This document shows positions 1 through 64,000 of a stretch of 64,000 nucleotides of DNA, one piece after another. A program made the translations under genes and the position numbers. The notes below the pieces were generated by a model. It had not been told where the DNA came from, made no database searches, and was given only the letters and a program-made list of their open reading frames with translations. The first letter of the stretch is position 1. The number at the start of each line of letters is the position of its first letter. This stretch comes from Cyanidioschyzon merolae. Lineage: Eukaryota. The stretch is taken from NCBI GenBank assembly GCA_000091205.1, contig AP006494.2, one strand, 5' to 3'.

Positions 1-67
1 GGAGGTCTTCACCGCGCTTGAGGCTTTCGGGCTAGTTCCGAGCAGGCGTCGTGATGATCAGCCTCAG

Positions 68-2611
68 ATGCGTAGAGGACGCAAAACTAAGAGCGGGTGG
101 ATTTTTACGATCATCTCAGAAGCGCTTCTGGGTTCTAAGGGCGCACCCTTGAAACGAGAAGAGAAACAGCAGCTCGTCGCGCTCGAGAGCAGACTCGTGA
201 GCATGGTTCGCGAACTCTCGGCCTCGCCTCCGCTATCGCAACCAGCGGAAGATATTCGACAGGCATGGTTGATTCTGGATCGCATTCGGAGCCTCGTTTT
301 CTATGCGGATGTGCTGAACGATACGTACGTGGCCAGCTTTATTCTTGCGCTGAAAGGCGTCGTCAGCTCAGCGCTGCTTCTTGGAATGGGCACAGATTTT
401 CTGGAGCAGTCGGCCTCAGAGCATCACGGAATGAATGCAGAACGAGACGCTCCGGGAGGACGTCTGCTTTCGTCGGTTGCGACGCGGGCACGAAACACAC
501 GCAAGCGCCGCAGCCAGCGAAACGATGACCCACGGCGACCGGAGCTTGTCTCGCGTATGAATGATCAGCTCGTTGAAGAGATCTTGGCTTCTGGAGATAC
601 TATCGACAATCATTGGCTAGCTCCATTAGACAGCAAATGGGCCTCGGCTCCGTGGAAGACGCCCTTCATGCAGTTCTATCGGAATCTAACGGAGCTGCGC
701 GTTAAGCAGGGACAGACCTGGGAGGGTCACATTCTGGACCTGACGCTTCACCCCACGAACATATTTGCCCAGAGTTTGCAGCGTTCGCGTGGCCTCAATA
801 ATGCTGCAAGTAGCACCGATCCGAATATGGATGCTGAGAATGCTTCGTTGAACGATCAAGAAATGATTCCTGGGCTGCAGGTCGTACCCAGCGGCGATGC
901 TGTGTCTGAGGCGGAGCTCACGGAACAAAGTACGGCTTCGGAAGCCAGTTGGTACGATCTGGACGGGCGCACGATAGCGGCCATGGTGCGTCAAGACCTG
1001 GATATCTTGCAGAGTCTCTGTGCTTGGTCGCTTCATCGCCTCGCGAGATGTATTGCCTTGAGTCTCATGGGACTTACTGAAGACGAACTCGAGCATTTGT
1101 ACCAGCAACTGACTTTCAATAGCAAACAGTCGGCACAAGGTGAATCCAGCGAGCATACTGCCTTCGACGCAGCTGAGTCGCTGGTCGTTCTCCTGGCCAG
1201 GGAGGCGCCCTCTACCATTTCCCTGCTGGAAAATGGCCTCGTTGCACATCATCCTGTTCCGCGAGCGGTCGTTGCGGATGCGCTGGAACAGAGCCTCCGG
1301 TCGCTGCTCTTCAAGAGCGCGCTCTCCGCTGTGGGCGCTGCTGGAATACCGCAGCACCGCTGGAGCCAATTCTATCCACTGATCGCGAAAAGAATCCGTC
1401 TTCGAGGAGACGGTATACTTGGGCAATACTTCATGCTCTATTACTCGAATCGCGAACAATGTTTCAGACCCGTGGAGTCTGCCGACACGGTGCGTCTCGA
1501 CGATTTAGTCGGGTACGATGAAATCAAGCAAGCATTTATCCAGAATATCAAGTACTTTATCGCCGGTCATTATGCGCACCATACGCTTTTGATTGGTGCT
1601 CACGGCACCGGCAAGTCGGCGCTCGTCAAAGCTGCGGCAGCCGAATTCTATCGAATGGGTCTGCGTCTCGTGCAGTTGGATAGTGGATACTTTGGAGCTG
1701 CCCAGGGCCTGGGAACCCTCCCCATTGTGCGAATTCAGAAGAGCAGAGCCAAGAGCCGCCTAACCGAGCAGGACATTCCGTTCGGGACATTGGGCCTTAT
1801 GCACGACATGCAGGGCATCGCCAAGGAGGCCGTCAATCACCCACATTTGCGCTTTCTGCTATTCATTGACGATGTGCCCTTGGATGAGAGAGATCCTCGG
1901 CTCGTTGCTTTGCGAGGTATCATGAGCGGTGGCCTGCTCACGCTGCCGAAGAATCTGATTATTGTGGCCACATGCAGCTCCAGCGTCTCTGGTCCTGATC
2001 TGTTCGCCCTGAGCGTCACGTCCACAGAGGAGGACTTTATTCAGTCGGGAAAATATCGTTTCCGGCGACGCCTGCGGGTCGTGCCCTATGTGGATCTCTA
2101 CGAATTCTTCTCAGGTCTATCGGATGAAACCATTATTTTTTTGGATCGGTTTGGAATGGTGCTGACCTTCAATTCGCCGAGCAAGTCAAAGTACTTGGAC
2201 TTTGTCCGAAGTGCGTTGGAGCGATACGGGAGCACGGCGCGACGCATTCCCTGGCAAACGCTGCGTCGCCGTGCGCTAGTCTATGCCCGAATGCGTTGTT
2301 CGTTTTCGGCGAGAACTGCTCGTCACTTTATTGCCGCGGTCGAGGACGAGCAGCGGTTTATGCATGCGAGCGCGCCAATGATGCCGTCTGCGGACTCGCT
2401 TGCTACCATGAGAATATCTGATCCAGATAACGATGATGACGATGAAGAAGAGGAAGATGACGACGAAGACGAGGAAGAGGAGGAGGATTTTGAGGATGAA
2501 GCGCTGTACGATGATGACGACGATGATGATGATGACGATGATGATGATGACGACGATGATGATGACGACGATGATGACGATGATGATGATGACGGCAAGC
2601 GCGGTGCCTAA
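68..2611 (+). CDS. AAA+ ATPase of the DUF815/COG2607-like family with a long acidic poly-Asp/Glu C-terminal tail; N-terminal extent uncertain
   Basis: 847-aa ORF with Walker-A P-loop LIGAHGTGKSALVKAAA preceded by LDDLVGYDEIKQAFIQNIKYF, the characteristic DUF815 arrangement. C-terminus is ~45 consecutive Asp encoded by a GAT/GAC repeat. Confidence 0.55.
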   Translation: MRRGRKTKSGWIFTIISEALLGSKGAPLKREEKQQLVALESRLVSMVRELSASPPLSQPAEDIRQAWLILDRIRSLVFYADVLNDTYVASFILALKGVVSSALLLGMGTDFLEQSASEHHGMNAERDAPGGRLLSSVATRARNTRKRRSQRNDDPRRPELVSRMNDQLVEEILASGDTIDNHWLAPLDSKWASAPWKTPFMQFYRNLTELRVKQGQTWEGHILDLTLHPTNIFAQSLQRSRGLNNAASSTDPNMDAENASLNDQEMIPGLQVVPSGDAVSEAELTEQSTASEASWYDLDGRTIAAMVRQDLDILQSLCAWSLHRLARCIALSLMGLTEDELEHLYQQLTFNSKQSAQGESSEHTAFDAAESLVVLLAREAPSTISLLENGLVAHHPVPRAVVADALEQSLRSLLFKSALSAVGAAGIPQHRWSQFYPLIAKRIRLRGDGILGQYFMLYYSNREQCFRPVESADTVRLDDLVGYDEIKQAFIQNIKYFIAGHYAHHTLLIGAHGTGKSALVKAAAAEFYRMGLRLVQLDSGYFGAAQGLGTLPIVRIQKSRAKSRLTEQDIPFGTLGLMHDMQGIAKEAVNHPHLRFLLFIDDVPLDERDPRLVALRGIMSGGLLTLPKNLIIVATCSSSVSGPDLFALSVTSTEEDFIQSGKYRFRRRLRVVPYVDLYEFFSGLSDETIIFLDRFGMVLTFNSPSKSKYLDFVRSALERYGSTARRIPWQTLRRRALVYARMRCSFSARTARHFIAAVEDEQRFMHASAPMMPSADSLATMRISDPDNDDDDEEEEDDDEDEEEEEDFEDEALYDDDDDDDDDDDDDDDDDDDDDDDDDDDDGKRGA
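2425..2600. repeat. Coding (GAT/GAC/GAA/GAG)n trinucleotide microsatellite encoding a poly-Asp/Glu tract
   Basis: Uninterrupted gatgatgac... run in the sequence; antisense frames give poly-Ser/poly-His shadow ORFs (2323..2598, 2403..2618). Confidence 0.9.
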
Positions 2612-5264
2612 CGTGCATGCGTCTTCGTTGGTGGTTCCGCCTTACGAGCAGCTTGCCTCAGTAAGCGCTTACAATCGCCTCGCACTCGAGCGACTGCACG
2701 TTCAACGACAGCTTCTGGTTTCGGACCATCTCGATGATCATCGATGGAGGTCGAATACGGTATCCGTAGCAATCGGAAATCGTTCAACTAAAGGTACAGA
2801 ATCTCTGTGAAGGCAACTCGTTGCGTACGCTGTATGTGCGGCGTGCACTTGTTCACTTATGCTGCGGCGGGGTCAAGCGGCAAACCGCGAATGTAGGTGT
2901 CCATGAGCGCTGTGCGTTTCCCATGCAGCGGCGCATGGTCTGTTCGAAACCTCTCGCCAGTGTCGGCAAGGCGACGCATCCAACGAAGATACCACATCAG
3001 TCGCCTCGAGCGCTCATCCTGACTCGTGGATGGGTTGCATTGCTCCGCTGTGGCGGTGTTACGTGAGGACGACTTTAATGCGCTCGTTTCGAGCCGGAGC
3101 TACCAACGGTATACGTCGTGCGATGGCCGGTTTTCCATCGAGAAGCCGCACGCGTGGCTGGTTCGTGATGCTCATGGAGGCGAAGAGTCGGCTTTGGAAG
3201 CTTTAGGAGTTTTCGATACACCTCTTGCTACGTATCTAAGAGTGCTCTTTTCGTTGCTGCAGGGGAAATGGAGAATGTGTCCGGCGGGAACGGTGCCTAG
3301 CGTCTTACGCCAGCGTTCGAGGTTGGATGGCGAACCGAATAATTGCTGCTTGCGCGATTCATTCATCATGCGAAACGCAATCGAATGAGCAGCATGAGAA
3401 AACCCCCGATTGAAAGTGGTACACTTACACGAGAATTAGAATGGAGCGCGTTGACAGAGCCAGGTCATAAGTGGACGCTCATAATTCAAGTTATTTCGCT
3501 TGTCGTGACCAGTAGACTTTTTGGGGATATGGATGTGACGGCATGCTTTTCCGCTCCTGTATCTCCAGTTTTCACACGCTGATCTCGGATTTCAATCGCG
3601 TTGTCTTGTCATGAGTCGAAGGATGCTGATAGCAGCGTGCAAGTCGCGATTTCGCAGATTCCAGCTGTTGCCGACAAGTTTCATGCCTGACGACCGTTGC
3701 ATCTGTAGATCGTGTTCCATTTTCATCCTGATTGTATACGACCCTGGTGCGCGCTTGCCAGCTGTAAAGCACCTGGTTGTCGTCGGGTGTGCTCGGATGT
3801 CGCGCACATTTCCTCCGTTAAGCGCTGCCCAATGGAGCGTAGACGCGTGCATCATCTTTCGGTACATTCCCTCGAATAGCACAGAAGGCTCTGCTCAATA
3901 TCCCTCTCCGTTTTCCATGCTCCGTAATGTACCATATGATGACGGACTTGTTTCAGGGCGATGCCCACAGCGAGTACGGTGTCCGCTGCATGCAAAATCG
4001 CACGCTGCTCTATTCGAAAGCGGATTCCTGGAACGCGACGCTGTCCATGATGAATGCGGACGGAAAGGAAATATCCAGATTAGAGAAGAGATAAAGATGA
4101 TTGGGTCCCTTCGTGCGAAGCGGTGACGCGCTCACCACTCGACGCGATCGCTGCGATGACTATCATCGAAGCCCACGACGCTCTTGCATGCAAACACAAG
4201 CGACCGCAGCCTCTGGGAGCGCATACCCTTATAAGTACGATGACAGAGTCGAACGCCGTTTCTTCAATAGCCATAAACAGGGTGCGATTTGTTTCTCGAA
4301 CGAAATCAATGATTTGACGTGAGGGTTTCTGTGAACGTTGGGCACGGACCTGCCCACAAGTCATCATCATCGGAGAATGTCGAGTTCTCTCTGGTCCATA
4401 TAGTGATACGACTTTCTGCATCCACGCGTTGCCTTGGAACAGCAACATCGAAACCCTGAAAACCCGTGATTCTAGTATGCTCCACGTAAGGAAATCAATA
4501 GACTGGAGGCTTGCACGTACGCGTTGCATCCTGGCATTGGTTATTGTACGAGCCCTTTCCCGAGCGCGTCGCGAAACACGTCGATTCCGGTAACCTGACG
4601 CACTCCAGCAGCGTAGCGCCGAGTGCGCTATGTCGCAAACACAACCGAGAAACCTATAACGACATACGTATCCATAACCCCTGATTCCTACTTTTCAAAC
4701 GTCGAGAGCGTCCCTCTAGGAAACGCTCGGAAGGAAATCCCACAACGCGGGAACAGTGCACGCATACGCGTACCCAATCTGCGCTCGACGCGGGTGTCTC
4801 GCAATTCGCAGCCCGCAGCGGATCGCGAGATCGAGCGCGCGGGGCGCGGGTGATCAGCGCACGGCCGCCGCCGTTTCGAGCAGAAACACCAGGCGCTGCG
4901 GCTGCGCGATGCAGCAATCCGCGCGGCTGCAGCTGCAGATCCGTGAGCGAATTTGCCGATGAGGCGGCATGCGTCTGGCGCGTGTCCGACGCGTGCACGC
5001 GGAGCGGCACGTGTCAGGCAGCAGCGCCCCGAGGTGTACCGGGTACAACTCGCAGTGGGCGCATGTCGAGCAGCGGAGTTGCGTCACCAGGCGCGTGTCG
5101 ACTGGCGTTGGGTCTTAGGAGGCTCTGCTCGACGCCAGCAGGTGCTCCCCAGGAGTTGATTTACACGCTTCTAGGCTTTAGGGCTGACGTCAGTTGCGGG
5201 TAGGTGTATGGCGCGTGTGTCAAAGTGTGCAGTGTTGACTGTGGCTTGAACGCGTTCAGGCTGC

Positions 5265-7067
5265 GTGACTCTCGGACCCAGTATGTCGGGTGAAACGATC
5301 GAGTGTATGCCGAGTGCAGAGCTTCAACAGTTGCCTGGGTCGGTGACTTGCTCTGATAGTCCAGTCAAGGCTCCCGACAGTGATGATTCGGAGATCGGCC
5401 AGACACCAGCTGATATGGTGCCGAAATCGAAGCCTCTCGCGAAAGCAGACCCTAGCCCGGTGCAGCACAGCTTCCGAGCGCGCTGCAAAGCGTGGCTGAA
5501 AGAGCTCCTTCGTTTTGCTGGTCCAGGATGGCTGATATGTATTGCACTTATTGACCCCGGTAACTACGAGGGTGACATTCAAGCCGGAGCCGGGTACCAA
5601 TACGCGCTCATTTGGATCATCTGGTGGGCGACCATCGCCGAGATCTGCATTCAGGCGCTCACCATTCGACTTGGGCTGTATGCACGCCGCGATCTCGGGC
5701 AAGCGTGCCGGGAAACCTACCCACGCTGGGTTACGATCGCGCTGTGGATCCTGTCGGAGATCGGGATGATGGCCACGGATCTGCTGCAGGTCATCGGCTT
5801 TGGGGTCGCAACAGAGATTTTGTTTGGAATTCCGCTCTATGCAGGTGTCCTGCTCTCGTTTGCGACGACGTTGTTGCTCTTGTCCACACAGTATGTTTCG
5901 TTTCGGCTGCTCGAGATAATTGTCATCGTGTTGGTGTTCATCATGTCGATTACTTTTTTCATTCAGTGGGGCATGGTCGACACCGACGGTGCGGCGCTTT
6001 TGCGCGGATGGGTTGTGCCCAGCATCCCCAGCGGCTCCGCGTTGATCTTACTATCGCAAATCGGTGCATCCGTGAGCCCGCACAATGTTTTCCTGCAGTC
6101 GGCCCTGGTCCAGACTCGGACAGTGGACCGCACCAAAAAGGCGCTCCGATCAGCGACGATGTTCAACATCATCGAAATGACGATTCCGATGATGTTGGCT
6201 TTCGTGGTGAATCTGGCAGTCATAGCGCTCGCTGCTCAAGGCTTCTACAATAGTCCAGCTGTCGACGTGAATCCGAATGACATTACCCTGCGCGACACAT
6301 GCAAACTCATTCACCGAGTATACGCCAACTCAGGCGCTGGATGCATCTTGTTTGGCATCTCATTGCTCGCGTCTGCGCAGAGTGCGACGATCTCTGCCAC
6401 GTACGCGGGTCAGATTGTGATGGAGGGCTTTCTGAATATCAGGCTCCCGTTGTGGTTGAGGAACCTGACAACGCGCACAATCACCATTGTACCCGGTTTG
6501 TTTATCGCAATATTTGCGGGAAACAATGGCTCGGGGCTCGCGCTTCTGATTTCATCATCGATACTGTCGGGGGTGATCCCTTTTCTCATAGTGCCGCTGC
6601 TCAAGTTCACGAACAGTGCTGCCTGCATGGGTCCGTATCGCAACTCGTGGTACGTGCGATGGCCCATGTGGACGCTTACGCTCGCGATTATCGCAGCAAA
6701 CTTATACCTGATCGCGGGTGCTGGTGGTAATCGAACGTTGCGCCAAGCGCTTTCCAGTGGTGGCCCCGGAAGCACCGCGGGTATTGTGTTCACGGTGATT
6801 ATCGGGCTACTGTACGTTGGGTTTCTGGTCTACTTGATGCTCAGGCCCGTTGGCATCGTCGGCGACGCGTACGACATCGACGACGGGGTTATGGGGCTTG
6901 TCGAGTCGGGTTTCGAGACGCACGTTCGCATGGAACCGAAACCTGTACCGAATGAACCGACTCGGCCCGAGCCCGCATTTTTGCCTCCCGATGCGCACAG
7001 TGCAGAGGATGCTCCACTGGGGAAGAATTTTTCGGAGCAATCTTTGAGTGAGGACGCCAGTTCTTGA
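5265..7067 (+). CDS. NRAMP-family divalent metal (Mn2+/Fe2+) transporter
   Basis: 600-aa multi-TM ORF with the Nramp signature DPGNYEGDIQAGAGYQYALIWIIWWATIAE and the conserved MPH-like region (SPHNVFLQSALV). Confidence 0.85.
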   Translation: MTLGPSMSGETIECMPSAELQQLPGSVTCSDSPVKAPDSDDSEIGQTPADMVPKSKPLAKADPSPVQHSFRARCKAWLKELLRFAGPGWLICIALIDPGNYEGDIQAGAGYQYALIWIIWWATIAEICIQALTIRLGLYARRDLGQACRETYPRWVTIALWILSEIGMMATDLLQVIGFGVATEILFGIPLYAGVLLSFATTLLLLSTQYVSFRLLEIIVIVLVFIMSITFFIQWGMVDTDGAALLRGWVVPSIPSGSALILLSQIGASVSPHNVFLQSALVQTRTVDRTKKALRSATMFNIIEMTIPMMLAFVVNLAVIALAAQGFYNSPAVDVNPNDITLRDTCKLIHRVYANSGAGCILFGISLLASAQSATISATYAGQIVMEGFLNIRLPLWLRNLTTRTITIVPGLFIAIFAGNNGSGLALLISSSILSGVIPFLIVPLLKFTNSAACMGPYRNSWYVRWPMWTLTLAIIAANLYLIAGAGGNRTLRQALSSGGPGSTAGIVFTVIIGLLYVGFLVYLMLRPVGIVGDAYDIDDGVMGLVESGFETHVRMEPKPVPNEPTRPEPAFLPPDAHSAEDAPLGKNFSEQSLSEDASS

Positions 7068-8374
7068 CGTGGACCCCTGCTTCAGAGGGTAAGCATTCAT
7101 GGGAGCTTGGTGACGAGTCCAATGCGCGTACCTCCAATGAGTAGGTTGCGATGCAGTGACCGAGTTGCCGCGTATGCTTTTGAAGGGCTGGATAGGACCT
7201 GGTTTAGCTATCGGCGTTTCAGGCCGGCCAGCGTCATCGATGTTCCTTCTTAGACCCCCTCGATACCTTTGAGAGAGACAGTCAGGGCTTTGAAGCGCGC
7301 GCGAAGCGGTGAGCTCTAATGCGAGGTTTCCTGACGATAGCTCTGGGCATTTGTTGATGGAGCATGGAAACGTTTTGCTGAGATGCCAGGGTCGCTTTCC
7401 CGGCGCCTGGTAGCGTTCCTATATCCAGATGCATCTGATAAGATGCATCTGTTCGGCGCCGTGCTTCGCTTTTTTGAATGCGTTTGCGTATACATAGCGC
7501 ACAGTTGGCGGTTTAGTGCTTCATGGCTCGGATTTAGTGTTATAATCAGCTGCTGTGCTGCGAGAGAGGGGCCTGTTGCGCTCTGGAGACTCCATAGGCT
7601 CTGATGGAGCATGCTGTCAGTTTTCCAGTATCCAAACGCAACCGATCGTGTGCATCCGAATCCATTCCGCAGAACGCTGCAGTTTGACTGCCTCCGCTGC
7701 ATACGCTGGAGTGGCCGAAGTTGCCACTCTCTTCCGTTCGGGCACTGTGTGAGACATTCCAAGAGGAGGCTTCACATAGTGTGGGCGCGGTGGCCCCGCG
7801 TGTACACCTCAGGTTTTCCAGATGGAAGAGATGACTCGGACGCATCACGTTCTTGAGATGACCTCCCCTGACCTTGATCCTCTTTGTGAAGCGATTATGG
7901 TGCCGAGAATCGCGGTGAAATCTGCACACTCTACCGCTTTGTGGGATGCTCTTTCAATTCGTCTTAGATAGGATGCTAGGCAACTGCTCTCATCAAGATA
8001 AACAGGGCTCTGGATTTACCCAAGCTGAGCAGATTGTACGTATGCGTCGACACCAACGGCGTGAGACGCACTGCTGACTATTTCTTGGACGGAAAGCGCT
8101 GTTCGACAATGCGCAGCAACCACCAACTGCGCGATGCGCTCAGACGCCTACCCGTTTGCCACGACGCTCTGGAATTGAGACCTGTCGCTTTCAGACGAGG
8201 CAGCGAAGTGTCGTGTTGGATACACGGCACATTCTTTGCCGTGCTTCGTGCGATAGACTTTGGGACCTCAATGCCCGCCATTCGCCTGTCTGGTAGCGTC
8301 CAGGGAGGCTGACTCTCGGACTTTGCCATGATTGCTGGTCTGTGGTGGCATCATTGCGTGTCAGGTTGAGGCCT

Positions 8375-8398
8375 GCTCGCGTCCTCCAGGACGCGAGC
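8375..8398. other. Perfect 10-bp inverted repeat (GCTCGCGTCC-tcca-GGACGCGAGC) hairpin in an ORF-free stretch
   Basis: Read directly from sequence 8375-8398; no coding context. Confidence 0.4.
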
Positions 8399-10681
8399 AT
8401 ATAGAATACCCGTGATCCGGATACTGCGTGGTACAACGGCATCCAATGCTTGAGATTGCCTACCGTGCGGTGCGCATGCTCCGCTGCTGCGTACGGAAAC
8501 GGCAAGCATCACCGTGACCCTGAGGCGCTTTCTCATTCCAGGAATCCTCGATCATCAAGAATATATGAATATCGTGTATGGAGCCGCCGCTTACCAGCAA
8601 ATGGCAACACTGCCTCCGCTCCGTTCGGTGTCGGCAGCTAGGTCAGCGTCCGCAACGTCGGCAAAGCGATCCAGCAACGATACCTGTAGGGCGTCGTTTC
8701 CTCTAGTCGGCAGCGTGTGCAAGCGTTCATAGAAGAGTTGTTTCTCTGTGGCCCCATATAAACAGCAGTGTTCGTGCATCCAGGAAGCCTGTATTCCAGG
8801 CAGCGATCCTAAGTAGGATGAGGCAGCTGGTGTGCGGGCTTCAGGTTTGACGATGTCACGACTCAGCGACGTCCGAGTACTTTGCGACGCTGCCCCTGCT
8901 TGCCCGCGATCGAAGAAAACGCGTTGTGCCAGTGTCAATCTGCGTCAAAACATCAGTCTCTTGACGACACCTGGCGAGGCCGAGCGCTGCCCATCCGAAT
9001 GCAATGCTGTGCAAGGCCTCTTGAAGGTAGCGGGGCAATCGAGGACGCTCGGTAATTCCGTAGCTCTCTGGGGAACGCTCGGATGCGAAATGACTTGCGA
9101 CCCTGGTGACGCTGCAGGGCACAGGCACGAAGCATCGACAGCGCTCGCAGCGATTCATTGCTGGTCACATGAAAATAGAACACGCAAGTGCATGCTCTGT
9201 TCCCGCACTTGGATTTTTTTGAACTTTTTTTCCGATATATAGCCTTGGTATTCAACGTGAATGGACGTATGCTTAGGGATTTATACGTGGTTTTGGGATT
9301 CGCGGGCGGGTTTTCGGAGTGTCTTCTTCGACGCTATGTCGACGCCATTCGATACGTCACCGGAATCTGGATGATTCACGATGACCTCGAACGCGGGTAT
9401 GTTAATCAGTCGATAGTATCATCCAAGTCTAATGCGGAAGCCTTCACTGTTCTCCTTTTCTTACGTATCGCATGCTCAAATCACGCACGCTTCGAGTGTT
9501 CGACGTTTCTGTGCCAACGCAATTTGTGGGCACAGAAGCTCCTGCCACTCAGTTCACTGTGAAAAACAACTCGACGTCGATCCTTGACGTTTTCTCCACC
9601 AGATCACGCCAGTATAGTTCACTGAACTTGTCACGTCAAATCATCGAATTCGTTCGAAAGCCGAATCCTCCTTACATCATGATCATCGACACGATGACAT
9701 TCCACAGCAACATGATACCTGTCACAGGATATGCCCCAAGGAGCCCCCGTTTCTTCTTTTTTTACATGGGAAAAGGTCTTGGACCCGAGCTTGAGTTATC
9801 GCAGCGAGCACTCTCTGTGGAGCGCGCATCACCGCTTTGCACGAAGCGAGCGTAAACGGATCGAAATTCCACGACTTGTGATCCAGACTGCATGTTCCTT
9901 CCGGTGCATTTTTGATCATGAAGACCAACGTATTCCGCGAATCTTTTATCTAGTAGAATAGTGTGCGCATGCAGCGGACTCCGTACTCGCCTAGAGCATC
10001 GTCCAGAACGAAATGCCAGTAATCGTGGAGCACGTCATCGGGCGCGAAAATAAAGGAGAGCGCCCACGCGATCCGTCTGTATCCGGATTTGCGGACACTC
10101 AATGATAGTACAAGCCTTGTTGGGCCACAAGGTGTCACTTTAATGAGGAAAAGTGATGGAAAGAGGCTGAAACCTCACCACAGCCACGTGTGTCATATTG
10201 GGAAATGCGTACTGCGGCTGTGCGCAAAGGACACGATGAAAGTGGCGCTCATTGCGTAGATTTCAACGATCGCCGGTGCATGAAATGTGTATAGAATAGC
10301 CGAAAGGTGGAAGTCGGGACTTGAACCTCGCCATTTATATCCTTGAACAGCTGACAACGAAGCACCTGGGAACGCAATGATCTGCGCACTTAAAACCGGA
10401 GATAAAGCAGATGTAAAGGAAGCAGTCGCAGGAACAGCCCGCAAAGGCTAGTTTTCATGAAACCAGGCGCGCATCCAACCCTAAGCATGTGCGAACAAGT
10501 TAGAGGAACAGCTCCATTTTTTCTGTGATCAGCGGAAACGAACGTTCCCGAGAGCACCCGAGGCACCCGCTCAGCCGACGCGGGACATGCCCGTCGTGCA
10601 GATGCGTACAGTGCCGCCGATCGCGGGCATCGATGCATATGTGCCCCTTTTATCTATTAAATACATAAAAGTATCACTTTT

Positions 10682-11281
10682 GTGTCCACGTACAGGTCGA
10701 CCGCCCCGCACGTGCAGCGATCTGCGATCCGCGCCTGCCGGCTGGCGCCAAAAGGGTACAGCGCTGCGGCTCCGACTGTTTCTGCCGCTCGGGAGCGTCT
10801 GGCGGGCACCTCCAACGCCATGGACGACGCCCAGCGAACCGAATATGCCAGACGCATGCGTCGCTTGTTGAGTCCACCCGAGATCCTCATGCCGGACGGA
10901 GAAATTGATCAGGAATTTTTCCTTCCAGCGCGTTTCCGACCAAGCAAGGAGCGGTACTTTGCGCACGAGGACCGAGAGGCGCTGGCGCAGGCGCTTGTGT
11001 GTCACGGTTTTGGCAACTGGGAGGCGATGCGCGTTGATTCTAGACCCTTTGGACTACGGTTGCGCCAGTGGACTGTTGAGGATCTGGAGAACGCGGCAAA
11101 GCAACTCGTTGGCTGTGCAGACATAGGGCGCTATCTTGGATGGCAACCAGCGAACGCCGCTGCAATCGTCCAGGAACTGGAGCAGAACCGGGCGAACGGC
11201 CTCGCGAGAGGCACTTGGGATTCAGTTCGCCACTGGCTGAACCCCGCACTGGCTGCTTCAAACGCGGAACAGCCGTCCTAA
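10682..11281 (+). CDS. Hypothetical protein, possibly with a SANT/Myb-like helical segment (ALVCHGFGNWEAM); likely true start at ATG 10820
   Basis: 199-aa ORF with protein-like composition; preceded by AT-rich promoter-like sequence around 10640-10680. No confident family assignment. Confidence 0.3.
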   Translation: MSTYRSTAPHVQRSAIRACRLAPKGYSAAAPTVSAARERLAGTSNAMDDAQRTEYARRMRRLLSPPEILMPDGEIDQEFFLPARFRPSKERYFAHEDREALAQALVCHGFGNWEAMRVDSRPFGLRLRQWTVEDLENAAKQLVGCADIGRYLGWQPANAAAIVQELEQNRANGLARGTWDSVRHWLNPALAASNAEQPS

Positions 11282-11721
11282 CGTGACCGGTTGCGAGAAA
11301 CGCAGCTCTAGCACAATCTGGGTACGAGCGTGGACGGCGCACATGCTCCTGTTCTGTGCCAGTGCGTTTTGCTGAGCGGCTCTCGTTGCGAATACCGATT
11401 GATACGAGCTTGTGAGCTTTACGCGCAGCATCCTGATTATCCAGCGTGAAAGCATAGATGCGGTTGCCGGATCACAGAGGCAGTCTGCGGAACGCAGCAA
11501 CTGCGGTCTGCCACGAGCGCAGGCCGAACACCAAACGCGCATTCAATGTTCATCTTGGGCTATGCATGAGTGGCGCGACGTCGCGGTCCCTAGCGAATGC
11601 CGATACGGATTTTGCATTGAATCGTGCAGCAAGTGGTACGGGACAGCCTTCAGAGCGTAAGCAAGCTTGCCACGAAGCGGAGCGATCCACCAGCAACGCC
11701 GCCGCACTAGAACGCCAACCA

Positions 11722-12816
11722 TCAACTCGTAACCAGCTCCAGCGGCTTGCACATGAGCAAGTGTTCCCGTTCCCCAGTTCGCTTCTTCCACAGTTGAGCG
11801 ATCTCTCGTTCTTGAACGGGTCGGAAGCCAAAGGTTTCGTAAAGTCTCACCCCTGCAACATTATGACGTTCGACATGGAGATACATGGCTTCGCAATATC
11901 TCCTCTGCGTCCATCGTTCGATTTCCCAGAGAACGAAGCGCCCGAGTCCGCGACGTCGGAACCCCGGCGCAATCGCCAGACCCGAGATGTAAACCGAGCC
12001 GGGCTTCCTGGTCTCCTCCAGAGCCTCTCCAGCCGTGCTCTCTTTGGCGACACGTCGTGTCTTCGTCCGATCCGCCGAGAGCAAAAACGGGAACAGGTAG
12101 CCGGGGCCAAACCAGAGTCCATCATCCTCGCATGGGTTTGGATACTCGGTCACATCCGCAGTACCGATGATTCCCTTCGCTGGCAGATCTGCGCCTGCAT
12201 CCGTCCAGGCGTTAGGATCCCGAGGTACCAGGACAAATGTGTGGTTGCGGCCGGGGTTGATCTCCAGCCGACTGCGCATACAGTTGTAGAGTTCTTCCTT
12301 GCGCCGAGCGAAAAACCATGGATCTGCAGCATACGGTGAAAAAACAAGCGTTCGTAACTCAGCAACCGCGGCAAGCTCCTTCCAGCCGTCATGGCGAAGC
12401 ACTTGCCGGAAGAGCACCGACTGGGGCGGTACCCCGCGAGCGCATTTGCTGTTATTCGCGGACTCGGTTGCCGTTGCGCCACCATGCTCGCCGGTGCCGG
12501 CCCCAGTGCCGGCACCTTGGCGCTCCGAGGATAGCGACACCACAAGCGCACCGCGTTCGCCACTGTCTGGGTCCAGGTGCCACAAGAGGGCGTTCCGTTG
12601 CAGACCCCGTCGTGGAGGACACGAAATATTCCGGTTCTGTGGACACGAGCGTCGAATCGTTTGCACCGACTGACACACCCCGGAAGCAGACAGGCGCTGG
12701 TGACTCGTGATGAAGAGCCTCGTAGCTTGCTGCACGAAAGACAACGATAAATGCAGTGCCATTGATACAGGGGCTGCCACCATCTCCCGAGAACTCGACA
12801 TCAACCGCGCGCACAA
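11722..12816 (-). CDS. GNAT-family N-acetyltransferase (C-terminal acetyl-CoA binding domain); N-terminal boundary uncertain
   Basis: C-terminal region has the GNAT motif A ISGLAIAPGFRRRGLGRFVLWEIERW...MYLHVERHNVAGVRLYETFGFRPV (Q/RxxGxG/A acetyl-CoA loop). Confidence 0.6.
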   Translation of the reverse strand: MCARLMSSSREMVAAPVSMALHLSLSFVQQATRLFITSHQRLSASGVCQSVQTIRRSCPQNRNISCPPRRGLQRNALLWHLDPDSGERGALVVSLSSERQGAGTGAGTGEHGGATATESANNSKCARGVPPQSVLFRQVLRHDGWKELAAVAELRTLVFSPYAADPWFFARRKEELYNCMRSRLEINPGRNHTFVLVPRDPNAWTDAGADLPAKGIIGTADVTEYPNPCEDDGLWFGPGYLFPFLLSADRTKTRRVAKESTAGEALEETRKPGSVYISGLAIAPGFRRRGLGRFVLWEIERWTQRRYCEAMYLHVERHNVAGVRLYETFGFRPVQEREIAQLWKKRTGEREHLLMCKPLELVTS

Positions 12817-14894
12817 GAGAAGGAATTGAAGTGTCTATTGCTTTTCTACTTGGAGAATTGGTTGCTGGTCAAACCGTGTACAGGTGCAAATCCACACGCG
12901 CAGCAGGGACTGGTTGGGCAGTGCGCTGCACGCGCTCAGTGCCGGCAGCGTAGGCTGCGTGTCGCGCTCCGCCCTGGTTGCGAGCGCCGGTTTCCCCGAA
13001 ATCTCGCTCACGTGGCGCTGTTCCTCACCGAGCACAACAGCTGCACCTGACTTGTCAATCGTCTGAGACGTGAATGAGACCCCTGGTCCGGTCTCTTGGA
13101 ACCGTACGGCTCCCGTCTGGATACCAGGGACAGGTACCCGCGCCCGCACCACTGCACAACGGATTGCGTAAGACGGCTTGTGCACGAAATCACGCTGCGG
13201 GTGCGTGCGGCGGCGATCGCCTCGCACGCAGATCGCAGCGTTCATGTGCGCGTGGGATCGCGTGCAGGTCGACTTTGCGAACTTGGATATCGGTGCTCAG
13301 GTTGTGATTGTTTGCTAATGTTATGAGGAGCTGGATATCAAGGGGTATATGTATGCGATTGATTTGCTGTACGCTCTCTCTTCTCCGTTTGCAAGTAGGT
13401 TGATCGTTACGTATTCCTGGGGCTTCGTGCCACTGGTAGCAGATGCCTCGGTTTTCATCGCTTCCCTATTTTTATGAACTAGAGGATATCACGGATACGT
13501 ATGCCACTGATGTGTTTCCTTCTGTTTTTCTTCTCCGTTTTTCAATACGTTAGTGTTTCCTGATGCCTCGAGTGCCATCTGCAGGCGTCGGGGGATCTTG
13601 ATGGAAGCGGCCAAGTTGCGACTTTGCGGTTTCCGGCCGGCCTCGACGCATATCATGCATAGACGATCGGTGGAATCGACGCATGGAATGCGATTTTGAT
13701 CCTTTTTTCGTATACCGCCTGAGTGCGCTTTTCACAGCGGTGACACGCGGCTGCGGTCAGGTGGACCTATGTACGCACCGCACCTCCGCTTATGCATACC
13801 ATCGATCGGGCGTTAGCGCTTGGTTTGCCGCGCTCTACGCATTATGGACGGATGCGGAAGGCTCGTCTCGATGCTCGCTTCCGTTTTCGCACCCGGTGTT
13901 GTACCCGACGATCACGGGCTTTCTCGGGGCGGTTTCCTCGGTGAGTACGTAATCTGCTGCATACGATGCTTGAGCTGTTCGATGCTGGGAAGGATTTGTC
14001 GAAGGCGATGTTTTCTATGATGAGAAAAGATTCGGAAGAAAACCCGTAATGCTGAGCAAGTCGAGAGATTTCGATCCGTTCGCGCTCGCTCCGCATAAAA
14101 AGCGGAGACCTGCGCTCCTCTGCTAGCGACCTCTGGCGTGACTCGGGCACGAGTCCAAGTGTCGCTTCCATGCGAACAGAAGAGACAGGAGCCAACCGGA
14201 GCACGCCCCATGAGACGTGTCATGGTGGTGCCGTTGAATGACATTTCGTCGATCGCCACAAAAGAGAGAAGGATTTGTATTTCGCACGCACAGGAGTGTT
14301 TGCATTGACATTTTCAGGGAACGTTTGGTATGAGCCAGCGAAGAAATCCTCAAGGATCGACATCGACGTTTTTCTCTCTTCAATGCTGCGGCGCGTATTC
14401 CAGTACCCATGAGGTGCCCTGAGGCAGCAACACCGAGAACTTGAAGAATGCATGATTTTCGTACGCTGAAGATGAGGAACGGAGAAGCGTGGCGTCTTGT
14501 GCGTGTGGGCGTTGCATCATGATATCGCATAGTTTACGAGCCCGTGTTCGAAAGCTTCGAGGATCATCGTGATTCCGGTGACGTAATGAATTCCTTCGAC
14601 AAAGCTTCGAATTCGCTAAGTCAACAGGACAAACGAGATGCTAAAAATAATTCGTATGAATTCGAAAGCCATTATTGCTGCCTATCGAACTTCATGGCTC
14701 TCCATCAAAAAACGTTTGAAGAGAGAATCTCACATCAGCAGCAGGGCGCGCAGCGCACGATTCCGTTCATCGGAGACCAGCATACAGAATCGCAAGTTCT
14801 AGCCAGCTGGTCGCGTCCTCGCTCCAGCGGCTGCAACGGCCGCTGCCCTACATTTCGGTGAGGACTTCTCGTAAATACGCTGTCGCTGGCTGGG

Positions 14895-15620
14895 ATGCTG
14901 AGCGGCGGCACCGAGACGCGCGTAGACCTGGTGCCGCAGACGCCGCAGCTCATCGCTCTGTACACGGTAATAAGGGATCGCCGCACCAGTCGTGGTGAGT
15001 TTGTGTTCTACGCGGATCGAATCATTCGACTCCTGCTCGAGCACGCTTTGAACCACATCCCGCTGGTACCGCGTTCCGTTGTGACCCGTCTGGGTGTCAA
15101 GTTCGACGGACTCGCATACCACGAGAAGATCTGCGGAGTATCTATCGTGAGAGCGGGAGAGGCGTTCGAGAACGGGCTGCGGCAGATAGCGCGAGCCGTT
15201 CGGGTCGGTAAGATCCTGATTCAGAAGCGTGAATCGGGGCAAGCACGTCTCATTTCCGTTCGCTTGCCACGAGATGTGTCGCAGCGATGGATCCTGGTCA
15301 TGGATCCGATGCTGGCGACCGGAGACACAGCGAAAACAGCCATTCAAGTTTTAGTTAAAGCCGGGGTTCCACTGGAGCGTATACTATTCGTGAGCATGTT
15401 CGCCTGTCCGGAAGGCATCCAAGCAGTTCTGGATGCCTTTCCGCGAGTCACGCTGGTGACCGGTGCTATCGATGCTGGTCTCACGGCGGACAAATTTATA
15501 ACGCCGGGTCTCGGCGACTTTGGCGATCTCTATTTCGGAACATGTGAGGATGATCGTGAACCGAGTTTTACGGACTCAGAGCGAGGAAGTTTTGACTGGC
15601 TGGCGCATGCAGAGGTGTGA
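14895..15620 (+). CDS. UPRT: Uracil phosphoribosyltransferase
   Basis: 241-aa ORF with PRPP-binding motif ILVMDPMLATGDTA and a C-terminal uracil-binding region (ITPGLGDFGDLYFGT). Collinear with FUR1/Upp family proteins. Confidence 0.85.
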   Translation: MLSGGTETRVDLVPQTPQLIALYTVIRDRRTSRGEFVFYADRIIRLLLEHALNHIPLVPRSVVTRLGVKFDGLAYHEKICGVSIVRAGEAFENGLRQIARAVRVGKILIQKRESGQARLISVRLPRDVSQRWILVMDPMLATGDTAKTAIQVLVKAGVPLERILFVSMFACPEGIQAVLDAFPRVTLVTGAIDAGLTADKFITPGLGDFGDLYFGTCEDDREPSFTDSERGSFDWLAHAEV

Positions 15621-18509
15621 ACGGACCGCACGGGGCGCGATACCCACCGCGACTGCAGTCCATGGCAGCAGCGCCGCTTCAGGCAGCTTCCCGGATCATG
15701 TTGGCAGAATGGCTTGCAATATTGGGCAAAAGCGCTGCTCATGAGTACGGGCTCGTTTCTGTTACGGATGGTGTGAAAGAAGATTTCCCTGGTACTGTTG
15801 ATGATCATCAGTTGGTGCCAAAAAAGGCGCAGACGCATGGTTGAAAGGGCAAAAAGCTTCAAATTTGTTGACCCAGGCAGAAAGCGCATCTCTTCGAATG
15901 CGTCCATGGATGCATGAGGCGTGCCTGCCATTTTTTGGCTGCACAACAAAGCGATTGAGGTGTGACATATTTGGGTATAGAGATCGTTGGCGTTGATTGC
16001 GGAAGCACCTCTTGCATGATTTCGTGGCTAGGAGAGACGCGTATACAGAATGCAGCCGCCAATGTTCTTTCTGCATGGGCTGGGACCGTTTACACGAATA
16101 TCGCAATCCCCGAATGTACATGGATTATCGGCTTTGGGGAGTGGGTCGACCGCTCCGCTCCAGATCCCCAACGTCCCAATGGCTACCGCCTAGTCTAGCC
16201 TCCATGAGTTATGGTTGGTTCATCGAGTTCTAGGGGTATCGAGCATTCTGTGACTGTCTCTAAAGCGAGCACGAACGCAGCACGGTATCGCCTCGTGCCT
16301 GTGGGCGCCGGCTCGAGGCGTCGTTCGCCCGAAGCAGGATCGATTCTCGTCATCAGTTTGTGCTCCGATTGGTTGCGTATGCAGACCTGCCTTCGCTGCT
16401 GGTCACCCTGGAGAAACTCCGCAGAACAGACGAATCCTGGGGTACCGAGTCTCCCGGCTGCGTGCGTGTACAGAATGTGTCGTCATTTCGTGACTTCGGC
16501 CTTGGCTCGAAATCCACCAGTTTGGAGGCGCGCGAAACGTTGCAGTTGCGTGCTCTTGCGGACGCCCCGGCCTGGAAAGCAGCCTCCAAAGTACTGCTTG
16601 ACATGGGCGTCGGCGCGAACGACAACTTGTGCGGTTTATCGCGCCAGCATGCAACGTGCCCCTAGCAGATACATCCCTACAGATCTCTTGATTGCCATCT
16701 CTAGGCTAAGAAAGACGTGCCTCACGAATGCGCTCACATTATGAGCATAGAATGCGCGGGAAGATGCGAGCAGATACGCGTGTATCGAGTGCACTGCTCG
16801 CCAAGCATGCGACTTGCACGACGTGCATAGCCGCCTCTGCACTGAGCACCTACGTGTTTGCGACGCTGGATATATGCACGAGATGCTTGACCCTGACAGA
16901 GATCAACGTTCACTTTACTTGCCGCCACAGCGATCCCGTGAACCTATTCGATGTTGCAGCGCGTATTGAGCTGACGTTCACCGTAGTTCAATGAAGGATA
17001 TATGCTCTGCACCAATATCTGCTTTTGAAACGGATCGTATGGTCGCACTTTGAATGAACACTTTGAACGATCTACCAGTTGACCCAGAAATAACATCTAG
17101 CGGTACTTGCTTGACGAGGTGCATCAAAGCGAGGGAAGCGAGGCGAGCCTTCCGCGATAAATATGCTACGCGATCCGCTTTGGCGTCCTGCATCTTTCGA
17201 TGCTACGGATGACAGCAATGCGTCTATTGATCGGTGAGCGTAAAACGACGTTTGACAATCGCAAAGACGCCTTCGTCTGGATTTAATCATCGCAAATAGG
17301 CCAGCGCCGAGAGCAGCTCGACACCAAGCCCAGAGGCGCACTCCTCGCCCGGATTTGAGTCATCGAAAACGACGTTGTCATCGCGCAGGACCGGAGAGGC
17401 ATTCGAGAACGAGAAGCCGTGAAGTTCCTCAAAAAGGACGAGGTGTCGAGCAATCCAGTCCGTTTCGCAGCTTGTACTCGACATCAAGACGGAATCGCCA
17501 TTTGGCAGATGTCGTCGGAATGCTCGTGCGTCTGCACAGTGTGAACATGGGTGATAAGCAGTACCTCTTCGAGTACCCATGTATATGTCGATCATTGTTT
17601 CCGCATAAAGTCCCATCGAGTGAGATGAACGTCCGCATCTCGCGTAACGAGCGATCACATCTGCGTCGTCGTTGTGCAGTGCATTGTTCAAGGCGGGAGC
17701 GTTCCCCATACAGGAGCGCTGATTTCTCTGTCCATAGGTGTCTCTTCCATACCGATTGTGTCAAAAGTACGGAACCTTGTCATTTTGTGGCATCCTGGCC
17801 GGTATTTCTGATAGAATGTATAGAGTGGGCTTGATTGATGAGGCGGGAGTGGCGTAGAAAAAGTCTTACAGGTTCTGATTCACTTGCAGAATGTCTCGTG
17901 TAGGCTTCAAGAGACGGTTGGCTCATGCGGATCCTGCTTCTGCAAGGACATTGGTGCAGAAGCAGGATCGTTTCTCGCATACTTGCATTGATGGCATAAA
18001 GTGTGTACGCGACCTTTTCCCAATCCACGGGACACATTCTTTTTCCTGAATACTTTCGAGAGAAGCGCGCAAGAACGAAGCGACAAGCTGGTGCAGGTGC
18101 TCAAGAATTCCCTGTTGCCATGATGACGCTCATTGCTGGGGGTGCAAGGACCACTGCGCGGCTAGCTCTTGTCCACAGGCGGTGTTCTATTCCCAGGAGA
18201 TACCTTTCCTGGCTGCAAATGGCCCTGTTCAAAACACAGCTGTTATGAACTAAACAAACACGAGGTTGTCACTGGCGATGTCTGACTGCGCGACGCGCGG
18301 CTCCCTGAACGCGTAGCCCGCCGAGGTACCTCTGGTCGAACGTGGCATAGCGACAGTACTCAGGGCTGCGGGTGCCGATCAAACTCCGTACATCGGAGTG
18401 GCGACTGAAGACCCTCTGAAGAGTACGACTACGCGGCGTTGCGCACGAGATTCGCGAGCTTTTTCAGCTGCCGTTCTTCGGTGGAAACCCCCGTGAGCGA
18501 CACCCGCTT

Positions 18510-19301
18510 GTGCAGCAAACGGAACCACAAAGTTGCCTGGCCTTGTGCGTCTTTGACACCAAGCCCGCTGCTCAGACTCTGCAGTGGATGCCCGAGCTAT
18601 CGCCAGCTTCCATAATCAATTCAGTGGAGCGTGTGCCACTGTGTCCTCCCGGCCTAACGCTGGTTCCAGAGTACCTGTCACCGTCCGTGGAGAGTCGTTT
18701 GGCGACCTATTTTCGAGAGGAGGCGAGTCAGCATTGGATACGCTTATCCAATCGGCGTGTTATTCTGTACGGTCTGCATTTCGTCTCCAATGGGTCGGGT
18801 CATCGTTGTTATACGCGCGTGATTCCGGACCTCATCAGGCAGCTCGCGGAACAACTAGTGGCTGACGGTTACCAGAACCAGGTTGCGAACCACATTCTCG
18901 TGAACGAATACCGTGTTGGTCAGGGTATCATGCCCCATGAGGATGGACCTGCATTTCTGCCGAACGCCGCTATTATTAGTCTTCTATCTGGCACAGTGCT
19001 GGACTTTTACTCGAAAGAGCTCACAGCTCGAAGCAAACCAGTGGCGAGCGTTTACCTACCACCTCGTTCACTCTGCATGATAACCGAGGAGGCCTATACT
19101 TCGTATCTGCACGGCATAGCCGAAAGGAATGCCGATGAGGGTGTCCCTCGGAGTGATCGTATCTCGCTGACATTTCGCTACACAGCCCAGCTGCCGGAGG
19201 CTACCAGAGAGGCCGCAGCGAACCAGGCGCCCCAGGCTGAGGCTCTCTCGCACTCGTCCAAGGAAAAACGTATCCTTCAATTTCTGCAGCGTCGCAAATA
19301 G
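18510..19301 (+). CDS. ALKBH6: AlkB-family Fe(II)/2-oxoglutarate dioxygenase, ALKBH6-like
   Basis: Motifs VNEYRVGQGIMPHEDGP (HxD iron ligands), SGTVLDFY, LHGIA and ISLTFRY collinear with ALKBH6. Confidence 0.7.
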   Translation: MQQTEPQSCLALCVFDTKPAAQTLQWMPELSPASIINSVERVPLCPPGLTLVPEYLSPSVESRLATYFREEASQHWIRLSNRRVILYGLHFVSNGSGHRCYTRVIPDLIRQLAEQLVADGYQNQVANHILVNEYRVGQGIMPHEDGPAFLPNAAIISLLSGTVLDFYSKELTARSKPVASVYLPPRSLCMITEEAYTSYLHGIAERNADEGVPRSDRISLTFRYTAQLPEATREAAANQAPQAEALSHSSKEKRILQFLQRRK

Positions 19302-20889
19302 GCAGGAATGGTTACGCAAGCGCTTGGACGGTTTTGAACTCATGCCCAACGAAAGACATATTGTTCGTGTTCTGCAGCGCTGCAAACTGGTTCGAATGGA
19401 TTCGCAAGAGCTTGCGAGGTCGAGGTCTCCCGCTCGTACGGGTGCAAGTATGCACTGCAAGCATGGCGATCCAGTTGGATTTACAGGCTTCATAGGTCCT
19501 CTGCGTGGTCGGTTTGACCGCTCAATGCCGCCACCGCTTTAGAACGGAGCCCGGCGCTCTGCCTGCAGCGGTGCCAGCAGTGCACTCCTGGTCATTACAG
19601 GGCGTCTCGCGCAGCGACTGGGTTGGTACGGTGCATCTCGTAAAGCATCCGCGACGAAGTTTATCGTTGTGTGACGTTTTCTAGAGCGAAATGCGCAGAG
19701 CGCTGATGTATTTTCTGCTTCGGAAGCATGCACCATATGCATCCTTTTTAATCGGTGGGCGCTGCCACTGGCACGCGGCCGATGGCCTCAGCAACTCAGG
19801 TCAGAGGCTCTGGCATTGTAGGTTGTTATTCAACGACCGCCATCACGAACCAAACCATCACTGTTGCAACCCAAGTCGGCATCGTAACGAGTGCTACCTT
19901 CAGGGAACCGGGTTCGTCCCTTGAACACGCACGAAAACAGCACCAAGGCACGGTAGGGTGCAAGGTGTCGGGTTAGCGTTCCATTCCGAGTACACCCGGA
20001 TACGTGATCGTTGTCGACAACCAGAGAAGGGACCTTCACCCTTCCCTCTACAGATGTTTCTGGATTCCATTCGTTCCCGACTAGCCTTCTCGTTGAGCGT
20101 AGAGCTCAGATCGATCTGGCGACCGTGCAGATATTGGACTACGCTCCACTGCTTACTCATCATTGAAGCGCACCTTGGACAACGTTTCGAGTTTCGAGGC
20201 GCTGGAGCCCCCGAACATCTAGAATCGTGATGCTTGCATGCAACTCGGGTTATATTCAGGCCAGGTTTGTGCATTTTGGACCCAGATTTGTCCACCTGCG
20301 CCAATCGTGTGCATGCAGGTCCAGCCAGCGTCGACTCAGATTGATACGTGAAGCGACGAACGAACCAAATGCGATCCCGTCACCAAGTACCCATAGCTTG
20401 TAGCTACGCATTCAAGAGTCGTACTAGATTTGCATCGGGCTAGAGGTGTCCGCATACGGTATGATATGCTCGTTCCACTCGTGGACTGCAGCACAGCAAT
20501 GTCGAGCATCGACGCTGCGACCATTCATGGCCGGTTGGAGCAGATAGATCCAATTTCACTACCAGTGCCATCATCCTACGTGTCCGAGATTTACAGATCT
20601 ATTCCGTTTCATCGAAGACATGAACACCGCAACTGACCAGTTTAGAAAGATATATCCAATTTCACCGGCAACACCATCGGGCACACTGGATCACACACCA
20701 TCCCTATCCCGCTTGCCGACAACGGTGTTGCAGCGACAAGTCTTTGCGCGGAGCTTGCAAACGTCTGCCTGTTCGCTTGCCAGCTGCTTGAGGCGAGCGC
20801 TGCGGGGCACTCGCAGTACGGCAAAGCGGCAGCGTTTGTCGTCGTTCGCTGAGGCACCGTCCAGGGCACAGCGACGCCGCCGGTGATGC

Positions 20890-23049
20890 ATGCTGCCTCC
20901 GGTGGCGTTTCTGCCCCAGCCGGTACGGCCTGGGACCCGTTCCAAACGCAAGCCAGAAGCCAGAGTCAAACGGCAGAAACGCGCACTTCGCCGTCGAGTG
21001 CCTTGCCAGAGTTCCTTGACGCCCAGCCGCAGTCAGGCCCCGAAAGCACTGTTTCCGGGTGACGTCGAGGCGTGGTTACGCGCTGCCGCCAAACGCCGTC
21101 AAAGGCTACAGTCTCCAGACAGCGGTGTTTTGCTGGTGCTCGCGGCGCTCGTCGGCGCAGGTACTGGCCTTGGTGTGACACTCTTCAAGACCGCGATTCG
21201 TGGCGTCTCGGATTTTGGGTACGGTGACACGGTGGCCGGCGCACTGCTACCGTTCGTCGGGTCCTTGAACTTGATCGCGGTGCCTACCATGGGTGGTGCT
21301 TGTGTCAGCTTCCTGAAACTAAGATTCGGAGCGCTAGACGGAGGTATTGAGGCCATGCTTCGATCCATGGAGAAGAATGAACGGTTCCAGAGCGCCGGTG
21401 CAATTGTTAAAGCCATAGCAGCTGTGTTCACGCTCGGGAGCGGATGTTCGCTGGGTCCAGAAGGCCCCTCTGTGGAAATCGGGGCATCAGTGGCGCGTCT
21501 CATTCCGCAATGGGCGAGTGAAAGACTACAATGGCGGCTCTCTAGTGAGCGACTGCGTCAGCTTTTCGCTTGTGGATGTGCAGCGGGCGTTGCGGCAGGT
21601 TTCAACGCTCCGTTCGCCGGGGTACTCTTCGCGAACGAAATCGCGCAGCGAGCGGGCGGGAATCACACTGAATCTGGCACTGGGGCAAGTACAACGCCGG
21701 CTTTGCTCGTGGCGTCGGCGTTGAGCTCGCTCGTTGCGAGACTGGGTCTCGGCGAGCGCCCGGCTTTCTCGATACCGAACTATGACCTGCGGAATCCGTT
21801 GCTCGAGCTTCCACTTTATCTGGGATTGGGATTCTTGGCGGGGCTGGCGAGCCTCGGGTTTCGGAAAGCGCTCCTGCTGGGTCAAAACCTTTACCAATGC
21901 ACAGGATTGCGACGGATTCCCGTTGCCTGGCGACCGCTTTGTGGTGGTCTCCTCAACGGCATGGTTGGCTTCGTCTTTCCGCAGATTCTCTTTTTTGGCT
22001 ACGACATGCTGGACGCTCTGTTAGCGGATACGAATTTCAGCATTCCGCTCCTGGCTGGCTTGCTGTTCCTGAAGCCCCTCATGACTGCCGCGAGTCTCGG
22101 CAGTGGCCTTGTGGGCGGGACTTTTGCGCCCGCTCTCTTCGTTGGTGCGAATCTGGGGGCCCTCTACTGCAAATCCATCGAATGCGCGGGCAACGCGCTC
22201 CTTGCGATTGTCTTCAAGACTTTGGGTGCAACAACGGCCACTGCACTGTCCGGTTCGATCCCGATTGCGGGGCCTCCAGCGTATGCCATGGTTGGCATGG
22301 CGGCAGTCCTAGCGGGAATGTTTCGTGCACCACTCACCGGGTGCTTGCTGCTGTTCGAGATGACCCGAGACTATCGTATCATTCTGCCTTTAATGGCGGG
22401 TGTCGGCGTCAGCACCTGGATCGCGGATGACACCAGGCAACAGGTCCGAGCTTCTCCATCCGCCTATGCAACGAAGCGAAACGAAGGCCCTTCGCCGCTC
22501 TACCTGGGGCTGCGTCCAGATGCCGAGTTTCGCTCCGTGGCAGCTTGCCTCAGCGTGCGCGATGGACTCTCACCGCTCAAACCGGTCTTCCTCGATGCGC
22601 AATGCAGCGTGTCGGTTGCACTGGAACGCTTCCGACCGCTGGAGCACGGGTGCATTCTAGTGACGACCACAATGCCGGTGGAACAGATTCAGGGGCTCGT
22701 TACCGTTCGGGATTTACTTCGGGCCAAGAGCGAGTTCGGCGCTCTGCAGGGCATCACTCTGGGTGAGATTTGCTCGACTGATTTCGAAAGCATCTCGCTA
22801 GAGGAACCACTTGTGCGGGCTCTGGAAATTCTTGAATCCAATTCAGCGCCGCTTCTGCCAGTTGTGGTCGGCACGACTACCGAGGAACGCGGGAGAAGCG
22901 AGCAACCTAATGGCGCCTATGAAAGTCCAAGTCGAATGAAGATTTCACCCTCGATGGTTTGTGGTTTTGTAGATCTGACCAGCATTGAGCGAGCGGTGCA
23001 GTTTTCTCGTCTGCAGATGGCGGCTCGCGAACCCGATGGACCAAGTTAA
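20890..23049 (+). CDS. CLC-family voltage-gated chloride channel/transporter with C-terminal CBS domains; N-terminal basic extension may be a targeting sequence or ORF over-extension
   Basis: CLC selectivity motifs GSGCSLGPEGPSVEIG, GVLFANE, GTFAPALFVGANLG; ~10 TM segments, followed by two CBS-like segments (GLVTVRDLL..., LLPVVVG). Confidence 0.85.
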   Translation: MLPPVAFLPQPVRPGTRSKRKPEARVKRQKRALRRRVPCQSSLTPSRSQAPKALFPGDVEAWLRAAAKRRQRLQSPDSGVLLVLAALVGAGTGLGVTLFKTAIRGVSDFGYGDTVAGALLPFVGSLNLIAVPTMGGACVSFLKLRFGALDGGIEAMLRSMEKNERFQSAGAIVKAIAAVFTLGSGCSLGPEGPSVEIGASVARLIPQWASERLQWRLSSERLRQLFACGCAAGVAAGFNAPFAGVLFANEIAQRAGGNHTESGTGASTTPALLVASALSSLVARLGLGERPAFSIPNYDLRNPLLELPLYLGLGFLAGLASLGFRKALLLGQNLYQCTGLRRIPVAWRPLCGGLLNGMVGFVFPQILFFGYDMLDALLADTNFSIPLLAGLLFLKPLMTAASLGSGLVGGTFAPALFVGANLGALYCKSIECAGNALLAIVFKTLGATTATALSGSIPIAGPPAYAMVGMAAVLAGMFRAPLTGCLLLFEMTRDYRIILPLMAGVGVSTWIADDTRQQVRASPSAYATKRNEGPSPLYLGLRPDAEFRSVAACLSVRDGLSPLKPVFLDAQCSVSVALERFRPLEHGCILVTTTMPVEQIQGLVTVRDLLRAKSEFGALQGITLGEICSTDFESISLEEPLVRALEILESNSAPLLPVVVGTTTEERGRSEQPNGAYESPSRMKISPSMVCGFVDLTSIERAVQFSRLQMAAREPDGPS

Positions 23050-24115
23050 TTACTTAGAGGCAATGCACAGGCAAACCGCGCTAGTTCGCTTGCTGGGGTA
23101 GCAAGCGATGAAGCGCTCCCGCCCCGCGACTGCCGCGTGCTGTACGCTATCGATAGCTGACTTTGGCACCAGGGGTGTCCGCCGCGCCTCTCGAGGCGGA
23201 CGCTACCGCTACTGCGATAAGAACACAGATTACCGTGATGATGCACTCTGTCGTGCGGTGGTTTGATCGGTATCGCATATTGGCGGAAACCAGCAGTCGT
23301 GGCTGCAGTGCTCGTTCCCGCGCATACATAGGCATGAGGCTGGATCTTGCGGCACAAACAGAGCGGCGGAAACTGAGCGTTCCGTGCCGAATACACCATG
23401 CCAGGATCCCTGTATCGATGACGGTTGCTCCATGAAGGCAATTTGTCATGATGGAATCACAAACACTAGGATCGATTTCTTGCGCCAACTATGAATTCCG
23501 TGACTGGATAGACTGGGGCAAACCCGGATCGATCGCGTAGGACACCCGATTCGTTCGTTGTTGTGACGTTGTCATGCTTTCTTCCTGGATTTGCGTGTGT
23601 GAGAGAGAGAGGGCACTCACCCATGAGCACGCTCTTGCTCTGCACTGAGCACGAGTACGGACCAGTGTTTGCGATGATTTAGGCTATGCCAACATTCGCA
23701 TCTATATCGACGGCAGCATCAGTTGGTCCCAGTTGCGCCTATCTACCCAGGGCATGCCGAAGAAAAGCCGCTATGGAGTGCGAAACGCCCTGATGACGTC
23801 ACCAGTGAGGCGGATGGTCTACGCGAATCCGCCGCACGGGTAGGTGATCGTGTTCACGAGCATCACATTGACCTCTGTGATCAAGTCAATCCATTTGTTG
23901 GCGGTTCCTGGAAAAACTTTTGCATGATTCAAAATCTCCAGATGCAAAAGAGCTTGGAAAGCGCACGCTCGTGATGCGAGCAGCATGTGCAGAGCACGCC
24001 TCGACGAAGAGCATCCACGGGCGCTAACCTGAAATCGCGCAGTAAACTCTCTGGGGAACGTTCACAAACAGACACGTACACACAGGTGTCAGTAGAAGCT
24101 CGCATACCCATTGCT

Positions 24116-25816
24116 TCACGAAGACTGCAGTGCACCGTGCAAACGTGCTGCCCGTTCGTTCGTGTTCACGAGTTCGGCAAGCTGCGATGCATGTGCTTTC
24201 AAGGGCGGAAATATCTGCTCGGGAAACAGTTTCGAGAGCACCAGTACCTGGTGCAGAAACTCGTGTCGTTGCCGCTGGGTATGGGCATCGCTCGCGTGCC
24301 ACGGAGCCTCGCGTAGTATATGCTGGAACCATTCTCGAATCCGTTCCGTTTCACCGTGCTGTTGCCAATGCTTGCACACTTCTATACACAGCGCGCCCAT
24401 GCGGGGTGAGTTCCTATAGTCACAGAGCAGACTCAAGCCGTGCGTGTGAACCAGTTGGAATAGCGCCGGGGCGATGACCGCCAACATCTCTTCTCGTCGG
24501 GTTTGCGGGTCCTTCTTTGGGCGGTGTACCTCTTGATCGCTTCTATATGGATTCCAAACCATCCTATAGAATACGGGATGGAAATAGCGAGTGGTTTCAC
24601 CGGCTAAAAGAAAAAGCAAAGCTACATGTGCGTAAATCAAAGCCGGAGTGCCGCTGTTTTGCGCGGCAGCAAAAAGCGCATCGAAATAGGGTATCATTGG
24701 GCGAACGAGTGTCTTGCTCAACATGACCGTATCATCTGTCCAGGCCAAGAGCGTCAGAATAACCCTATGGCCGTACTTGTTGGTCCAGACCTCGGATAGA
24801 ACTTCGCGAAATGATTTCGCACACTCTTTCCGCAACTTCGCGTCGCCCAGTTGAACCATTTGCATGAGCGCAAGACTCCCGTTATTGGTGTGATATAGAT
24901 AGAGCGCCCGTGTGGCGAGTTCCTGGCCCAGCTCCTGTTTCTCCGAAAATGGCACTCGCGACGAAGAGAGCATCGTCCATATTAAATCATGGACGAGGGC
25001 ATTGGATAGTGCCCGTGGCTTGTCCAGTATTTGTTCCACCTGCCGACGACAGCACGCCACAAGTCTCTGATGGAACGGCTCTTCCACGAACCCAAGAAGT
25101 TGATCAAGGGCGTTATCCCCGCTGCGCACTTCTTGATCGCGGGATCCGACCAAAAGTTGGTGCAATCCCCGGTCCCGTTCAAGCAGCATGTGCATGAGCA
25201 TAGAGGTTCTTTCGCGTCCATTGGCTATGGTTTGGTAGACGTGGTCCACCCAGTCTGCGCCGTCCTGCGTCATGGCCAGCCGAACAAGTGTCTCGCGCAG
25301 GGCAGCGATCAACGCTCGTCGCTGCTCCCCAGTCGCATACTGGAACAGCGCCTGGACAACGTGCCGACCGTATCGTGTTTCGGGTAGGCGTTGCAGGCTG
25401 GGCTCTAGTGCGTTCCAGATGCGACTCCGCTGCTCGCTCGATCCGTGCTTGAGGGCAATCTCCACCACTCGGGAGATATCGTGTCGACGTGCATACAGGC
25501 CCAGTTTCGGCTCAAGCTGAGCAAGCACTTGGTCGATCAGGTGCTGCTTCCGTTCCAGCGGCGTTGCCTTTTGCCGAAGCTCCTCGAACAGCAGCATGAC
25601 GTTGGCGCTGGGGTCATCCAACGCGTCCCTCTGCACTTTCGCTGAGCTCTGCACAGCTTGAGCCTGCTTTAATTTGCTCATAGCAGCGCCAAGCTTGCGC
25701 TTCTGCGATTTTTTCAGGACAGTTGCAGCATCCTGCTGCCTAACATGTCGTGTCGGACTGGCGACTCTCGTCATTGACCTGGATGAGCACTGAACAGACT
25801 CCAGATGCAGCGCCAA
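24116..25816 (-). CDS. Pumilio-family (Puf-A/PUM3/Puf6-like) RNA-binding protein
   Basis: 566-aa ORF with N-terminal basic region. Repeated Puf-like helical units (e.g. YGRHVVQALFQYATGEQRRALIAAL; NKYGHRVILTLLAWTDD). Confidence 0.5.
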   Translation of the reverse strand: MALHLESVQCSSRSMTRVASPTRHVRQQDAATVLKKSQKRKLGAAMSKLKQAQAVQSSAKVQRDALDDPSANVMLLFEELRQKATPLERKQHLIDQVLAQLEPKLGLYARRHDISRVVEIALKHGSSEQRSRIWNALEPSLQRLPETRYGRHVVQALFQYATGEQRRALIAALRETLVRLAMTQDGADWVDHVYQTIANGRERTSMLMHMLLERDRGLHQLLVGSRDQEVRSGDNALDQLLGFVEEPFHQRLVACCRRQVEQILDKPRALSNALVHDLIWTMLSSSRVPFSEKQELGQELATRALYLYHTNNGSLALMQMVQLGDAKLRKECAKSFREVLSEVWTNKYGHRVILTLLAWTDDTVMLSKTLVRPMIPYFDALFAAAQNSGTPALIYAHVALLFLLAGETTRYFHPVFYRMVWNPYRSDQEVHRPKKDPQTRREEMLAVIAPALFQLVHTHGLSLLCDYRNSPRMGALCIEVCKHWQQHGETERIREWFQHILREAPWHASDAHTQRQRHEFLHQVLVLSKLFPEQIFPPLKAHASQLAELVNTNERAARLHGALQSS

Positions 25817-26839
25817 GCTCTGGGTACTCTAGAGCCGCGCTCCGCTACGTTCAGAGTGAGTCTGAGACCACTGAAACTGACCAGACCACTACGCGTGTAC
25901 GACTGATCTCAGAAACAAGGGAAGAGATAGCGGATCCTCACGAAATATAACGCTGCCCCAACGCTGGAGTTTACGCCTTTCCTACGTAGTCCTGGAATAG
26001 CACGCTCGCACGTCTACCCAAGCCTGGACTCGATACGCTGCGACAGCGTCATGCGACGCCGAATGTGCCGCACGCTGCTGCGCACCGCAGCGTCAAAGCC
26101 CGAAGGGTTCCCCGGCAAACACCAGTGGCAGGGCAATGATAGGTTATGTATTTCAATCAAGTGCTGCAGGTTGCGCTTTGATGCGATAGAGCAGCGTCTG
26201 AAGCTGCAGTATATGGAAGAGTCCTCGTCTTGGGTGTGACGCAAGTTTGGGATTGTACGGCAGGTCAGGGTACGGGAAACTGTACCTTCCACGTGACGCA
26301 TGCACTGCGTGACGACCTCATGACCACTTGACACTCAAGGTCTGCCTCGAATGCGTGGCGAGCGCTGTGAACCTGCTTCCAGGCTTGCACCTTGTCTAGC
26401 AGGCTGTTCGTCGAGGAGCTGTTGCGCTGAGCAGTACCAGCGGGCACAGTTGCAGCGTTTTCGGTGCTATCTGGTCTGTGAGCGAGCGCAGGCCTTGGAA
26501 GAATAGCCGCTAGCCGCAAAAGAGTAACGTGATGGGTTTGTCGAAGCCTCACTGGCACGTGGATGCTATTCGGGCGGTAACGTGCACCCGAGTATCTTTT
26601 TTCGCGTTTTACAACAACGCATGATAGTGCGTGTGCTGGTGTCATGTGCAGACTTCCCAGAGGTCTACGCATCCAGCAACCTCGGTGGCATCGGGCGCTT
26701 GTATTCTTCAGCGGAGCACGAGATTCGTTTGCCTATTCATGAGCGCGACGCTGCGTCGAAGACAGCTTCGGTCGCTGAAAACGCATATGGAGAACGCGTT
26801 CTCTATCGCTCCACACACTGCCGCTGTCGGGGGACACCC

Positions 26840-26857
26840 AGAGAGAGAGAGAGAGAG
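26840..26857. repeat. (AG)9 dinucleotide microsatellite
   Basis: agagagagagagagagag read directly. Confidence 0.9.
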
Positions 26858-26999
26858 CGTCGGCCAACGCGCCTTGTGCACTCGATATTCCGCGCAGGTT
26901 TGCTACCGAGCACGAGTCACCCGAGAGCGACATCTCGCCAAGGAAAACGGATCTGTCGCATGTTCGCATCCAGACGAAAGCGTTTTGCGCCGACGATCC

Positions 27000-29900
27000 T
27001 CACACTAGGGTGCTTGTTGGTAGCAGCATCCTAAGCACTTGCTCTAGCTCACCGAGCGGCACCCTGAAGCTGGAGTCATCAGAGCTTGTTCCTGTACGCT
27101 GCGTCCAGGTATCGGAGACGTGCCGCCAGTGCGGTAACGGGGCAACAGGCGCTGCGCCTGAGCTTCGGGCGGCCTGCGCTCCAACATCGGTGATCCGAAC
27201 AAGGCCGTTGCCCTCTTTTGCGTCGAGCTCTAACACATAATGGGCCGTTGACGCTGGCCGACTCGAAGCGTTACCAGCAACAAAGGCCACCCGGAGTCGC
27301 AAGGCCGACAGAAACCGATAGCGTGCCGCGAGTCCGTGAAAAGCTGCCGCTGCCGCCAGCGCTAGCGGCAGGGTTCGCTCCAACAGCCCATAGAGCACGG
27401 TATAGCAAGGCTGCGCGTTCAACACCTGCTCCACAATGCGAATCGCAAACTCTGGTGCACTGCGCGAGTGACGAAACGCTACCATGTAACCGTGTGGTTG
27501 GGTATCACAGCGGTACGTTATGACAAGTTGCACCTCAGTGCCGAGCCGAACCAAAAACCGTGCCGGACATAAGCGCTCCAGACGGGAGAAGCTCCCAGTT
27601 CGGCGGATCGGCATGCGCTGGAGACTCGAGTCTCGCAACAGCATCGCCATCTTTGCGGCTCGAGTTAGGTCCCAGCGTGAGCGCTGCACATATGCTGCAG
27701 TTGCCTGTGGATACTGCAAGATCAGGTGACGTCTTCGTTCTGGATCTGCCACTGCTGCCGAGCGCTGTGCCTGTGCAGGCACCTGAGCGGAGGACCCAGC
27801 ACCAGGCGAGCTGACCGGCGACTCCGTCACGATCATCCGCACATCGAGGTATTCGCCGTCAACGGCCGAGGTATCAAGACAACAATCAAACAAATCGGGG
27901 GCAATATCGACCTCCAGACTCCAGGGAGATCGTTTCAGGGAAGCTACCTCGAGATGTAACCAGCTCGCTTGGATTTCCAGGACATCCAATGACTTGAGCG
28001 AAACCGGTACGGAGAGACGGTCAACGTGACCTCGAACCAAGGCCAACGCCCCAGACCAGGTCGTGCTGTCTATAGCGACGGTATTGGCTAGTACTCCTTG
28101 CTCTAGCAGCGTTGTGGTTAGGAACTCTAAGCGTCGAAGCGTATCGACAACGTAAGCCATTATTCGGATGCTTTTCGCACGCACCGTTTCTGCAGTGTCG
28201 TGCTCGAGCAGCGCTGCAAGCACCCTATGGACCGGGACAAAATAGGATCCGGAAGTGAGTTTGAGAGCCAGTTGTGAACGAGTCGCCTCGGGCAAGAGAT
28301 ACACGAGAAATGGCACCTGCTTATGTAGCTGCGCGACAACCCACACCTGATCGTGCAGCGCAGCATGATACAGGGCCTCGAGTCGACTGTGCACTCGACG
28401 ACGCTGTTCGGGGATCGGCAACCACACGGGCCAGGTTTCCGGACGTAACCAGGCCGGCATCGCCGGCTCCATAAAACTTCTCAGATTGCGAATCTGTTCC
28501 AGAACAGATCCACCGTCTATGCTCAGCGCCACGAGACCGTCCGGCTCATGGACTTGTAACCGGAGGGCAATCCCGCTGTCTCCACGAGGAACAAGGCGCA
28601 CGACAGTGGGATGCAGGTGATGCACGACTCCAAAGATGGATCGTTCGGAAACAAGCGCCTGCAAAAGTGCCGTTGAACGCGCTCGACGCGCCGCAGCCAC
28701 AAGCGCAACACCATCGCCTTCGGAGCATACCTCGTGAGGTATGCATTTGTGCACTGGCAACGGCGGTTGATGTTCGACGCGCACATAGCCATAGAGCGGT
28801 ACCTGGAGACGGAGGCTTGGATCCCAGAGCCACTCCGGCGTCGGCGGTACCGTCAGGTGCGTACATTGCAGGGTGATTCCGTACCACCAGCGATTCTCCG
28901 CCATAACGAAAGCATCCGCATTCGGCGGTTTGACGGCGCTAGGCCAGTACAGGATTCGAAAGCGGCCCGGTGAAGCGTCCAGTCTCTGGACCCTAATCGT
29001 CGCAGATGTCGACGAGGTTGCTGTACCCCCCAATGGTGACGCTTTCTGTCTCGAGTTCGTGTTAGAAAGCACCTCTACAGACTTTGCCAATGATGCGATG
29101 CGCAACGGTTCATACAGTTCAACTGAGATGCACGAAACCAAGCACCCGATAAAGTAGCGCGTCTTTGATAGCATATCTGAAAGTTGCTGCTTCCGGCACA
29201 ACAGCTGATAGCGTTCTTCCAGAATACGTGCTGCCAGAGCAGCATACGCTGTACCTTGATCCAGGGTTAGCTTCCAGATGAACCAGTCCCAGTCCGTTGA
29301 CTGCGGAGCGTTGGCGCTCCAGGTCGGCAACGCCACCGTCATACGCTGGGGTCGAAGCCCGACCAGCGCCTCCCACCCCGGCATGGATTGATCCGAAATC
29401 CGTACCAGTGCTTGACGATTATTCCGTTCAAAGTCACGATGGAAACGTAAACGCACATGCATGGTTGCGGATGCCGTTCGGAGCAGCAGGTACGTCCGGT
29501 AGCCTAGGACTTGAATGGCAGGCGCAGCTAGTGCTTGCACATTGCCCGTCCGTAGCCTATGGAGCACCAACGGCAGACGATCATAGCTGCTTGTCGTCGA
29601 AACTGTAGCTGCTGCGTGTATGTCCAGAGCAGAGGCGAAAAGCGGCTCCGAGCGGGTTTGTTGATAGAGTGACCAGAGTACGTCGGCACCGGCACGTTCG
29701 TAGCGGTTAGCGAGCCACTCCGCTGTTATCACACAACGCTGTGCAGTACGCATCGTTGCAAAGTTGTGGTGAAGCCAGCGGCAAAGCGTCAGGAGGCGAA
29801 GAAGACGGTGTCGCTCGCGTTGGGACGTCTCTATAACGAGCACGTTGTTCGCAGCGGCGTCTGTTTCGTTCGGACGCCTTTCTGTGAGGAACTCCACCAG

Positions 29901-30020
29901 ATCTCGCAACGCAACATAGCCAAACTCTGCCACGGACTCACAGAGGGCGAGGAAAGAGACGCTCGGAAAAGCGCCGTCCACCGCTTCGTCAGAGCCGGCA
30001 GGCCCAGCCGAGCTACTCAT
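27000..30020 (-). CDS. MED14: Mediator complex subunit 14 (RGR1)-like protein
   Basis: 1006-aa ORF. N-terminal region matches the Med14 N-domain pattern: LLRLLTLCRWL (LlvLvkWa-like) and PLFASALDIHAAATVSTTSSYDRLP (DlxtAlxVLxTGxYxRLP-like). Confidence 0.5.
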   Translation of the reverse strand: MSSSAGPAGSDEAVDGAFPSVSFLALCESVAEFGYVALRDLVEFLTERRPNETDAAANNVLVIETSQRERHRLLRLLTLCRWLHHNFATMRTAQRCVITAEWLANRYERAGADVLWSLYQQTRSEPLFASALDIHAAATVSTTSSYDRLPLVLHRLRTGNVQALAAPAIQVLGYRTYLLLRTASATMHVRLRFHRDFERNNRQALVRISDQSMPGWEALVGLRPQRMTVALPTWSANAPQSTDWDWFIWKLTLDQGTAYAALAARILEERYQLLCRKQQLSDMLSKTRYFIGCLVSCISVELYEPLRIASLAKSVEVLSNTNSRQKASPLGGTATSSTSATIRVQRLDASPGRFRILYWPSAVKPPNADAFVMAENRWWYGITLQCTHLTVPPTPEWLWDPSLRLQVPLYGYVRVEHQPPLPVHKCIPHEVCSEGDGVALVAAARRARSTALLQALVSERSIFGVVHHLHPTVVRLVPRGDSGIALRLQVHEPDGLVALSIDGGSVLEQIRNLRSFMEPAMPAWLRPETWPVWLPIPEQRRRVHSRLEALYHAALHDQVWVVAQLHKQVPFLVYLLPEATRSQLALKLTSGSYFVPVHRVLAALLEHDTAETVRAKSIRIMAYVVDTLRRLEFLTTTLLEQGVLANTVAIDSTTWSGALALVRGHVDRLSVPVSLKSLDVLEIQASWLHLEVASLKRSPWSLEVDIAPDLFDCCLDTSAVDGEYLDVRMIVTESPVSSPGAGSSAQVPAQAQRSAAVADPERRRHLILQYPQATAAYVQRSRWDLTRAAKMAMLLRDSSLQRMPIRRTGSFSRLERLCPARFLVRLGTEVQLVITYRCDTQPHGYMVAFRHSRSAPEFAIRIVEQVLNAQPCYTVLYGLLERTLPLALAAAAAFHGLAARYRFLSALRLRVAFVAGNASSRPASTAHYVLELDAKEGNGLVRITDVGAQAARSSGAAPVAPLPHWRHVSDTWTQRTGTSSDDSSFRVPLGELEQVLRMLLPTSTLV

Positions 30021-33000
30021 GGTCCAGTGATTCCGCAGTGTACTGTAGCGCTCGCTCGTGGTACGTTAGGGGTCCCAGAATGGACTCTGAGACCATTGAT
30101 CAGAGAGTATCCAAGAGATTAATTGAGCACAGAGCGAGCGAGAGCGTTGTGAGCGTGCTGCAGCCCAAACGGCCTCTGATCAGTGCAGTCAGCGACGCTC
30201 TGTTTCGGACTGAAATGGAGCGCTGAACAGCTCGGCCAGTTCGTGGCTGTCGACTTGTTTTCCGAACTTTTTTTATCTAGATAGCTTGGAAATTCAATGG
30301 ATAGCCATGAGTACTTACGCTTTCAGAAGCACATGTCTCTACGCTTCTCGTTTCTGTACATAAAGCATACTAGAATCGGGTATTCTTCAAGGTTCCTCTC
30401 TATCCGTTTCGAGGCAAGTCTTGGTCGCCACATGTCGTAAAGCGGAATGGACTGCGAAACATACTCGATAGCGCTCATTGGCTTCTTGTTCAAGATGTCA
30501 TACCGAGAGTTTGCTGAACCTGTCACGTCATCCTATCGATTCCGTTAGAAAGAAAGAACCCCCCCTTTTCTGTCGCGATCGACGAAACGGCGTTGCACTG
30601 GAGCATCACACTTGTCACTGGAAATGCTCCCAGAAGCTACCGTATCTTCTGTTTGCATGACAAATTCTCCTGAACTAGGACTTGAGTGATCGCATCGATC
30701 GACCAAAGTGGCGCGTGTGGCTCTGTTTTGCACAAACGGAGCATCAATGGATCCAAAGTTCTCGACTTGTTCTCCGGTCTGCGGATTTCCTCCCGGTTCA
30801 TTTCTCATTATGAACAATTTGACGTTTTACAAACCCTCTGTCGAATCGCTGGACGTGCGCTTGCACCTTCATCAGCAGCTCGTGATCATAGCGTACGGTA
30901 CTAGGCACGACAATGAAGCATGGCATCTACGGGAGACTTGTGTGGCAGTCACTGGCATACCCTACGCAATGAAGCATGCGTTCACGCGCCTCTGGGCTGC
31001 GCTTGGAAACGGATATATGGTGGAGATACGCAAAGACCTGACTCCAGTCAAGGCTCGCTGCTACGGAGCGCGCTCCGTGACCGCATACAAAAACGGTGGA
31101 AATGGCACATGAAGCGTCGGTAGAGGCTTCAGCATCTGCATGCAATGCGTAGGAAACAGCGGGATGCAGCGAGCTCGGGACGCGAAGGACATTGTTGATA
31201 TCCTTCCACTGCCGCCAACTGACTTGGAGGGACAGCAGAGCCCGCCCACATTCATAGCCGGATCCACGAGAAGCAAAAGAAAACGTTCACGGGTACGGGC
31301 CGCGCAGTTTGCTGTTCATGATGCTGTGAAGCGACGATGTGTTTAGCGTGTAGGTCCAAGTTAGCGGACTCGTTCTATTTTATTCTTATACGGGTATAGG
31401 GTCCGTATCTTGGCTGTAGAAGCAGCTGCCCGTCTGCAGCAGAACGAAAGCGACTTGTCCACGCGCGCCCAAGACACACAACACGTCTGGAGTATCGTCG
31501 TTGCAGTCGCAAACGGTGTCGTGCCCTGTACACAGTATGCAGGGTGCGCATAAGACGAACTATGGACAAGTGGGACTCAGACCTGCGTGGTTTGCTTCTT
31601 CAGTAGAAAGTGTTGCAGGACTTGGGATCTGCCTGCGTCGAGATTGCAAACGTTTGCACAGAGGCGTCCGGTAGATGCCCTGTTCATACCCAGAAAGGGT
31701 GCCCCTGTACGAGTATACAATGCTTTCGAAAAAATATTTTTATGGACTTGTATGATCTGAGTGCCTCAGATCTAGTTCCGACAGCAGCATTGGAAAAGCT
31801 ACCGCATGTTCCACTGACGCTTGCGTCTTGCAAAGTGGCGTTTGCGGGCGACTCCAGGAGAAACCGCTGGAGCAGCCGCATTCCAGGAACGCCTATCCGT
31901 AACGCTACCGCGCCAGCTGCTGTACTCTCTGGTGAAGATGCAGCGCTGACTGCCTCGTGCAATTTCGAATGAGGGCGCTGCATCGAATACAGTGCCTCAG
32001 AAGCGTAGAAGGCTATGGAGAAGAAGAAGCCCCTGTTGCTTTCGACGTCGCCGTTGACACCATCCCGCACCGTTTTTCGTATACCCGAATTCCATTGGGC
32101 TCGCTCATTTGTTTTCGCAGTGATGGTCTCGGGGTACAGAGGACATCGGCCAGGCGCAGAGATATACGCGATGGCTGCTTGCGCTCCAGCAGCTCCCATG
32201 CTGTCTGGCATCCGAACAAGAACGCAAGGTAGCAGTCTTTGGCTCGCTCCAGCCGGATGGTTCCATCGTCATGGCGTTGGTGCTCCCGGTCCTCTGGTGC
32301 CTGCCGACGCTACCCAGCGTCAGTGTCCAACAACAATCCCGACTCTCTCGGTCCACAGTGAATGGTTGAGACGCTTCGGTGATTGCTGGCATGTCCAGGC
32401 AGCGCTTCAGCGGCGCGAATACACCGCGCTGTTTTCGAGAGCATTCTCGCTGCCCTCAGTTCACGATACTGAAGGCAGCATCACGCGGCATGGTACGCGG
32501 AAGGACTATACGCCTTTCACAGAGCAATCAGCGATGACGCTTCGGATAGGTCCAGGGTTCGCTTCTTGTGAACCTGGGCGGATGACCGCTCGGCGCTCTT
32601 CATTGGGTACTTTGCAACGGTGCGATGCGTTAGTCGCACCTGAGAATGCCACTCGGATCACGAGTGTGGACGCCAAACAGGCCGGGGTGCGGGAGCCCTC
32701 CACACCGGACAGCGTATGATCGAATGGGGTGCAGAGAACGCACCAGCATATGATTCCTGTTCGCGCACATACTGATCGAACTGAGCTTGCAATGATCACG
32801 TGCTATCCCACGGGGTACGGACAACGCCTTTATGCCCTTTTTGGAGACAGAAGCAATCGCGTTCGCATCATGCTCAGTCTACAGTGATGTCGTCTTCGGT
32901 GCCAGGAAACTCTTCCAAGCCGCTCTGATTCGAGATCGCCTGAGCCTGCGGATGTCCCAGTCCAGGCCTGTCGAGTCGTTCACGGTGATGGTCGAGGTCA

Positions 33001-33240
33001 TCAGCAACGTAAGTTGTGTCCCATGTGCGGGGCTCTGTCGCTGAATCCTTACGTCCAGCATCCGCCACATGTATTCGCTGGGTACCAGAGACGACAAAAC
33101 GCGGGCCATGACCATAGCAAATGCTTTTTCGAGGATTGAAAAGCCCCCGCCCAGACCATGACACTATCTAATCGCGGAGCATGATCATCATCAGCAGCAG
33201 CGCTCTCTTGATTCAGCTCCCGAATTCACCGATGCTTGCC

Positions 33241-34134
33241 TCACAGTGCAAACACTCGTTTCCCGGTATTGACGACGCGGCTCCGACGCCAGGAAAACGC
33301 GACTCTTGATCGATCAATTGGATAGCGAACAGAGAGAAGCTTCAGCGTAAAGCGTGGGCCTAGTTCCTGAGTGCGCACACGAACCCGCTCGGCAGCTTCT
33401 GGATCCCGCGACGCCTCAAAGATGTAACGGTAGAAGCGGAGAAAGATATAGTCACGTTGATTACGAACGAGCACAACCTGGCGACTTTGCGGTGTTCCCT
33501 CGTGCGGAAACAGTGCGCTCAAGCTGCGCTCAATGTGTCGTCCGAGATTCGTCTGAAAGTTACATGTCACCACTTCCACAGGTAAAGGTGTCGGCGTGCC
33601 TCGATGCGGAATCGATTCACTGCAAACCACCGAGGACAACCGATACAGATATACTGGGCCATCCGGTAGGCGCACATGTTGCAGATACCGCAACGATAAA
33701 CCCTTTCCCTGAACGATAACCCACAAATCCGTAAACCCTTGGTCGATACCGGCTTTACAGAGCTCTTCTAGCGTTCGCTGGTCCCTCTCTCGGTACACGG
33801 AACCTGGGAAGAGAAACAAGAGGTCACCGATCAAGTCGTAGATCTGCCTTCCCGTCGGCTGCACGCTCGTTGTGAGCAGCACACGAGGTCTCCGCTCACC
33901 CCGCAAAACAGCTCGAATGTCCTCTTCACCAAACGGCGGCTCCTGTTCCCAGTCCAGCTCAGGCCTGTACACCCTGGTGGACTCGAGTGTTCGCGGGCGT
34001 TGCAGCGGCTCCTCGCCCTGCAAAGCGCGCTGTTTTCGGCGAGCTTTCGCTTCACGACGTCGTTTTCGCCGCTCAGCGAGCAGGAGCGCCCGACGCTCTA
34101 CCCGTGCTAAACGTCGAGCTCGGTCTCGTGGCAT
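33241..34134 (-). CDS. RPF1: Brix-domain ribosome biogenesis protein, RPF1-like
   Basis: 297-aa ORF with basic N-terminus; RVLLTTS, LGRHIERSLSALFP, VRNQRDYIFLRFYRYIF and QELGPRFTLKLLS collinear with RPF1/IMP4 Brix domain. Confidence 0.75.
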   Translation of the reverse strand: MPRDRARRLARVERRALLLAERRKRRREAKARRKQRALQGEEPLQRPRTLESTRVYRPELDWEQEPPFGEEDIRAVLRGERRPRVLLTTSVQPTGRQIYDLIGDLLFLFPGSVYRERDQRTLEELCKAGIDQGFTDLWVIVQGKGLSLRYLQHVRLPDGPVYLYRLSSVVCSESIPHRGTPTPLPVEVVTCNFQTNLGRHIERSLSALFPHEGTPQSRQVVLVRNQRDYIFLRFYRYIFEASRDPEAAERVRVRTQELGPRFTLKLLSVRYPIDRSRVAFSWRRSRVVNTGKRVFAL

Positions 34135-34330
34135 GTGCAGTAACTGCTTATTCCCTGCTGAAGCGTCCTCGTCGACCTGTTATACGACAGCGCTACCACG
34201 CTGACGTTCACGAGTCGCAGCCGGCAACGCGGGCTCGGGCAAGCCACGCCAGCGGCGGTACCGGCCGCAGCTGCGAATAGGACAGCGCCGGTGCGAGGTG
34301 CTCTACGCAGCTACACCGGAGTTCAGCAGG
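34135..34330. promoter_or_regulatory. Short shared 5' intergenic region between divergently transcribed RPF1-like and PSMA2 genes (putative bidirectional promoter)
   Basis: Head-to-head gene arrangement with about 200 bp between start codons. Confidence 0.3.
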
Positions 34331-35038
34331 ATGGCAGACTCTGCGTCGTCGTTTTCTCTGACGGTCTTTTCATCGTCGGGGAAGTTGAATCAACTTGAGT
34401 ATGCACTAAAAGCGGTGCAAGCGGGTGCTACTGCGCTTGGTATTCGCGCAAAAAACGGTTGCGTTATCGCCACGGAGAAGCGACTGCCTTCGGCGCTCGC
34501 GGATGCGCGAACCATTCGAAAGGTAGAGGCAATCACTGCCGAGATTGGAGCGGTATATGCTGGAATGGGACCAGATTATCGGATCATGGTCAAGAAAGCT
34601 CGCAACGCTGCACAGAAATATTATCAAGTGTACCGCGAGTCGATACCGGTTCACCAACTGGTTCGCGAGGTGGCCACTGTGATGCAGGAGTTCACGCAGT
34701 CGGGCGGGGTGCGTCCCTTCGGCATGAGCATGCTGATCGCCGGTCACGACGAGGAAGGCCCACAACTAGCTCAAGTGGATCCTAGTGGTAGCTTCTTTTT
34801 CTGGAAAGCAACGGCGATCGGCAAAAACATGGTGAACGCGAAAACTTTTTTGGAAAAGCGCTATCAGGACGACGTAGAGCTGGAGGATGCGATACACATG
34901 GCGATTCTCACTTTGAAAGAAGGATTCGATGGAAAAATGATGGAGCATAACATTGAGATCGGCGTCGTTGGCGCTGAACGTCGTTTCCGGGCATTGACAC
35001 CCGCCGAGATTCGTGACTACCTGGGCGAGGTCGAGTGA
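34331..35038 (+). CDS. PSMA2: 20S proteasome subunit alpha type-2
   Basis: Near-full-length collinearity with PSMA2/PRE8: [95 protein letters not shown]-track start 34298 is likely upstream of the true Met (MADSASSF). Confidence 0.9.
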
Positions 35039-36042
35039 GGCGCGACCTCCTGCCATCATCGTTCTCTGTTGCTGTTGGTGCTCATGTTTGGTGCGCGCAG
35101 AGCATTTTGGTTTTGTGGGCAGAACGCGACGCCAGACTGCCCTTGATGTGCAACTGATGCGCCTCCAACGGACGAAAATCAGCAAAGAACGCTTCGCTAC
35201 CTCGAGTTGAAAGCGGTTAGCTGGTCTATGGCAAGAGGCATGCCTCCGAACAGCTAGAGTTTTGTTCGCGCGATGCCCATATCCGCTCGGAACAAAAATC
35301 TCCGGATAGCTTTAGTGGCTTGCTGCCGTCGAGGCGGCACTGCACGTCGGCCGCTGGCGTGATGTACTGGCTGTGCGGATAGCCGCCGACGCCACCGCCG
35401 CCGTCGTTGTCGTCGTTGCCGCTGCAGACGCAGCTGTCAAGCTGAAAGCTGCCCCCGGCACAACTGGGAACAGATGCAAGTGCTTTTGCGCAGCGACTGC
35501 ATCGCTCGGGTCGTCATGTGCAATTGCGAGCGCGGCAAGCAACTATCCAGACGGAAGCGTATGTAGAGCTCGTTCGGATCGGGCGAATTCTCGGTTGCAA
35601 TGAAACGCGTACGCCAGGATGCTGTTCGTGATGCGCAGCGGCACAAGTACGGTTGCTATTCCTAGCACAAGGCGTTTTGCAGTGGATACCGACGTGACAT
35701 CGGCAACGTGAATTGCCTGCCGACCGTTGCACTGCAGCCGACGTGGCAACTCCTGCGAAGACCGCGCTACCCGCTGATGCCCGAGAATGCCCATAAGAAG
35801 AGTGACTTGCAGGCCGTCCATGTACCGGAGGATGACAGACGATGCTCAGAGCGTGATGGTGCGCTCTAGTGCAGTGCTGTGTCGAGCGATGCGATGCAAT
35901 GCAGCACGAAACGAGCGCAGGCATCGAAGGCGCCCTAGCTATTGAACGCCCTCGCGACGACCAGACTATGCGAATGCTGTCGCTGAGGAGCGGCAATTTA
36001 CTGCCCCGTGCGCATCGCATATGCTTGTGACGATGTTCGCGA

Positions 36043-37869
36043 CTAGTGCTCGATGCCTGCTGCCCCGGAAGCACGCGTTATCGAAGTTGCACATCGAAAC
36101 CCTGAAAGCATGAAATCCCGAAGCGCGAGAGCGCGTCCCCAGATACTATCTTCCATGTAGATGACGCGCATCAAGGCGTCGATCACGTCTACTGCTGCGT
36201 GATGTACGGGATACTGCAGCGGCTTTGGAATACGAGTGCGCAGCATCCAGAACCGATCCTGTGTAACACTTTTCATAAGACAGCAGGCGCGCAGCCCCTC
36301 AATACCAGCAAATCGATCGGAACCACTATCTTTCGTACCTCCGAAGGGCAGCGACTGGCATAAATAATTCACGCCAAAATCATTCTCATTCACCATTCCG
36401 ACGAGCAGCTTATTTCGAATCATCGCTGCACGCTTGCGATCAGCAGAGAAGACGCTGCTCCCGAGGCCGTACGCTGAACCGTTCACGATCCGAATTGCCT
36501 CCGCATCACCGTCGAAGGGGGTGATGATCATGACAGGACCGAACACTTCGTTTTGCATGATTCGGCTGTGTAGGGGCACGTCAGTCAAGAGCGTTGGCTC
36601 CCAGTACGAGCGCCCTGCGCGCTTGCCGCCACATAGGAGTCGCGCGCCGTCTTTCACTGCGTCGTTGATCAGTGACTCGAGTTCCCGCAGGGAGGCCTCG
36701 CCCATGGTCATTGCACCGAGATCGACGCCGATACGGAGTGACTGCACGCGCACCTGCATCTCGGCAACGAAACGCTCGTAGCTAGGGCGCTGCACCAGGA
36801 TGCGCTCGATCCCGACACAATTCTGGCCGCTGTTTTGAAAAACACCGCGCATCGCAATATCAAGTGCCTGCTCGAGATCCGCGTCATCACAGACAATAAA
36901 AGCGTCCTTACCGCCGAGCTCCAGGACACAGGGTTTCAGTTGCTCGGCTGCTGCCATGGCCACCTGACGCCCGACTCTCGTCGAACCCGTGAAGAATACT
37001 TTGGCAACACCCTTGTCGACAACGAGCGCCTCGCCGGCGCTGGCGCCGCCAGTGACCAACTGCACCAGTTCCGATGGATGCTTGCAAGCACGAAGCACAT
37101 GCCGCACAAGCTCGACATAGTAGACAGAGCACCAGGAGCTATACTCGCTGCTCTTAACGACGATTGCATTGCCCGCAAACAGGGCCGCTAATATCGGATT
37201 CATGAGGTTGTGGAATGGATAGTTCCACGGCGCAATCGCCGCAATGACACCCAGTGGCTCGAACTGCACCCAGGCGCGTTTATGCATGGTGAGCGGTCCG
37301 ACCGAGCGATACTCGGGAGCCAATGCCCGCTCGCCTTCGCGTAAAAGCCAGCGGATCTTCTCGAGCGTCGTGAGTAGCTCGCCCAGATATGCATCGACGA
37401 ACGTTTTCCCGGTTTCCAGCACGCTAGCCTGCAGGATAGACTCGCGATTCGCCAGAATTGCTTTGCGGAGCGCACGTAGAACTCGGCGCCGCTCAGCAAA
37501 CGACGTCTCTCTCCAGAGTTGCTGGGCATCGGACGCCACTTGAACGCGAGCGCGTACATCTGCCGCACTCTGGTCCAGTACCCATCCTAGCAGTCGACCA
37601 GTTGCTGCCGCCGCGCACCGGTGACAGCGATCGGCTTCGGTTTTCTTTCGACAACAGATGGGTTTTCCGGGTTGATCATCGGCGGTAACAGGAATAAGGA
37701 AAAGGCCGTCCTCCGTGAGGTCCGGCAGGCCCAGTGTCACGCACGGGACGTGCTCTCCGCGTTTGCAGAGCCATCTTGTCAGAATCAAACCAAGCAGCGC
37801 AGACACCAGTGCCGCGATAACGCTCCCACTCGTTAAGGGCAGAGCATGTATGGGTTGGTCAAGGTGCAT
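36043..37869 (-). CDS. Aldehyde dehydrogenase (ALDH superfamily), with N-terminal hydrophobic segment
   Basis: ALDH catalytic motifs FTGSTRVGRQV, LELGGKDAFIV, FQNSGQNCVGIERILV (catalytic Cys) and EVFGPVMII. ORF-track start at 37923 reads through from the adjacent mobile-element end; the first plausible Met is MHLDQPIH at 37869. Confidence 0.85.
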   Translation of the reverse strand: MHLDQPIHALPLTSGSVIAALVSALLGLILTRWLCKRGEHVPCVTLGLPDLTEDGLFLIPVTADDQPGKPICCRKKTEADRCHRCAAAATGRLLGWVLDQSAADVRARVQVASDAQQLWRETSFAERRRVLRALRKAILANRESILQASVLETGKTFVDAYLGELLTTLEKIRWLLREGERALAPEYRSVGPLTMHKRAWVQFEPLGVIAAIAPWNYPFHNLMNPILAALFAGNAIVVKSSEYSSWCSVYYVELVRHVLRACKHPSELVQLVTGGASAGEALVVDKGVAKVFFTGSTRVGRQVAMAAAEQLKPCVLELGGKDAFIVCDDADLEQALDIAMRGVFQNSGQNCVGIERILVQRPSYERFVAEMQVRVQSLRIGVDLGAMTMGEASLRELESLINDAVKDGARLLCGGKRAGRSYWEPTLLTDVPLHSRIMQNEVFGPVMIITPFDGDAEAIRIVNGSAYGLGSSVFSADRKRAAMIRNKLLVGMVNENDFGVNYLCQSLPFGGTKDSGSDRFAGIEGLRACCLMKSVTQDRFWMLRTRIPKPLQYPVHHAAVDVIDALMRVIYMEDSIWGRALALRDFMLSGFRCATSITRASGAAGIEH

Positions 37870-37882
37870 CACCTTGACACTA

Positions 37883-40312
37883 CAGTAGTGGCGAGAAGCC
37901 CGCCCTAGACAAGGCGCCGCCAACTAACGTGCAGACGCCTCGCAGTTTTTTTGGACCGGCCATCGACTACTGCTTCCACCTTTTTCTCATATGGTTCGAC
38001 TTTAAGTGATTGTCCAACAAAGTTCCCTCTTGTCAGCTCTGGAGGTCTCGTCTCCAGCACCGCACATTTCCTTATATTGATCGCGGCGATAAAGTCTCGA
38101 TTCAAAAACTCCATACGTTTCTTGCCATCAATGGTTGTGCTAACCAATACGAGTAGCCCTCGAACTTTCGCCATCCTTTCCATTTCCTCTTCCGTCAGCG
38201 GTCCGTGCTTTGCTATATCTTCAGGGCTCCTCTAGCGCCTTTCCATCTCGACCCTTTGAAGTGTACACCCCAGTTCATGGTGTGTAAACGTCGTTCGGAA
38301 CTCATCTACAGGTATCGTAACAAAACGCCTTGTGCACTCCTTGTGCACCCTCGTCGTTGGAGCTGGTGTACACCCTTTTTGTGTCTTCCAGCGCCCTGCT
38401 CCGTACGCTACTACGAGCCTTTGAATTTCATTCTCCTGCAAGGCGCTCAACTGATTGCGAAAATTCGCGAACGCGCGCTGCCTCCCACCGTATAGATTCA
38501 TTCGCAGACGAGCCCACCGGGGCTTGGTATACTCCTCCCACAGCGCATCCCGATGCGCAATGCGAAATTCCATGAACTCCCGAAAAGCTTCAAAGTCCGC
38601 TCCGCGGCTCGTCACCTCGCTCAAAGCTTCCAGGTGCTCTTTCACTCCTGCGTTCCACGTCTCGATTTTCTTCCTCGCATTCCTTATACCGGATTCTCGA
38701 TCGTATCACGCTCTCGAGAATCTCAACAGACGCATGTCTTTCTGACGCAAGTTACCGTCAGCGCCATCTTCCGCACGCTTGGGAGCAGCGATGGCTATGA
38801 TATTCGTATTCCCAGGGTCCGCGCCAACGACAAAGTCGTTATCCTGGACTTTCTGCGTCTCAATACCCGCCTCCTTCTTTTCTTCATGCTTCGTCGCGTC
38901 AACCGTAAAGTCGTTATCCTGTACTTCCTGCGTCGCAGCACCAGCCTCCTCCTTTTCTTCATCCTTCGTGACGGGTGCAGCCGGGGACGGAACTGGACGA
39001 TCTGTCTTCAAGCGCCGATAGTGTACACATATATATGGATACTCCATCGGTTTCGATCACACCAGTGAATACCTTTTGTTTGCTGACTTTGAGACGTTTG
39101 AAATTGAAGATGTTCTTCCAATACGTCTCCCGGTTTTCGCCGGTAAACTCCTCCCTGCTAACATTGAACTCTGGACTGATCTCCCTCATGATGCCACGAA
39201 GGATTCTGGAATCGATAGTCACGAAATGTGACGTGATGTTGCACATTGGAACCACGCTGATGCGCTTACCAATTAGGACAGCCTTCCGTCTCTCCCACTC
39301 TCCATTTGTCTCTTCACTCAGCATCACCTCTGCCTTGCACTCGAGTTCTCGGTCCAGAAACACAAAATAGCGCAGGATGAGGCGATAGTATCTTTCCTGA
39401 TCTTTTTCAGCTCTGATATCTTGTCTGTTGGATTCGCCAGCCCCAGTACAGCACGATGTTCTTGTATCACCGCACGGATTACAGAGGCTTCATTCGTGCT
39501 CCTGCGCGACTTCTTCTTGTCGACGGATTCGATCTCATGTTCACGCTTGCGATGCTTCGTGATGCCATTGATAATCGACCATATCCCCTTGCGAGAGATG
39601 CCAGGGTACAGCGCAGACACGGCGCGTATCATGAATCGTTCGAGATTCATTATCGAATGGTTCCTCAGGTTCGTGAGGTACTTCATCGCCCCATAGTCTT
39701 AAATACCCCAGTCACCCTTGATTCGAATACCCTCGAAGCTGTAAAAGGGATGTTTTTCGTGGAGGGCATCTACTAGCTCATTTTTCCTCCGCGCTTCCTC
39801 TGTACCAAGCATCAGGCGACTAAGAAACGTCTTGTCGCAAAACTCGTCTGGAATCTCGACCGTTTCCATGTGCGTCACGTCTTCGTACATCTCCCTCACC
39901 AAATGCATCAGTCCTAGCGACGCATTGACAATACTCTTCGAGTACGAGTCGACACGTGTTTCGATAGCGTCTCGCAACTTTTCCTTGTAGGGATCCTTGA
40001 TATGTCCAAGAAGAAAGGTTTGCACAACCATCTCGTCGGACAGTTGTCTTTCCCGCAGCCTTCGACGTAGGGCCTCCCCCTTTCGGTCCTTCTTCTCTTC
40101 CTTTTCTTCTGGACTCGGCACTGTTTTTTGTTTTTTTCTGGCAGCCGGCGACCCTGGGCCTCCAGGATCGTCAACTTGCATTTTCATGACTTTCCTTTTT
40201 TGTTTTTTGAAAAAGGACGCCCTTTGAACGCTTCTGTTATATACTGCTAATAATCAATTGAATATTTTTACTTGAGGTTTGAAACAAAATGAACTGAAAA
40301 ACTGTACTTGTC
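37883..40312 (-). mobile_element. Copy A of a ~2.4-kb repeated element encoding a TnpB/Fanzor-like RuvC nuclease (minus orientation); its 3' end lies 14 bp upstream of the ALDH start codon
   Basis: Near-identical to copy C (53069..55497) and to the 3' 1.3 kb of copy B. 5' boundary set where similarity to copy C ends, 3' boundary where similarity to copy B ends. Confidence 0.65.
37905..40187 (-). pseudogene. TnpB/Fanzor-like nuclease gene, copy A, disrupted (TAC>TAA nonsense near 39690; 1-nt deletion in an A-run near 39330 shared with copy C; in-frame TGA and TAG shared by all copies)
   Basis: Six successive ORF segments (39699..40187, 39324..39686, 38959..39363, 38706..39047, 38232..38645, 37905..38183) that concatenate into one TnpB-like protein: NLS-like N-term, FVVGADPGNTNIIAIAAP (RuvC-I), VVAYGAGRW...PVDEFRTTFTHHELGC, NRDFIAAINI (RuvC-III-like). 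Confidence 0.6.
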
Positions 40313-42391
40313 TATAAAGTTAAAGAAAATACAACTTTTACATTAGATCTACATGCTAGAGATCAGGATCACGTTCCCCTTCAACGGCGACATGTGCGTC
40401 GTGTCTCATGCCTGCCTGATCTCCCAGGCGTGCTCACCGAGCGCGATGCAAACTAGTCGCAAACTATTTATCAAAGAACAACTATCTTAAAGCCCCACAC
40501 ATTACGTCCGCCTAAGAGGTCTAGTTTTTCCGGAGAAGCTCTGAAAGTGGGTCAACGCGGGGTGTTCGAGCGACGGCGAAGGAAGCCCACGCCAGGGACC
40601 TTTACCGCAACGAACGGAGGGGCAGAGGCAGTAGCAGCAGAGAATGATGACGAGAGTTCTGAGTAGTCATCCGCCCCTCCGGAAACAACGCTGCAGGTTC
40701 GGGCGCAATTCCTGGATCAATCCTCGGACTCGGGCTCAGTATTACCTCCTACCATGGGTGCCAACCTCAACTTTGGAAACAATCTCGGCGGATGCTTTGG
40801 AAGACGGCTGGCAGTATGTTCACTGCCGAAGCTGGAACAAACGACTTGCCCGCCCATGTGTTTTGGGAGCGGATACGTAGCCGCTGAAAGGGTGGTTCAC
40901 AGAGTATCCCCAGTGGTTGAAGGTTGCTCCACGCGTTCGGCAGCGTAACGGTTGCATTCGAATCGACCTTGACTAGAGTACTTCTGATTCTACGCTAGCG
41001 CTGCGCCAAGCACTCAGTGAACGACTGGAATGCACGAGGCGCTTGTGGCATGTGCACTCACACACCCCGTGGAGGGTGCATCTAAATCGACGACGTATCT
41101 CTCGAGTACCGCAGCACTATTCCCATTCCCGTACGCGCTACGACTCGATAGGTTTCGCATCATGGAATATTTGCGGGATAGCCTCGGAATTGAACTACGA
41201 GATATCGAATTACCAGTACAGTAAAGAGGAACTGATACAAATCGAGGACTCTGCAATAGGAAAAGAGACCCAGCGGGATACGGAGAAGGAGACACAAAGG
41301 CCTCATGATCCACCTAGATGCAAAATAACCAGAGAAAGCAGCTCAGGAAAGAGCCCGAAGAAGACGAAGAAGACCAACAAGAAGAAACAGAAGAATAGAA
41401 AGAAGAGCTCCCGAACGAGCCCATCATGAGTGATCCCCTGAAAGAGCACCCCAGCGGGAACTCAAGAAAGCTGCCGCCAAACTCAATCACCTACTCACAG
41501 CGCTGAAGATCCGAAAAGCCATGCATGCAAGCCTTTAGACCAATTGGCACGCGAGTATGTATATGGGAATCAGAAGATTGCCAGAGAACTGGGACTGCTT
41601 GCACCAGAACGCAACAGTTGCAAACCTCGGTACCTGAAACGACGTACCAAAACTCGGAATGATGAATGCCACCGACTCTATAAGATCGTCAACCGCACCG
41701 CCATACGTGCCAACGCTGGAGACAAGGAAGCGAAAGCAGCGCTACCGGCGCTACAGGCGCAACATGAGGAAGCTATCAAAAGAAAGAAGAAACGTTCCAG
41801 AGAAGACAAACGAGAGGATCGAAACCGCAAAATCGCCTCCCTGACGGAATCTATGCTAGAGAGCACCAACGAAGATGAGACCTGACGCTCCATTCGATCG
41901 AGACTGGACGCACCAGAAAAGTGCTTGGGGCTCACACCAATCGTTCATAAGGAATCGCTGAGGACGGAGAGTGCCTCAGTGAATGAGACCGGGATAGACC
42001 ACGGGACAGAGCTGCATGAAGAAGCAACTGGGCACTGCCAAGACCCAGTCCATTGGTACCAATATGCTGCAGAACTACCGCGCCTCGAACATTACCAGCA
42101 CATGAATCGTTCCAGTGCAAACTACAGATATGATGCGAAAAATATCAATCGTGAAATGAGACAGTGTCGAGCGTCAGCGCACGCAGCACTGCCGCATAGA
42201 CCCACAGCGTCTAGCGACGAGCATCGCCCCAGTCTATCGCACGCGCCGCCGCGAAGATCCGGCACCGCAGGCCGCCGACGTGGGCGTGTCTGCGGCATCG
42301 GCTAGCTTCCAAGCGCCTTCAGCAAGCGCGGCCTCTGCTCCTGTTGCCGCTGCCGCTCGTGGTAAACGTACGTTACCGCACTTTGTGGGGC

Positions 42392-44002
42392 ATGTCGCTC
42401 GTTTTTGATGAGTATGGTAGACCGTTTATTATTTTCAAGGATCAAGACAGAAAGGTCCGGACGAAGGGCTTAGAGGCGATTCGGGCGAACGTTGCCGCAG
42501 CGACGGCCGTATCGCGCACCCTGCGAAGCTCGCTGGGTCCGAACGGCATGGATAAGCTGCTGGTTTCCGCCGACGGTGACGTTACCGTTACAAACGACGG
42601 TGCAACAATTCTGAAAGAAATGAACGTGAGCAATGAAGTTGCGAAACTTATGGTTGATCTGGCAAGCGCACAAGACGATGAGATCGGTGACGGCACCACT
42701 GGCGTCGTCGTGCTAGCAGGGGCCCTGCTCGAGCAAGCGCAACAGCTCCTGGACCGAGGCATGCACCCGTCAAGAATAAGTGACGGCTTCGATCGTGCGT
42801 GCGCGATTGCTGTGGATCATCTGGAAAAGATCGCCCAAGTTATGGAGCACACCAAGGCGGACACGTCACAACTGGTGCGGGCGGCAGTAACTGCGCTCAA
42901 CTCCAAGGTCGTCAAGCGTCATAGTGAGGCACTGGCACACGTGTGTGTGAAAGCGGTGCTTGCAGTTGCGGATCTCGAGCGACGTGACGTGAACTTGGAC
43001 TTGATCAAAATCGAAGGCAAAGTGGGCGGGCGCCTCGAGGACACGATTTTTGTCGACGGCATTGTCATCGACAAGGACATGTCGCACCCGCAGATGCCCA
43101 AACAAATAACCGATGCCAAAATCTGCATCCTGACGACTCCCTTTGAACCTCCCAAGCCGAAGACGAAGCACCGCCTCGAGATAAGCAGCGTCGAGCAGTA
43201 TCGCGAGCTGCAGCATGCTGAACAAGAATACTTCACGAACATGGTTAAACGAGTCAAAGACAGCGGTGCAAACCTGGTTATATGTCAGTGGGGTTTCGAC
43301 GATGAAGCCAATTCGCTCTTGTACCAGAATGGTATCTGTGCAGTTCGCTGGGTCGGCGGTGTCGAGATCGAGCTCATCGCGATGGCCACAGGCGGCCGCA
43401 TCATTCCGCGCTTCGAGGAGATCACTCCTGAGAAGCTCGGCCACGCTGCATCCGTCCGTGAGTTACATTTCGGGACGACACATGACAAGGTCATTGTCAT
43501 CGAAGGGTGCCGTAGCACCCGCGCAGTCACCATTTTGGTGCGCGGTGGCAATAAAATGGTGCTCGAGGAGACCAAGCGCAGCCTGCATGATGCGCTCTGC
43601 GTTGTACGCAACCTCATTCGGGATCAGCGGGTTGTGTGCGGCGGTGGTGCGTCTGAGATTGCTGGCGCTATCGCCGTAGCCGAGGCGGCGGATTGTTGCC
43701 TCGGACCCGAGCAGTACGCGATGCGAGCCTTTGCCGAGGCACTGGACTCGATCCCTATTGCCCTCGCTGAGAACAGCGGTCTGTCGCCCATTGAGACTCT
43801 GTCGAGTGTTCGCGCCCGTCAAATCGCTGAGCGCAAACCGTATTACGGCATCGATTGTCTCGGAATCGGCACGATGGATATGCGTGAGCAGAACGTTTAC
43901 GAAACACTGGAGAGCAAGAAGCAACAATTCCAGCTTGCGACGCAGCTATGTAAGATGATTTTGAAAATTGACGATATGCTCCAGCCGAATTCGTTGAGCT
44001 AA
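42392..44002 (+). CDS. CCT5: T-complex protein 1 (CCT/TRiC) subunit epsilon
   Basis: Collinear with CCT5 along full length: [94 protein letters not shown]. True start MSLVFDEYG at 42392 (ORF track begins 42344). Confidence 0.9.
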
Positions 44003-44228
44003 AGAAATCAATTCCCTCGTCTCTGCGCTCACTGTACATGCGATTTGGCTCATACGCTGAGACCGCTGCACAAAACCCCAAGATCGCTAGCATCCGCGCT
44101 CCCTTGGCCATGCAACGCTTTCGAGCGCTGCAGCGGTGTTGCCAGGTCACGAAGGTCACGTAACGCTTCTGACCGCGTTTTCGTTATGCGCAACCGATCG
44201 TACCTGTTATCTCACCAGATTCGGCAAC

Positions 44229-45632
44229 TTAGTCTTGCTCTGGTGTATCTTCAAGTAGACGTCGAACCTCTTCGGCGAGCATGTCAGCATCTTGGCCGGG
44301 AGGCAGTGTCATGGACTCGGTACCTGCCACGTCGAGAAGATCTTCCACATTAACGTACTGCGAGAGGTCGAAGTCTTCCTCGGGAGCACCCGCTCCTGGA
44401 TGCATGCTTTCTGTTGCCGCCTCTGTATCCATGCCTGGATTGGGCTCGTTCTCATCATCGAGTAAAAGGATGGAGGGGCCTTTCGGACGCGAGTCGGCAA
44501 TGTCCGTCGGCATCGCTGGCGGTCCATCAGGTTGAAGCTGCCGATTGACTGCGGTGTTGCTCGACTCATCCCAAGCCGGTGCTTCGCCGCTCGGCAGGCC
44601 GGTGTCACGCTCCGCGTCGCTTGAGGTGGAGACCACTGCAACCGTCGGGTTCGCGGTGTTCCTCAGGGCCATATTGGCCATCTGGAGCTGCGCCATGAGG
44701 TTGCGAATGAGCTCAATCGATTCGGGGTGAGCGTTCCGTAGCACCAGCGACTGGGACGTGGGCGTCAGCGATTGCGGTTGCTGGCCCTGCAGCGGCGGCG
44801 AGGACGGCGGGTACGACTCCACCACGCTGTCGGTCATGAGCTCCCCGGTATCCCCCTTATACTCAATGCTGCCTATTGAGCGACCCGCTGTGCCTGCCAC
44901 CGGCTCGGTGGGCACGTTCATCAACCGCTTGCGTTTCCGTTCATCCAATTTGATCCCGTGTTGTTGCAGCAGCAACTGGAACGACTGGTAAATGAATTGC
45001 TTCATCTGTTCGACGCTGCTCTCTAGCTGTTGAATGCGTTGCTCACTGTATCGGAGTTTGCGCTCGAGTTCTATTTGGCGATGCCGCGAAGCCAGCAGCT
45101 CCTGCAGAAGCAGCTTCTTGTCGCGGCGGAGCAGCTCTACGTCCGGAGCACTGACGGAGCTATCCGGCCCGAACCCGTAGTTGCCGATCTCAAGTGCTGC
45201 GGTGTGTGGCGGGCTCGACTCTTTCCGCACCAGCGTTCTTGATGGTCGTCGACGCGTCACTTTGGAGAGCCACTCTGGATGATCTCGCACAAAGTACCGG
45301 TTCCCAAACACAAAGTGATCGCTGTCCAGCTTGCGAAAGCCGTATTGGTTCAGTTGTCGAGCGAAACTGGTAAAGTTACTGTGCTTGAAGTAACGCGGCA
45401 GAACCGTCCGGGCGAACTCACTGGGTAAATGAACTTGAAACGAAAGTCCATCGTCCCTCCAGGAGATGAGGTCGTCGGTAGCCGGATCATCGACCATAGC
45501 CCGCAACTTGGTGACAAACGGAGGCATCAGCGCTTTCTCCCACGCCGCCTCGATGGAGGACAACTCACTCGAATCTCGAGGAGGTCGGGAGGCAGCCTCT
45601 CCATGTACACTGTTGGTTACACTCTCTGTCAT
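44229..45632 (-). CDS. HSF: Heat shock transcription factor (HSF-type winged-helix DNA-binding domain plus coiled-coil oligomerisation region)
   Basis: HSF DBD signature FVTKLRAMVDDPATDDLISWRDDGLSFQVHLPSEFARTVLPRYFKHSNFTSFARQLNQYGFRKL; followed by heptad-repeat region (ELERKLRYSEQRIQQLESSVEQMKQFI). Confidence 0.8.
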   Translation of the reverse strand: MTESVTNSVHGEAASRPPRDSSELSSIEAAWEKALMPPFVTKLRAMVDDPATDDLISWRDDGLSFQVHLPSEFARTVLPRYFKHSNFTSFARQLNQYGFRKLDSDHFVFGNRYFVRDHPEWLSKVTRRRPSRTLVRKESSPPHTAALEIGNYGFGPDSSVSAPDVELLRRDKKLLLQELLASRHRQIELERKLRYSEQRIQQLESSVEQMKQFIYQSFQLLLQQHGIKLDERKRKRLMNVPTEPVAGTAGRSIGSIEYKGDTGELMTDSVVESYPPSSPPLQGQQPQSLTPTSQSLVLRNAHPESIELIRNLMAQLQMANMALRNTANPTVAVVSTSSDAERDTGLPSGEAPAWDESSNTAVNRQLQPDGPPAMPTDIADSRPKGPSILLLDDENEPNPGMDTEAATESMHPGAGAPEEDFDLSQYVNVEDLLDVAGTESMTLPPGQDADMLAEEVRRLLEDTPEQD

Positions 45633-46048
45633 GGTTTGTGTTCAAGAAAGAAAAGTTTCCCCGGAAACCCAAAACAATCAACGAGTAAGAGGGTATCGAA
45701 TAACGTCAAGATGTTCGCCGCTCGGGAGCTTTCAACTGGATTCTGTTCCGAGCGTGCTGCGTGCAATCCACTGTTTTTTCTCAGGGTAGCGCAAGAGATC
45801 GAAATCACGATGCAAAGTATCTTATGGAGCTGGGATGGGTTGCCTGTAGGATGTATATTCTTTAGTGAAGTGCCCATGGAGGACTGCATTCATCGTTCAG
45901 GTCAGTCATAGCTCAGTACGCATATGGTTGAGGAACACTGAAAGAATGTAGCGTATGCGGTCCGCGTAAAAACTGATATTCCTTAAAGACAGTTTGCGGT
46001 CAGTGGTAGAAAACGAACAGTTCATCATCTTATGGAAAGCAAAAAGCG

Positions 46049-46620
46049 ATGACAGTAGCCACGACGGGCATCCCTGTTTCTCAACAGCTTGTGCGTCTGG
46101 TCATGAAAACACTGAGAGACAGTCGGAAAGACAGAGTCATCGTTCAAGCATGGCCATCTGCCACTGAAATTGCAATGATAGCGTTCCTGGAAGCTCGCGA
46201 TTGGCATAAAGCACAGAAACGTCGGTTTATTTTCTCAGTTGATGGTGCTTGCTTCGGACGAAAAGGTCGGAGCGTATATGGATATTCGCATAGCAGGTAG
46301 CCTATTGAATGTACGATCGAACTCAAAAAGAACGATGACATCATCTGTTCTGGCGGGACGGATTCATCGGCGGCCTCAGTTTCGATCGTAGAGAAGGCTC
46401 ATCGAACAGCACCCATTTCGTCGAACCATTGTCGACGTTTCCCTGGCGTCTGGCGACGTTTTGCTAATGGACAACGCGGTATTTCATCAGTCCCCTTGCG
46501 TTCGCGGTTTTGCCGATGCTTTCGGGGAAGAGAGCTGATTTACATTCGCCCTTATTCCCCGTGGTTAAACCGCATCGAAGGAGCGTTTTCTATCGTAGAA
46601 AGGAATGATCTCTGCATTGG
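46049..46620 (+). pseudogene. Degenerate Tc1/mariner-superfamily DDE transposase remnant (frameshifted)
   Basis: Fragments RFIFSVDGACFGRKGRS (second-D region) and LLMDNAVFHQS...IYIRPYSPWLNRIEGAFSIVE, the characteristic DNAxxH...PPYSPDLNPIE C-terminal catalytic region, spread over different frames. Confidence 0.45.
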
Positions 46621-46704
46621 GTGAATCGCTGATGCGTTCAGCACACGGTGACACACCGGGGCACATGTCGTCTCTCTTCCGCAAGTGATTCACCCTGAGG
46701 GAAG

Positions 46705-49085
46705 CTTCTTACCTGGGGGCATGAAGAAGTGTGTTCTATTTCAAAAATAAACAAGCCAATGGAAAGCTATCGACATGCAGGTCGGGGATCCTGGAGGGCC
46801 ATCTTCGCCGGGTTCGGCGAAGAAAACGGAAAACAATACCGATCCCAGGGGAACAAGAGAAGGCGAAGAAGCACAAGCAGGAAGCCAGGCGTCAAAAGCA
46901 ACTAGAAAGACGACAACACCGCGAGATTTGAGTGAAAGCTTGTCTTCTGAGACATACCAAGGATTCGTACAAGCAAAATTCACAAGAGGCTGTCAGAATC
47001 CTTGTCGCGTCGTACTCCAGGAGGGAACATTAGGCTTCTTTAGGACTCATGCATTTGCTGAAGGAGATGTACGACAACGTGCCGCATATGGAAACAGTCG
47101 ATATTCCAGAGGAATTTTTCAACAAGACCTTTATTCGTCACCTGACGCTTGGCACAGGGGAAGCGCCGAGGAGAAATGAACTGGTGCATGCCCTCCATGA
47201 AAATCATTCCGAGTACCGCTTCAACGGTGTTCGATGCAAGGGTGACTAGGGTATGTACACCTACGAAGCGATGAAGTACCTCACGAATCTGAAGAACAGT
47301 ACGACCATGAACCTCCAACGTTTCATGATACGCGCCATCTCTGCGCTGTACCAGGGCCTCTCTCGCAGAGGGATACGGGCCATCATCGACGGCATCACGA
47401 ACGATAGTACGAGTGAACAGGAGACCGAATTCGTCAAAGAGAAGACATCACGCAGGGGAAAGAATGAAGCTTTTGTGATCGGTGCAGCTATTCAAGAGCA
47501 TCGTGAAGTCTTGGGGCTTGTCAACCCAGCAGAAATGGTATCAGATGTGAAAAAAGATGAGGAATGATGCTCTCCCCTCAACCTGTGCTATTTCGTATTC
47601 CTGAACCGAGAACTCGAACGCAAGGCGGAGACGGAGCAAAGTGAAAAAAAAGAAGAGACAGACAGACAGACGGACAGACGGAAGGCTGTGCTGCTGGAGA
47701 AGCGCTTCAACGTCGATCCGTTGTCCAACATCAAGTCATATTTTGTGACAATCGACTCCAAAATCCTTTACGGCATCATGAGGAAGATCAGTCCAGAGTT
47801 CAATGTTAGCAGGGAGGAGTTTACCGGCGAAAACCGGGAGACGTATTGGAAGAACATCTTCAATTTCAAACGTCTCAAAGTCAGCAAACAAAAGGTATTC
47901 ACTGGTGTGATCGAAACCGATGGAGTATCCATATATATGTGTACACTATCGGCGCTTGAAGACAGATCGTCCAGTTCCGTCCCCGGCTGCACCCGTCACG
48001 AAGGATGAAGAAAAGGAGGAGGCTGGTGCTGCGACGCAGGAAGTACAGGATAACGACTTTACGGTTGACGCGACGAAGCATGAAGAAAACAAAGGAGCGG
48101 ATCCTGCGATGCAGAAAGTCCAGGATAACGACTTTGTCGTTGGCGCGGACCCTGGGAATACGAATATCATAGCCATCGCTGCTCCCAAGCGTGCGGAAGA
48201 TGGCGCTGACGGTAACTTGCGTCAGAAAGACATGCGTCTGTTGAGATTCTCGAGAGCGTGATACGATCGAGAATCCGGTATAATGAATGCGAGGAAGAAA
48301 ATCGAGACGTGGAACGCAGGAGTGAAAGAGCACCTGGAAGCTTTGAGCGAGGTGACGAGCCGCGGAGCGGACTTTGAAGCTTTTCGGGAGTTCATGGAAT
48401 TTCGCATTGCGCATCGGGATGCGCTGTGGGAGGAGCATACCAAGCCCCGGTGGGCTCGTCTGCGAATGAATCTATACGGTGGGAGGCAGCGCGCGTTCGC
48501 GAATTTTCGCAATCAGTTGAGCGCCTTGCAGGAGAATGAAATTCAGAGGCTCGTAGTAGCGTACGGAGCAGGGCGCTGGAAGACACAAAAAGGGTGTACA
48601 CCAGCTCCAACGACGAGGGTGCACAAGGAGTGCACAAGGCGTTTTGTTACGATACCTGTAGATGAGTTCCGAACGACGTTTACACACCATGAACTGGGGT
48701 GTACACTTCAAAGGGTCGAGATGGAAAGGCGCTAGAGGAGCCCTGAAGATATAGCAAAGCACGGACCGCAGACGGAAGAGGAAATGGAAAGGATGGCGAA
48801 AGTTCGAGGGCTACTCGCATTGGTTAGCACAACCATTGATGGCAAGAAACGTATGGAGTTTTTGAATCGAGACTTTATCGCCGCGATCAATATAAGGAAA
48901 TGTGCGGTGCTGGAGACGAGACCTCCAGAGCTGACAAGAGGGAACTTTGTTGGACAATCACTTAAAGTCGAACCATATGAGAAAAAGGTGGAAGCAGTAG
49001 TCGATGGCCGGTCCAAAAAAACTGCGAGGCGTCTGCACGTTAGTTGGCGACGCCTTGTATAGGGCGGGCTTCTCGCCACTACTAT
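46705..49085 (+). mobile_element. Copy B of the TnpB/Fanzor-like element (plus orientation); 5' ~1 kb divergent, 3' ~1.3 kb near-identical to copies A/C
   Basis: Homology to copies A/C from the leader (caaaaataaacaag...atgcaggtcggggatcctgg) through the shared 3' tail ...gggcttctcgccactact; lacks the ~60-bp TATA-containing leader segment present in A/C. Confidence 0.6.
46775..49062 (+). pseudogene. TnpB/Fanzor-like nuclease gene, copy B, disrupted (AGA>TGA nonsense at ~47565; extra stop between segments 47049..47249 and 47253..47567; shares the conserved in-frame TGA and TAG)
   Basis: ORF segments 46775..47179, 47049..47249, 47253..47567, 47688..48008, 47920..48261, 48283..48735, 48784..49062 collinear with copy A/C segments. 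Copy B is in-frame where A/C carry the 1-nt deletion. Confidence 0.6.
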
Positions 49086-49157
49086 ACACCGCTGCCGTCG
49101 TTCGACTTAGAACGGCTTTTGGTATTGGCGGTGGTACAGCGGCCTTGCCTCGTGTTT

Positions 49158-50084
49158 ATGGCAACGAGCGTTTCGGAAAGCGAGTTGCAACTGCTTCCGC
49201 ACTGGCTTTCGTGTATCCATGCGAAGCGGTCAACCTGGACGTGTTCCCAAGACTATGCGCGGTTCGTTCGGCTCTTGCGGGATATCTCCTTGGAGCTCTA
49301 TGTGGCGCGCAACCAGCCCAACGTGCTCGTTCAACTCGCACGTTACGGTTCAGCGTGCACACGGGTTGTGAACGATCTTATCACGGTCTGGAGTGTTCCG
49401 CTTCTACACGAGAGCGTTTCCAGGGCGGTGATTCGGTTTCTAGTGGTTTGTCAGACCGGCAGCGGACCAGAGCAAGTCAAGAGGCGGGCTCTGGCCTGGG
49501 CGCGACACCTGCTGCGACTCGCTGTCTCTCCAGCGATCAACGCAACCTTTATCGATGAGGGCTTAGGTTCAGCTCGAGTTGTGGATGAACTTTGCACTGT
49601 TATCGGGGCCATGGGTTGCCAGGCGCGCATACCAGCTGAACTTGGCGTTCTGATTCCATCGCTCATTCAGGGTGCATGCTGTGCAGACCTTGTTGCTGCT
49701 CTCGTGCCGACGATTGCGGCAATGCTCGAGTCGCAAGCGACCAGTCCCGCATGGCGTCATGCCGTTCGCTGCGCATTCACCTGGGAAGATGCGGAAACGA
49801 AGTACTGTGCTTTTCGCGACGGGTTGTCGGCGACTCTGCAAAATATGCTCCTCGCGGCAGACGCGCAGCTCTTGTGCCAGTGCCTCCAGTCCCCGGAGGC
49901 ACTACTCAAAACACCGCTGGATCATCTCAGCGAGCGATTCGATCACATTCGCCTCTTCTTGCGTTTACAACATGGAGCGGATCCGGATACCAAGGCATCT
50001 GCTGACGACGTCAATACAGTCTCGACGCAGAACCAGAGCGGACCGGATCTCGCAACGACGCCTCGAGCAGGAACGATGACCTGA
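49158..50084 (+). CDS. Hypothetical protein of unknown function (start reassigned to first ATG downstream of the element end)
   Basis: ORF-track ORF 49044..50084 starts with a TTG inside the mobile-element tail; coding-like composition continues for ~310 aa after ATG 49158. No recognisable domain. Confidence 0.3.
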   Translation: MATSVSESELQLLPHWLSCIHAKRSTWTCSQDYARFVRLLRDISLELYVARNQPNVLVQLARYGSACTRVVNDLITVWSVPLLHESVSRAVIRFLVVCQTGSGPEQVKRRALAWARHLLRLAVSPAINATFIDEGLGSARVVDELCTVIGAMGCQARIPAELGVLIPSLIQGACCADLVAALVPTIAAMLESQATSPAWRHAVRCAFTWEDAETKYCAFRDGLSATLQNMLLAADAQLLCQCLQSPEALLKTPLDHLSERFDHIRLFLRLQHGADPDTKASADDVNTVSTQNQSGPDLATTPRAGTMT

Positions 50085-50594
50085 GGCGTATTCGCATTTT
50101 GGTGCTGGTGATGCGGTGCAGCAACGTGATCCATCGGTTGCACGAAGGAGCACTCGCTGGTATTTTCGACGAAATGCGACGAATTTGCGGTCAGCGCGCA
50201 GGCATCTCGGGTCGAGCACCCAGTCTGATGTGCGAGCGATCGCAGCCTCCGAGCCATTCCTGCACTGAACCAGATCCAATTTACATTTTGCAAATCTCCG
50301 AGGGATTCGAACGGCCTTGGCGGGCGGGCCCGGAATGCTTCATCGTGGGACTGCGGCAGAGTGCAGGTGTTCCACACGCCGGACTGTTCACGTCGCCCAT
50401 GGATGCCCGCCAGGAGGCATGGGCGAGCAGCTCGTCTCTAACTGCTGGCGCTCCTGCATGCGGACGCTATACGCACCCACACATACAGAGGGAAAGAGAG
50501 AGACTGCCACCGGTTTCGTTTCGTATGAAGCTACGCCCATTCATGAAACTGATAGGCGCGCGAACGGGTTCGAATACGTGGCGCGCGGGATGCG

Positions 50595-51026
50595 TCATTC
50601 TACTGGATTCGCGATATACGGTTTCATCAGTTTCATGAAGTGGATATCGAATAGCTTGCATCGAATAGGCATGTCCTGTACATAAAAAGGGTTTTTTAAC
50701 GCATAGTCGGCGTAGAGGAGATGAAGTCGCCGCAAAATTCCCAGTAAGATTTCATCCGTGACTTCCGGGGTTGCAATCGCCACGAACTGTATACCCGTTA
50801 GCGGCTGATAAAGCCGCAGACGAAACGTTTTCGCTTCTAACGATGTTAGTCCAATATCGTCTAAAATATCAACTGGTGAAACCTGTCGTGAGATCTGCTG
50901 AACGCTGTGCAGTGTCGAGGCCAGTCGAAGGCACTCGTTCAAAGGATGCACCTGTGAGCCTTGAAACTGGGCGCTGTAGATTAAGCCTCCGGACCTGTTT
51001 ATGATAAACACGGTGTAAATCGGCAT
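50595..51026 (-). CDS. TRAPPC1: TRAPP complex subunit 1 (Bet5)
   Basis: 143-aa ORF collinear with TRAPPC1/Bet5: IYTVFIINRSGGLIYSAQF (IYNLYIFNRDGTCLYY-like), KTFRLRLYQPLTGIQFV, LYADYALKNPFY. Confidence 0.75.
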   Translation of the reverse strand: MPIYTVFIINRSGGLIYSAQFQGSQVHPLNECLRLASTLHSVQQISRQVSPVDILDDIGLTSLEAKTFRLRLYQPLTGIQFVAIATPEVTDEILLGILRRLHLLYADYALKNPFYVQDMPIRCKLFDIHFMKLMKPYIANPVE

Positions 51027-52379
51027 ATCAGTATCCAGTCGGCACAGTGACTGTGCCTCTTCACCAGTGACGGGCTCTTGACGAAAACCGAAGCACCAGG
51101 TACAGTGCTCGACCGCGCCGCTGCAGCACGCAGCGGGCCAACACTGTCAGAGAGTTTCGACGTTGACGTTCGCGCCGAGGCTCGCCAGCGCGCATGATGC
51201 ACGCTCGTCATCTGTTCATTCGTGTTTTGTATGTTTATTCATGAACATATGAAGGCAGTATCTGGTCCAGACGCGCATGGCCTACCCATGTCCGATCGAG
51301 GTCGCGAAACCTTGTTCAATGAATGAGATCGAGTGGACGAAGCCTTTAAAGCCCCAGATGCGTCGATGCTGACAGCTAGCTGGGCAGAGGCCGTCGTTCA
51401 CCTACAGATGCTTCTCCGCTCGATAAGCGAGCGATCAGTCCTCCCGTCAGACTCAGAAAATAGAGGCAGCCACTGTTGGGGTACAACGCGAACCGTGAGC
51501 TCCGTTCCGCAACGCTGGATGCACTGCCGCCGCTGACGCCATGCGGCAGGAGAACGGCTCTTCGTTGCGTTTAGAGGCGGCGCCTGAAGAGTTCGCGGTA
51601 TCTGCGTAGCGCACCGATCAAGCAGGGATCCCTTGCGTAGATCCACAGAATACAGATGTTTGATGGTGTCGGAACGGTGGATCTTAGCCAGTGCCGCCCG
51701 GAGATGTGAAGAAGGTACCTGCTCGGAGAGCGCTTCCACGATGTACTGCAGTCAGATGGATGCCTGGAATGCAAGGTTCGGAAAAATGATCGGTTTTATG
51801 AACGCAACAAAGACTCGCCAATATGAAAAATGCAATTGACTACGAATTTTCCGGTGATTTCGTGAACGCGTCCGTGTGGAATACATCCTATTCATGCTCG
51901 AGTTTGGGATGCAAACAGCAGCGGTTGGTGCATATCCAGAACGTCCACCAAGGGAATCCATCTGATCTTCCTCACTTACAGGATATACATACGGCCAGCG
52001 ATGAGGTCCATCGGATTCATACGTCTGGCTGCTTTCATCTATGCGGTGTAGACACGCTGGACAATGAAGCTTCTACTCCAAGGTGTCGCTTATGAGCCCT
52101 AGAGCCACTGCAACGAAGCTGCTCTTGTCCGGACTTGCAACCCAGCGCAACCCAATGGTCAGCGTCCACTAGAATCCGACACAGCAGCCCGTTACCCGCA
52201 GACATCAGAATGGAAGCGTCTCGCTGCAGGACGATGGGCATGCGCCGCAGTCTTGCCAATGAGCCGGATCAATCGCCGCATCCGTAGAACAAAGAACAGA
52301 GACCAACTACCAACTAGCAACGAGATAACGATTTCTTTCGCCATCTACGATAAACGTTAAAATGAGGAAAAGTTTCCTC

Positions 52380-52860
52380 GTTGGCGAAAGTTTACCTTAC
52401 AGGCGGAAGGTCCCGCGAGCTGAACGAGTGTGCCCGGCGAGTGCTTCATGCGACTCTACAGAGGCAGATGCCAAAGTAAGATATGAGCAGCAGCTCATCG
52501 TAACGCAATGCTTTCTGGGAATAGGAGCAGGACGCTGCGTCTGGGCGTCGCCCTTGTCGCAGCGGACTCCTCGTATATCGCTTCGCAGTGCCGCAGACAG
52601 TACGTCTGTCTGCGCAGCTCGCAGGCTCCCAGAATGATCATGAATCCAGACCCGGTATCGGGTGAAGCATTCCTCGAGCCGAGGCCCTCAGTGGTATAGC
52701 AAAGCCGTTCGAGCTCCATGAACTATCTGCTCCAGCGGTTCAAGCGCAAAGGTGGATGATTAGGGTAGGTACGAGGCACACACGATAGGACGTATGAAAC
52801 GACCAAAATATCCGAGAAGAAGTATAGGTAATGTAAATTGGAGGTAGGTGCTTCATCACG
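52380..52860 (+). repeat. Dispersed repeat family R1 (copy 1); related copies at 60100..60420 (+) and 58340..58640 (-, partial)
   Basis: Shared blocks gtttaccttacaggcggaaggtcccgcg..., gggtgaagca..cctcgagccga.gccct, ctatctgctccagcggtt.aag...ggatgattagg.taggtac.aggcacacacgataggacgtatgaaacgacca.aatatccgagaa...gtataggtaatgtaa read directly in both places. Confidence 0.5.
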
Positions 52861-53068
52861 GACGCTTTCCAGAAAGCCGTTATCCTTTCCGAATTCTAGG
52901 ATCCATGGTCAATGGAAACGTCTTGTCAATAAAAAAATCGCGCTCAATGGGCGCACCCCGGAGATCGGGCAGTCAACTGACGCGATGCGCGTGCCGTTGT
53001 TGAAGGGAAACTCAATTGGGATCAGTAACGTGTTGTTCAGCTGTGAACGTCGGATATCGGTCCAGGCC

Positions 53069-55497
53069 ATAGCAAAGTACAGTCTTTCAGTTCGTTTTTG
53101 TTTCAAACTTCAAACAAGTCCAGTCAAGTGTTTTTTTGCAGTATATAACAGCAGGGTTCAAAGAGCGTTCTTGTTCAAAAAAAAAGAAAGCTATCAAAAT
53201 GCAAGTCCACGATGCTGGAGGCTCAGTGTCGCCGGCTGCTAGAAGAAAACAAAAAACAGTGCCGAGTCCAGAAGAAAATGAAGAGAAGGAGGACTGAAAG
53301 GGGAGGCTCTACGTCGAAGGCGGCAAGAAAGACAACTGTACGACGAGATGGTGGTGAAAGCTGGTCTTCCTAAACATATCAAGAATCCGTACAGGGAAAA
53401 GTTGCGAGACGCTATCGAAACACGTGTCGACTCGTACTCGAAGAGTATTGTCAATGCGTCGCTAGGACTGATGCATTTGGTGAGGGAGATGTACGAAGAC
53501 GTGACGCACATGGAAACGGTCGAGATTCCAGACGAGTTTTTCGACAAGACGTTTCTTAGTCGCCTGATGCTTGGTACAGAGGAAGCGCGGAGGGAAAATG
53601 AGCTAGTAGATGCCCTCCACGAAAAACATCCCTTTTACAGCTTCGAGGGTATTCGAATCAAGGGTGACTGGGGTATTTACAGCTATGGGGCGATGAAGTA
53701 CCTCACGAACCTGAGGAACCATTCGATAATGAATCTCGAACGATTCATGATACGCGCCGTGTCTGCGCTGTACCCTGGCATCTCTCGCAAGGGGATATGG
53801 TCGATTATCAATGGCATCACGAAGCATCGCAAGCGTGAACATGAGATCGAATCCGTCGACAAGAAGAAGTCGCGCAGGAGCACGAATGAAGCCTCTGTAA
53901 TCCGTGCGGTTATACAAGAACATCGTGCTGTACTGGGGCTGGCGAATCCAACAGACATGATATCAGAGCTGAAAAAGATCAGGAAAGATACTATCGCCTC
54001 ATCCTGCGCTATTTTGTGTTTCTGGACCGAGAACTCGAGTGCAAGGCAGAGGTGATGCTGAGTGAAGAGACAAATGGAGAGTGGGAGAGACGGAAGGCTG
54101 TCCTAATTGGTAAGCGCATCAGCGTGGTTCCAATGTGCAACATCACGTCACATTTCGTGACTATCGATTCCAGAATCCTTCGTGGCATCATGAGGGAGAT
54201 CAGTCCAGAGTTCAATGTTAGCAGGGAGGAGTTTACCGGCGAAAATCGGGAGACGTATTGGAAGAACATCTTCAATTTCAAACGTCTCAAAGTCAGCAAA
54301 CAAAAGGTATTCACTGGTGTGATCGAAACCGATGGAGTATCCATATATATGTGTACACTATCGGCGCTTGAAGACAGATCGTCCAGTTCCGTCCCCGGCT
54401 GCACCCGTCACGAAGGATGAAGAAAAGGAGGAGGCTGGTGCTGCGACGCAGGAAGTACAGGATAACGACTTTACGGTTGACGCGACGAAGCATGAAGAAA
54501 AGAAGGAGGCGGGTATTGAGACGCAGAAAGTCCAGGATAACGACTTTGTCGTTGGCGCGGACCCTGGGAATACGAATATCATAGCCATCGCTGCTCCCAA
54601 GCGTGCGGAAGATGGCGCTGACGGTAACTTGCGTCAGAAAGACATGCGTCTGTTGAGATTCTCGAGAGCGTGATACGATCGAGAATCCGGTATAATGAGT
54701 GCGAGGAAGAAAATCGAGACGTGGAACGCAGGAGTGAAAGAGCACCTGGAAGCTTTGAGCGAGGTGACGAGCCGCGGAGCGGACTTTGAAGCTTTTCGAA
54801 AATTCATGAAAGTTCGCATTGCGCATTGGGATGCGCTGTGGGAGGAGTATACCAAGCCCCGGTGGGCTCGTCTGCGAATGAACCTATACGGTGGGAGGCA
54901 GCGCGCGTTCGCGAATTTTCGCAATCAGTTGAGCGCCTTGCAGGAGAATGAAATTCAGAGGCTCGTAGTAGCGTACGGAGCAGGGCGCTGGAAGACACAA
55001 AAAGGGTGTATACCAGCTCCAACGACGAGGGTGCACAAGGAGTGCACAAGGCGTTTTGTTACGATACCTGTAGATGAGTTCCGAACGACGTTTACACACC
55101 ATGAACTGGGGTGTACACTTCAAAGGGTCGAGATGGAAAGGCGCTAGAGGAGCCCTGAAGATATAGCAAAGTACAGACCGCTGACGGAAGAGGAAATGGA
55201 AAGGATGGCGAAAGTTCGAGGGCTACTCGTATTGGTTAGCACAAGCATTGATGGCAAGAAACGTATGGAGTTTTTGAATCGAGACTTTATCGCCGCGATC
55301 AATATAAGGAAATGTGCGGTGCTGGAGACGAGACCTCCAGAGCTGACAAGAGGGAACTTTGTTGGACAATCACTTAAAGTCGAACCATATGAGAAAAAGG
55401 TGGAAGCAGTAGTCGATGGCCGGTCCAAAAAACTGCGAGGCGTTTGGACAACAGATGGAGACGTTTCGCCTGGGGCGCGTTCGCCGCCTCTACTGTA
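53069..55497 (+). mobile_element. Copy C of the TnpB/Fanzor-like element (plus orientation), with divergent 3' terminal ~90 bp
   Basis: Collinear with copy A over ~2.4 kb including the TATA-containing leader gcagtatataacag. Diverges from A/B after ctgcgaggcgt (55441) but keeps a related terminal ...cgccgcctctactgta. Confidence 0.65.
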
Positions 55498-55507
55498 CCG
55501 CTGGTGA
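53198..55507 (+). pseudogene. TnpB/Fanzor-like nuclease gene, copy C, disrupted (early stop after residue ~30 plus frameshift near 53290; 1-nt A-run deletion ~54000 shared with copy A; conserved in-frame TGA 54671 and TAG 55145)
   Basis: ORF segments 53348..54055, 54016..54420, 54332..54673, 54695..55147, 55196..55507. RuvC-I GADPGNTN at ~54554-54575; Cys/His Y/FTT segment 55043-55144; NRDFIAAINI at 55277-55306. Confidence 0.6.
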
Positions 55508-55632
55508 CACCAACGTTTTTCTTTTGAAAGACGTTCGTTGTCAGCGGTGTGCTCGCTGCGCTTTCGCAGCCGATTTTGTGACCCGAACGGCTTTATCGCC
55601 ACTGGGGTGCGGCACCGTGCCCGGTAGCGCTT

Positions 55633-57546
55633 GTGGGCACTGTTCGAAGCTGTCCGGTGTGTCCAGTGCGGCTTTTATTCTATGAGAATACGCGTACGCA
55701 TAGGAGAGTGATGGAAGGAGACCTGCACGCTGCTTCCCAGGAGGTATCTGTGACCGGGGCTAGACCTCCAACGTCGAGGCGCCAGCGCGCGCCTACAGCC
55801 TCTGAGCCCGGGTCCACGCCGCCGGAGCACCACACGGCGAGTCAGTCGAATGTGCGGGCGTATCGTGAGACACTCACGCCCTTGCCTTTGGGGCAACTCA
55901 ACAGTAGTAGCTTCCAACCGGGGTCTGGTATGGGCGCAGCCAAGCACGCTGCGAGTGCAGCAGGGTTTTCCGCTCCGAACGTCGGGCGCTCGCCGCATGG
56001 CGTCGGGACCGTGAACGGCACCATAGACCGCGGGCTCTACGCGGGAGCAACGCCGACGCTCAACATGTACGGAGGGGGTTATGTCGGCAGTGGCGGCATG
56101 CTGCTAAGTCCGACGCTGCTTGTAGCGGCGGCTGCGGCCGCGGCACGCTCCACGAGTTCAAGTCCACACCGTTCGATGGTGGACAGCTCGAGCCCCACGT
56201 TGATTCTTGCAGCGAACCATAAGAATAACATGAACAGGATCTCAACCGGGATATCCCCGCACACAAACGCGTACCACTTGGGGGCAAATATACCACCGCA
56301 ATCCGGTGATGGATCCGCCGTCGCCGGGAGTGCGCCCGTTCCAGAATCGTCGAACAGTACCCCGTTCTGGATCGATGACACCAACTTTGATGCAAACGGC
56401 TATATATACGCGAGCATGTCGAACCCGTATGGGTACGGCGGTGGCGACTCGGCCACAGTCCCAGGAGCTGGCCCGTATTCGGGCGTTTCGATTTCGCCTC
56501 TGCCCGGTTTCTCCATCGGATCCCCATATCGCTCCTTGGTGCCGGGCACGCCGCACGCGACGATGATGTGGCCGGCACAGCATCCTACGGGAACGTCTGT
56601 CATACAAACAAGTGCCGATCTCGAGAGGGATCCACGGGATACAGGCACCAAACAACGCATGGACCGGGGATTGTTACCACCGTGTCCATCCCCGGATCGG
56701 AAGCTCATATCAGCGTGGAACCGAGCTCAGCGGCGAGAGAAAATGGAACGCGAGCGAGCGCAGAAACGCTCTTTGGAGCAAATGAGAGCCCGCAAGGGTT
56801 CAGCCTCTTCAACCTCGCAGCGTGAGTATGAGCGCGTTTCGGATACGTCCCCGAAGACGGCGTGTGCCTTTCCAAGCGAGCCTTTCGAAGACTCGTCCGG
56901 AGACACCTGTGAGCAGCCTAGTGTACGAATCGCTTCGGAGCACAGTCGTGAAGATCACAGCTCCGCGGCGACCAGTTCAGCGATCCAGAGGCACCAGTCG
57001 AGCTGGGTGCCGAGTCAGCCCTCGATCCGTGCGGACCAAAGCAACAGTCATGAGACTAGCGGCAGGGCACCGAGTACGCGAGAGACACGGGCGCAGCGCA
57101 ATCGAGAAGCAGCAAGGCGCAGTCGGTTGAAAGTGAAGCGTCTCATAGCTGACCTGGAGGAACGAAATGCGGCGTACGCTCACCTCTTACGAGAACGCGA
57201 GAATGAGATCGAGCGATTACGTCGGGAAAACGCCACGTTACAGGAACAAGTGGCGCAGTGCACGGCGATCAGGGATGTGGCAGGAGAGGCATCCGCTGAG
57301 GCGCCTCCATCGATTCCGAAGCACGTTTTGGATCCGCCAGTCATCACAAGAGGTACGTCAAAAGCGACGACCAGGTCAGACGACTCGCCATCACGTTTAG
57401 TGTCGTCGGAGCATGAGCATCTCTCCGCACTAGCATCGGTTGCACGTGATGCACAGGGCGCGCCACCCGGCACCGTCAACCGATCAACATCGAGTGGTGA
57501 CGTTTCGGCATTCGCCCAACTGCAGGAGCCTGCGTCCGTGCTCTGA
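55633..57546 (+). CDS. bZIP transcription factor with long low-complexity (Ser/Pro/Gly-rich) N-terminal region; N-terminal boundary uncertain
   Basis: Basic region AQRNREAARRSRLKVKR followed by heptad Leu zipper LIADLEERNAAYAHLLRERENEIERLRRENATLQEQV. Confidence 0.6.
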   Translation: MGTVRSCPVCPVRLLFYENTRTHRRVMEGDLHAASQEVSVTGARPPTSRRQRAPTASEPGSTPPEHHTASQSNVRAYRETLTPLPLGQLNSSSFQPGSGMGAAKHAASAAGFSAPNVGRSPHGVGTVNGTIDRGLYAGATPTLNMYGGGYVGSGGMLLSPTLLVAAAAAAARSTSSSPHRSMVDSSSPTLILAANHKNNMNRISTGISPHTNAYHLGANIPPQSGDGSAVAGSAPVPESSNSTPFWIDDTNFDANGYIYASMSNPYGYGGGDSATVPGAGPYSGVSISPLPGFSIGSPYRSLVPGTPHATMMWPAQHPTGTSVIQTSADLERDPRDTGTKQRMDRGLLPPCPSPDRKLISAWNRAQRREKMERERAQKRSLEQMRARKGSASSTSQREYERVSDTSPKTACAFPSEPFEDSSGDTCEQPSVRIASEHSREDHSSAATSSAIQRHQSSWVPSQPSIRADQSNSHETSGRAPSTRETRAQRNREAARRSRLKVKRLIADLEERNAAYAHLLRERENEIERLRRENATLQEQVAQCTAIRDVAGEASAEAPPSIPKHVLDPPVITRGTSKATTRSDDSPSRLVSSEHEHLSALASVARDAQGAPPGTVNRSTSSGDVSAFAQLQEPASVL

Positions 57547-57879
57547 TCGCTGCAGCGCATGAATCCACAGTCGAGGTCTCGTGGCTCGCGGAGCGTGCCC
57601 TCGAAGCCGCGCACTGACGGCCGGGTCTGTCCCGTGACGCCCATCTGCGAGCGACGCAACAAGCGGACACATGTCGACGCGCAATAGCCGCAGATGCACC
57701 TGGCAATGATCCGGACACCGAATATCGCGCCCAAGCTGAACGCATCACCTGAAGCGAACTTGTTCGATGCGAAAGATGTAGCAGCCAGTTGTATGCCGGT
57801 GCTTGCGCATCCAACCATCCAGCCATCCAACCATCCAGCACAGATGCCCATTGCTGCGCTGCGATCGGCAATGCTAGGC

Positions 57880-57965
57880 GAAAAGCGCGTGCTCCGCCGA
57901 GCCTCCACGTGCGATGGCGCCTGCTGGTGGGATCTCTGGAGCAGCGCCCTGCTGCGGTGCCCTGT
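57880..57965 (+). repeat. Short dispersed repeat R2 (second copy at ~59095..59170)
   Basis: ccgc.gagcctcca.gtgcgatggcgc..gctggtgg.atctct.gagcagc shared between the two loci; gives similar peptide RRASTCDGACWWDLWSS / RGASRCDGARWWYLSSS in the ORF track. Confidence 0.4.
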
Positions 57966-58735
57966 CGTTGCCTGCTGGTTTTTTCAGATGACAAAACGTT
58001 TCCATTGACCATGGATCCCTGAAGTCGGAATGGATAATGGCTTTCGTGAAAGCGTCCATGATGAAGCGCCTTCCCTCAAGTTCCGTTACCCGTACTTCCT
58101 CTCGTCTGCACTGGTCGTTTCGTATGTTCTATCGTACGCCGAGTGCCTGTTTTGAGCACCCACCGTAGCGCTCACACCACTGAAGCAGATGCTGCACAGA
58201 GACAGAACGGCCTTGTCATGCCACTGAGAACGTCGCCTCGACGCGTAGTTCTCCGACACGGAATCGGGATTCATCTTCAATCTGGGAGACAGCAAGCTCC
58301 ACAGTCAGACCTAATGCCTGTGGCAGCGCGAAACGATAGCTAGGAGACAACCGCAACCATGACGACACCTGGATGCATTCTAACCAATTCTAGTCTCAGA
58401 ATAAACAGCGTTGCGGGCGAGTTGCTCAGGTCGCGCCACTGCACGCGCCACTGGCAGGAGCATGAAGCACGATCCTGGGAGACTCGTCTGGCCCGCGGGA
58501 CCTTCCGCCTATAAGGTAAACGTTCGACAGTACGGAAAGCTTTTCTCCCTTGTAACATGTATCTTAGGGGGGAAATAAATATTGATATACTTGCCGGTGA
58601 GTCGTGAGTCTCGTACCTTTTTTCGATATCGCGCATTCAACACGCGCACCTGGGAGGTCAGGCCGTCGCGAGACACGACACGCATGTCGCCGCTGGGGAG
58701 AAACCCGATCGTGACCAATCGTTTACTGTTTGTTC

Positions 58736-59078
58736 TACAGTACAAGTTGTGTTTGCGTTGACGTCGTAGCCGAGTATGGTGTTTCAATTCGATTATGTTT
58801 CAACGCTCATGTGAGCGTATCCAAGCGATTTTTCCCAGTTTGTATCAGAAGCGTTCAAAGGGCGTTGTTTTTCAAAAAAATAAAAAGGAAAGATATGGAG
58901 AAGCCAGTCGAGGATCCTGGGGGCGCAGCGTCGCCGGCAACCGGAAAAACAACAAACAAAAAACAGTGCCGAGTCCAGAGGAACGGAGAAGGACGTAGAA
59001 GCAAAACGGTGCGGCCCTACGTGAAATGCTGCAAGAAAGACGACATTACGACGACATGACGGTGAAAGCGTGTCTTCT
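58736..59078 (+). mobile_element. Copy D: 5'-terminal fragment (~340 bp) of the TnpB/Fanzor-like element (leader plus first ~55 codons), truncated and joined to repeat R2
   Basis: Matches copies A/C from gtacag...gttcaaagggcgtt...aaaaaggaaag.atgga.aagccagtcgaggatcctggggg through ...gacggtgaaagcgtgtcttctaaac, then diverges into R2-like sequence. Confidence 0.5.
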
Positions 59079-62000
59079 AAACTGCGATCGACAATTCTAC
59101 GCGAATCGCGCGTGATCCGCGGAGCCTCCAGGTGCGATGGCGCGCGCTGGTGGTATCTCTCGAGCAGCCTACATGGCAATGCGACTCGTTGTTGTCGTTG
59201 GATGCTCAATGCAGAGCAGAGCAACCACCGCGCTGACACTCGGACTCGAACTCCAAATACCATCGATAGAGGCGATAGCAGCAGGCTGCCGGGCACGTAT
59301 ATGGGCCAAGGGGTCCACTATGCGCACCTCTTTGAGTCGGGTTTTGGTGCAGACCCCCAACGCAGCGCAAGAAAACTTGGATGAAATCAGCGCAGATTTG
59401 GCTGAAGCGCCTATTAGACGAAAACACGCTACCCAATCGTTCCCCGGAAATATAGAATTCTCCCGTCGCCTGAAGCGAACGGGCCAAACGCCAATATGGG
59501 AACGTAGACACGGGACCAGTCGCCCCAGTAACGCCGGCTTGACTCTATCGGGAACTACAACCTAGCATACACATGCAAGTACTGGTGGCAGGCGCTGGAA
59601 TTCCCGCGACTTGCTCGAGGTACCCAATGGCTCGCCAAAATGCGCGTTGGTGGCTTCCGGCTGGCAGCACCGGCGCTAAGCCGTATGGGAACACTGGAAT
59701 CGCACTGGGAATCGCACTATCCCTGCTGCGGAGACGAAATCCCCGAGACGCTGACGTATTTAGGCTGACAGTGCCCGCGCTGGAAACAGGAGCGCAGCGA
59801 TCTCCTTGAAGGACAGCAGCAGCTGGGCATCATCGTGATAGCCGAAGGTCGGACACTCACTTTGAGTGTAGCACTGGCAACTGATGGTCCGCTAACCGAG
59901 CCTCAGCGCTCATTAATGGCGAACAAACTCACATGCTACCTTCTGGGCAAAAGGTCCTGCGAATGGGATGCGCACACGGGTTTAGTGCTCTTTGTGCCTA
60001 CCCACTGTGGTGGGTCTCAAGCACAAAACCGCATTGCCAACCAAGAACGCATTCCATGCATGATCACGAAGGAGAGAGGCGGCTCCCAGGATATATCCTA
60101 ATAGCCAAGTTTCTCCAGCGTGTCGTGCAGCGAAGACAGGCCTGCATCCGCAGACTGTCCAAGCACAAACTGACGATGAGACCCGATTCTACGTCGGGTG
60201 AAGCACCCCTCGAGCCGACGCCCTCTGGGGTATAGAAAAGCTGCTCTAGCTCGATGACCTATCTGCTCCAGCGGTTAAGTTCCCAAGGCGGATGATTAGG
60301 TTAGGTACTAGGCACACACGATAGGACGTATGAAACGACCAGAATATCCGAGAATCAGTATAGGTAATGTAATTTGGAGGTAGGGTGTTTGATGGATACT
60401 TTAGTGTGCACTGAAGAAAAACACAGAAAAAGAGAAAGAAAAGAAAACTGCGCATAATCGGCGAACGCTGCCCCATGTAATCATTTCGTCAAATGAGATA
60501 ATAACCGGTTCCGTACGAGTTCCGAGTATCGACGTCGCGATGCGGCGCGTCGATGCGTTCTGGGACGTGCGTCTGCAAACCTCCAATGCCATCATCTGGT
60601 CATCATGCTTCCCGTGTCCCAAGCATGCGCTGGGCCATCACACAACGGTTTGATCGAAAATTTCCAGAGGAGCTCGGACCCCTCGATGCGCAGTCAGCGG
60701 AGCTCCGTCGAACACGTGCCTGGCAACGTGCCTCGAGACGAGGCGAGGCGTGACCTCATCGAGTAGGAAGCCACGCGATCCTTGATGGCGTGCTGCATCT
60801 CAGCTTTGTTTCAAAGATGCTCCTCATCCATACATGGTAGCAGATACGTCTAAACGACGACCCTAGGTTTTGCTTGACGCTGCGAAAGTTTTCCTTCTTA
60901 TCCCACTGCATCATCTCTAAGCGGATTTGGTTACGTTCTTTCTCCGGTGGGTTCTGTGATTTCTCGTTTACTAGGCGAGATGGCATCGATCTGGTCCCTG
61001 TACCACATATATTTTTCTCCTCGAGATTCGGACGGATTCGGTCGACGATGGTAATGAAACTCTCCTTTTCTGTCTATTTCTTCTACGATTCCCATATACG
61101 TTTTTGGGACGGTATCCGTCCGCAGCACGCTAGGAGACCGACGTTCGTTGCATCACTCCGCCTCGCTCACGAGCAGAGCAGCAACCGAGCAATTCTGAGC
61201 TGGTGGAGCCAGCGCATGACTTGTGGAATATCGTTGTCACATACGCGACCGACATAACTATTGAACCGTGCGCGAAGCAAGAACATGAGAGAACAGAGCA
61301 GACGGCTTCGACTGGATTGAACCAAGGGAAACGGGCAGCGACGACGAACAGCTCTTCGCCGATTTCAGCTGCGCAATCCTCGACCGATTCCGAGTGATGG
61401 TAACCAACGTTATCCAGGAGCAGGACAGGAGGATGTGCGACGCACAAGCCGCGACTGCTGCATCGAAAAAGCATGACGCGTTGAACGATCACGTCCGTTT
61501 GACGATTTGCAGGCGACCACATGATGACAACGCCGCTGGTGCTGACGTTGTCGGATTGCTCGCGTGTCTGTCCTTTACGAGAAGCGCTTTGCTGTTCTTT
61601 GAGTACCCAGGTAGATATCTGCGATTTCTCTCGAATAAAATCTCATCACACGAGCCGTGCCCCCGTTCCTCGTGCAGCATGCGTTCGCGTTTCAGCACGA
61701 GCTCGATGGTGTGTGTCGATGAACGCGTACCGCACTCCCACAGAAGCGTGCCTTTCACTTTGTACATCCGAGTCGCATCATCGCAGATCGACGCAACCGT
61801 ACAAAAACGTCCCCTTTTGTGGCCTTTTCTCATCGTATTCCGTAGAGAACACTTGGAATGGAATCGATGGACCTGGAGACCGACGTGTAGATAGTTTTTG
61901 AAAAGTTGTGTTTCGAGTGCATGACGCTCAAGGTAAGGAATAAGAGAAGGATGGTTAATCAACCTGCAGACGGCAGAATCACTGAATTGTAGAGGTAATG

Positions 62001-62098
62001 CCCTTTTTCGCACGCTAGCAGTTACAGCATAAAGTCTTTCCGCAACCTTTCTCGAATCTACTGCAGCCATTTCTCTTGTTGAGTAGCTGCGAGAGAAC

Positions 62099-62125
62099 CA
62101 ACAACAACAACAACAACAACAACAA
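62099..62125. repeat. (CAA)9 trinucleotide microsatellite
   Basis: caacaacaacaacaacaacaacaacaa read directly. Confidence 0.9.
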
Positions 62126-62296
62126 AATAAGTTCCGGTACAGATGTTCCGTTCTTCACTGCTCTGAGAGTAACGCCGAGGGTTGCACGCTCTTGTCCGGG
62201 GGCCAGACGGATACCTTCGACTGAGTCGACCACCAACATCACCATCATTGGCGACGTGCTACCTCATTTCAAAGAGCGGCGAATCTCGGCGTCGAT

Positions 62297-63958
62297 TCAG
62301 ACTGAGGACGCCTGTGGTTGCCTGCTCGCTGTTGCCGGTTTTGACGATCCGTCGTGCTTCGGTTCGGTGCTTGCATTCGGTGATGCAGGTGGATCCACCC
62401 ATACGCCGTCTTCCTTCATTAACTTGATGAGCTCGGCAACGCCTTGGTTTTCGGGAACCGTTCGGATCTCCTCACGGCCGCGGTACAGACTGATCTTTCC
62501 GGGGGTCTTTCCGACATAGCCATAATCCGCATCGGCCATCTCGCCGGGGCCGTTCACAATGCACCCCATGACGGCTATGCTGAGTCCCGGCATGTGTTTG
62601 GTAGCATCGCGAACTTTGTGAAGAACCTCCTCGATATTAAATAGCGTGCGTCCACACGAAGGACACGCGACATACTCAACCATGGTGCGCCGAAGGCCCA
62701 GGGCCTGAAGGATTCCATAACAGACCGGAATTTCCTTGACTGGATCCTCGGTTAACGAGACTCGGATTGTATCGCCGATACCCTCGGCCAGTAGGCCACC
62801 AATGCCAATGCTGGACTTGATGCGGCCGTATTCCCCGTCGCCGGCTTCGGTTACACCTAAATGGATAGGATAGTCCATACTCTCCTGATCTAGACGCTTC
62901 GCGAGCAAACGATATGCAGCCATCATCACGGGCACTTTGCTCGCCTTCATGCTGATCACCAGGTTATGAAAGTCGAGCTCGCGGCATACACGAATGCACT
63001 CGAGCGCGCTCTCGACCATACCCTCGGGTGTGTCGCCGTACGTGAAAAGCATCCGTTCTGATAGGCTGCCATGATTCACGCCGATGCGCATTGCTTTGTC
63101 TTGCTCTCTCAGCGAGAGAATGAGTGGCTTCAGCGTCTCCTTCAGTTTCTGTGCTGCTGCCTCGAAGTCAGCACGGCTGTACTCGGTTCGATTGGGGTCA
63201 GGCTTTTCGAATACATACAAGCCAGGGTTAATGCGCACCTTATCCACGTGTTTCGCCACCTCTAATGCGATGTTCATGCCGTTATGGTGCACGTCGGCAA
63301 CCAGGGGTACATCGCGGTACGTTTCACGCAAACGTTGCTTTATGAAACCGACAGCATGCGCGTGCGCCATGGACGGAACCGTAAGCCGAACGACCTCACA
63401 GCCCGCCTCGTGCAAGCGCCTGATGGAGGCCACGCATCCCTCAATATCCAAAGTGTCCTCATTGATCATGCTCTGAACCACAACCGGGTTGCCACCGCCG
63501 ATGTACACGTCGCCGACGCGTACGGCTCGAGTCTTGCGGCGGGGAATCGAACCGGTCAAGTCAAGGTTTACGAGGCCTGACTGATCACTCAGCGCATCTT
63601 TGGGTTTCGGTATTGGCGCCGTGGGACGTGCCGGACCCACAACCTTCGCGCAGAGTGGCAAGCGCGCGCCGCGGACGCGACGTTGCTGGGCGTGTAGCGC
63701 CGCTGCTGCGCTGCGTTTCCGCGCTGCACCTGCTTCCAGCAGTGGCAAAAAACTCCCGGTTCGGCAGCTCGCACCAGACAAGAGCACCGTCGATACAAAC
63801 GCGCTTTGCGGAGCACTCATCGAACTTGAGGTTGTACAGACGAGCGTTCTACGCGGTGAATAGCGTGCGTTACACGTACGATGATCGGTAACCGTGCGCG
63901 CAAGAGTGCAGCTGGCGACGAGTGGGAAGCGCGCGCGATCCATTCGCTTGGCCAGCAC
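62297..63958 (-). CDS. ispG: 4-hydroxy-3-methylbut-2-enyl diphosphate synthase (IspG/GcpE, MEP pathway), bacterial-type core with ~140-aa Arg/Ser/Ala-rich N-terminal targeting-like extension
   Basis: Core collinear with IspG: [101 protein letters not shown] (4Fe-4S Cys triad). Confidence 0.85.
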
Positions 63959-64000
63959 CGGCAGACGTCCATATCCTTTACTTTTGTCTTATAAAGTACA

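Follow-up and report, generated by a model that had tools for sequence, protein, structure and literature searches.

A degenerate Fanzor1 transposon copy, probably truncated at its 3' end, lies directly upstream of an aldehyde dehydrogenase gene in Cyanidioschyzon merolae

Introduction

CMe-1A, a Fanzor1 transposon family of Cyanidioschyzon merolae, was described by Bao and Jurka in 2013 as an element of ~3 kb that had no terminal inverted repeats (PMC3627910). Many of its copies were diverged, its 5' part was common to a non-autonomous element of ~0.6 kb, and TE-N2_CMe corresponded to its 5' 635 bp (PMC3627910). Target-site duplications and the element class were not definable for CMe-1A, and the description included no terminal hairpin, host-gene position, or aldehyde dehydrogenase (ALDH) junction (PMC3627910). 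The ends and transposition mode of the family have been undefined since 2013.

Fanzor1 nucleases with solved structures include SpuFz1 (8gkh), PpFz1 (9cf0), and GtFz1 (9cer). At Fanzor1 loci, the non-coding 3' end is conserved and structured and either overlaps the end of the ORF or comes after it (PMC10432273, PMC11423790). The family studied here resembles them in this respect. Helitron and IS200/IS605 ends resemble the element studied here in that they lack terminal inverted repeats and obvious target-site duplications and have 3' hairpins (PMC3627910).

Here, we analyzed 64,000 nucleotides of C. merolae contig AP006494.2 (the window), in which a Fanzor1-type element, copy A, lies next to an ALDH gene. 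Some transposons settle in promoter or 5'UTR DNA and drive read-out into an adjacent gene; examples are bacterial IS elements that carry outward promoters, as well as yeast Tf1/Ty and solo LTR promoters. When ends are joined by polymerase-theta-type repair, templated (snap-back) insertions are made at the junction.

Results

Copy A is a pseudogenised Fanzor1 element

The proteins encoded in the window were identical to C. merolae 10D accessions BAM80856-80862. The features of the copy A locus were as follows.

36043..37869, minus strand: CDS (including stop) of an ALDH22-type aldehyde dehydrogenase, 608 aa (Pfam Aldedh, BAM80857.1)
37858..37878, no strand: perfect inverted repeat with 9-bp arms and a 3-nt loop; the minus strand reads GTCAAGGTG-ATG-CACCTTGAC
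37867..37869, minus strand: ALDH start codon, which forms the palindrome loop; BAM80857.1 begins here
37870..37880, minus strand: 11-nt spacer GTGTCAAGGTG from the last family-conserved element base to the ATG, identical in 11 environmental contigs
37870..37923, minus strand: spurious 18-codon, TTG-initiated extension that yields a 626-aa ORF (ORF list, reference annotation)
37881..37963, minus strand: structured 3' tail of copy A, with hairpins H1 and H2 followed by CTACTGTA
37890-37905, minus strand: hairpin H2
37909-37943, minus strand: hairpin H1
37963 (ATG) to 37882-37880 (TAG), minus strand: 27-codon upstream ORF in the tail, out of frame with ALDH
37881..40447, minus strand: core of copy A, 2567 bp, a CMe-1A-type Fanzor1 transposon without the terminal hairpin (copy alignment)
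37905..40187, minus strand: Fanzor1 pseudogene with the RuvC D/E/D residues kept (alignment with relatives)
40448..41721, minus strand: probable 5' part of the mobile unit of copy A, with 87-88% identity to two other loci
42392..44002, plus strand: CCT5 chaperonin gene (BAM80858.1), divergent neighbor of ALDH (ORF list, protein match)

Single-sequence Pfam and PDB searches with the element protein yielded no Fanzor match. A six-sequence profile (alignment A4) matched the Fanzor1 structures 9cf0 (3.7e-17), 8gkh (2.6e-12), and 9cer (9.8e-9); this homology was at the profile level over WED/RuvC and included the D, E, and RD motifs. The RuvC motifs were GADPGNTNI, VDEFRTT, and NRDFIAAINI, and D459, E631, and R699-D700 were invariant in alignment A4. 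No CxxC pairs of a C4 zinc finger were present in the window copies or in relatives P0121, P0151, and P0152, and PF07282 (OrfB_Zn_ribbon / Cas12f1-like TNB) was matched only by the distant relatives P0153 (2.4e-8) and P0154 (1.2e-3). Unlike the structure-solved Fanzor1 nucleases, Cyanidioschyzon-type members lacked the C4 zinc-finger cysteines; in addition, the window copies were pseudogenes, and no omega-RNA or TAM is known for the CMe-1A family.

The Fanzor ORF of copy A contained three stops (TAA, TGA, and TAG) and two frameshifts. The TAA occurred only in copy A, and the TGA and TAG were common to copies A, B, and C; one frameshift was common to all three copies and the other to A and C. 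Intact relatives, 692-752 aa in length, have CGA and CAG at the TGA and TAG codons of copy A.

The element is probably a pseudogenised Fanzor1 transposon of the published CMe-1A family. Like CMe-1A, it was located in the C. merolae genome, encoded a Fanzor1-type ORF, lacked terminal inverted repeats, and had diverged copies as well as some intact relatives. As for size, the core was 2567 bp, and copy C with its 5' unit and hairpin was 3.2 kb, compared to ~3 kb for CMe-1A. The ~607-nt unit of copy C was comparable to the ~0.6-kb 5' unit of CMe-1A in size and arrangement, the two properties that were compared. Copy A differed from CMe-1A in its 5' part (40448-41721) and in having no terminal hairpin. 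Between the first and the last 100 nt, no inverted match was longer than 6 nt (shuffle mean, 6.3), which indicated that terminal inverted repeats were absent. Both loci that shared 40448..41721 had different 3' neighbors, and the length of copy A was at least 2.57 kb and probably at least 3.84 kb. The 'A|TC' at 40447 was a module boundary and not the true 5' end, as the sequence upstream of it was common to subsets of copies. Helitron identity was rejected: no Helitron CTRR followed the terminal hairpin in 52 copies, no RepHel or TnpA gene was found, and the 5' 'A|TC' was at an internal module boundary.

The following additional copies and neighboring genes were located in the window.

46727..49133, plus strand: element copy B, including the terminal hairpin at 49087-49133 (copy alignment, folding)
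49158..50084, plus strand: host gene CYME_CML279C, which starts 24 nt past the terminal hairpin of copy B
52331..52936, plus strand: ~607-nt repeat that immediately precedes the core of copy C; its size fits TE-N2_CMe (PMC3627910)
52937..55549, plus strand: element copy C, including the terminal hairpin at 55498-55549 (copy alignment, folding)
55711..57546, plus strand: host gene CYME_CML282C (bZIP), which starts 161 nt past the terminal hairpin of copy C
57979-58580: copy of the ~607-nt repeat, inverted relative to 52331..52936
58649..59082, plus strand: fragment D, 5' part of the core only (copy alignment)

The terminal hairpin of the family is missing from copy A

In intact relatives, the 3' end comprised a pair of small hairpins followed by the motif CTACTGTA and then by a terminal hairpin of ~45-50 nt. 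When 52 independent 3' ends were aligned, this hairpin followed CTACTGTA in 48-49 of them, and copy A was the sole copy that lacked even its start (CAC...). The hairpin module was not observed apart from the tail: 46 of 48 matches were preceded by it, and the other two were cut by contig ends. The 52 nt after CTGTA had a mean folding energy of -18.1 kcal/mol, versus -12.4 kcal/mol for control 52-mers. In the 3' tail, 73% of cells were paired in H1-H3, versus 40-62% in slid controls; covariation was within that of shuffles, RNAalifold returned no consensus structure for the tail, and an Rfam search of the tail returned no match. These findings provide the CMe-1A family with a defined 3' terminus, namely, CTACTGTA plus a ~45-50-nt hairpin.

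The original prediction placed the 3' boundary of copy A at ~37883, 14 bp from the ALDH start codon. The adjacency was borne out; the position and distance were not, because similarity among copies A, B, and C stopped at 37881, which left 11 nt before the ATG. Moreover, given the missing hairpin, position 37881 was neither an intact element end nor a normal guide-donating flank.

A palindrome surrounds the ALDH start codon

Read directly on the minus strand, the junction consisted of CTACTGTA (37888-37881), GT (37880-37879), GTCAAGGTG (37878-37870), ATG (37869-37867), and CACCTTGAC (37866-37858), and the 5' arm of the palindrome was therefore the last 9 nt of the spacer GTGTCAAGGTG. A 9-bp perfect repeat overlapping the start codon had been predicted, and it was present; however, it spanned 37858-37878 rather than 37857-37877, and its arms were separated by 3 nt (cat on the plus strand, i.e., the ATG) rather than by 'ca'.

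Perfect inverted repeats with arms of 9 bp or longer and loops no longer than 8 nt occurred 10 times in the window, versus 2.35 +/- 1.4 in first-order Markov simulations of the window. The chance that such a repeat would be centered within 15 nt of a chosen point was ~0.005, and the chance of one at the junction was roughly 0.03 when all element ends in the window were counted. Among 57 related 3' junctions, only that of copy A had the palindrome, and of 684 control intervals, each 26 nt long and taken downstream of related copies, none contained a 9-bp stem. The family as a whole does not have the 9-bp palindrome. Folded as RNA, it yielded -12.7 to -13.2 kcal/mol (z = -2.5 versus shuffles).

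The element was inserted between CCT5 and ALDH

In a related species (L005), these genes followed one another in the same order, the spacers measured 507, 670, and 1386 nt, and there was no Fanzor match. Its CCT5-ALDH pair was 507 bp apart and contained no element, and copy A had the same orientation as ALDH, in agreement with the proposed insertion upstream of ALDH. The element was inserted in the promoter region between the divergent genes CCT5 and ALDH, at the very edge next to ALDH. A native spacer of ~500-670 bp would now be at least 3.8 kb away, beyond the element. The junction between copy A and ALDH was identical in 11 environmental assemblies or contigs.

Element 3' ends lie close to host start codons

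Copies A, B, and C were all located in divergent promoter regions, with the 3' end close against the start codon of one gene. The gaps on the 3' side were 11, 24, and 161 nt, versus 670, 1094, and 1304 nt on the 5' side (combined p = 0.0024). Across 49 distinct sites, the first ORF downstream was co-oriented in a ratio of 38:10, and the median distance from CTGTA to ATG was ~140 nt. The orientation bias was weaker against a realistic null: an element in a divergent spacer necessarily faces a gene of its own orientation, and against an assumed 65% co-oriented the p value was ~0.025. The genes downstream of related copies were diverse host genes by Pfam and included AMP deaminase and GGPP synthase genes. 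Thus, the CMe-1A terminus was unusually close to co-oriented host starts, and at one site (L053) the ATG of a cytochrome b5 gene directly followed the ..GTTGGTG of the element. The insertion of copy A is ordinary, yet it is the extreme case of this family habit of lying upstream of host genes.

Discussion

We give a probability of roughly 0.6 to the reading that copy A is a degenerate, 3'-truncated CMe-1A Fanzor1 copy inserted ahead of ALDH. On this reading, copy A would not act as an RNA-guided nuclease locus. The terminal hairpin would have been lost from copy A, and a short fold-back (snap-back) fill-in may have copied ALDH codons 2-4, inverted, during end joining. The palindrome most likely arose as a side product when the hairpin was removed and is not a designed signal. 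Like snap-back insertions, it is a short perfect inverted copy of DNA flanking a deletion junction, here with a 3-nt loop; both this likeness and the fold-back reading derive from a single junction. Its origin would be a repair footprint or chance, the latter at roughly 0.5-3%.

It is possible, if doubtful, that the palindrome is native ALDH sequence or a coincidence, in which case GTCAAGGTG would be a remnant of the original 5'UTR beside which the element happened to end or a later deletion happened to stop. Such palindromes were ~4-fold enriched across the window, and this one was singled out post hoc. ALDH codons 1-4 look native by comparison (ATGCACCTTGAC versus ATGCGCCTTATC in L005, 9 of 12 identical), and this covers codons 2-4, which form the 3' arm. 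However, the probability at the junction was low by either count, the palindrome coincided with the sole copy of 52 that lacked the start of the hairpin, and L005 had no such arm before its ALDH ATG.

We consider it unlikely that the terminal hairpin was removed by an internal deletion, with the 11 nt being the end of the hairpin and the element itself ending at the ATG. This alternative arises because the spacer is similar to the final hairpin bases of some copies: 10 of the 11 positions of GTGTCAAGGTG agreed, with 1-2 gaps, with ..GTGTCAGGGGTG (L029), ..TTTCAAGGGGTG (L025), and ..GTCAGCGGTG (copy C), and the cytochrome b5 site is a precedent for an ATG directly after an element. Yet a likeness that spans 11 nt and involves the module's most variable part counts for little. 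Copy B, which is closest to the tail of copy A, ends in ..GGTATTGGCGGTG, a poor match, and chance would still have to account for the perfect complementarity to ALDH codons 2-4.

That the insertion silenced ALDH, and that the open frame persists only through its recency, seems improbable. Among ALDH variants that share the insertion, only 12 codons differed (5 synonymous and 7 non-synonymous), and pN/pS was ~1 in the 10D lineage alone, as silencing would predict; with so few variable codons, continued selection after the insertion does not follow. On the other hand, all 12 sequenced alleles kept 608 intact codons, and environmental alleles had a pN/pS of ~0.1-0.2. Furthermore, copies B and C likewise precede annotated genes, and relatives precede housekeeping genes such as those for AMP deaminase and GGPP synthase, so the arrangement is evidently compatible with gene function.

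A functional hairpin, which would hold the AUG in its loop for ALDH translation or stand in for the lost terminal hairpin as a signal for transcript ends or processing in the element, is very unlikely. The palindrome occupies exactly the position of the family terminal hairpin and was invariant in 11 assemblies, but these differ by only ~0.5% overall, which leaves the invariance uninformative, there was no covariation to test, and the related species had no palindrome. A stem of -13 kcal/mol is also a weak barrier to eukaryotic scanning. Least credible of all is a working TnpB-like unit with the ALDH 5' end as its omega-RNA guide, as the original prediction had envisaged for the flank: the 3' flank is the guide in Fanzor omega-RNAs (PMC10432273) and intact family proteins elsewhere could act in trans, but the ORF is broken, the terminal hairpin that precedes the flank in 48-49 of 52 copies is missing, and the tail has no Rfam match. 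Guide donation by this flank does not apply in the usual way.

If copy A is a truncated insertion, as we favor, then the native spacer is now at least 3.8 kb away, so ALDH transcription would have to start inside the element. We infer that it starts most likely within the last ~95 nt, a stretch with no intervening upstream ATG, since the ATG at 37963 is the last before the ALDH ATG. The positions of copies B and C and of many relatives suggest that the family 3' end can accommodate, or itself provide, promoter or leader function, and this pattern makes it plausible that the element drives ALDH. Copy A shares co-orientation, a distance of tens of nucleotides from the start codon, and displaced native upstream DNA with promoter-settling transposons; it differs in being a DNA element whose outward promoter activity is only putative.

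More tentatively, the placement of CMe-1A elements may be non-random, with the structured 3' end, made up of an omega-RNA-like tail and the terminal hairpin, brought to, or kept only at, positions between a few and ~150 nt ahead of co-oriented host start codons. One option is that the 3' end serves as a portable promoter or 5' leader, in which case ALDH would be driven from inside a dead Fanzor element; another is strand-specific integration into DNA that is single-stranded or open where transcription starts. Because C. merolae is genetically tractable, both ideas are directly testable, and the outcome on either would bear on the roles of Fanzor elements in eukaryotic genomes.

The ALDH product was 100% identical to BAM80857.1, annotated 'betaine aldehyde dehydrogenase', and matched Aldedh (PF00171, E=3e-125). 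The best named matches were ALDH22A1 proteins of the red algae Gracilariopsis, Galdieria, and Porphyridium (54-55% identity). A hydrophobic stretch at residues 16-31, SVIAALVSALLGLILT, is a putative N-terminal anchor and parallels the hydrophobic N-termini of P0002 and L005.

By itself, the junction is a routine annotation point that sets the ALDH start at 37869 and marks 626-aa calls as artefacts. This view of the longer ORF had been proposed, and it agrees with the 608-aa BAM80857.1 and most metagenome calls, which begin at MHLDQPIH. The 626-aa ORF was confirmed to start at the TTG at 37923; this is the first ATG, GTG, or TTG past the upstream stop, and hence there is no in-frame ATG above 37869. 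Two public metagenome gene calls of 626 aa carry the same TTG artefact.

The ALDH start codon abuts a degenerate transposon copy

The feature at the ALDH start, which lies in a published genome, was real but ordinary: a degenerate transposon of a published family had inserted where the gene begins, and ORF calling had produced an artefact there. The host genes of the window corresponded to the following proteins.

Host genes of the window and their C. merolae 10D entries (letter-for-letter identity unless a percentage is given)
Proteasome alpha-2: BAM80856.1
ALDH, minus strand, start 37869, 608 aa: BAM80857.1, annotated as 'betaine aldehyde dehydrogenase', 100% identity
CCT5: BAM80858.1
HSF-like: BAM80859.1
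CML279C: BAM80860.1
TRAPP subunit: BAM80861.1
CML282C: BAM80862.1

The ALDH protein contained an Aldedh domain (Pfam, E=3e-125), and its nearest named relatives were ALDH22A1 proteins of other red algae. The original prediction had treated a 626-aa ORF, which fused the element tail to the ALDH N-terminus, as an artefact, and the reference protein BAM80857.1 bore this out: it starts at 37869, and the TTG start at 37923 is an extension. Given the start rule of the ORF list, there was no in-frame ATG between the preceding stop and 37869. The ALDH homologues of two related species also open with a short hydrophobic N-terminus, which is consistent with a start at 37869. The same TTG extension was repeated in two 626-aa gene calls from public metagenomes (P0180 and P0185).

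Read directly from the window, the minus-strand junction was ...GGGCGGGCTTCTCGCCACTACTGTA / GT GTCAAGGTG ATG CACCTTGAC CAACCC..., with the end of copy A at the slash. In a comparison of the three transposon copies in the window (A, B, and C), the last position alike was 37881; because the similarity stops there, 11 nt separate copy A from the ALDH ATG. The palindrome noticed earlier was present as a perfect inverted repeat (37858-37878) with 9-bp arms and a spacer of 3 nt rather than 2 nt; overall, the earlier observation held, with coordinates off by 1-3 nt. The loop is the ALDH ATG itself (37869-37867), and the 3' arm is formed by ALDH codons 2-4 (His-Leu-Asp).

The tail of copy A also contained a 27-codon upstream ORF on the minus strand, which runs from ATG 37963 to TAG 37882-37880 in a frame that differs from that of ALDH. 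Its stop lies 10 nt before the ALDH ATG, and the TAG takes in the last two bases of copy A.

The element belongs to the CMe-1A family of Fanzor1 transposons

The minus-strand ORF fragments of 37905-40187 had no match in Pfam or PDB, whether used singly or stitched. Used as a database query, the stitched protein recovered apparently intact relatives of 692-752 aa (the database protein P0121 was 72% identical), as well as distant relatives with the TnpB hallmark PF07282. A six-sequence profile matched the solved Fanzor1 proteins PpFz1 (3.7e-17), SpuFz1 (2.6e-12), and GtFz1 (1e-8). The family alignment showed no variation at the RuvC residues Asp, Glu, and Arg-Asp; the Cyanidioschyzon-type members were without the zinc-finger cysteines. 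The family had already been named CMe-1A by Bao & Jurka 2013 (PMC3627910), who described ~150 copies in C. merolae with a length of ~3 kb and no TIRs, left the target-site duplications and class undetermined, and found the 5' 635 bp in common with TE-N2_CMe (PMC3627910).

Fanzor copies of the window
37881-40447: copy A, core; terminal hairpin absent
46727-49086: copy B, core without terminal hairpin
49087-49133: copy B, terminal hairpin
52937-55497: copy C, core without terminal hairpin
55498-55549: copy C, terminal hairpin

All three copies are pseudogenes. Two stop codons, TGA and TAG, which replace the CGA and CAG of intact relatives, are common to all of them, as is one frameshift. Another frameshift was confined to A and C, and copy A carried an additional TAA. 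Introns or recoding did not account for the broken ORF, given the CGA and CAG codons of the intact relatives and the position of the frameshifts within otherwise collinear sequence. Copies A and C were 98% identical over 37947-40082, and copies A and B were 97% identical over 37881-39315 (the last 1435 nt of A, including the final 70 nt). In those final 70 nt, copy C was only 73% identical to A, and the 5' part of B reached just 78% identity with A and C. The mosaic pattern and the common lesions suggest gene conversion, or local duplication of a copy that was already dead. A 75-nt tandem duplication inside the Fanzor ORF (38820-38969, 47998-48147, and 54410-54559) encodes the acidic unit EEKKEAG..QDNDF; relatives such as P0121 have more of these units, so the copy number is variable in the family.

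The boundary at 40447 is that of a module, because the sequence upstream of it recurs among subsets of copies. A Helitron, for which a host A followed by TC at 40447 and a 3' hairpin might speak, was rejected because there is no CTRR and the upstream sequence is common to copy subsets. In the 5' part (40448-42300), no ORF had a Pfam match. The interval 40448-42391, which separates the core of copy A from CCT5, the divergent neighbor of ALDH, contained two conserved-looking plus-strand ORFs, likewise without a Pfam match (41043-41429 and 41544-41885), and had a strong AT skew (0.38 at 41001-42000).

Copy A has lost the conserved 3' terminus of the family

A protein-profile scan of metagenome contigs yielded 80 loci, from which 52 independent 3' ends were extracted. 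In 48-49 of the 52, the sequence ran on past ...CGCCACTACTGTA (tail-end motif CTACTGTA) into a conserved module with the consensus CACNGNNGGCG-NCGTTCGACTTTCGAANGGCG-TT(T)G...GGTG or, in a second variant, with a AACGTTTTTCTTTTGAAAGGCGTT center. The module folds as a single long hairpin: the mean MFE was -18.1 kcal/mol for the 52 nt that follow CTGTA versus -12.4 kcal/mol for control 52-mers, and 71% versus 26% were at or below -15. The 3' ends began to diverge only past this terminal hairpin. The tail preceded the module in 46 of 48 matches, and the other two were cut by contig ends; since the module was never seen without the tail, it is part of the element, and the idea that it is an independent dispersed target was discarded on the same grounds.

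Copy A was the outlier, with the module wholly absent, including the initial CAC. Thus, copy A is truncated, and 37881 does not mark the family terminus. The 3' boundary originally predicted at ~37883 was close to the similarity edge, but it is not an intact element end. In Fanzor systems, the guide is the 3' flank of the omega-RNA (PMC10432273), and the flank of copy A had been proposed as the guide-donating sequence. Because copy A has neither the conserved terminal hairpin nor a working ORF, it should not be taken as a guide donor.

The tail upstream of CTGTA formed two smaller hairpins, in which 73% of cells were paired compared to 40-62% with slid partners; covariation was not above that of shuffles. 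RNAalifold gave no consensus structure for these hairpins, and Rfam had no match for the tail. The tail may plausibly have an omega-RNA-like function. On inspection, the terminal hairpin's variable outer stem showed no relation to the flank. At four metagenome loci (L013:865-1059, L025:363-557, L029:868-1062, and L059:738-932), the terminal hairpin and the final ~75 nt of the tail also occurred without a Fanzor ORF, 736-761 nt upstream from where the core of a full copy starts. These composite copies therefore carry the terminal structure at both ends as a direct repeat.

The junction is fixed in sampled populations, and a related species lacks the element

The identical junction was found in 11 contigs from 11 environmental samples, ~99.5% identical to 10D, and it is fixed in the sampled populations. 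All 11 contigs ended 50-290 nt inside copy A, which indicates that repeats fragment every metagenome assembly of the region; assemblies of the alga (L001-L004, L007-L010, and L092-L104) systematically broke within Fanzor copies. The ALDH polymorphism since insertion amounted to 5 synonymous and 7 non-synonymous codons, too few differences for pN/pS to be decisive and too scant to demonstrate ongoing selection on the gene.

The comparison with an empty site, which the original prediction had proposed, succeeded in part. A related species (contig L005, ALDH 68-76% identical) kept the gene order CML282C, TRAPP, CML279C, HSF, CCT5, ALDH, and it is without the element: its divergent spacers of 1386, 670, and 507 nt held no Fanzor-like sequence, and the same spacers in 10D measure 4684, 3525, and 4522 nt and hold copies C, B, and A, respectively. 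This comparison rests on synteny and spacer lengths because the intergenic DNA is too diverged for alignment, so it did not provide a nucleotide-level site. Within the species itself, none of the contigs found was an empty allele; every one of them breaks inside the element.

Subtracting the copy A core from the 4522-nt spacer leaves 1944 nt. Within this remainder, 40448-41721 was common, at 87-88%, to two loci with different downstream genes (L012 and L014), and it therefore probably belongs to the mobile unit. Once it is removed as well, ~670 nt are left, near the size of the empty spacer.

Origin of the palindrome

The ALDH gene of L005 starts ATGCGCCTTATC; because this is identical to codons 1-4 at 9 of 12 positions, these codons appear to be native. 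The upstream arm of the palindrome had no counterpart in L005. Our preferred reading is that the palindrome is a fold-back fill-in product: the terminal hairpin would have been lost and, as the ends were rejoined, fold-back fill-in would have copied 6-9 nt from the end of ALDH. This reading is consistent with the arms being perfect, the loop being tight, and the palindrome coinciding with the deletion. The 11 nt may instead be the last bases of the terminal hairpin, in which case an internal deletion would have left an element that ends exactly at the ATG; they match the hairpin ends ..GTGTCAGGGGTG (L029) and ..TTTCAAGGGGTG (L025) at 10 of 11 positions with gaps. As a third reading, the palindrome may have arisen by chance or be native 5'UTR. 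The window contained 10 perfect inverted repeats of this class (arms of 9 bp or more, loops of 8 nt or less), ~4x the 2.35 expected from first-order Markov simulations, and the probability of such a palindrome at a chosen junction was ~0.005. The fold-back, hairpin-remnant, and chance or native readings are inseparable from sequence alone.

Two further candidates were rejected. The palindrome is not a family signature: the best short-loop stem averaged 3.46 nt around the matching position of 57 related 3' junctions and 3.45 nt in control intervals, and none reached 9 nt. It is also not a terminal hairpin with a deleted center, which would place CAC... right after CTGTA (as in L040), and this is absent in A.

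CMe-1A 3' ends lie close to the start codons of co-oriented genes

All three copies (3/3) were located in a divergent promoter region with the 3' end against one gene. The 3'-side gaps to the annotated ATG were 11 (A), 24, and 161 nt, measured from the hairpin end or, for A, from the last base, and the 5'-side gaps were 670, 1094, and 1304 nt (combined p = 0.0024 under uniform placement). Relatives offered 49 distinct sites; there, the closest ORF downstream with 150 aa or more was co-oriented with the element in 38 cases and ran against it in 10, and with a 300-aa minimum, the counts were 27 and 10. A 50% null is too low for orientation because elements in divergent spacers always face a co-oriented gene, and the bias had p ~0.025 against an assumed 65% null. 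Proximity to the ATG is the stronger signal: the distance from CTGTA to the ATG had a median of ~140 nt and was at most 100 nt in 15 of 38 cases. By Pfam, the downstream genes were ordinary and unrelated (cytochrome b5, polyprenyl synthase, AMP deaminase, HCO3 transporter, exonuclease III-type nuclease, RsmB-type methyltransferase, Vta1, and ChaN). The nearest parallel to the ALDH junction is at L053:3746-3790, where the ATG of the downstream gene, a cytochrome b5 (Pfam E=1e-27), abuts the last base of the terminal hairpin (..GGCGTTGGTG/ATGGCGATGGG).

Transcription of ALDH would probably start within the element's final ~95 nt, with 37963 as the last ATG upstream, because the native spacer would now lie at least 3.8 kb off on the far side of the element, and a long leader would be burdened by every tail ATG located upstream of 37963. 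Because the arrangement recurs, it suggests either a CMe-1A 3' end that can tolerate or supply upstream function, or a preference for start-proximal DNA during integration. A more novel reading, in which the end of the element serves as a portable upstream region or integration is aimed at transcription starts, seems less likely than not. A literature search returned nothing relevant on C. merolae transcription starts or on Fanzor position relative to genes. New here are the defined family 3' terminus, its loss in copy A, and the start-codon-proximal, co-oriented placement, on which we found no report in the searchable literature.

Other repeats in the window

A ~607-nt repeat (52331-52937) lay directly 5' of the copy C core, with an inverted copy (57979-58580) about 70 nt 5' of fragment D, a 5' core piece. 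By size and position, it fits TE-N2_CMe (the 5' 635 bp of CMe-1A; Bao & Jurka). Shorter repeat pieces paired 52658-52848 with 60194-60384 and 16303-16418 with 60108-60223. Two diverged inverted pairs, 9327-9878 versus 14057-14611 (64%) and 4187-4322 versus 30523-30659 (69%), were unrelated to the Fanzor element. Further perfect inverted repeats included those at 7428, 8377, 12493, 15413, 23086, 28725, 46802, 49879, and 52592. Finally, a long imperfect GAT/GAA/GAC-rich repeat at 2417-2610 is probably an acidic low-complexity coding stretch.

Follow-up and report, generated by a model that had tools for sequence, protein, structure and literature searches.

Four loci in the window, a stretch of 64,000 nucleotides from contig AP006494.2 of Cyanidioschyzon merolae, are copies of CMe-1A, a Fanzor1-encoding element family already published for this organism. 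CMe-1A and its protein, CMe-1, were reported as Fanzor1 in 2013 (Bao & Jurka, Mobile DNA 4:12; PMC3627910); the family has about 150 copies with ~80% identity to a 3,169-bp consensus, codes for a 734-aa protein, lacks TIRs and detectable TSDs, and carries TE-N2_CMe as its first 635 bp at the 5ʹ end (PMC3627910). In blastn searches, the consensus matched the window loci with 81–89% DNA identity over up to 2.5 kb. Stitching the frames together yielded a 761-aa reconstructed protein with about 76.5% identity to CMe-1 over its full length (734 aa); a sequence-only reading of this DNA had obtained a ~750-aa product by joining open reading frame segments. The peptides quoted in that reading (ARKKQKTVPSPEEKEEKKDRK, FVVGADPGNTNIIAIAAP, VVAYGAGRWKTQKGC, PVDEFRTTFTHHELGC, and NRDFIAAINIRK) are all present in the translations, and the repeat family it described is real, as the long high-identity matches between loci in repeat searches are far above chance. 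As a whole, the four loci are very probably best explained as old, dead CMe-1A insertions with a Fanzor1 protein, gene-converted copies, and a hairpin that is a candidate scaffold stem. Beyond the 2013 description, this analysis makes two minor additions, a covarying G·U-rich 3ʹ hairpin and a modular 5ʹ side.

The coordinates of the copies were refined by alignment to the published CMe-1A consensus (Table 1). The four loci named earlier correspond to copies A, B, C, and D, but copy D is more than the protein fragment it was taken for: a ~640-bp TE-N2_CMe-like module and the 5ʹ UTR are followed by about 180 nt of the start of the Fanzor1 ORF. Two pieces (52285–52928 and 60176–60384) had been overlooked. 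The first is an inverted TE-N2_CMe-like module that abuts the 5ʹ end of copy C head-to-head, and the same layout of module and core was found in metagenomic loci (L016, L019, L022, L025, L033, L055, and L058). Copy A has no TE-N2 5ʹ module. Because A, B, and most metagenomic copies begin at consensus position ~650–690 or later, without this module, the published consensus looks composite. The 5ʹ boundary of the element varies, with at least four different modules found upstream of it across loci, and on the other side a further 13–20 nt of the element follow the published 3ʹ terminus and complete a hairpin, which is typically closed by CACC...GGTG. The window loci share with CMe-1A the family, the organism, the lack of TIRs, and the ~640-bp module (in D and inverted beside C), but they are pseudogenes apparently homogenised by gene conversion.

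Table 1. Features of the CMe-1A copies in the window
Feature	Position	Strand	Details
Copy A, CMe-1A Fanzor1 pseudogene	37881–40421	−	consensus 671–3134; blastn 85–88.5%
Copy B, CMe-1A mosaic pseudogene	46727–49133	+	consensus 869–3145 plus 3ʹ hairpin arm; blastn 82–88%
Copy C, CMe-1A pseudogene	52939–55547	+	consensus 648–3169 plus 3ʹ hairpin arm; blastn 82–88%
TE-N2_CMe-like module	52285–52928	−	consensus 4–642; blastn 82% over 645 nt
Copy D	57987–59078	+	consensus 2–1084; blastn 81% over 1,098 nt; 3ʹ side truncated
TE-N2-like module fragment (direct repeat D3)	60176–60384	−	consensus 84–288; blastn 76% over 209 nt
RuvC-I GADPGNTN	A 38802–38825 (−); B 48142–48165; C 54554–54577		Asp invariant, D484 of P0001
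Canonical RuvC-II position, VVAYGAGR	A 38391–38414; B 48553–48576; C 54965–54988		Gly, G623 invariant
Alternative RuvC-II Glu, VDEFRTT	A 38289–38309 (−); B 48658–48678; C 55070–55090		E656 invariant
RuvC-III NRDFIAAINI	A 38073–38102 (−); B 48865–48894; C 55277–55306		Asp kept; Asn to Ile
Shared TGA	A 38706–08; B 48259–61; C 54671–73		from translations
Shared TAG	A 38232–34; B 48733–35; C 55145–47		from translations
Shared frameshift in (AT)n run	A 39021–45; B 47922–46; C 54334–58		from translations
3ʹ hairpin, copy B	49087–49133	+	CGTTCGA-loop-...GAACGGC; outer stem CACCGC...GGCGGTG
3ʹ hairpin, copy C	55498–55547	+	AACGTTTTTC-TTTT-GAAAGACGTT; outer stem CCGCTGGTGACA...TTGTCAGCGG

Profile, fold, and published assignment all place the encoded protein in the Fanzor1 clade, and the earlier view of a Fanzor-type element is thereby upheld. 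In the profile search proposed in the sequence-only reading, the single reconstructed 761-aa sequence had no match in Pfam or PDB, whereas a family profile built from 35 diverse members with about 30% identity, run against the whole PDB, matched PpFz (2e-19), SpuFz (2.1e-12), and GtFz (1.2e-7) and nothing outside Fanzor1 structures. The structure prediction, likewise proposed there, came out in favor of Fanzor1. The intact relative P0001 was modelled with AlphaFold (pLDDT 80, pTM 0.78), and the top seven Foldseek matches of this model were all Fanzor1 structures (E 2.6e-17 to 8.5e-14; target-normalised TM up to 0.73), with Cas12, Fanzor2, and TnpB ranking far behind. Pfam placed the relatives under DUF8286 only, weakly, and the matches to PF07282 were sub-threshold. 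Such weak placement, together with the unmatched single sequence, might also be seen if short motifs had come together by chance in a repeat protein of other origin; this explanation was ruled out, with next to no probability left to it, by the profile that finds three Fanzor1 structures and no others and by the full-length fold match (E = 2.6e-17), with which the published assignment is concordant. Across ~60 copies, third codon positions were less conserved (0.85) than first and second positions (0.90 and 0.91, respectively), most strongly in the RuvC half, and this contrast was counted as evidence of selection.

Among solved structures, the closest systems are the Fanzor1 ribonucleoproteins SpuFz1 from Spizellomyces punctatus (8GKH, 9CEU–9CEZ), PpFz1 from Parasitella parasitica (9CF0–3), and GtFz1 from Guillardia theta (9CER–T). 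In addition to the overall fold of the P0001 model, the CMe-1 family shares with them the conserved blocks in the same order (KYxTNxKNH, FITIDT, TDGVS, DPG, DEFRTS, RGLL-C, and NRDxNAAxN) and the RuvC signature of DPG with an alternative Glu. However, identity is only 12–15%, the C4 zinc finger is lacking, and tandem copies of a 25-aa unit, variable in number, lie in a disordered linker immediately ahead of RuvC-I. Bacterial TnpB (e.g., ISDra2 TnpB, 8H1J) and Cas12f have in common with the family the RuvC/RNase-H core and the RDxNAAxNI motif of RuvC-III, with weak fold matches (Foldseek E 0.06–0.2, prob 0.99) and the sub-threshold PF07282 matches, but the CMe-1 family has Gly for the canonical RuvC-II Glu, a much larger N-terminal half, a eukaryotic host, and no TnpA partner.

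D484, E656, and the RD/N/A/N motif were invariant in the 35 members at about 30% identity. The canonical RuvC-II Glu had been suspected to be missing or rearranged, and this was correct: Gly occupies the canonical position in AYGAG, and 33 residues further downstream, VDEFRT contains an invariant Glu. In the profile alignment, VDEFRTT was aligned with DEFRTS of PpFz and DEYKTS of SpuFz. A rearranged RuvC-II Glu is known for Fanzors (PMC10530073), as is their "DPG + Ealt" signature (PMC10711439). The C4 zinc finger, though listed in the original definition, was absent across the whole clade in the family alignment, with HHEL in place of the first CxxC and one Cys left of the second. Given the missing C4 zinc finger and the sub-threshold PF07282 matches, even intact members of the clade are best regarded as putative nucleases.

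Copies A, B, and C are pseudogenes with identical shared lesions, namely a TGA, a TAG, and a frameshift, which agrees with the earlier statement that every copy is disrupted. In intact relatives and the published consensus, Arg is found at the TGA site and Gln at the TAG site, and the frame is open; the shared stops are C-to-T transitions (CGA to TGA and CAG to TAG). An extra 25-aa repeat unit is also common to the three copies, and the RuvC-III Asn (N727), invariant in the family, where intact relatives and the consensus read NRDFNAAINI, is Ile in all of them. In principle, identical lesions in three copies could be a conserved recoding signal, and the copies could be functional if the stops and frameshifts were due to recoding, programmed frameshifts, introns, or sequencing errors. 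We consider this extremely improbable, as the consensus and the relatives read through both stops, A and B have additional private stops (TAA in A), an invariant catalytic-motif residue is substituted, the gaps are much shorter than introns, and the neighbouring genes use the standard code. The window cannot supply an active nuclease, and its dead copies give no RNA-guided activity.

In the repeat search, copy A was 98% identical to copy C over 2,136 nt and 97% identical to copy B over 1,435 nt, with 78–79% over the adjacent ~620 nt, and D matched the 5ʹ parts of the other copies at 74–77%. In the mosaic analysis, where all copies were 85–90% identical to the consensus, A and C reached 98–100% only across consensus ~1109–3020, and A and B reached 99–100% only across 1900–3120. 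The 5ʹ ~1 kb of copy B was 66–83% identical to A and C, and its 3ʹ ~1.2 kb was 99–100% identical to A. Outside these tracts, identity between copies was 27–83%, both element ends included. The flanks beyond the elements were unrelated, so the copies are not a segmental duplication. The restriction of near-identity to sharp-edged internal tracts indicates that it probably arose from gene conversion between old insertions, not from recent transposition; ectopic conversion among copies within 17 kb, with a donor that had already lost activity, would account for it. Alternatively, a dead, non-autonomous CMe-1A master might have been mobilised in trans to give three nearby insertions with no gene conversion, and both the lesions, Asn-to-Ile change, and repeat unit common to A, B, and C and the unrelated flanks would fit. 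This alternative is unlikely, because fresh copies of a master are expected to be uniform throughout, whereas identity switches abruptly inside the elements (at ~1109 and ~3020 between A and C, and at ~1900 between A and B) and falls to the low values above in the rest.

By analogy with other Fanzor1 proteins that were experimentally tested, the product of an intact family member would be a nuclear protein of ~735–750 aa, which would bind an omega-RNA transcribed from the 3ʹ end of the element that encodes it. Its RuvC site, made up of the Asp of GADPG, the Glu of VDEFRT, and the Asp of NRD, would cut DNA that matches the "guide" in the flank. In the 2023–2026 Fanzor papers and PMC10432273 supplements consulted, nothing on RNA or activity of the CMe-1A family was found. 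The leading candidate for the last scaffold stem in such an omega-RNA is the hairpin at the very 3ʹ end of the element, which is conserved, covarying, and rich in G·U pairs; alternatively, this hairpin may be a single-strand transposition signal.

No terminal hairpin was found at the truncated 3ʹ end of copy A. The copy B hairpin was detected by covariance model R1 (41.9 bits, E = 5e-9) and also seen in folds, whereas that of copy C, which extends beyond the published consensus end, was obtained from MFE folds (z = −4.2, 92-nt tail) and was undetected by R1, a model made from the other variant. No Rfam family matched the window. In the hairpin alignment, 77.9% of cells were paired, compared with 36–47% in slid controls, and the covariation score was 0.170, compared with 0.03–0.08. 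The 24 double-change cells were reached by 1 of 500 shuffles, although such covariation counts overstate independence, because the copies are related and the alignment is model-fitted. At 5 of 19 positions, G·U was the most frequent pair, and the outer third of the stem was unpaired in about 35–45% of rows. The sense strand was more stable than the antisense strand in 36 of 49 copies (p = 0.001). As hairpins in single-stranded DNA tolerate G·T pairs, this asymmetry is equally compatible with a DNA signal.

Together with a short GC hairpin, GCGCTC-GGT-GAGCGC, that opens the shared core, the 3ʹ hairpin might be a DNA cis signal for single-strand or rolling-circle transposition (Helitron2-like or IS200/IS605-like) and not part of an omega-RNA, a reading we regard as possible but somewhat doubtful. 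The base of this 3ʹ hairpin marks the end of homology among copies, and the absence of TIRs and detectable TSDs from CMe-1A (PMC3627910) would suit it as well. So would the Helitron2-borne elements CRe-1, CRe-2, and CRe-3 of Chlamydomonas reinhardtii (PMC3627910), which, like CMe-1A, are Fanzor1-only, non-autonomous elements of a unicellular alga without TIRs and which have hairpins at both ends. However, CMe-1A differs from them in its variable 5ʹ end, with the several upstream modules noted above, and no 5ʹ-T/TC rule could be demonstrated for it; asymmetric terminal inverted repeats were not evident by eye, and neither the window nor the loci revealed a RepHel partner or a Y1 transposase. 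The right-end sequence of TnpB and Fanzor systems has both functions, and the omega-RNA stem, our preferred assignment, and a DNA signal are therefore not exclusive.

The CCT5 protein also encoded in the window is identical to BAM80858.1 of C. merolae 10D.

Repeat searches of the window, a four-way alignment and three-frame translations confirmed the repeat family claimed by the sequence-only reading, and every peptide quoted there was present in the translations. Copy A was 98% identical to copy C over 2,136 nt and 97% identical to copy B over 1,435 nt, yet the adjacent ~620 nt of A and B were just 78–79% identical, while copy D matched the 5ʹ parts of the other copies at 74–77%. The family is that of CMe-1A, described by Bao & Jurka in 2013 when defining Fanzor, with ~150 copies that are each ~80% identical to a 3,169 bp consensus, some of them still intact; it encodes CMe-1, a 734 aa Fanzor1 protein, has no TIRs, its TSDs could not be determined, and its first 635 bp equal another repeat, TE-N2_CMe (PMC3627910). 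The consensus and the CMe-1 protein were taken from the supplements of that paper and mapped onto the window by blastn (see table). A protein rebuilt from the window copies by frame stitching had 761 aa, and its full-length identity to CMe-1 was 76.5%. The CCT5 protein encoded between the copies (42392–44002) was identical to BAM80858.1/XP_005536894.1 of Cyanidioschyzon merolae 10D. By nucleotide similarity and by host, the window loci are members of the CMe-1A family, a C. merolae Fanzor1 already known from the literature and Repbase since 2013. A bacterial origin of the sequence was rejected, as the genes on either side belong to C. merolae.

Coordinates of CMe-1A copies and associated features (window positions, or positions in metagenomic loci where an L number is given)
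Feature	Location	Strand	Description
Copy A	40421–37881	−	consensus 671–3134, 85–88.5% identity, blastn
Copy B	46727–49097	+	consensus 869–3145, 82–88% identity, blastn
Copy C	52939–55533	+	consensus 648–3169, 82–88% identity, blastn
Copy D	57987–59078	+	consensus 2–1084, 81% identity, blastn
TE-N2-like module	52928–52285	−	inverted, abutting C; consensus 4–642, blastn
Fragment	60384–60176	−	76% identity to consensus, blastn
75 nt (25 aa) unit, copy A	38827–38982		KHEEKKEAxPATQEVQDNDFxVDAT, directly before RuvC-I strand
75 nt (25 aa) unit, copy B	47985–48140		same
75 nt (25 aa) unit, copy C	54397–54552		same
3ʹ hairpin, copy B	49087–49133		kept
3ʹ hairpin, copy C	55498–55547		kept
Relatives of the 59233–59400 repeat	L004 5501–5667; L005 273–439; L070 32–268; L016 3–104

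Copies A, B, and C are pseudogenes. As had been noted from the sequence, every long copy is disrupted: the translations of all three have in common an in-frame TGA (between RFSRA and YDRE), an in-frame TAG (between MERR and RSPED) and a frameshift in an (AT)n run (between ETDGVSIY and ICVHY), with further private defects in A/C and in B. The family-invariant Asn of RDxNAA is replaced by Ile in all three, with the RD kept. Introns or recoding were considered for the interruptions and rejected, since the intact relative P0001 has an open frame and reads Arg and Gln at the sites of the window TGA and TAG.

The near-identity of the copies was confined to internal tracts. A and C were 98–100% identical only across consensus positions ~1109–3020, and A and B were 99–100% identical only across ~1900–3120; outside these tracts, both element ends included, identity between copies was 27–83%, and every copy was 85–90% identical to the consensus. 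Such abrupt changes inside an element, between ~100% and ~75% identity, point to a dead donor tract that spread among elements situated within 17 kb, and we infer that old insertions underwent ectopic gene conversion. Recent copying of a single master element is improbable, as it would not leave identity switches inside the elements. Segmental duplication was rejected because the flanks of the copies are unrelated. C. merolae is a recombination-proficient alga. If clustered dead copies are homogenised by gene conversion, copy identity would be an unreliable clock of transposition age in its genome.

Searches of Pfam and the PDB with the single rebuilt sequence gave no match; as such searches were not sensitive enough, profile searches were adopted. 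A search of a large protein collection returned 30 close relatives of the rebuilt protein, all from JGI data, among them P0001, an uninterrupted 752 aa product as called. Searching with a profile of these relatives gave 1,499 cluster representatives (E ≤ 1e-3), of which many were 580–700 aa long, and 35 diverse full-length members with ~30% identity to P0001 formed the conservation alignment. When a profile of these 35 members was run against all PDB sequences with hmmsearch, only three proteins matched, all of them Fanzor1: PpFz1 of Parasitella parasitica (2e-19), SpuFz1 of Spizellomyces punctatus (2.1e-12) and GtFz1 of Guillardia theta (1.2e-7), with alignments spanning the REC-like blocks through RuvC-III. 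AlphaFold prediction from the close relatives only was unusable (pLDDT 33.5); with the diverse alignment, the model of P0001 reached a pLDDT of 80 and a pTM of 0.78. The top seven Foldseek matches of this model in the PDB were Fanzor1 structures (E from 2.6e-17 to 8.5e-14, target-normalised TM up to 0.73), followed by Cas12 variants, Fanzor2, TnpB, and Cas12f at E ≥ 7e-3. With a profile match and a matching predicted fold both found, the Fanzor reading made from the sequence stands, and the assignment of the CMe-1-like protein to Fanzor1 is supported by profile and by modelled fold.

The putative catalytic residues agree with this assignment. The RuvC-I motif GADPGNTN is present in A, B, and C, and D484, P485, and G486 (P0001 numbering) were invariant or nearly so across the 35 members. 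The canonical RuvC-II position is occupied by Gly (AYGAG, with G623 invariant; AYGxAKF in the diverse alignment). An invariant Glu, E656, lies 33 residues downstream of G623 in VDEFRT(S/T), which aligns with the DEFRTS and DEYKTS of solved Fanzor1 proteins. In the RuvC-III motif, NRDFNAAINI in the family, the R, N, A, and N of NRDxNAAxNI were invariant and the Asp nearly so. A rearranged RuvC-II site, in which an inert Gly or Pro takes the canonical place and an alternative Glu follows further downstream, right before [TS][TS], has been described for Fanzors (PMC10530073), as has a "DPG + Ealt" Fanzor signature (PMC10711439), and the earlier suggestion that the glutamate missing from RuvC-II had been rearranged was borne out by G623 and E656. 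Conservation at codon positions 1, 2, and 3 was 0.899, 0.914, and 0.847, respectively, with the largest contrast across the RuvC half; the lower third-position value indicates that the protein was under purifying selection in the lineage from which the copies arose. A full-length ORF was found in one of 72 loci (L004) and an ORF spanning RuvC-I to RuvC-III in nine.

The first ~20 codons of P0001 may not share the frame of the upstream ATG. In L004 (5937–6010), the ATG at the consensus start is one base out of frame with the called ORF, within an A-run (AGAAAAAACAAAAAAC), so either the true N-terminus of P0001 is uncertain or the L004 copy contains a homopolymer error. Directly before the RuvC-I strand, the 25 aa unit was tandemly repeated one to ~6 times among the copies (loci L004–L074), and this segment was predicted by AlphaFold to be disordered. 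The 75 nt internal repeat, present as two diverged units in the window, was not reported by Tandem Repeats Finder.

The original Fanzor/TnpB motif includes a C4 zinc finger between RuvC-II and RuvC-III, which the CMe-1-like clade lacks. The four Cys were not conserved: CMe-1 reads RTSYTHHELGC...VRGLLALVST in this region and the wider clade reads VRGLLWCxST. PF07282 (OrfB_Zn_ribbon) matched 23 of the 35 members, in each case below the cut-off of 26.3 bits (best E = 5e-4). CMe-1 was filed as Fanzor1 all the same (PMC3627910), and "many" Fanzors, not all, are said to carry the zinc finger (PMC10711439). Clustered at 50% identity, the clade has no fewer than 1,499 representatives; among them are green-algal proteins that carry no annotation beyond hypothetical (for example, P0083, Tetrabaena socialis PNH08370.1), and Pfam coverage of the relatives is weak (DUF8286, PF26935). 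Judged from these alignments, a large algal Fanzor1 clade has retained the D-E-D triad and lost the C4 zinc finger.

The structure of the element ends was assessed with 71 further CMe-1A copies collected from hot-spring metagenome contigs. In the window, the TE-N2 module is contiguous with the Fanzor part only in D, is missing in A and B, and lies inverted beside C. Most metagenomic copies (~30) start at consensus 638–689 without the TE-N2 module; ~7 carry it contiguously, and others have it inverted head-to-head, like copy C, or beyond the 3ʹ end. The shared core starts with ATCGCGCTCGGTGAGCGC…, a short GC hairpin, and at least four distinct upstream modules adjoin it. The 5ʹ side of the element is thus modular as far as these copies indicate, and with upstream modules so variable, the published CMe-1A consensus looks composite on this side.

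Among these modules, one with …CGGACACGTGTCCTTCATCGATCGGTGAGGCGTCTCGCGCGGTGCACGC joined to ATCGCGCTC… replaces TE-N2 in 12 metagenomic copies, ~75–100 nt upstream of the core (L007, L008, L014, L027, L030, L036, L038, L042, L064, L068, L072, and L075). Yet another, …GTTCTTTGATAAATAGTTTGCGACTAGTTTGC…, is common to copy A, L049, L006, and L010. A TE-N2-like module also occurs ~40–56 nt past the CMe-1A 3ʹ end in L022 (3642–3698), L035 (1803–1859), L007, and L034, which suggests that the two repeats insert side by side or form tandem arrays.

Homology among the copies ended ~60 nt past the stop codon, where the published consensus also ends. In individual folds, a terminal hairpin extended its 3ʹ arm 13–20 nt past this point, typically closing with CACC…GGTG. 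The inner stem had two variants, CGUUCGA-CUU-UCGAACG and CGUUUUUC-UUUU-GAAAGGCG, and the outer stem varied in sequence yet paired (L063, CACGCCCGAC…GUCGGGCGUG; L047, CACCGUUGGC…GUUGAUGGUG). When the last 320 nt were aligned with MAFFT, RNAalifold detected only a small GC hairpin after the stop codon, as the two hairpin variants were misaligned. A covariance model was therefore built from 16 copies of the first variant; it did not detect the second variant, that of copy C. The model gave 41 matches, the strong ones all lying at the 3ʹ ends of elements in sense orientation, including copy B at 49084–49128. In the model alignment, 77.9% of cells were paired versus 36–47% with slid partners, the covariation score was 0.170 versus 0.03–0.08 in slid controls, and double-sided changes occurred in 24 cells, a count reached by one of 500 shuffles; these figures come from related copies in an alignment fitted to the model, many rows of which have an unpaired outer stem. 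G·U was the commonest pair at five of 19 positions, and in 36 of 49 copies the sense strand gave a more stable fold than the antisense strand, with means of −29.6 (sense) and −25.9 kcal/mol (antisense; p = 0.001). Single-stranded DNA tolerates G·T pairs as well. The right end of the element is, on this comparative evidence, a conserved, covarying, sense-biased hairpin that extends beyond the published consensus, and a role at the DNA level is also compatible with it. Copy A lacks the hairpin owing to 3ʹ truncation. Neither an Rfam search nor a tRNA scan of the whole window gave a match, and there was no clear signal of suppressed synonymous variation at the ORF 3ʹ end, which would have pointed to an RNA scaffold overlapping it.

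For other species, RNA-guided activity of Fanzors was established in 2023. We found no report of such activity for any C. merolae Fanzor, and the accessible part of the supplements of the 2023 Nature Fanzor paper does not mention Cyanidioschyzon. By homology with SpuFz1, GtFz1, and TnpB, intact CMe-1 would enter the nucleus via its basic N-terminus and bind an RNA made from the 3ʹ end of the element that encodes it; the terminal hairpin would be the last stem of this RNA and the adjacent flank its guide. The protein would then cut matching DNA beside a TAM and so aid persistence of the element. Mobility may be single-stranded or rolling-circle, Helitron2-like or IS200/IS605-like, with a transposase supplied in trans; the lack of TIRs and of detectable TSDs and the hairpins near both ends are compatible with such a mechanism. 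Fanzor1 elements of Chlamydomonas are Helitron2; CMe-1A has hairpins at the core start and the 3ʹ end, and no asymmetric terminal inverted repeats were evident in it by eye. No RepHel or Y1 transposase was seen in the window or in the metagenomic loci. We regard it as rather improbable that the clade is an active, zinc-finger-less Fanzor1 lineage with the G·U-rich terminal hairpin as the end of its omega-RNA, and that its in-trans double-strand breaks left the conversion tracts as footprints. If so, an intact family member would make the breaks, a paralogous copy would serve as the repair template, and the outcome would be homing-like maintenance.

The value of this analysis lies in a correct, tool-verified annotation, and it carries little weight as discovery. 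The additions are modest: the zinc-finger-less clade, the composite 5ʹ side of the consensus, the probable conversion among clustered copies, and the extended covarying 3ʹ hairpin, which offers a concrete starting point for finding the putative omega-RNA.

Several other repeats lie near the copies. An 87 nt direct repeat (86% identical) brackets D, with one unit (57859–57945) 41 nt upstream of its start and the other (59082–59168) 3 nt past its truncated end. Possible origins are an old long target duplication, a scar left by recombination, or membership of a different repeat. Just downstream of D, 59233–59400 belongs to another repeat family outside the published CMe-1A consensus, which elsewhere lies inverted immediately upstream of CMe-1A 5ʹ ends (82–91% identity). 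Two inverted-repeat pairs were also seen, 9327–9426 with 14512–14611 (72%) and 16298–16418 with 60108–60228 (78%); as the partner of the latter adjoins the TE-N2-like fragment, 16298–16418 may be a diverged TE fragment. Finally, two mechanically called ORFs of flanking genes, 36043–37923 (−, aldehyde dehydrogenase) and 49044–50084 (+, unnamed), start within the 3ʹ ends of copies A and B, where their peptides are almost the same (MAAPCLGRASRHY… and MATPCIGRASRHY…); shared gene sequence was rejected as the explanation, the likeness being a read-through artefact of alternative-start ORF calling.

Follow-up and report, generated by a model that had tools for sequence, protein, structure and literature searches.

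A terminal hairpin and a candidate ωRNA scaffold at the right end of CMe-1A-type Fanzor1 transposons of a red alga

On the evidence of sequence comparison, the stretch at 37881–38200 (minus strand) of the window (the whole 64 kb stretch of DNA that was analysed) is the 3′ end of a CMe-1A-type Fanzor1 transposon of a Cyanidioschyzon-like red alga. Beyond the point initially taken as the end of the element, the family continues into a terminal hairpin, S3; both S3 and its position at the element end are real, and S3 is the one tested structure with real statistical support. S3 closes a right-end module that also holds a first stem, a GC hairpin (S2) and a conserved motif, and the best reading of this module is that it may serve as the scaffold of a Fanzor1 ωRNA, to which we assign a probability of about 0.5. 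The proposal of the initial annotation that an ωRNA scaffold lies at the 3′ end is in keeping with the Fanzor1 identity and with the placement in characterised systems, but most of the 318 nt that it covered are ordinary coding sequence.

Identity and decay of the window copies

CMe-1A is a Fanzor1 element of Cyanidioschyzon merolae that was described in 2013 without TIRs, defined TSDs or an assigned class, with a consensus built on ~150 C. merolae copies (Bao & Jurka, PMC3627910). The window contains three copies, A on the minus strand and B and C on the plus strand, all of them pseudogenes of CMe-1A, with right ends by alignment at 37881, 49086 and 55497, respectively; the equivalent regions had been correctly named in the initial annotation. 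The window copies share 86–87% identity with the published consensus over 612–650 nt at the 3′ end and 73–84% over 238–284 nt in the core 5′ region. Family and protein are the same, and TIRs are absent from both. The 2013 paper describes neither an RNA nor the terminal hairpin nor the core boundaries (PMC3627910); its consensus extends 35 nt into S3 and breaks off within the S3 3′ arm.

A profile built from 15 proteins of the family (A3) matched SpuFz1 (PDB 8GKH) in the WED/RuvC region with E=5.9e-8, whereas a PDB search with a single sequence gave no match, the profile search alone being successful. No significant Pfam family was found for the reconstructed protein or for the family protein P0001, PF07282 reaching only E=0.23 for P0001, but 8.9e-7 for the distant relative P0045. 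The order of the RuvC triad, D ... E-x-x-[TS][TS] ... RD, which is the RuvC motif of Bao & Jurka, can be read in the family and window translations (GADPGNTNII, VDEFRTS and NRDFNAAINIR), and where a C4 zinc finger/TNB domain is expected, between RuvC-II and RuvC-III, the family has HHELGC...KC in place of CxxC...CxxC. The family comprises hundreds of copies with a mean identity of ~80% and an adjoining TE-N2_CMe module; 51 members were used for the family comparison and ~90 loci for the transposase survey. The protein matches of lower identity (P0043 and P0044), examined as candidate distant relatives, fall within this ~80% family and add no depth. Codon-level constraint persists across the family in the RuvC half of the ORF, which suggests that the family was long active. 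Intact family ORFs exist, for example at loci L001 (6001–8259, extended) and L010 (772 aa), and most relatives are pseudogenes, as are the three window copies.

In copy A, the stretch comprises the final ~98 codons of an inactivated Fanzor1 ORF and a 24-nt tail to ...CCACTACTGTA, and the alignment with the CMe-1A consensus stops at 37881. The stop codon is a TAG in the family ORF frame at 37905–37907 (minus strand) in copy A and at 49060–49062 (plus strand) in copy B, which leaves only 24 nt of noncoding sequence in place of the ~45 bp first reported. Copies A, B and C have in common an in-frame TAG (CAG>TAG, EMERR*RSPED; 38232–38234 on the minus strand in A, 48733–48735 in B and 55145–55147 in C), a second stop, TGA (38706–38708, 48259–48261 and 54671–54673, respectively), and frameshifts; copy C additionally has a 1-nt deletion in an A-run that shifts the frame. 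An alternative genetic code or introns as the cause of the in-frame stops were rejected, since at these places relatives with an intact ORF and no introns carry the codons AGA and CAG.

Identity between A and B is 97% over 1,435 nt (the 3′ 1.4 kb) and that between A and C is 98% over the 5′ 2.1 kb, in a mosaic pattern. The near-identity of A and B at the 3′ end that had been remarked upon was confirmed (94% over ~310 nt) but is not specific to the tail, with 92.5% in the last 66 nt against 95% in the upstream 1.1 kb; the terminal segment of copy C is indeed substituted, its last 66 nt being only 66–67% identical to A and B. As pseudogenes with the same TGA and TAG, the three copies owe their likeness to recent duplication, not to selection, all of them stemming from a single copy that was already dead. 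Conservation of the tail had been taken as a sign of a structured RNA or a terminal recognition sequence; given the duplication, and since the family-wide pairwise identity falls from 82% at the coding 3′ end to 76% in the tail and 62% in S3, this argument did not hold. As the three nuclease genes in the window are dead, any such RNA could be used only with an intact Fanzor1 from elsewhere.

At the other end of the core, copy A begins with ATCGCGCTCGGTGAGCACGCCTGGGAGATC (40418–40447, minus strand), which contains the palindrome GCGCTC.G.GAGC, and copy C begins with ATCGCGCTCAATGGGCGCACC... (52937–52998, plus strand) right behind the A-run that closes a TE-N2_CMe-like module. A TAM could not be inferred, as the left end is preceded by any of at least four repeat modules and the bases 5′ of it differ between subfamilies.

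Right-end module and terminal hairpin

The module of ~115–125 nt, composed of the first stem, the GC hairpin, the motif and S3, appears to start at GGAGGCGTCTGCAC, ~35 nt ahead of the ORF stop, and reaches the last family-homologous base. In copy A (minus strand), the fold has a first stem-loop, GCGAGGCGUC...GGCGCCUUGU, within the last ORF codons (37909–37943), and S2, GGCGGG-CUU-CUCGCC, which begins at the stop codon (37886–37907) and is also found by RNAalifold; the motif CCACTACTGTA, at least 90% conserved across the family, occupies 37881–37891. The corresponding features of copy B (plus strand) are a folded first stem-loop within the ORF (49023–49059), S2, GGCGGG-CTT-CTCGCC (49063–49077; fold and RNAalifold), and the motif CCACTACTATA (49076–49086), and those of copy C (plus strand) are a first stem-loop lying within the substituted terminal segment (55435–55469), S2 (55472–55490), both from the fold, and the motif CCTCTACTGTA (55487–55497). 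In the family, the near-invariant motif CCACTACTGTAC (also written CCACUACUGUAC) is noncoding, is at least 90% conserved and is followed immediately by S3. Two solo modules (L029:277-395 and L057:346-470) lack an ORF but contain the stem, the GC hairpin, the motif and S3, and in both of them GGAAGCGTCTGCAC is the exact start.

The window tails fold as three stem-loops each, with MFE values of -54.7, -51.4 and -42.7 kcal/mol and z scores of -4.0, -3.4 and -3.3. The covariance and folding analysis called for by the initial annotation gave a divided answer, in which the tails are more stable than expected (z of -3.3 to -4.0) and S3 is supported, but covariation upstream of S3 is absent: none exceeding that of shuffles was found for AGGCGTC/GACGCCT, for GAGAC/GTCTA, for the GC hairpin or for the long-range CAGUAGUG/CACUACUG helix. 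The first of these is the inverted repeat that had been singled out; it is present in the first stem-loop of copy B (49027–49033 and 49049–49055), but with a spacer of 15 nt rather than 13 and inside the last 11 ORF codons. Other family members pair the first stem in another register. Among the helices of the tail, the RNAalifold consensus retained only S2, as a 4-bp GGCG/CGCC helix, and over the whole 330-nt 3′ region it gave just this helix and a coding-region helix without covariation. An all-against-all scan of column covariation was swamped by wobble-tolerant columns and was uninformative. Over the final 200 nt of the ORF, variability at synonymous or third codon positions was not reduced. 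No Rfam family matched the window at gathering score, matches in 48750–49200 being at chance level (E>5), and no tRNAs were found.

The right end of the family lies ~45–50 nt past the boundary at 37881/49086/55497, since homologous or structurally equivalent sequence continues over this distance in copies B and C and in ~45 of the 51 relatives; the end of the element had initially been set short of it. In copy B, S3 (CACCGCUGCCGUCGUUCGA...GGCGGUG) occupies 49087–49133 (plus strand), with a match to the model R1 at 49076–49137 (60.9 bits). In copy C, a hairpin of a second sequence type with the core AACGTTTTTC-TTTT-GAAAGACGTT occupies 55495–55552 (plus strand) and aligns to the end of the CMe-1A consensus. 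The 50 nt that follow CTGTA have a mean MFE of -18.6 kcal/mol, against -11.9 kcal/mol in 287 GC-matched flank windows (p=1.3e-13), and the difference between sense and antisense is -4.8 kcal/mol, against -0.7 kcal/mol in the controls (p=2.4e-9). S3 is up to 19 bp long and contains ~3 G·U pairs per hairpin, which together with the strand asymmetry points to the transcribed strand. At least five sequence types were distinguished, each a hairpin that starts at CAC right after CTGTA, with the pairing kept. In the MAFFT subfamily alignment the covariation of S3 is 0.131, against 0.110 after shuffling (nine of 500 shuffles reach 0.131), and in the model-based alignment 27 double-sided cells were counted, against 12.4 (none of 500 shuffles). 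S3 occurs only at element ends, as is seen in all 57 matches to the hairpin core and in all significant model matches in 419 kb, and past S3 the flanks of different loci are unrelated. The identity of S3 does not follow that of the element: six loci are 92% identical in S3, while the elements are merely 80–83% identical.

Copy A lacks the family S3, although it is 97% identical to B up to CTGTA. At the same junction it has a perfect 9-bp hairpin, GTCAAGGTG-ATG-CACCTTGAC (37858–37878, minus strand), which is unrelated to S3; its loop is the predicted ATG of a downstream aldehyde dehydrogenase (ALDH) gene and its 3′ arm is host coding sequence. Only nine such perfect hairpins occur in the 64 kb, and the probability of one at the junction is about 1e-3. 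The same junction was found in locus L083, and four contigs with a 99% identical ALDH each break inside the element with an identical junction. The closest named match of this ALDH is 63% identical (Cyanidium caldarium), its close relatives all being from JGI metagenomes. In the syntenic HSF–TCP1–ALDH locus of a related species (L086), taken as an empty site, the element is absent and the intergenic DNA is unalignable, giving no exact boundaries.

Readings of the right end

In all characterised Fanzors, the stretch from the ORF 3′ end to the right end of the element holds the ωRNA scaffold, and the flank supplies the guide (PMC10432273, PMC10530073). An Fz1 ωRNA has SL1, then one to three variable stem-loops and finally the guide; Fanzor guide RNAs lie directly against the right end, and in Chlamydomonas solo copies are present. 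The comparison with published architectures proposed at the outset showed a matching layout, which favours an ωRNA scaffold. By analogy with the characterised Fanzor1 systems, the module would be co-transcribed with, or derived from, the 3′ end of the nuclease mRNA, and Fanzor1 would bind it. The scaffold would comprise the last ~115–125 nt, from GGAGGCGTCTGCAC through the GC hairpin and CCACUACUGUAC to S3, with S3 as the variable, guide-proximal stem-loop. A host-derived RNA of 15–20 nt directly downstream of S3 would then act as the guide (in copy B, by analogy with SpuFz1, the flank at 49134–49155, plus strand) and may direct the cleavage of TAM-flanked matching DNA, for example empty donor sites. 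From these parallels we infer a role as RNA, how it would be processed and where the guide would lie; the expected RNA is ~110–150 nt long and would run from near GGAGGCGUCUGCAC through S3 into the flank. Flanks that are unrelated between loci are as expected of guides. Against the ωRNA scaffold stand the lower sequence conservation of the tail and S3 than of the ORF, the lack of S3 in copy A, the lack of covariation upstream of S3, the shifted register of the first stem in other copies, the unreduced synonymous variability at the 3′ end of the ORF, the independent evolution of the S3 sequence, the pseudogene state of the window copies and most relatives, and the lack of an Rfam match.

The main rival, possible but doubtful, is that S3, perhaps together with the left-end palindrome, is a DNA-level signal of the transposon end, that is, a single-strand hairpin for an unknown transposase or for fold-back priming, as at the ends of IS200/IS605, Helitron and Replitron elements. 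CMe-1A would suit such a mechanism in having no TIRs, defined TSDs or class, hairpins are general at HUH transposon ends, and the element has hairpins at its extreme right end and a GC-rich palindrome at its left end. The strand-specific structure also agrees with it, since a one-strand, G·T-tolerant hairpin is equally expected of a single-stranded DNA transposon end, as does the decoupling of S3 identity from the element, which could reflect a DNA-level end exchanged by recombination or S3 being target DNA. The different perfect hairpin of copy A at the same junction suggests that structure matters and not sequence. However, no transposase was found in or near any of the ~90 loci, the left and right hairpins have no common sequence, unlike those of IS200/IS605, no CTRR-type terminus follows the hairpin, red algae have yielded no Replitron Reps, and the many conserved G·U positions are a better fit to RNA than to DNA. 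A role as DNA end would be compatible with an ωRNA scaffold, because the right-end hairpin of IS200/IS605 serves both purposes. In a more specific and quite unlikely form, the right end would be set by hairpin structure and not by sequence, at least five unrelated hairpins being found there and that of copy A consisting in part of host coding sequence at the ALDH start codon; this would point to hairpin-dependent single-strand or fold-back insertion, a eukaryotic counterpart of the 'peel-and-paste' of IS200/IS605, and such an end could equally result from RNA-guided homing into hairpin-forming sites.

It is improbable that the region is in itself functionless, the likeness of A, B and C being due to recent duplication or gene conversion and the helices being incidental or features of an mRNA 3′-UTR. 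Common stops and frameshifts, mosaic identity, and the lack of upstream covariation and of excess conservation at synonymous sites would all be expected in that case, but not a hairpin that is far stabler than flank controls, strand-specific and maintained by compensatory change family-wide, a noncoding motif conserved well above the ~80% average of the element, or codon-level constraint on the RuvC half. Least probable is that the element ends at ...CTGTA(C), with S3 as target DNA and its 5′ arm as the guide, after insertion, or homing by RNA-guided cleavage and repair, 5′ of hairpin-forming sites: strong conservation does stop at CTGTACAC with variable sequence beyond, the divergence of A and B begins exactly there, where copy A continues into a hairpin with a host coding 3′ arm, and S3 similarity is decoupled from element similarity, but each S3 type is found again and again, over dozens of loci whose downstream flanks are unrelated, the ~150-copy consensus and the solo modules both include S3 sequence, and a guide within a 19-bp hairpin would be poorly available. 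Solo S3 hairpins as possible insertion targets were not found in the ~0.5 Mb searched, although every target site could already have been converted.

Comparison with known systems and significance

The ωRNAs of SpuFz1, GtFz1 and PpFz1 (PMC10432273; PMC11423790) occupy the same place, from the ORF end to the right end over ~75–120 nt, and have few stem-loops, of which the guide-proximal one varies in length and sequence, as does S3, a flank-read guide and 'ghost' or solo copies of the part encoding the RNA. In the present family, unlike in these systems, there is no right-end inverted repeat, the putative scaffold begins within the ORF and takes in its final ~12 codons, and the terminal hairpin is unusually long (up to 19 bp). 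With IS200/IS605 the family has in common a nuclease homologous to TnpB, a strand-specific right hairpin that could serve a transposase and an RNA, a left palindrome and the absence of TIRs, but it lacks a TnpA (Y1 HUH) gene, its left and right hairpins are unrelated and its host is a eukaryote. Fanzor1 genes are often carried by Helitrons, and Helitron and Helitron2 elements likewise have a hairpin near the 3′ terminus in which pairing is held by compensatory changes. Here, however, there is no 5′-TC or CTRR-3′ terminus and no RepHel gene, and the hairpin directly follows a conserved 12-nt motif and extends to the very end of the element. The search for a transposase ORF in the element and its flanks found none.

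In conclusion, these results are mostly confirmatory, with a known element family and a candidate RNA at the expected location. For the mobility of a Fanzor1 family that has neither TIRs nor TSDs nor a transposase, two features are relevant: a terminal hairpin whose structure is kept while its sequence varies, and the host hairpin that takes its place in copy A. Should the module prove to be the ωRNA of the CMe-1 Fanzor1, the true right end of the element, not settled in 2013, would be fixed, and a red algal, thermoacidophile-derived RNA-guided nuclease with intact copies after long divergence would have its guide-RNA scaffold.

Identity and decay of the Fanzor1 copies

Single-sequence Pfam and PDB searches with the element protein gave no match; JGI metagenomes yielded 45 close protein relatives, one of them (P0001) with an intact ORF of 752 aa, and a profile built from 15 relatives matches 8GKH, the solved Fanzor1 from Spizellomyces punctatus, with E = 5.9e-8. 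The motifs GADPGNTNII, VDEFRTT and NRDFIAAINIR are present in the translation of the window. The family CMe-1A was described in 2013 as about 150 copies with ~80% identity to a ~3.2-kb consensus, without TIRs and with TSDs and class not assigned, and the 5' 635 bp were recognized as a separate repeat, TE-N2_CMe (PMC3627910). The window copies are 86–87% identical to this consensus (Additional file 2) across the 3' 650 nt and 73–84% identical in the core 5' region. The host genes of the window (ALDH, TCP-1, HSF and bZIP) are eukaryotic and lack introns, and the nearest named homologues of the ALDH are from Cyanidiophyceae. Judged by sequence, the element is an already known family in a Cyanidioschyzon-like genome.

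Three copies of ~2.6 kb lie within the window: copy A (minus strand; left end at 40447, with family-homologous sequence stopping at 37881), copy B (plus; ending at 49086) and copy C (plus; 52937–55497), where the ends of B and C are those of the initial annotation. Copies A and C are 98% identical across 2,136 nt (the 5' 2.1 kb) and copies A and B are 97% identical across the 3' 1,435 nt; the 5' part of B shows just 78% identity. The last ~70 nt are the only divergent part of C (72–73% identity to the other copies) and derive from another subfamily. All three copies share two in-frame stops, AGA to TGA in FSRA*YD (38706–38708 in A, 48259–48261 in B and 54671–54673 in C) and CAG to TAG in EMERR*RSPED (38232–38234, 48733–48735 and 55145–55147, respectively), and carry frameshifts when compared with intact relatives; they are therefore duplicates of a gene that was already dead. 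Neither introns nor an alternative genetic code accounts for the stops. Common stops together with mosaic identity indicate duplication after inactivation, with gene conversion or recombination between copies. A fourth, partial copy D (58617–59078, plus) comprises the left end, 5' leader and ORF start with 79% identity to the CMe-1A 5' consensus; its 3' part was not detected.

Codon-position entropy, calculated for the metagenome locus L001 (6001–8430) and 21 aligned full-length loci, is 0.2–0.3 bits at positions 1 and 2 versus 0.5–0.7 at position 3 in the C-terminal (RuvC) half of the ORF, whereas all three positions vary equally in the N-terminal half, a pattern that shows purifying selection, as read from these alignments, confined to the RuvC half. 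The ORF is open from RuvC-I to the end in 19/79 copies and over its full length in one or two. Slightly upstream of the RuvC-I aspartate, the ORF contains a 25-aa (75-nt) tandem repeat (...KHEEKKEAG..QEVQDNDFVVDA; 38820–38969 minus in A, 47998–48147 plus in B and 54410–54559 plus in C), with two units in the window copies and four to six in relatives such as P0001 and P0005; its copy number is thus variable inside the family.

The left end begins A(T/G)CGCG and, in the metagenome loci, precedes the GTTGAAGGGAAACG landmark by about 60 nt. Shared repeat modules of at least four kinds lie ahead of it, so that the published 3.2-kb 'element' appears to be composite. A TE-N2_CMe-like repeat with an A-run end (..GGAAACGTCTTGTCAATAAAAAAA) adjoins the left end of copy C (52750–52936, plus). 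As a solo inverted copy is found at 57965–58140, upstream of copy D, and the repeat in the published consensus has the opposite orientation to that beside copy C, TE-N2 looks like an independent repeat, possibly poly(A)-tailed, and not part of the Fanzor element.

Conservation and structure at the 3' end

The initial annotation had named 37883–38200 as the expected site of an ωRNA scaffold, citing the likeness of the A and B tails as a sign of selection. The last 66 nt are 92.5% identical versus 95% for the upstream 1.1 kb; the copies are alike to an equal degree everywhere, and their similarity therefore cannot show selection on the tail. The ORF stop codon lies at 49060–49062 in B and 37905–37907 in A, with just 24 nt of noncoding sequence, rather than ~45, between it and the initially assigned boundary, and the inverted repeat attributed to the noncoding tail with a 13-nt spacer is within the last 11 codons and has a 15-nt spacer. 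CTGTA had been taken as the element end; the family sequence of B, C and the majority of relatives goes ~45–50 nt further.

A metagenome scan gave 349 relatives, and the sequence of 80 loci was retrieved. In an alignment of 51 non-redundant 3' ends, mean pairwise identity is 82% in the last 205 coding nt, 76% in the 69-nt tail and 62% in the next 40 nt; third-codon-position entropy shows no drop over the final 200 nt of the ORF. Blocks of the tail conserved at 90% or more are GGCGTCTGCAC, GTCTAGGGCG and, above all, CGCCACTACTGTACAC. Folding of the three window tails gave z-scores of -3.3 to -4.0. The proposed covariance check had a divided outcome. Four candidate helices upstream of CGCCACTACTGTACAC, namely the inverted repeat, an alternative hairpin (GAGAC/GTCTA) of which the stop codon is part, a hairpin of GGCGRG with CTCGCC, and CAGUAGUG/CACUACUG pairing over a long range, are 81–86% pairable, but none covaries above shuffles; RNAalifold keeps GGCG/CGCC as the sole helix, and the pairing register of the first stem differs in other family copies.

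The terminal hairpin S3 did exceed shuffles. In most relatives, as in B and C, the ~40–55 nt after CTGTA form a long hairpin that opens with CAC and closes with GTG, for example CACCGTTGGCGTCGTTCGA-CTT-TCGAACGGCGTTGATGGTG, in which five of the 19 pairs are G·U. The position is filled by at least five sequence types: TCGTTCGA/TCGAACGG, AACGTTTTTC/GAAAGACGTT (seen in copy C and in the published consensus), GCCGGCGAG.../...CTCGCCGG, CACTGGCG/CGCCGGTG and that of copy A. The mean fold of the 50 nt past CTGTA is -18.6 kcal/mol versus -11.9 in 287 GC-matched windows of the same flanks (p = 1.3e-13), and the sense strand is more stable than the antisense by 4.8 kcal/mol versus 0.7 in controls (p = 2.4e-9). 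With the main type aligned by MAFFT, covariation scores 0.131 versus 0.110 shuffled (9/500 shuffles reach 0.131), with both sides changed in five pairs; 62 distinct ends aligned by a covariance model, an alignment that is fitted to the structure and contains sequences related to each other, gave 27 double-sided cells versus 12.4 expected (0/500).

In copy A, sequence 97% identical to B continues until CTGTA and is followed by an unrelated perfect 9-bp hairpin, GTCAAGGTG-ATG-CACCTTGAC (37858–37878, minus), whose loop is the start codon predicted for the ALDH lying downstream (36043–37869) and whose 3' arm is codons 2–4. Comparable perfect hairpins number just nine in the 64-kb window, and the probability of chance placement at this junction is therefore ~1e-3; four further metagenome contigs show the same junction. 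In L086, a locus of a related species, HSF–TCP1–ALDH synteny is kept, the element is absent and ~500 nt separate TCP1 from ALDH; this intergenic DNA could not be aligned with the window locus. Elsewhere, S3 is 92% identical (CACCGTTGGCG...GATGGTG) in six loci (L011, L045, L051, L057, L061 and L069) whose ORF end and tail are merely 80–83% identical. The unrelated hairpin of copy A and this six-locus identity suggest that the hairpin evolves, or is acquired, independently of the remaining element.

A candidate ωRNA scaffold and its alternatives

Hairpin cores directly follow element ends in 57/57 matches and occur nowhere else, every significant S3 model match in 419 kb is at an element end, and the sequence past S3 is unrelated from locus to locus. 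Two solo modules without an ORF start exactly at GGAAGCGTCTGCAC (L029:277–395 and L057:346–470) and contain the stem, the GC hairpin, the CCACTAC motif and S3. Together, these observations delimit a unit of ~115–125 nt. The solo modules (~120 nt) are placed ~770 nt upstream of full elements, and each is directly preceded by a hairpin and then TTATTTT.

In characterized Fanzors, guide RNAs originate from the stretch that separates the 3' end of the ORF from the right end, and they reach into the flank (PMC10432273, PMC10530073); they adjoin the right end, and solo copies are known (PMC10530073). The SpuFz1 RNA has a 75-nt scaffold and a 14–15-nt guide (PMC10432273), and Fz1 ωRNAs contain a conserved SL1 followed by one to three variable stem-loops ahead of the guide (PMC11423790). 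The module described above shares the layout of these ωRNAs. Given this layout and the folding of the tails, the module is taken as a probable ωRNA scaffold, in which S3 would be the guide-proximal stem-loop and the guide would be read from the flank just past S3. The probability that we assign is about 0.5, because S3 is the sole statistically supported part. The initial annotation pointed to a suitable kind of site within a known Fanzor1 transposon, but the conservation argument for it fails and its boundary is ~45–50 nt short.

The main alternative, which is less probable, is that S3 acts at the DNA level, as an end hairpin used by an uncharacterized single-strand transposition mechanism, in which case an RNA role is also possible. 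The Fanzor core also has a GC-rich palindrome, ATCGCGCTCRGTGAGCGC, at its left end (40418–40447, minus, in copy A), in the form GCGCTCA-G-TGAGCGC or, for a different subfamily, GCGCG-gtcgata-CGCGC. A reading in which S3 belongs to the target DNA and its 5' arm serves as guide is unlikely, since the same S3 types recur across many loci, are never found as solo copies and are included in the 2013 consensus (PMC3627910).

The result is ordinary in kind and comes from dead copies, with the terminal hairpin, conserved in structure only, as a curious detail. Because about 10 nt separate the end of copy A from the predicted ALDH ATG downstream of it, the ALDH 5' UTR or promoter would lie inside the transposon.

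Follow-up and report, generated by a model that had tools for sequence, protein, structure and literature searches.

The closest described relatives of the locus studied here are the IspG/HDS proteins of red algae, which are of a bacteria-like type I and cluster with cyanobacteria, whereas other plastid-bearing eukaryotes have a type II protein clustering with Chlamydiae (PMC7912892); a short HDS is the published norm in red algae. Type II IspG/HDS proteins, found among others in green plants, apicomplexans, Chlamydiae and Bacteroidota, catalyse the same reaction and share the A and B domains, and the eukaryotic ones are also plastid-targeted, but phylogenetically they stand apart, and they are believed to function as monomers (PMC7912892). 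In red algae and glaucophytes, an N-terminal Phe-based motif is a hallmark of plastid transit peptides (PMC7038456). Every red alga examined is reported to possess the MEP pathway, and Cyanidioschyzon merolae has lost the MVA pathway, so that the supply of IPP has been suggested to depend on the plastid MEP pathway (PMC5164836). For C. merolae, a 2025 study lists HDS, encoded by CML284C, together with DXS, DXR, MCT, CMK, MDS, and HDR, the other six MEP genes being CMF089C, CMG148C, CMH115C, CMS444C, CMT435C, and CMJ152C (PMC12649381). Hence the annotated gene, the type I/II split (PMC7912892), the Phe presequence (PMC7038456) and the MEP-only isoprenoid metabolism (PMC5164836, PMC12649381) are already known.

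Within the window, that is, the whole 64-kb stretch of DNA analysed, positions 62297..63958 of the minus strand hold a 553-codon open reading frame (ORF) that starts with GTG according to the mechanical ORF call. Translated from the ATG at 63820, the product has 507 aa and is identical at 507 of 507 positions to the C. merolae 10D protein XP_005536899.1/BAM80863.1 (507 aa, on a contig of 859,119 bp), which falls into the same 90% cluster as the top match. Compared to CML284C, all residues, the length and the start codon are the same, and the sole difference is that the mechanical ORF runs 46 codons further upstream. It follows that the window comes from the nuclear genome of a photosynthetic red alga. 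We read the locus as the annotated nuclear gene for the plastid IspG (HDS) of C. merolae 10D, a short form resembling that of cyanobacteria and preceded by a plastid-targeting leader (probability about 0.96), and no evidence contradicts the identification as IspG/HDS. The parts of the gene and its product, in 507-aa numbering, are:

62297..63820, minus strand: IspG/HDS coding sequence, a single exon of 507 aa with its stop codon at 62297-62299, as annotated in C. merolae 10D
63821..63958, minus strand: 46 in-frame upstream codons (GTG 63958, ATG 63943), most likely non-coding (5' leader or intergenic)
63641..63820, minus strand: candidate plastid transit peptide, residues 1 to ~60, beginning MSAPQSAFV; absent in cyanobacteria, unconserved, basic, F at position 8
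63545..63640, minus strand: red-alga-specific block, residues 61-92 (VGPARP...), recognised from the counts of the G-P-A-R-P motif in red-type and cyanobacterial-type sequences
62741..63544, minus strand: domain A (TIM barrel, substrate-binding), residues 93-360, aligned to 3NOY, 2Y0F/4S38 and residues 122-388 of the long-type protein P0266; identity to cyanobacterial IspG about 80%
62720..62740, minus strand: A-B linker VKEIPVC, residues 361-367, at the position of the insertion domain in long-type IspG (plant, apicomplexan, chlamydial)
62399..62719, minus strand: domain B ([4Fe-4S]), residues 368-474, with the CxxC...C...E ligands, from the 3NOY alignment
62663-62665, 62654-62656, 62561-62563 and 62540-62542, minus strand: codons, all confirmed, of the cluster ligands C386, C389, C420 and E427, respectively
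62300..62398, minus strand: C-terminal tail of low complexity, rich in Pro/Ser/Ala (residues 475-507), which differs between red algae and is lacking in cyanobacteria

The encoded IspG/GcpE is complete and has two domains ("short", type I). Short-form models match the ORF in a single contiguous stretch, with Pfam PF04551 (GcpE) covering profile positions 1-342 of 343 (E = 1e-127, 426 bits against a cut-off of 32) and the NCBIfam equivalog TIGR00612 aligning over its full length (508.7 bits, cut-off 280.25); NCBIfam NF001540 also scores above its threshold (455.5 bits, cut-off 345). The long-type models NF002534 (481.7 bits, cut-off 886) and NF001912 (448.5 bits, cut-off 1045) stay below theirs and align in two separate stretches each. 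The short bacterial-type IspG with an N-terminal extension proposed in the first-pass annotation of this DNA is real. Among solved structures, 3NOY from Aquifex aeolicus (E = 1e-67) and 2Y0F/4S38 from Thermus thermophilus (E = 1e-52) match residues 137-517 of the 553-aa ORF, and identity to solved and annotated IspG settles the fold. The domain order and the Cys/Cys/Cys/Glu ligands are the same as in these enzymes and in a further T. thermophilus structure (4G9P); C386, C389, C420, and E427 are invariant in 120/120 homologues and line up with the equivalent residues of 3NOY. The window protein differs from 3NOY by ~30 additional TIM-barrel residues (~201-231), which are also found in cyanobacterial and long-type IspG, and from the solved bacterial proteins in general by its eukaryotic N- and C-terminal extensions. 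The C-terminal extension is poorly conserved, with identities of 0.02-0.05 and gap fractions of 0.57-0.97 beyond residue 480 of the homologue alignment, and tails of 10-35 aa occur in red-type sequences.

The absence of the insertion domain typical of plant and apicomplexan GcpE, another early claim, was borne out by both the model searches and a direct alignment to P0266, a 770-aa long-type eukaryotic IspG from a EukProt transcriptome. Window residues 94-360 align to P0266 residues 122-388 (51% identity) and residues 368-483 to 645-761 (47% identity); therefore, ~256 aa of P0266 (389-644) correspond to 7 aa in the window protein. Thus, the type II insertion domain (A*), which spans ~256-270 aa between domains A and B in type II proteins (~250-270 aa was the length looked for), is absent from the window protein, where a 7-aa linker takes its place. 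Long-type proteins of 560-840 aa with the same two-stretch match make up most of the distant representatives in the library clustered at 50%; those carrying a name are a Leptonema cluster and one EukProt transcript.

The best named matches are to Cyanidiococcus (84% identity), Cyanidium (87% over the core) and Galdieria (79%), and below these Cyanidiophyceae rank other red algae, followed by cyanobacteria with 75-80% identity over the core. The red-algal HDS proteins compared (Cyanidiococcus, Cyanidium, Galdieria, Porphyridium, Gracilariopsis, and Pyropia) are 73-87% identical to the window protein, are type I and are monophyletic with it. They have in common a Phe-type presequence, in most cases a GPARP block, and a variable C-terminal tail, but differ among themselves in the unconserved sequences of presequence and tail. 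Cyanobacterial IspG proteins (e.g. Synechococcus elongatus, Gloeomargarita, and Pseudanabaena; ~405-412 aa) have the same domains and ligands, but are encoded in bacterial genomes and lack the transit peptide, the GPARP block (0/71) and essentially also the C-terminal tail.

The phylogeny of the IspG core, which had been proposed as a check, was calculated as a simple neighbour-joining tree (Kimura distances, 391 well-aligned columns, 61 sequences, 100 bootstraps). The window protein groups with Cyanidiococcus (bootstrap 99/100), then with Cyanidium (100/100) and with all red algae (100/100); the sampled cyanobacteria form a group of their own (98/100) and join the red algae with 100/100. P0266 and its partner P0247 are placed elsewhere, among the long-type sequences. 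The inferred topology reproduces the published HDS split (PMC7912892). The gene is of cyanobacterial descent, as is all red-algal HDS, whereas a three-domain, chlamydia-like HDS is found instead in green plants, apicomplexans, and many further eukaryotes with plastids.

How the cyanobacterial-type gene reached the red algae allows for another history, in which a later horizontal gene transfer from cyanobacteria replaced an ancestral chlamydia-like long HDS in the red stem lineage, rather than the gene having come directly by endosymbiotic gene transfer (EGT). This was offered as one explanation by the authors of the published HDS phylogeny (PMC7912892), and in our tree the red algae do not branch beside Gloeomargarita; their sister group is the entire set of sampled cyanobacteria, which is monophyletic (98/100). 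Direct EGT from the plastid ancestor, however, predicts the same sister position with one event fewer, and we consider a later replacement rather unlikely. As red-algal monophyly (100/100) implies that the acquisition predates red-algal diversification, the two histories are difficult to distinguish; whichever applies, the identity and function of the gene are unaffected.

Reading the locus as the plastid HDS gene of C. merolae confirms the textbook picture that red algae, with their primary plastid, keep a cyanobacterial-type two-domain HDS bearing a Phe-type transit peptide, in contrast to the green lineage and many secondary-plastid lineages with their chlamydia-like three-domain HDS. Since a short form with a leader is the published red-algal norm, the finding is correct but ordinary, and it may serve as a calibration case in which an odd-looking bacterial-type enzyme in a eukaryote turns ordinary once the host lineage is given.

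The N-terminal extension had been described as ~140 aa long and rich in Arg, Ser, and Ala. The extension is real and is basic and Ala/Ser-rich, but its length was overstated because the mechanical ORF begins at GTG; counted from ATG 63820, ~93 aa precede the core. Ahead of the core anchor 'RRKTR' there are 93 residues in the window protein compared to 9-29 in the 70 cyanobacterial-type sequences in which the anchor was found, and the eukaryote-specific part is therefore ~70-90 aa long. The frame is open from 63958; its first in-frame ATG lies at 63943, followed by that at 63820 (ORF codon 47). Annotation and conservation together point to ATG 63820 as the start, and the ORF's initial 46 codons are probably non-coding.

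Translation from ATG 63943 (548 aa) or GTG 63958 (553 aa), giving a presequence of ~140 aa, would be in keeping with the open frame and the in-frame ATG, with a TATA-like TTTATAAG at ~63995-63988, and with the character of the extra 41 residues, which likewise are basic, contain much Ser and Thr, and have Phe as their sixth residue. In addition, four metagenome contigs (L003-L006) carry the window's own upstream sequence at 98-99% identity, and this sequence is no artefact. Two other metagenome contigs (L001 and L002), however, preserve the gene at 99.5-99.8% nucleotide identity from window position 63856 down to 61899, while their DNA upstream of 63856, i.e. 36 nt before ATG 63820, is wholly unrelated to that of the window. 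The C. merolae reference annotation also begins at 63820, and in the Cyanidiococcus orthologue the first residue is the equivalent Met, followed by a similar motif '...S/AFV.TV' (one of the two compared stretches reads MFMNNQTCSFVPTV). If transcripts begin upstream of 63972, an out-of-frame ATG at that position would moreover precede both upstream starts. An upstream start is improbable. The ATG at 63972 opens a 51-codon upstream ORF whose TGA overlaps ATG 63820, a feature that is relevant only if transcription begins that far upstream.

Starting from ATG 63820, residues 1 to ~60 form a candidate rhodophyte-type plastid transit peptide, for which import and cleavage are predicted from homology and motif. 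In the homologue alignment this region has an identity of 0.02-0.04 and a gap fraction of 0.76-0.92, and the first 59 aa contain 9 K+R, 1 D+E, 13 Ala, and 9 Ser+Thr. The region thus combines an extension that is unconserved relative to bacterial orthologues with an N-terminal Phe, a net positive charge, few acidic residues, and a richness in Ala, Ser, and Thr. The window protein (MSAPQSAFV) has its F at position 8, and 25 of the 28 red-type homologues with a full N-terminus have an F within the first 12 residues; across red-type homologues, the Phe frequency is 0.107 at positions 2-12 and 0.022 at positions 13-50, a ~5-fold difference. Two of the exceptions (P0021 and P0028) have longer N-termini with an internal Met and Phe motif ('MQTTLFVPSA' and 'MDCAFVTGAG'), and the third (P0302) has a Trp at position 2. 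Import into a primary plastid takes a transit peptide alone, with no signal peptide expected. As the plastid of C. merolae is primary, the bipartite leader of signal plus transit peptide suggested in the first-pass annotation is inapplicable.

Basic presequences poor in acidic residues are typical of mitochondrial import as well, so that the extension might instead direct the protein elsewhere (e.g. to the mitochondrion), serve two compartments, or act as a regulatory extension without a targeting role. IspG, however, needs reduced ferredoxin or flavodoxin, and its substrate MEcPP is made in the plastid. Furthermore, the N-terminal Phe that reportedly marks the plastid presequences of red algae (PMC7038456) is present both here and in 25/28 orthologues, and the MEP pathway of photosynthetic eukaryotes is located in the plastid (PMC5164836), which leaves a destination or role of this kind very improbable.

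For the plastid HDS, a course of events can be proposed by analogy with its characterised relatives. The 507-aa precursor would be made in the cytosol, and its ~60-aa basic, Phe-bearing presequence would direct Toc/Tic import into the primary plastid and then be cleaved off. The predicted mature enzyme is a type I protein consisting of a TIM barrel and a [4Fe-4S] domain with the ligands C386, C389, C420, and E427, and it may form a head-to-tail homodimer like the solved Aquifex and Thermus enzymes, in which case MEcPP bound to the TIM barrel of one subunit would be offered to the partner subunit's [4Fe-4S] cluster. The 75-80% identity to cyanobacterial IspG and the homology to bacterial structures point to catalysis of MEcPP to HMBPP, a two-electron reduction that would constitute the sixth MEP step, with the electrons probably supplied by plastid ferredoxin, as in cyanobacteria. 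Given the loss of the MVA pathway and the suggested dependence on MEP, IspG is probably essential in C. merolae. The initial proposal of a host with a plastid or plastid remnant and the MEP pathway holds for plastid and pathway, given the 507/507 identity to the C. merolae protein, but not for a remnant, as this alga has a full primary plastid. Among the long ORFs of the 64-kb window, no dxs, dxr, ispD, ispE, ispF, or ispH was found.

The claim of eukaryotic neighbours was likewise upheld. Long ORFs of the window encode MED14, an HSF-type factor, a CCT/TCP-1 subunit, PUF/CPL, bZIP, Brix, Nramp, CLC, and aldehyde dehydrogenase proteins, of which MED14, HSF, CCT/TCP-1, PUF/CPL, bZIP, and Brix bear out the claim. 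That IspG belongs to a contaminating bacterial (cyanobacterial) contig or to a mis-assembled bacterial fragment, as the 75-80% core identity to cyanobacterial IspG and the bacterial two-domain architecture could be taken to indicate, has a negligible chance of being true in view of the 100% identity to an annotated nuclear C. merolae 10D protein on an 859-kb contig, the flanking MED14, HSF, CCT, PUF, and bZIP genes, the even GC content of ~0.50-0.60 across the window, a red-algal clade that shuts out all cyanobacteria with 100% bootstrap support, the eukaryote-only N-terminal extension, and the finding of gene plus flank, 98-99% identical, on four independent metagenome contigs. The IspG gene had also been expected to constrain the taxonomic origin of Fanzor-like elements, and this expectation is satisfied: with the DNA identified as C. 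merolae, the Fanzor-like repeats elsewhere in the window are placed taxonomically, and Fanzor1 has been published from this alga, with ~150 copies of CMe-1A of ~3 kb each (PMC3627910).

A block of ~32 aa (VGPARP...KD.(M/L)(S/K)DQSG...) separates the transit peptide from the TIM barrel; it probably forms the N-terminal part of the mature protein, and its conservation suggests that this protein begins near residue 60. The motif G-P-A-R-P occurs in 43/51 red-type compared to 0/71 cyanobacterial-type sequences; it reads 'AKVVGPARP' in Cyanidioschyzon and Cyanidiococcus and 'MHDGPARP' in most other red algae, and is missing in Galdieria, Rhodosorus, and Compsopogon. Rather than a mere spacer, the block could have a function of its own in the mature enzyme, e.g. 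in binding a partner, in redox control, or in stabilising the dimer.

Natural hot-spring populations contain one IspG gene in two unrelated upstream contexts, with the breakpoint 36 nt before the start codon. The alternative context could reflect a strain rearrangement or a second locus, and the coexistence of both could mean a duplicated locus or a promoter swap that changes MEP regulation. A joint scenario, perhaps undescribed, in which the GPARP block is functional and the dual contexts represent a second locus or a promoter swap altering the MEP pathway, is unlikely. The terminal 144 nt (63857-64000) occur only once in the window. A transposon insertion was considered for the upstream DNA of L001 and L002 and rejected, since the 699-aa ORF it carries is found neither in the window nor in the 5.9 kb upstream of the gene in L004-L006. 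This ORF has no significant Pfam match (DUF7158 is sub-threshold, E = 0.0047) and encodes a coiled-coil, host-like protein.

In the hot-spring metagenomes, one and the same IspG gene is found in two upstream contexts without mutual similarity, as shown by comparison of the window with six metagenome contigs (L001-L006). One context is common to the window and L003-L006 (98-99% identity over 5-9 kb). L001 and L002 match the window at 99.5-99.8% identity, limited to position 63856 and downstream, and carry a 699-aa coiled-coil ORF in the upstream position. This second context could reflect either a second IspG locus or a strain rearrangement. Three features of the IspG gene and its 5' region are considered here:

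63856/63857 (L001 2467/2468; L002 2424/2425): context breakpoint, 36 nt ahead of the IspG start codon
63817-63972, minus strand: uORF of 51 codons, starting at ATG 63972, out of frame with IspG
63545-63640, minus strand: conserved red-alga-specific block (residues 61-92 of the 507-aa protein) in the interval between transit peptide and TIM barrel

The uORF stop codon TGA (63819-63817) and the IspG start codon ATG (63820-63818) overlap as ATGA, and a TATA-like element, TTTATAAG, lies at about 63995-63988. For the uORF to bear on IspG, the transcript would have to begin upstream of 63972.

Within the protein, the N-terminal block follows the pattern (M/V)(H/V)(D/-)GPARP...KD.M.DQSG and is found in 43 of the 51 red-type IspG sequences compared to none of the 71 cyanobacterial-type homologues; the Galdieria, Rhodosorus, and Compsopogon proteins lack its GPARP part. 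In the NJ tree, the short clade, comprising red-algal and cyanobacterial sequences, is nested among long-type IspG of 560-840 aa. Its closest outside relative is the 681-aa homologue P0121 (59% identity), which aligns to query residues 84-423 as a single stretch, so that its extra length is located elsewhere than the classical A* insert. These observations hint that the IspG insert was gained or lost more than once.

The extended contigs reach past the window end, and there, at a distance of about 1.5 kb upstream from IspG, L004 has a 203-aa ORF (3851-4462, minus strand). The N-terminus of its product resembles a signal peptide and the sequence contains numerous YTKQPI or Q-K-Y-rich tandem repeats; this is perhaps a cell-surface or secreted repeat protein. 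A 709-aa RING-plus-helicase-C-like ORF is found at L004 107-2236.

The window also contains dispersed repeats of two kinds:

37881-40447 (+), 46727-49094 (-), 52937-55497 (-): three copies of a large repeat, about 2.4-2.6 kb
52331-53375, 57859-59168, 40009-40428, 46727-46948: shorter repeats
52658-52848 and 60194-60384; 16303-16418 and 60108-60223: shorter repeat pairs

The large copies share 87-94% pairwise identity and include a 75-bp tandem duplication. In the copy at 37881-40447, the minus-strand ORFs are fragmented, with no intact long ORF seen, and one contains a RuvC-I-like motif, VVGADPGNTNIIAIAAP. This fits degenerate Fanzor1/CMe-1A-type elements, which have been reported from C. merolae (PMC3627910). 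The shorter repeats, more diverged than the large one (69-87% identity), are located at the flanks of the large copies and in the gene-poor 57.8-60.4 kb region just downstream of IspG, and are probably older transposon fragments.

Two plus-strand ORFs had no Pfam match: a 346-aa ORF (49044-50084) adjoining the repeat copy at 46727-49094, and a 293-aa ORF (11458-12339), probably spurious, which overlaps a GNAT acetyltransferase ORF (11722-12816) on the opposite strand.
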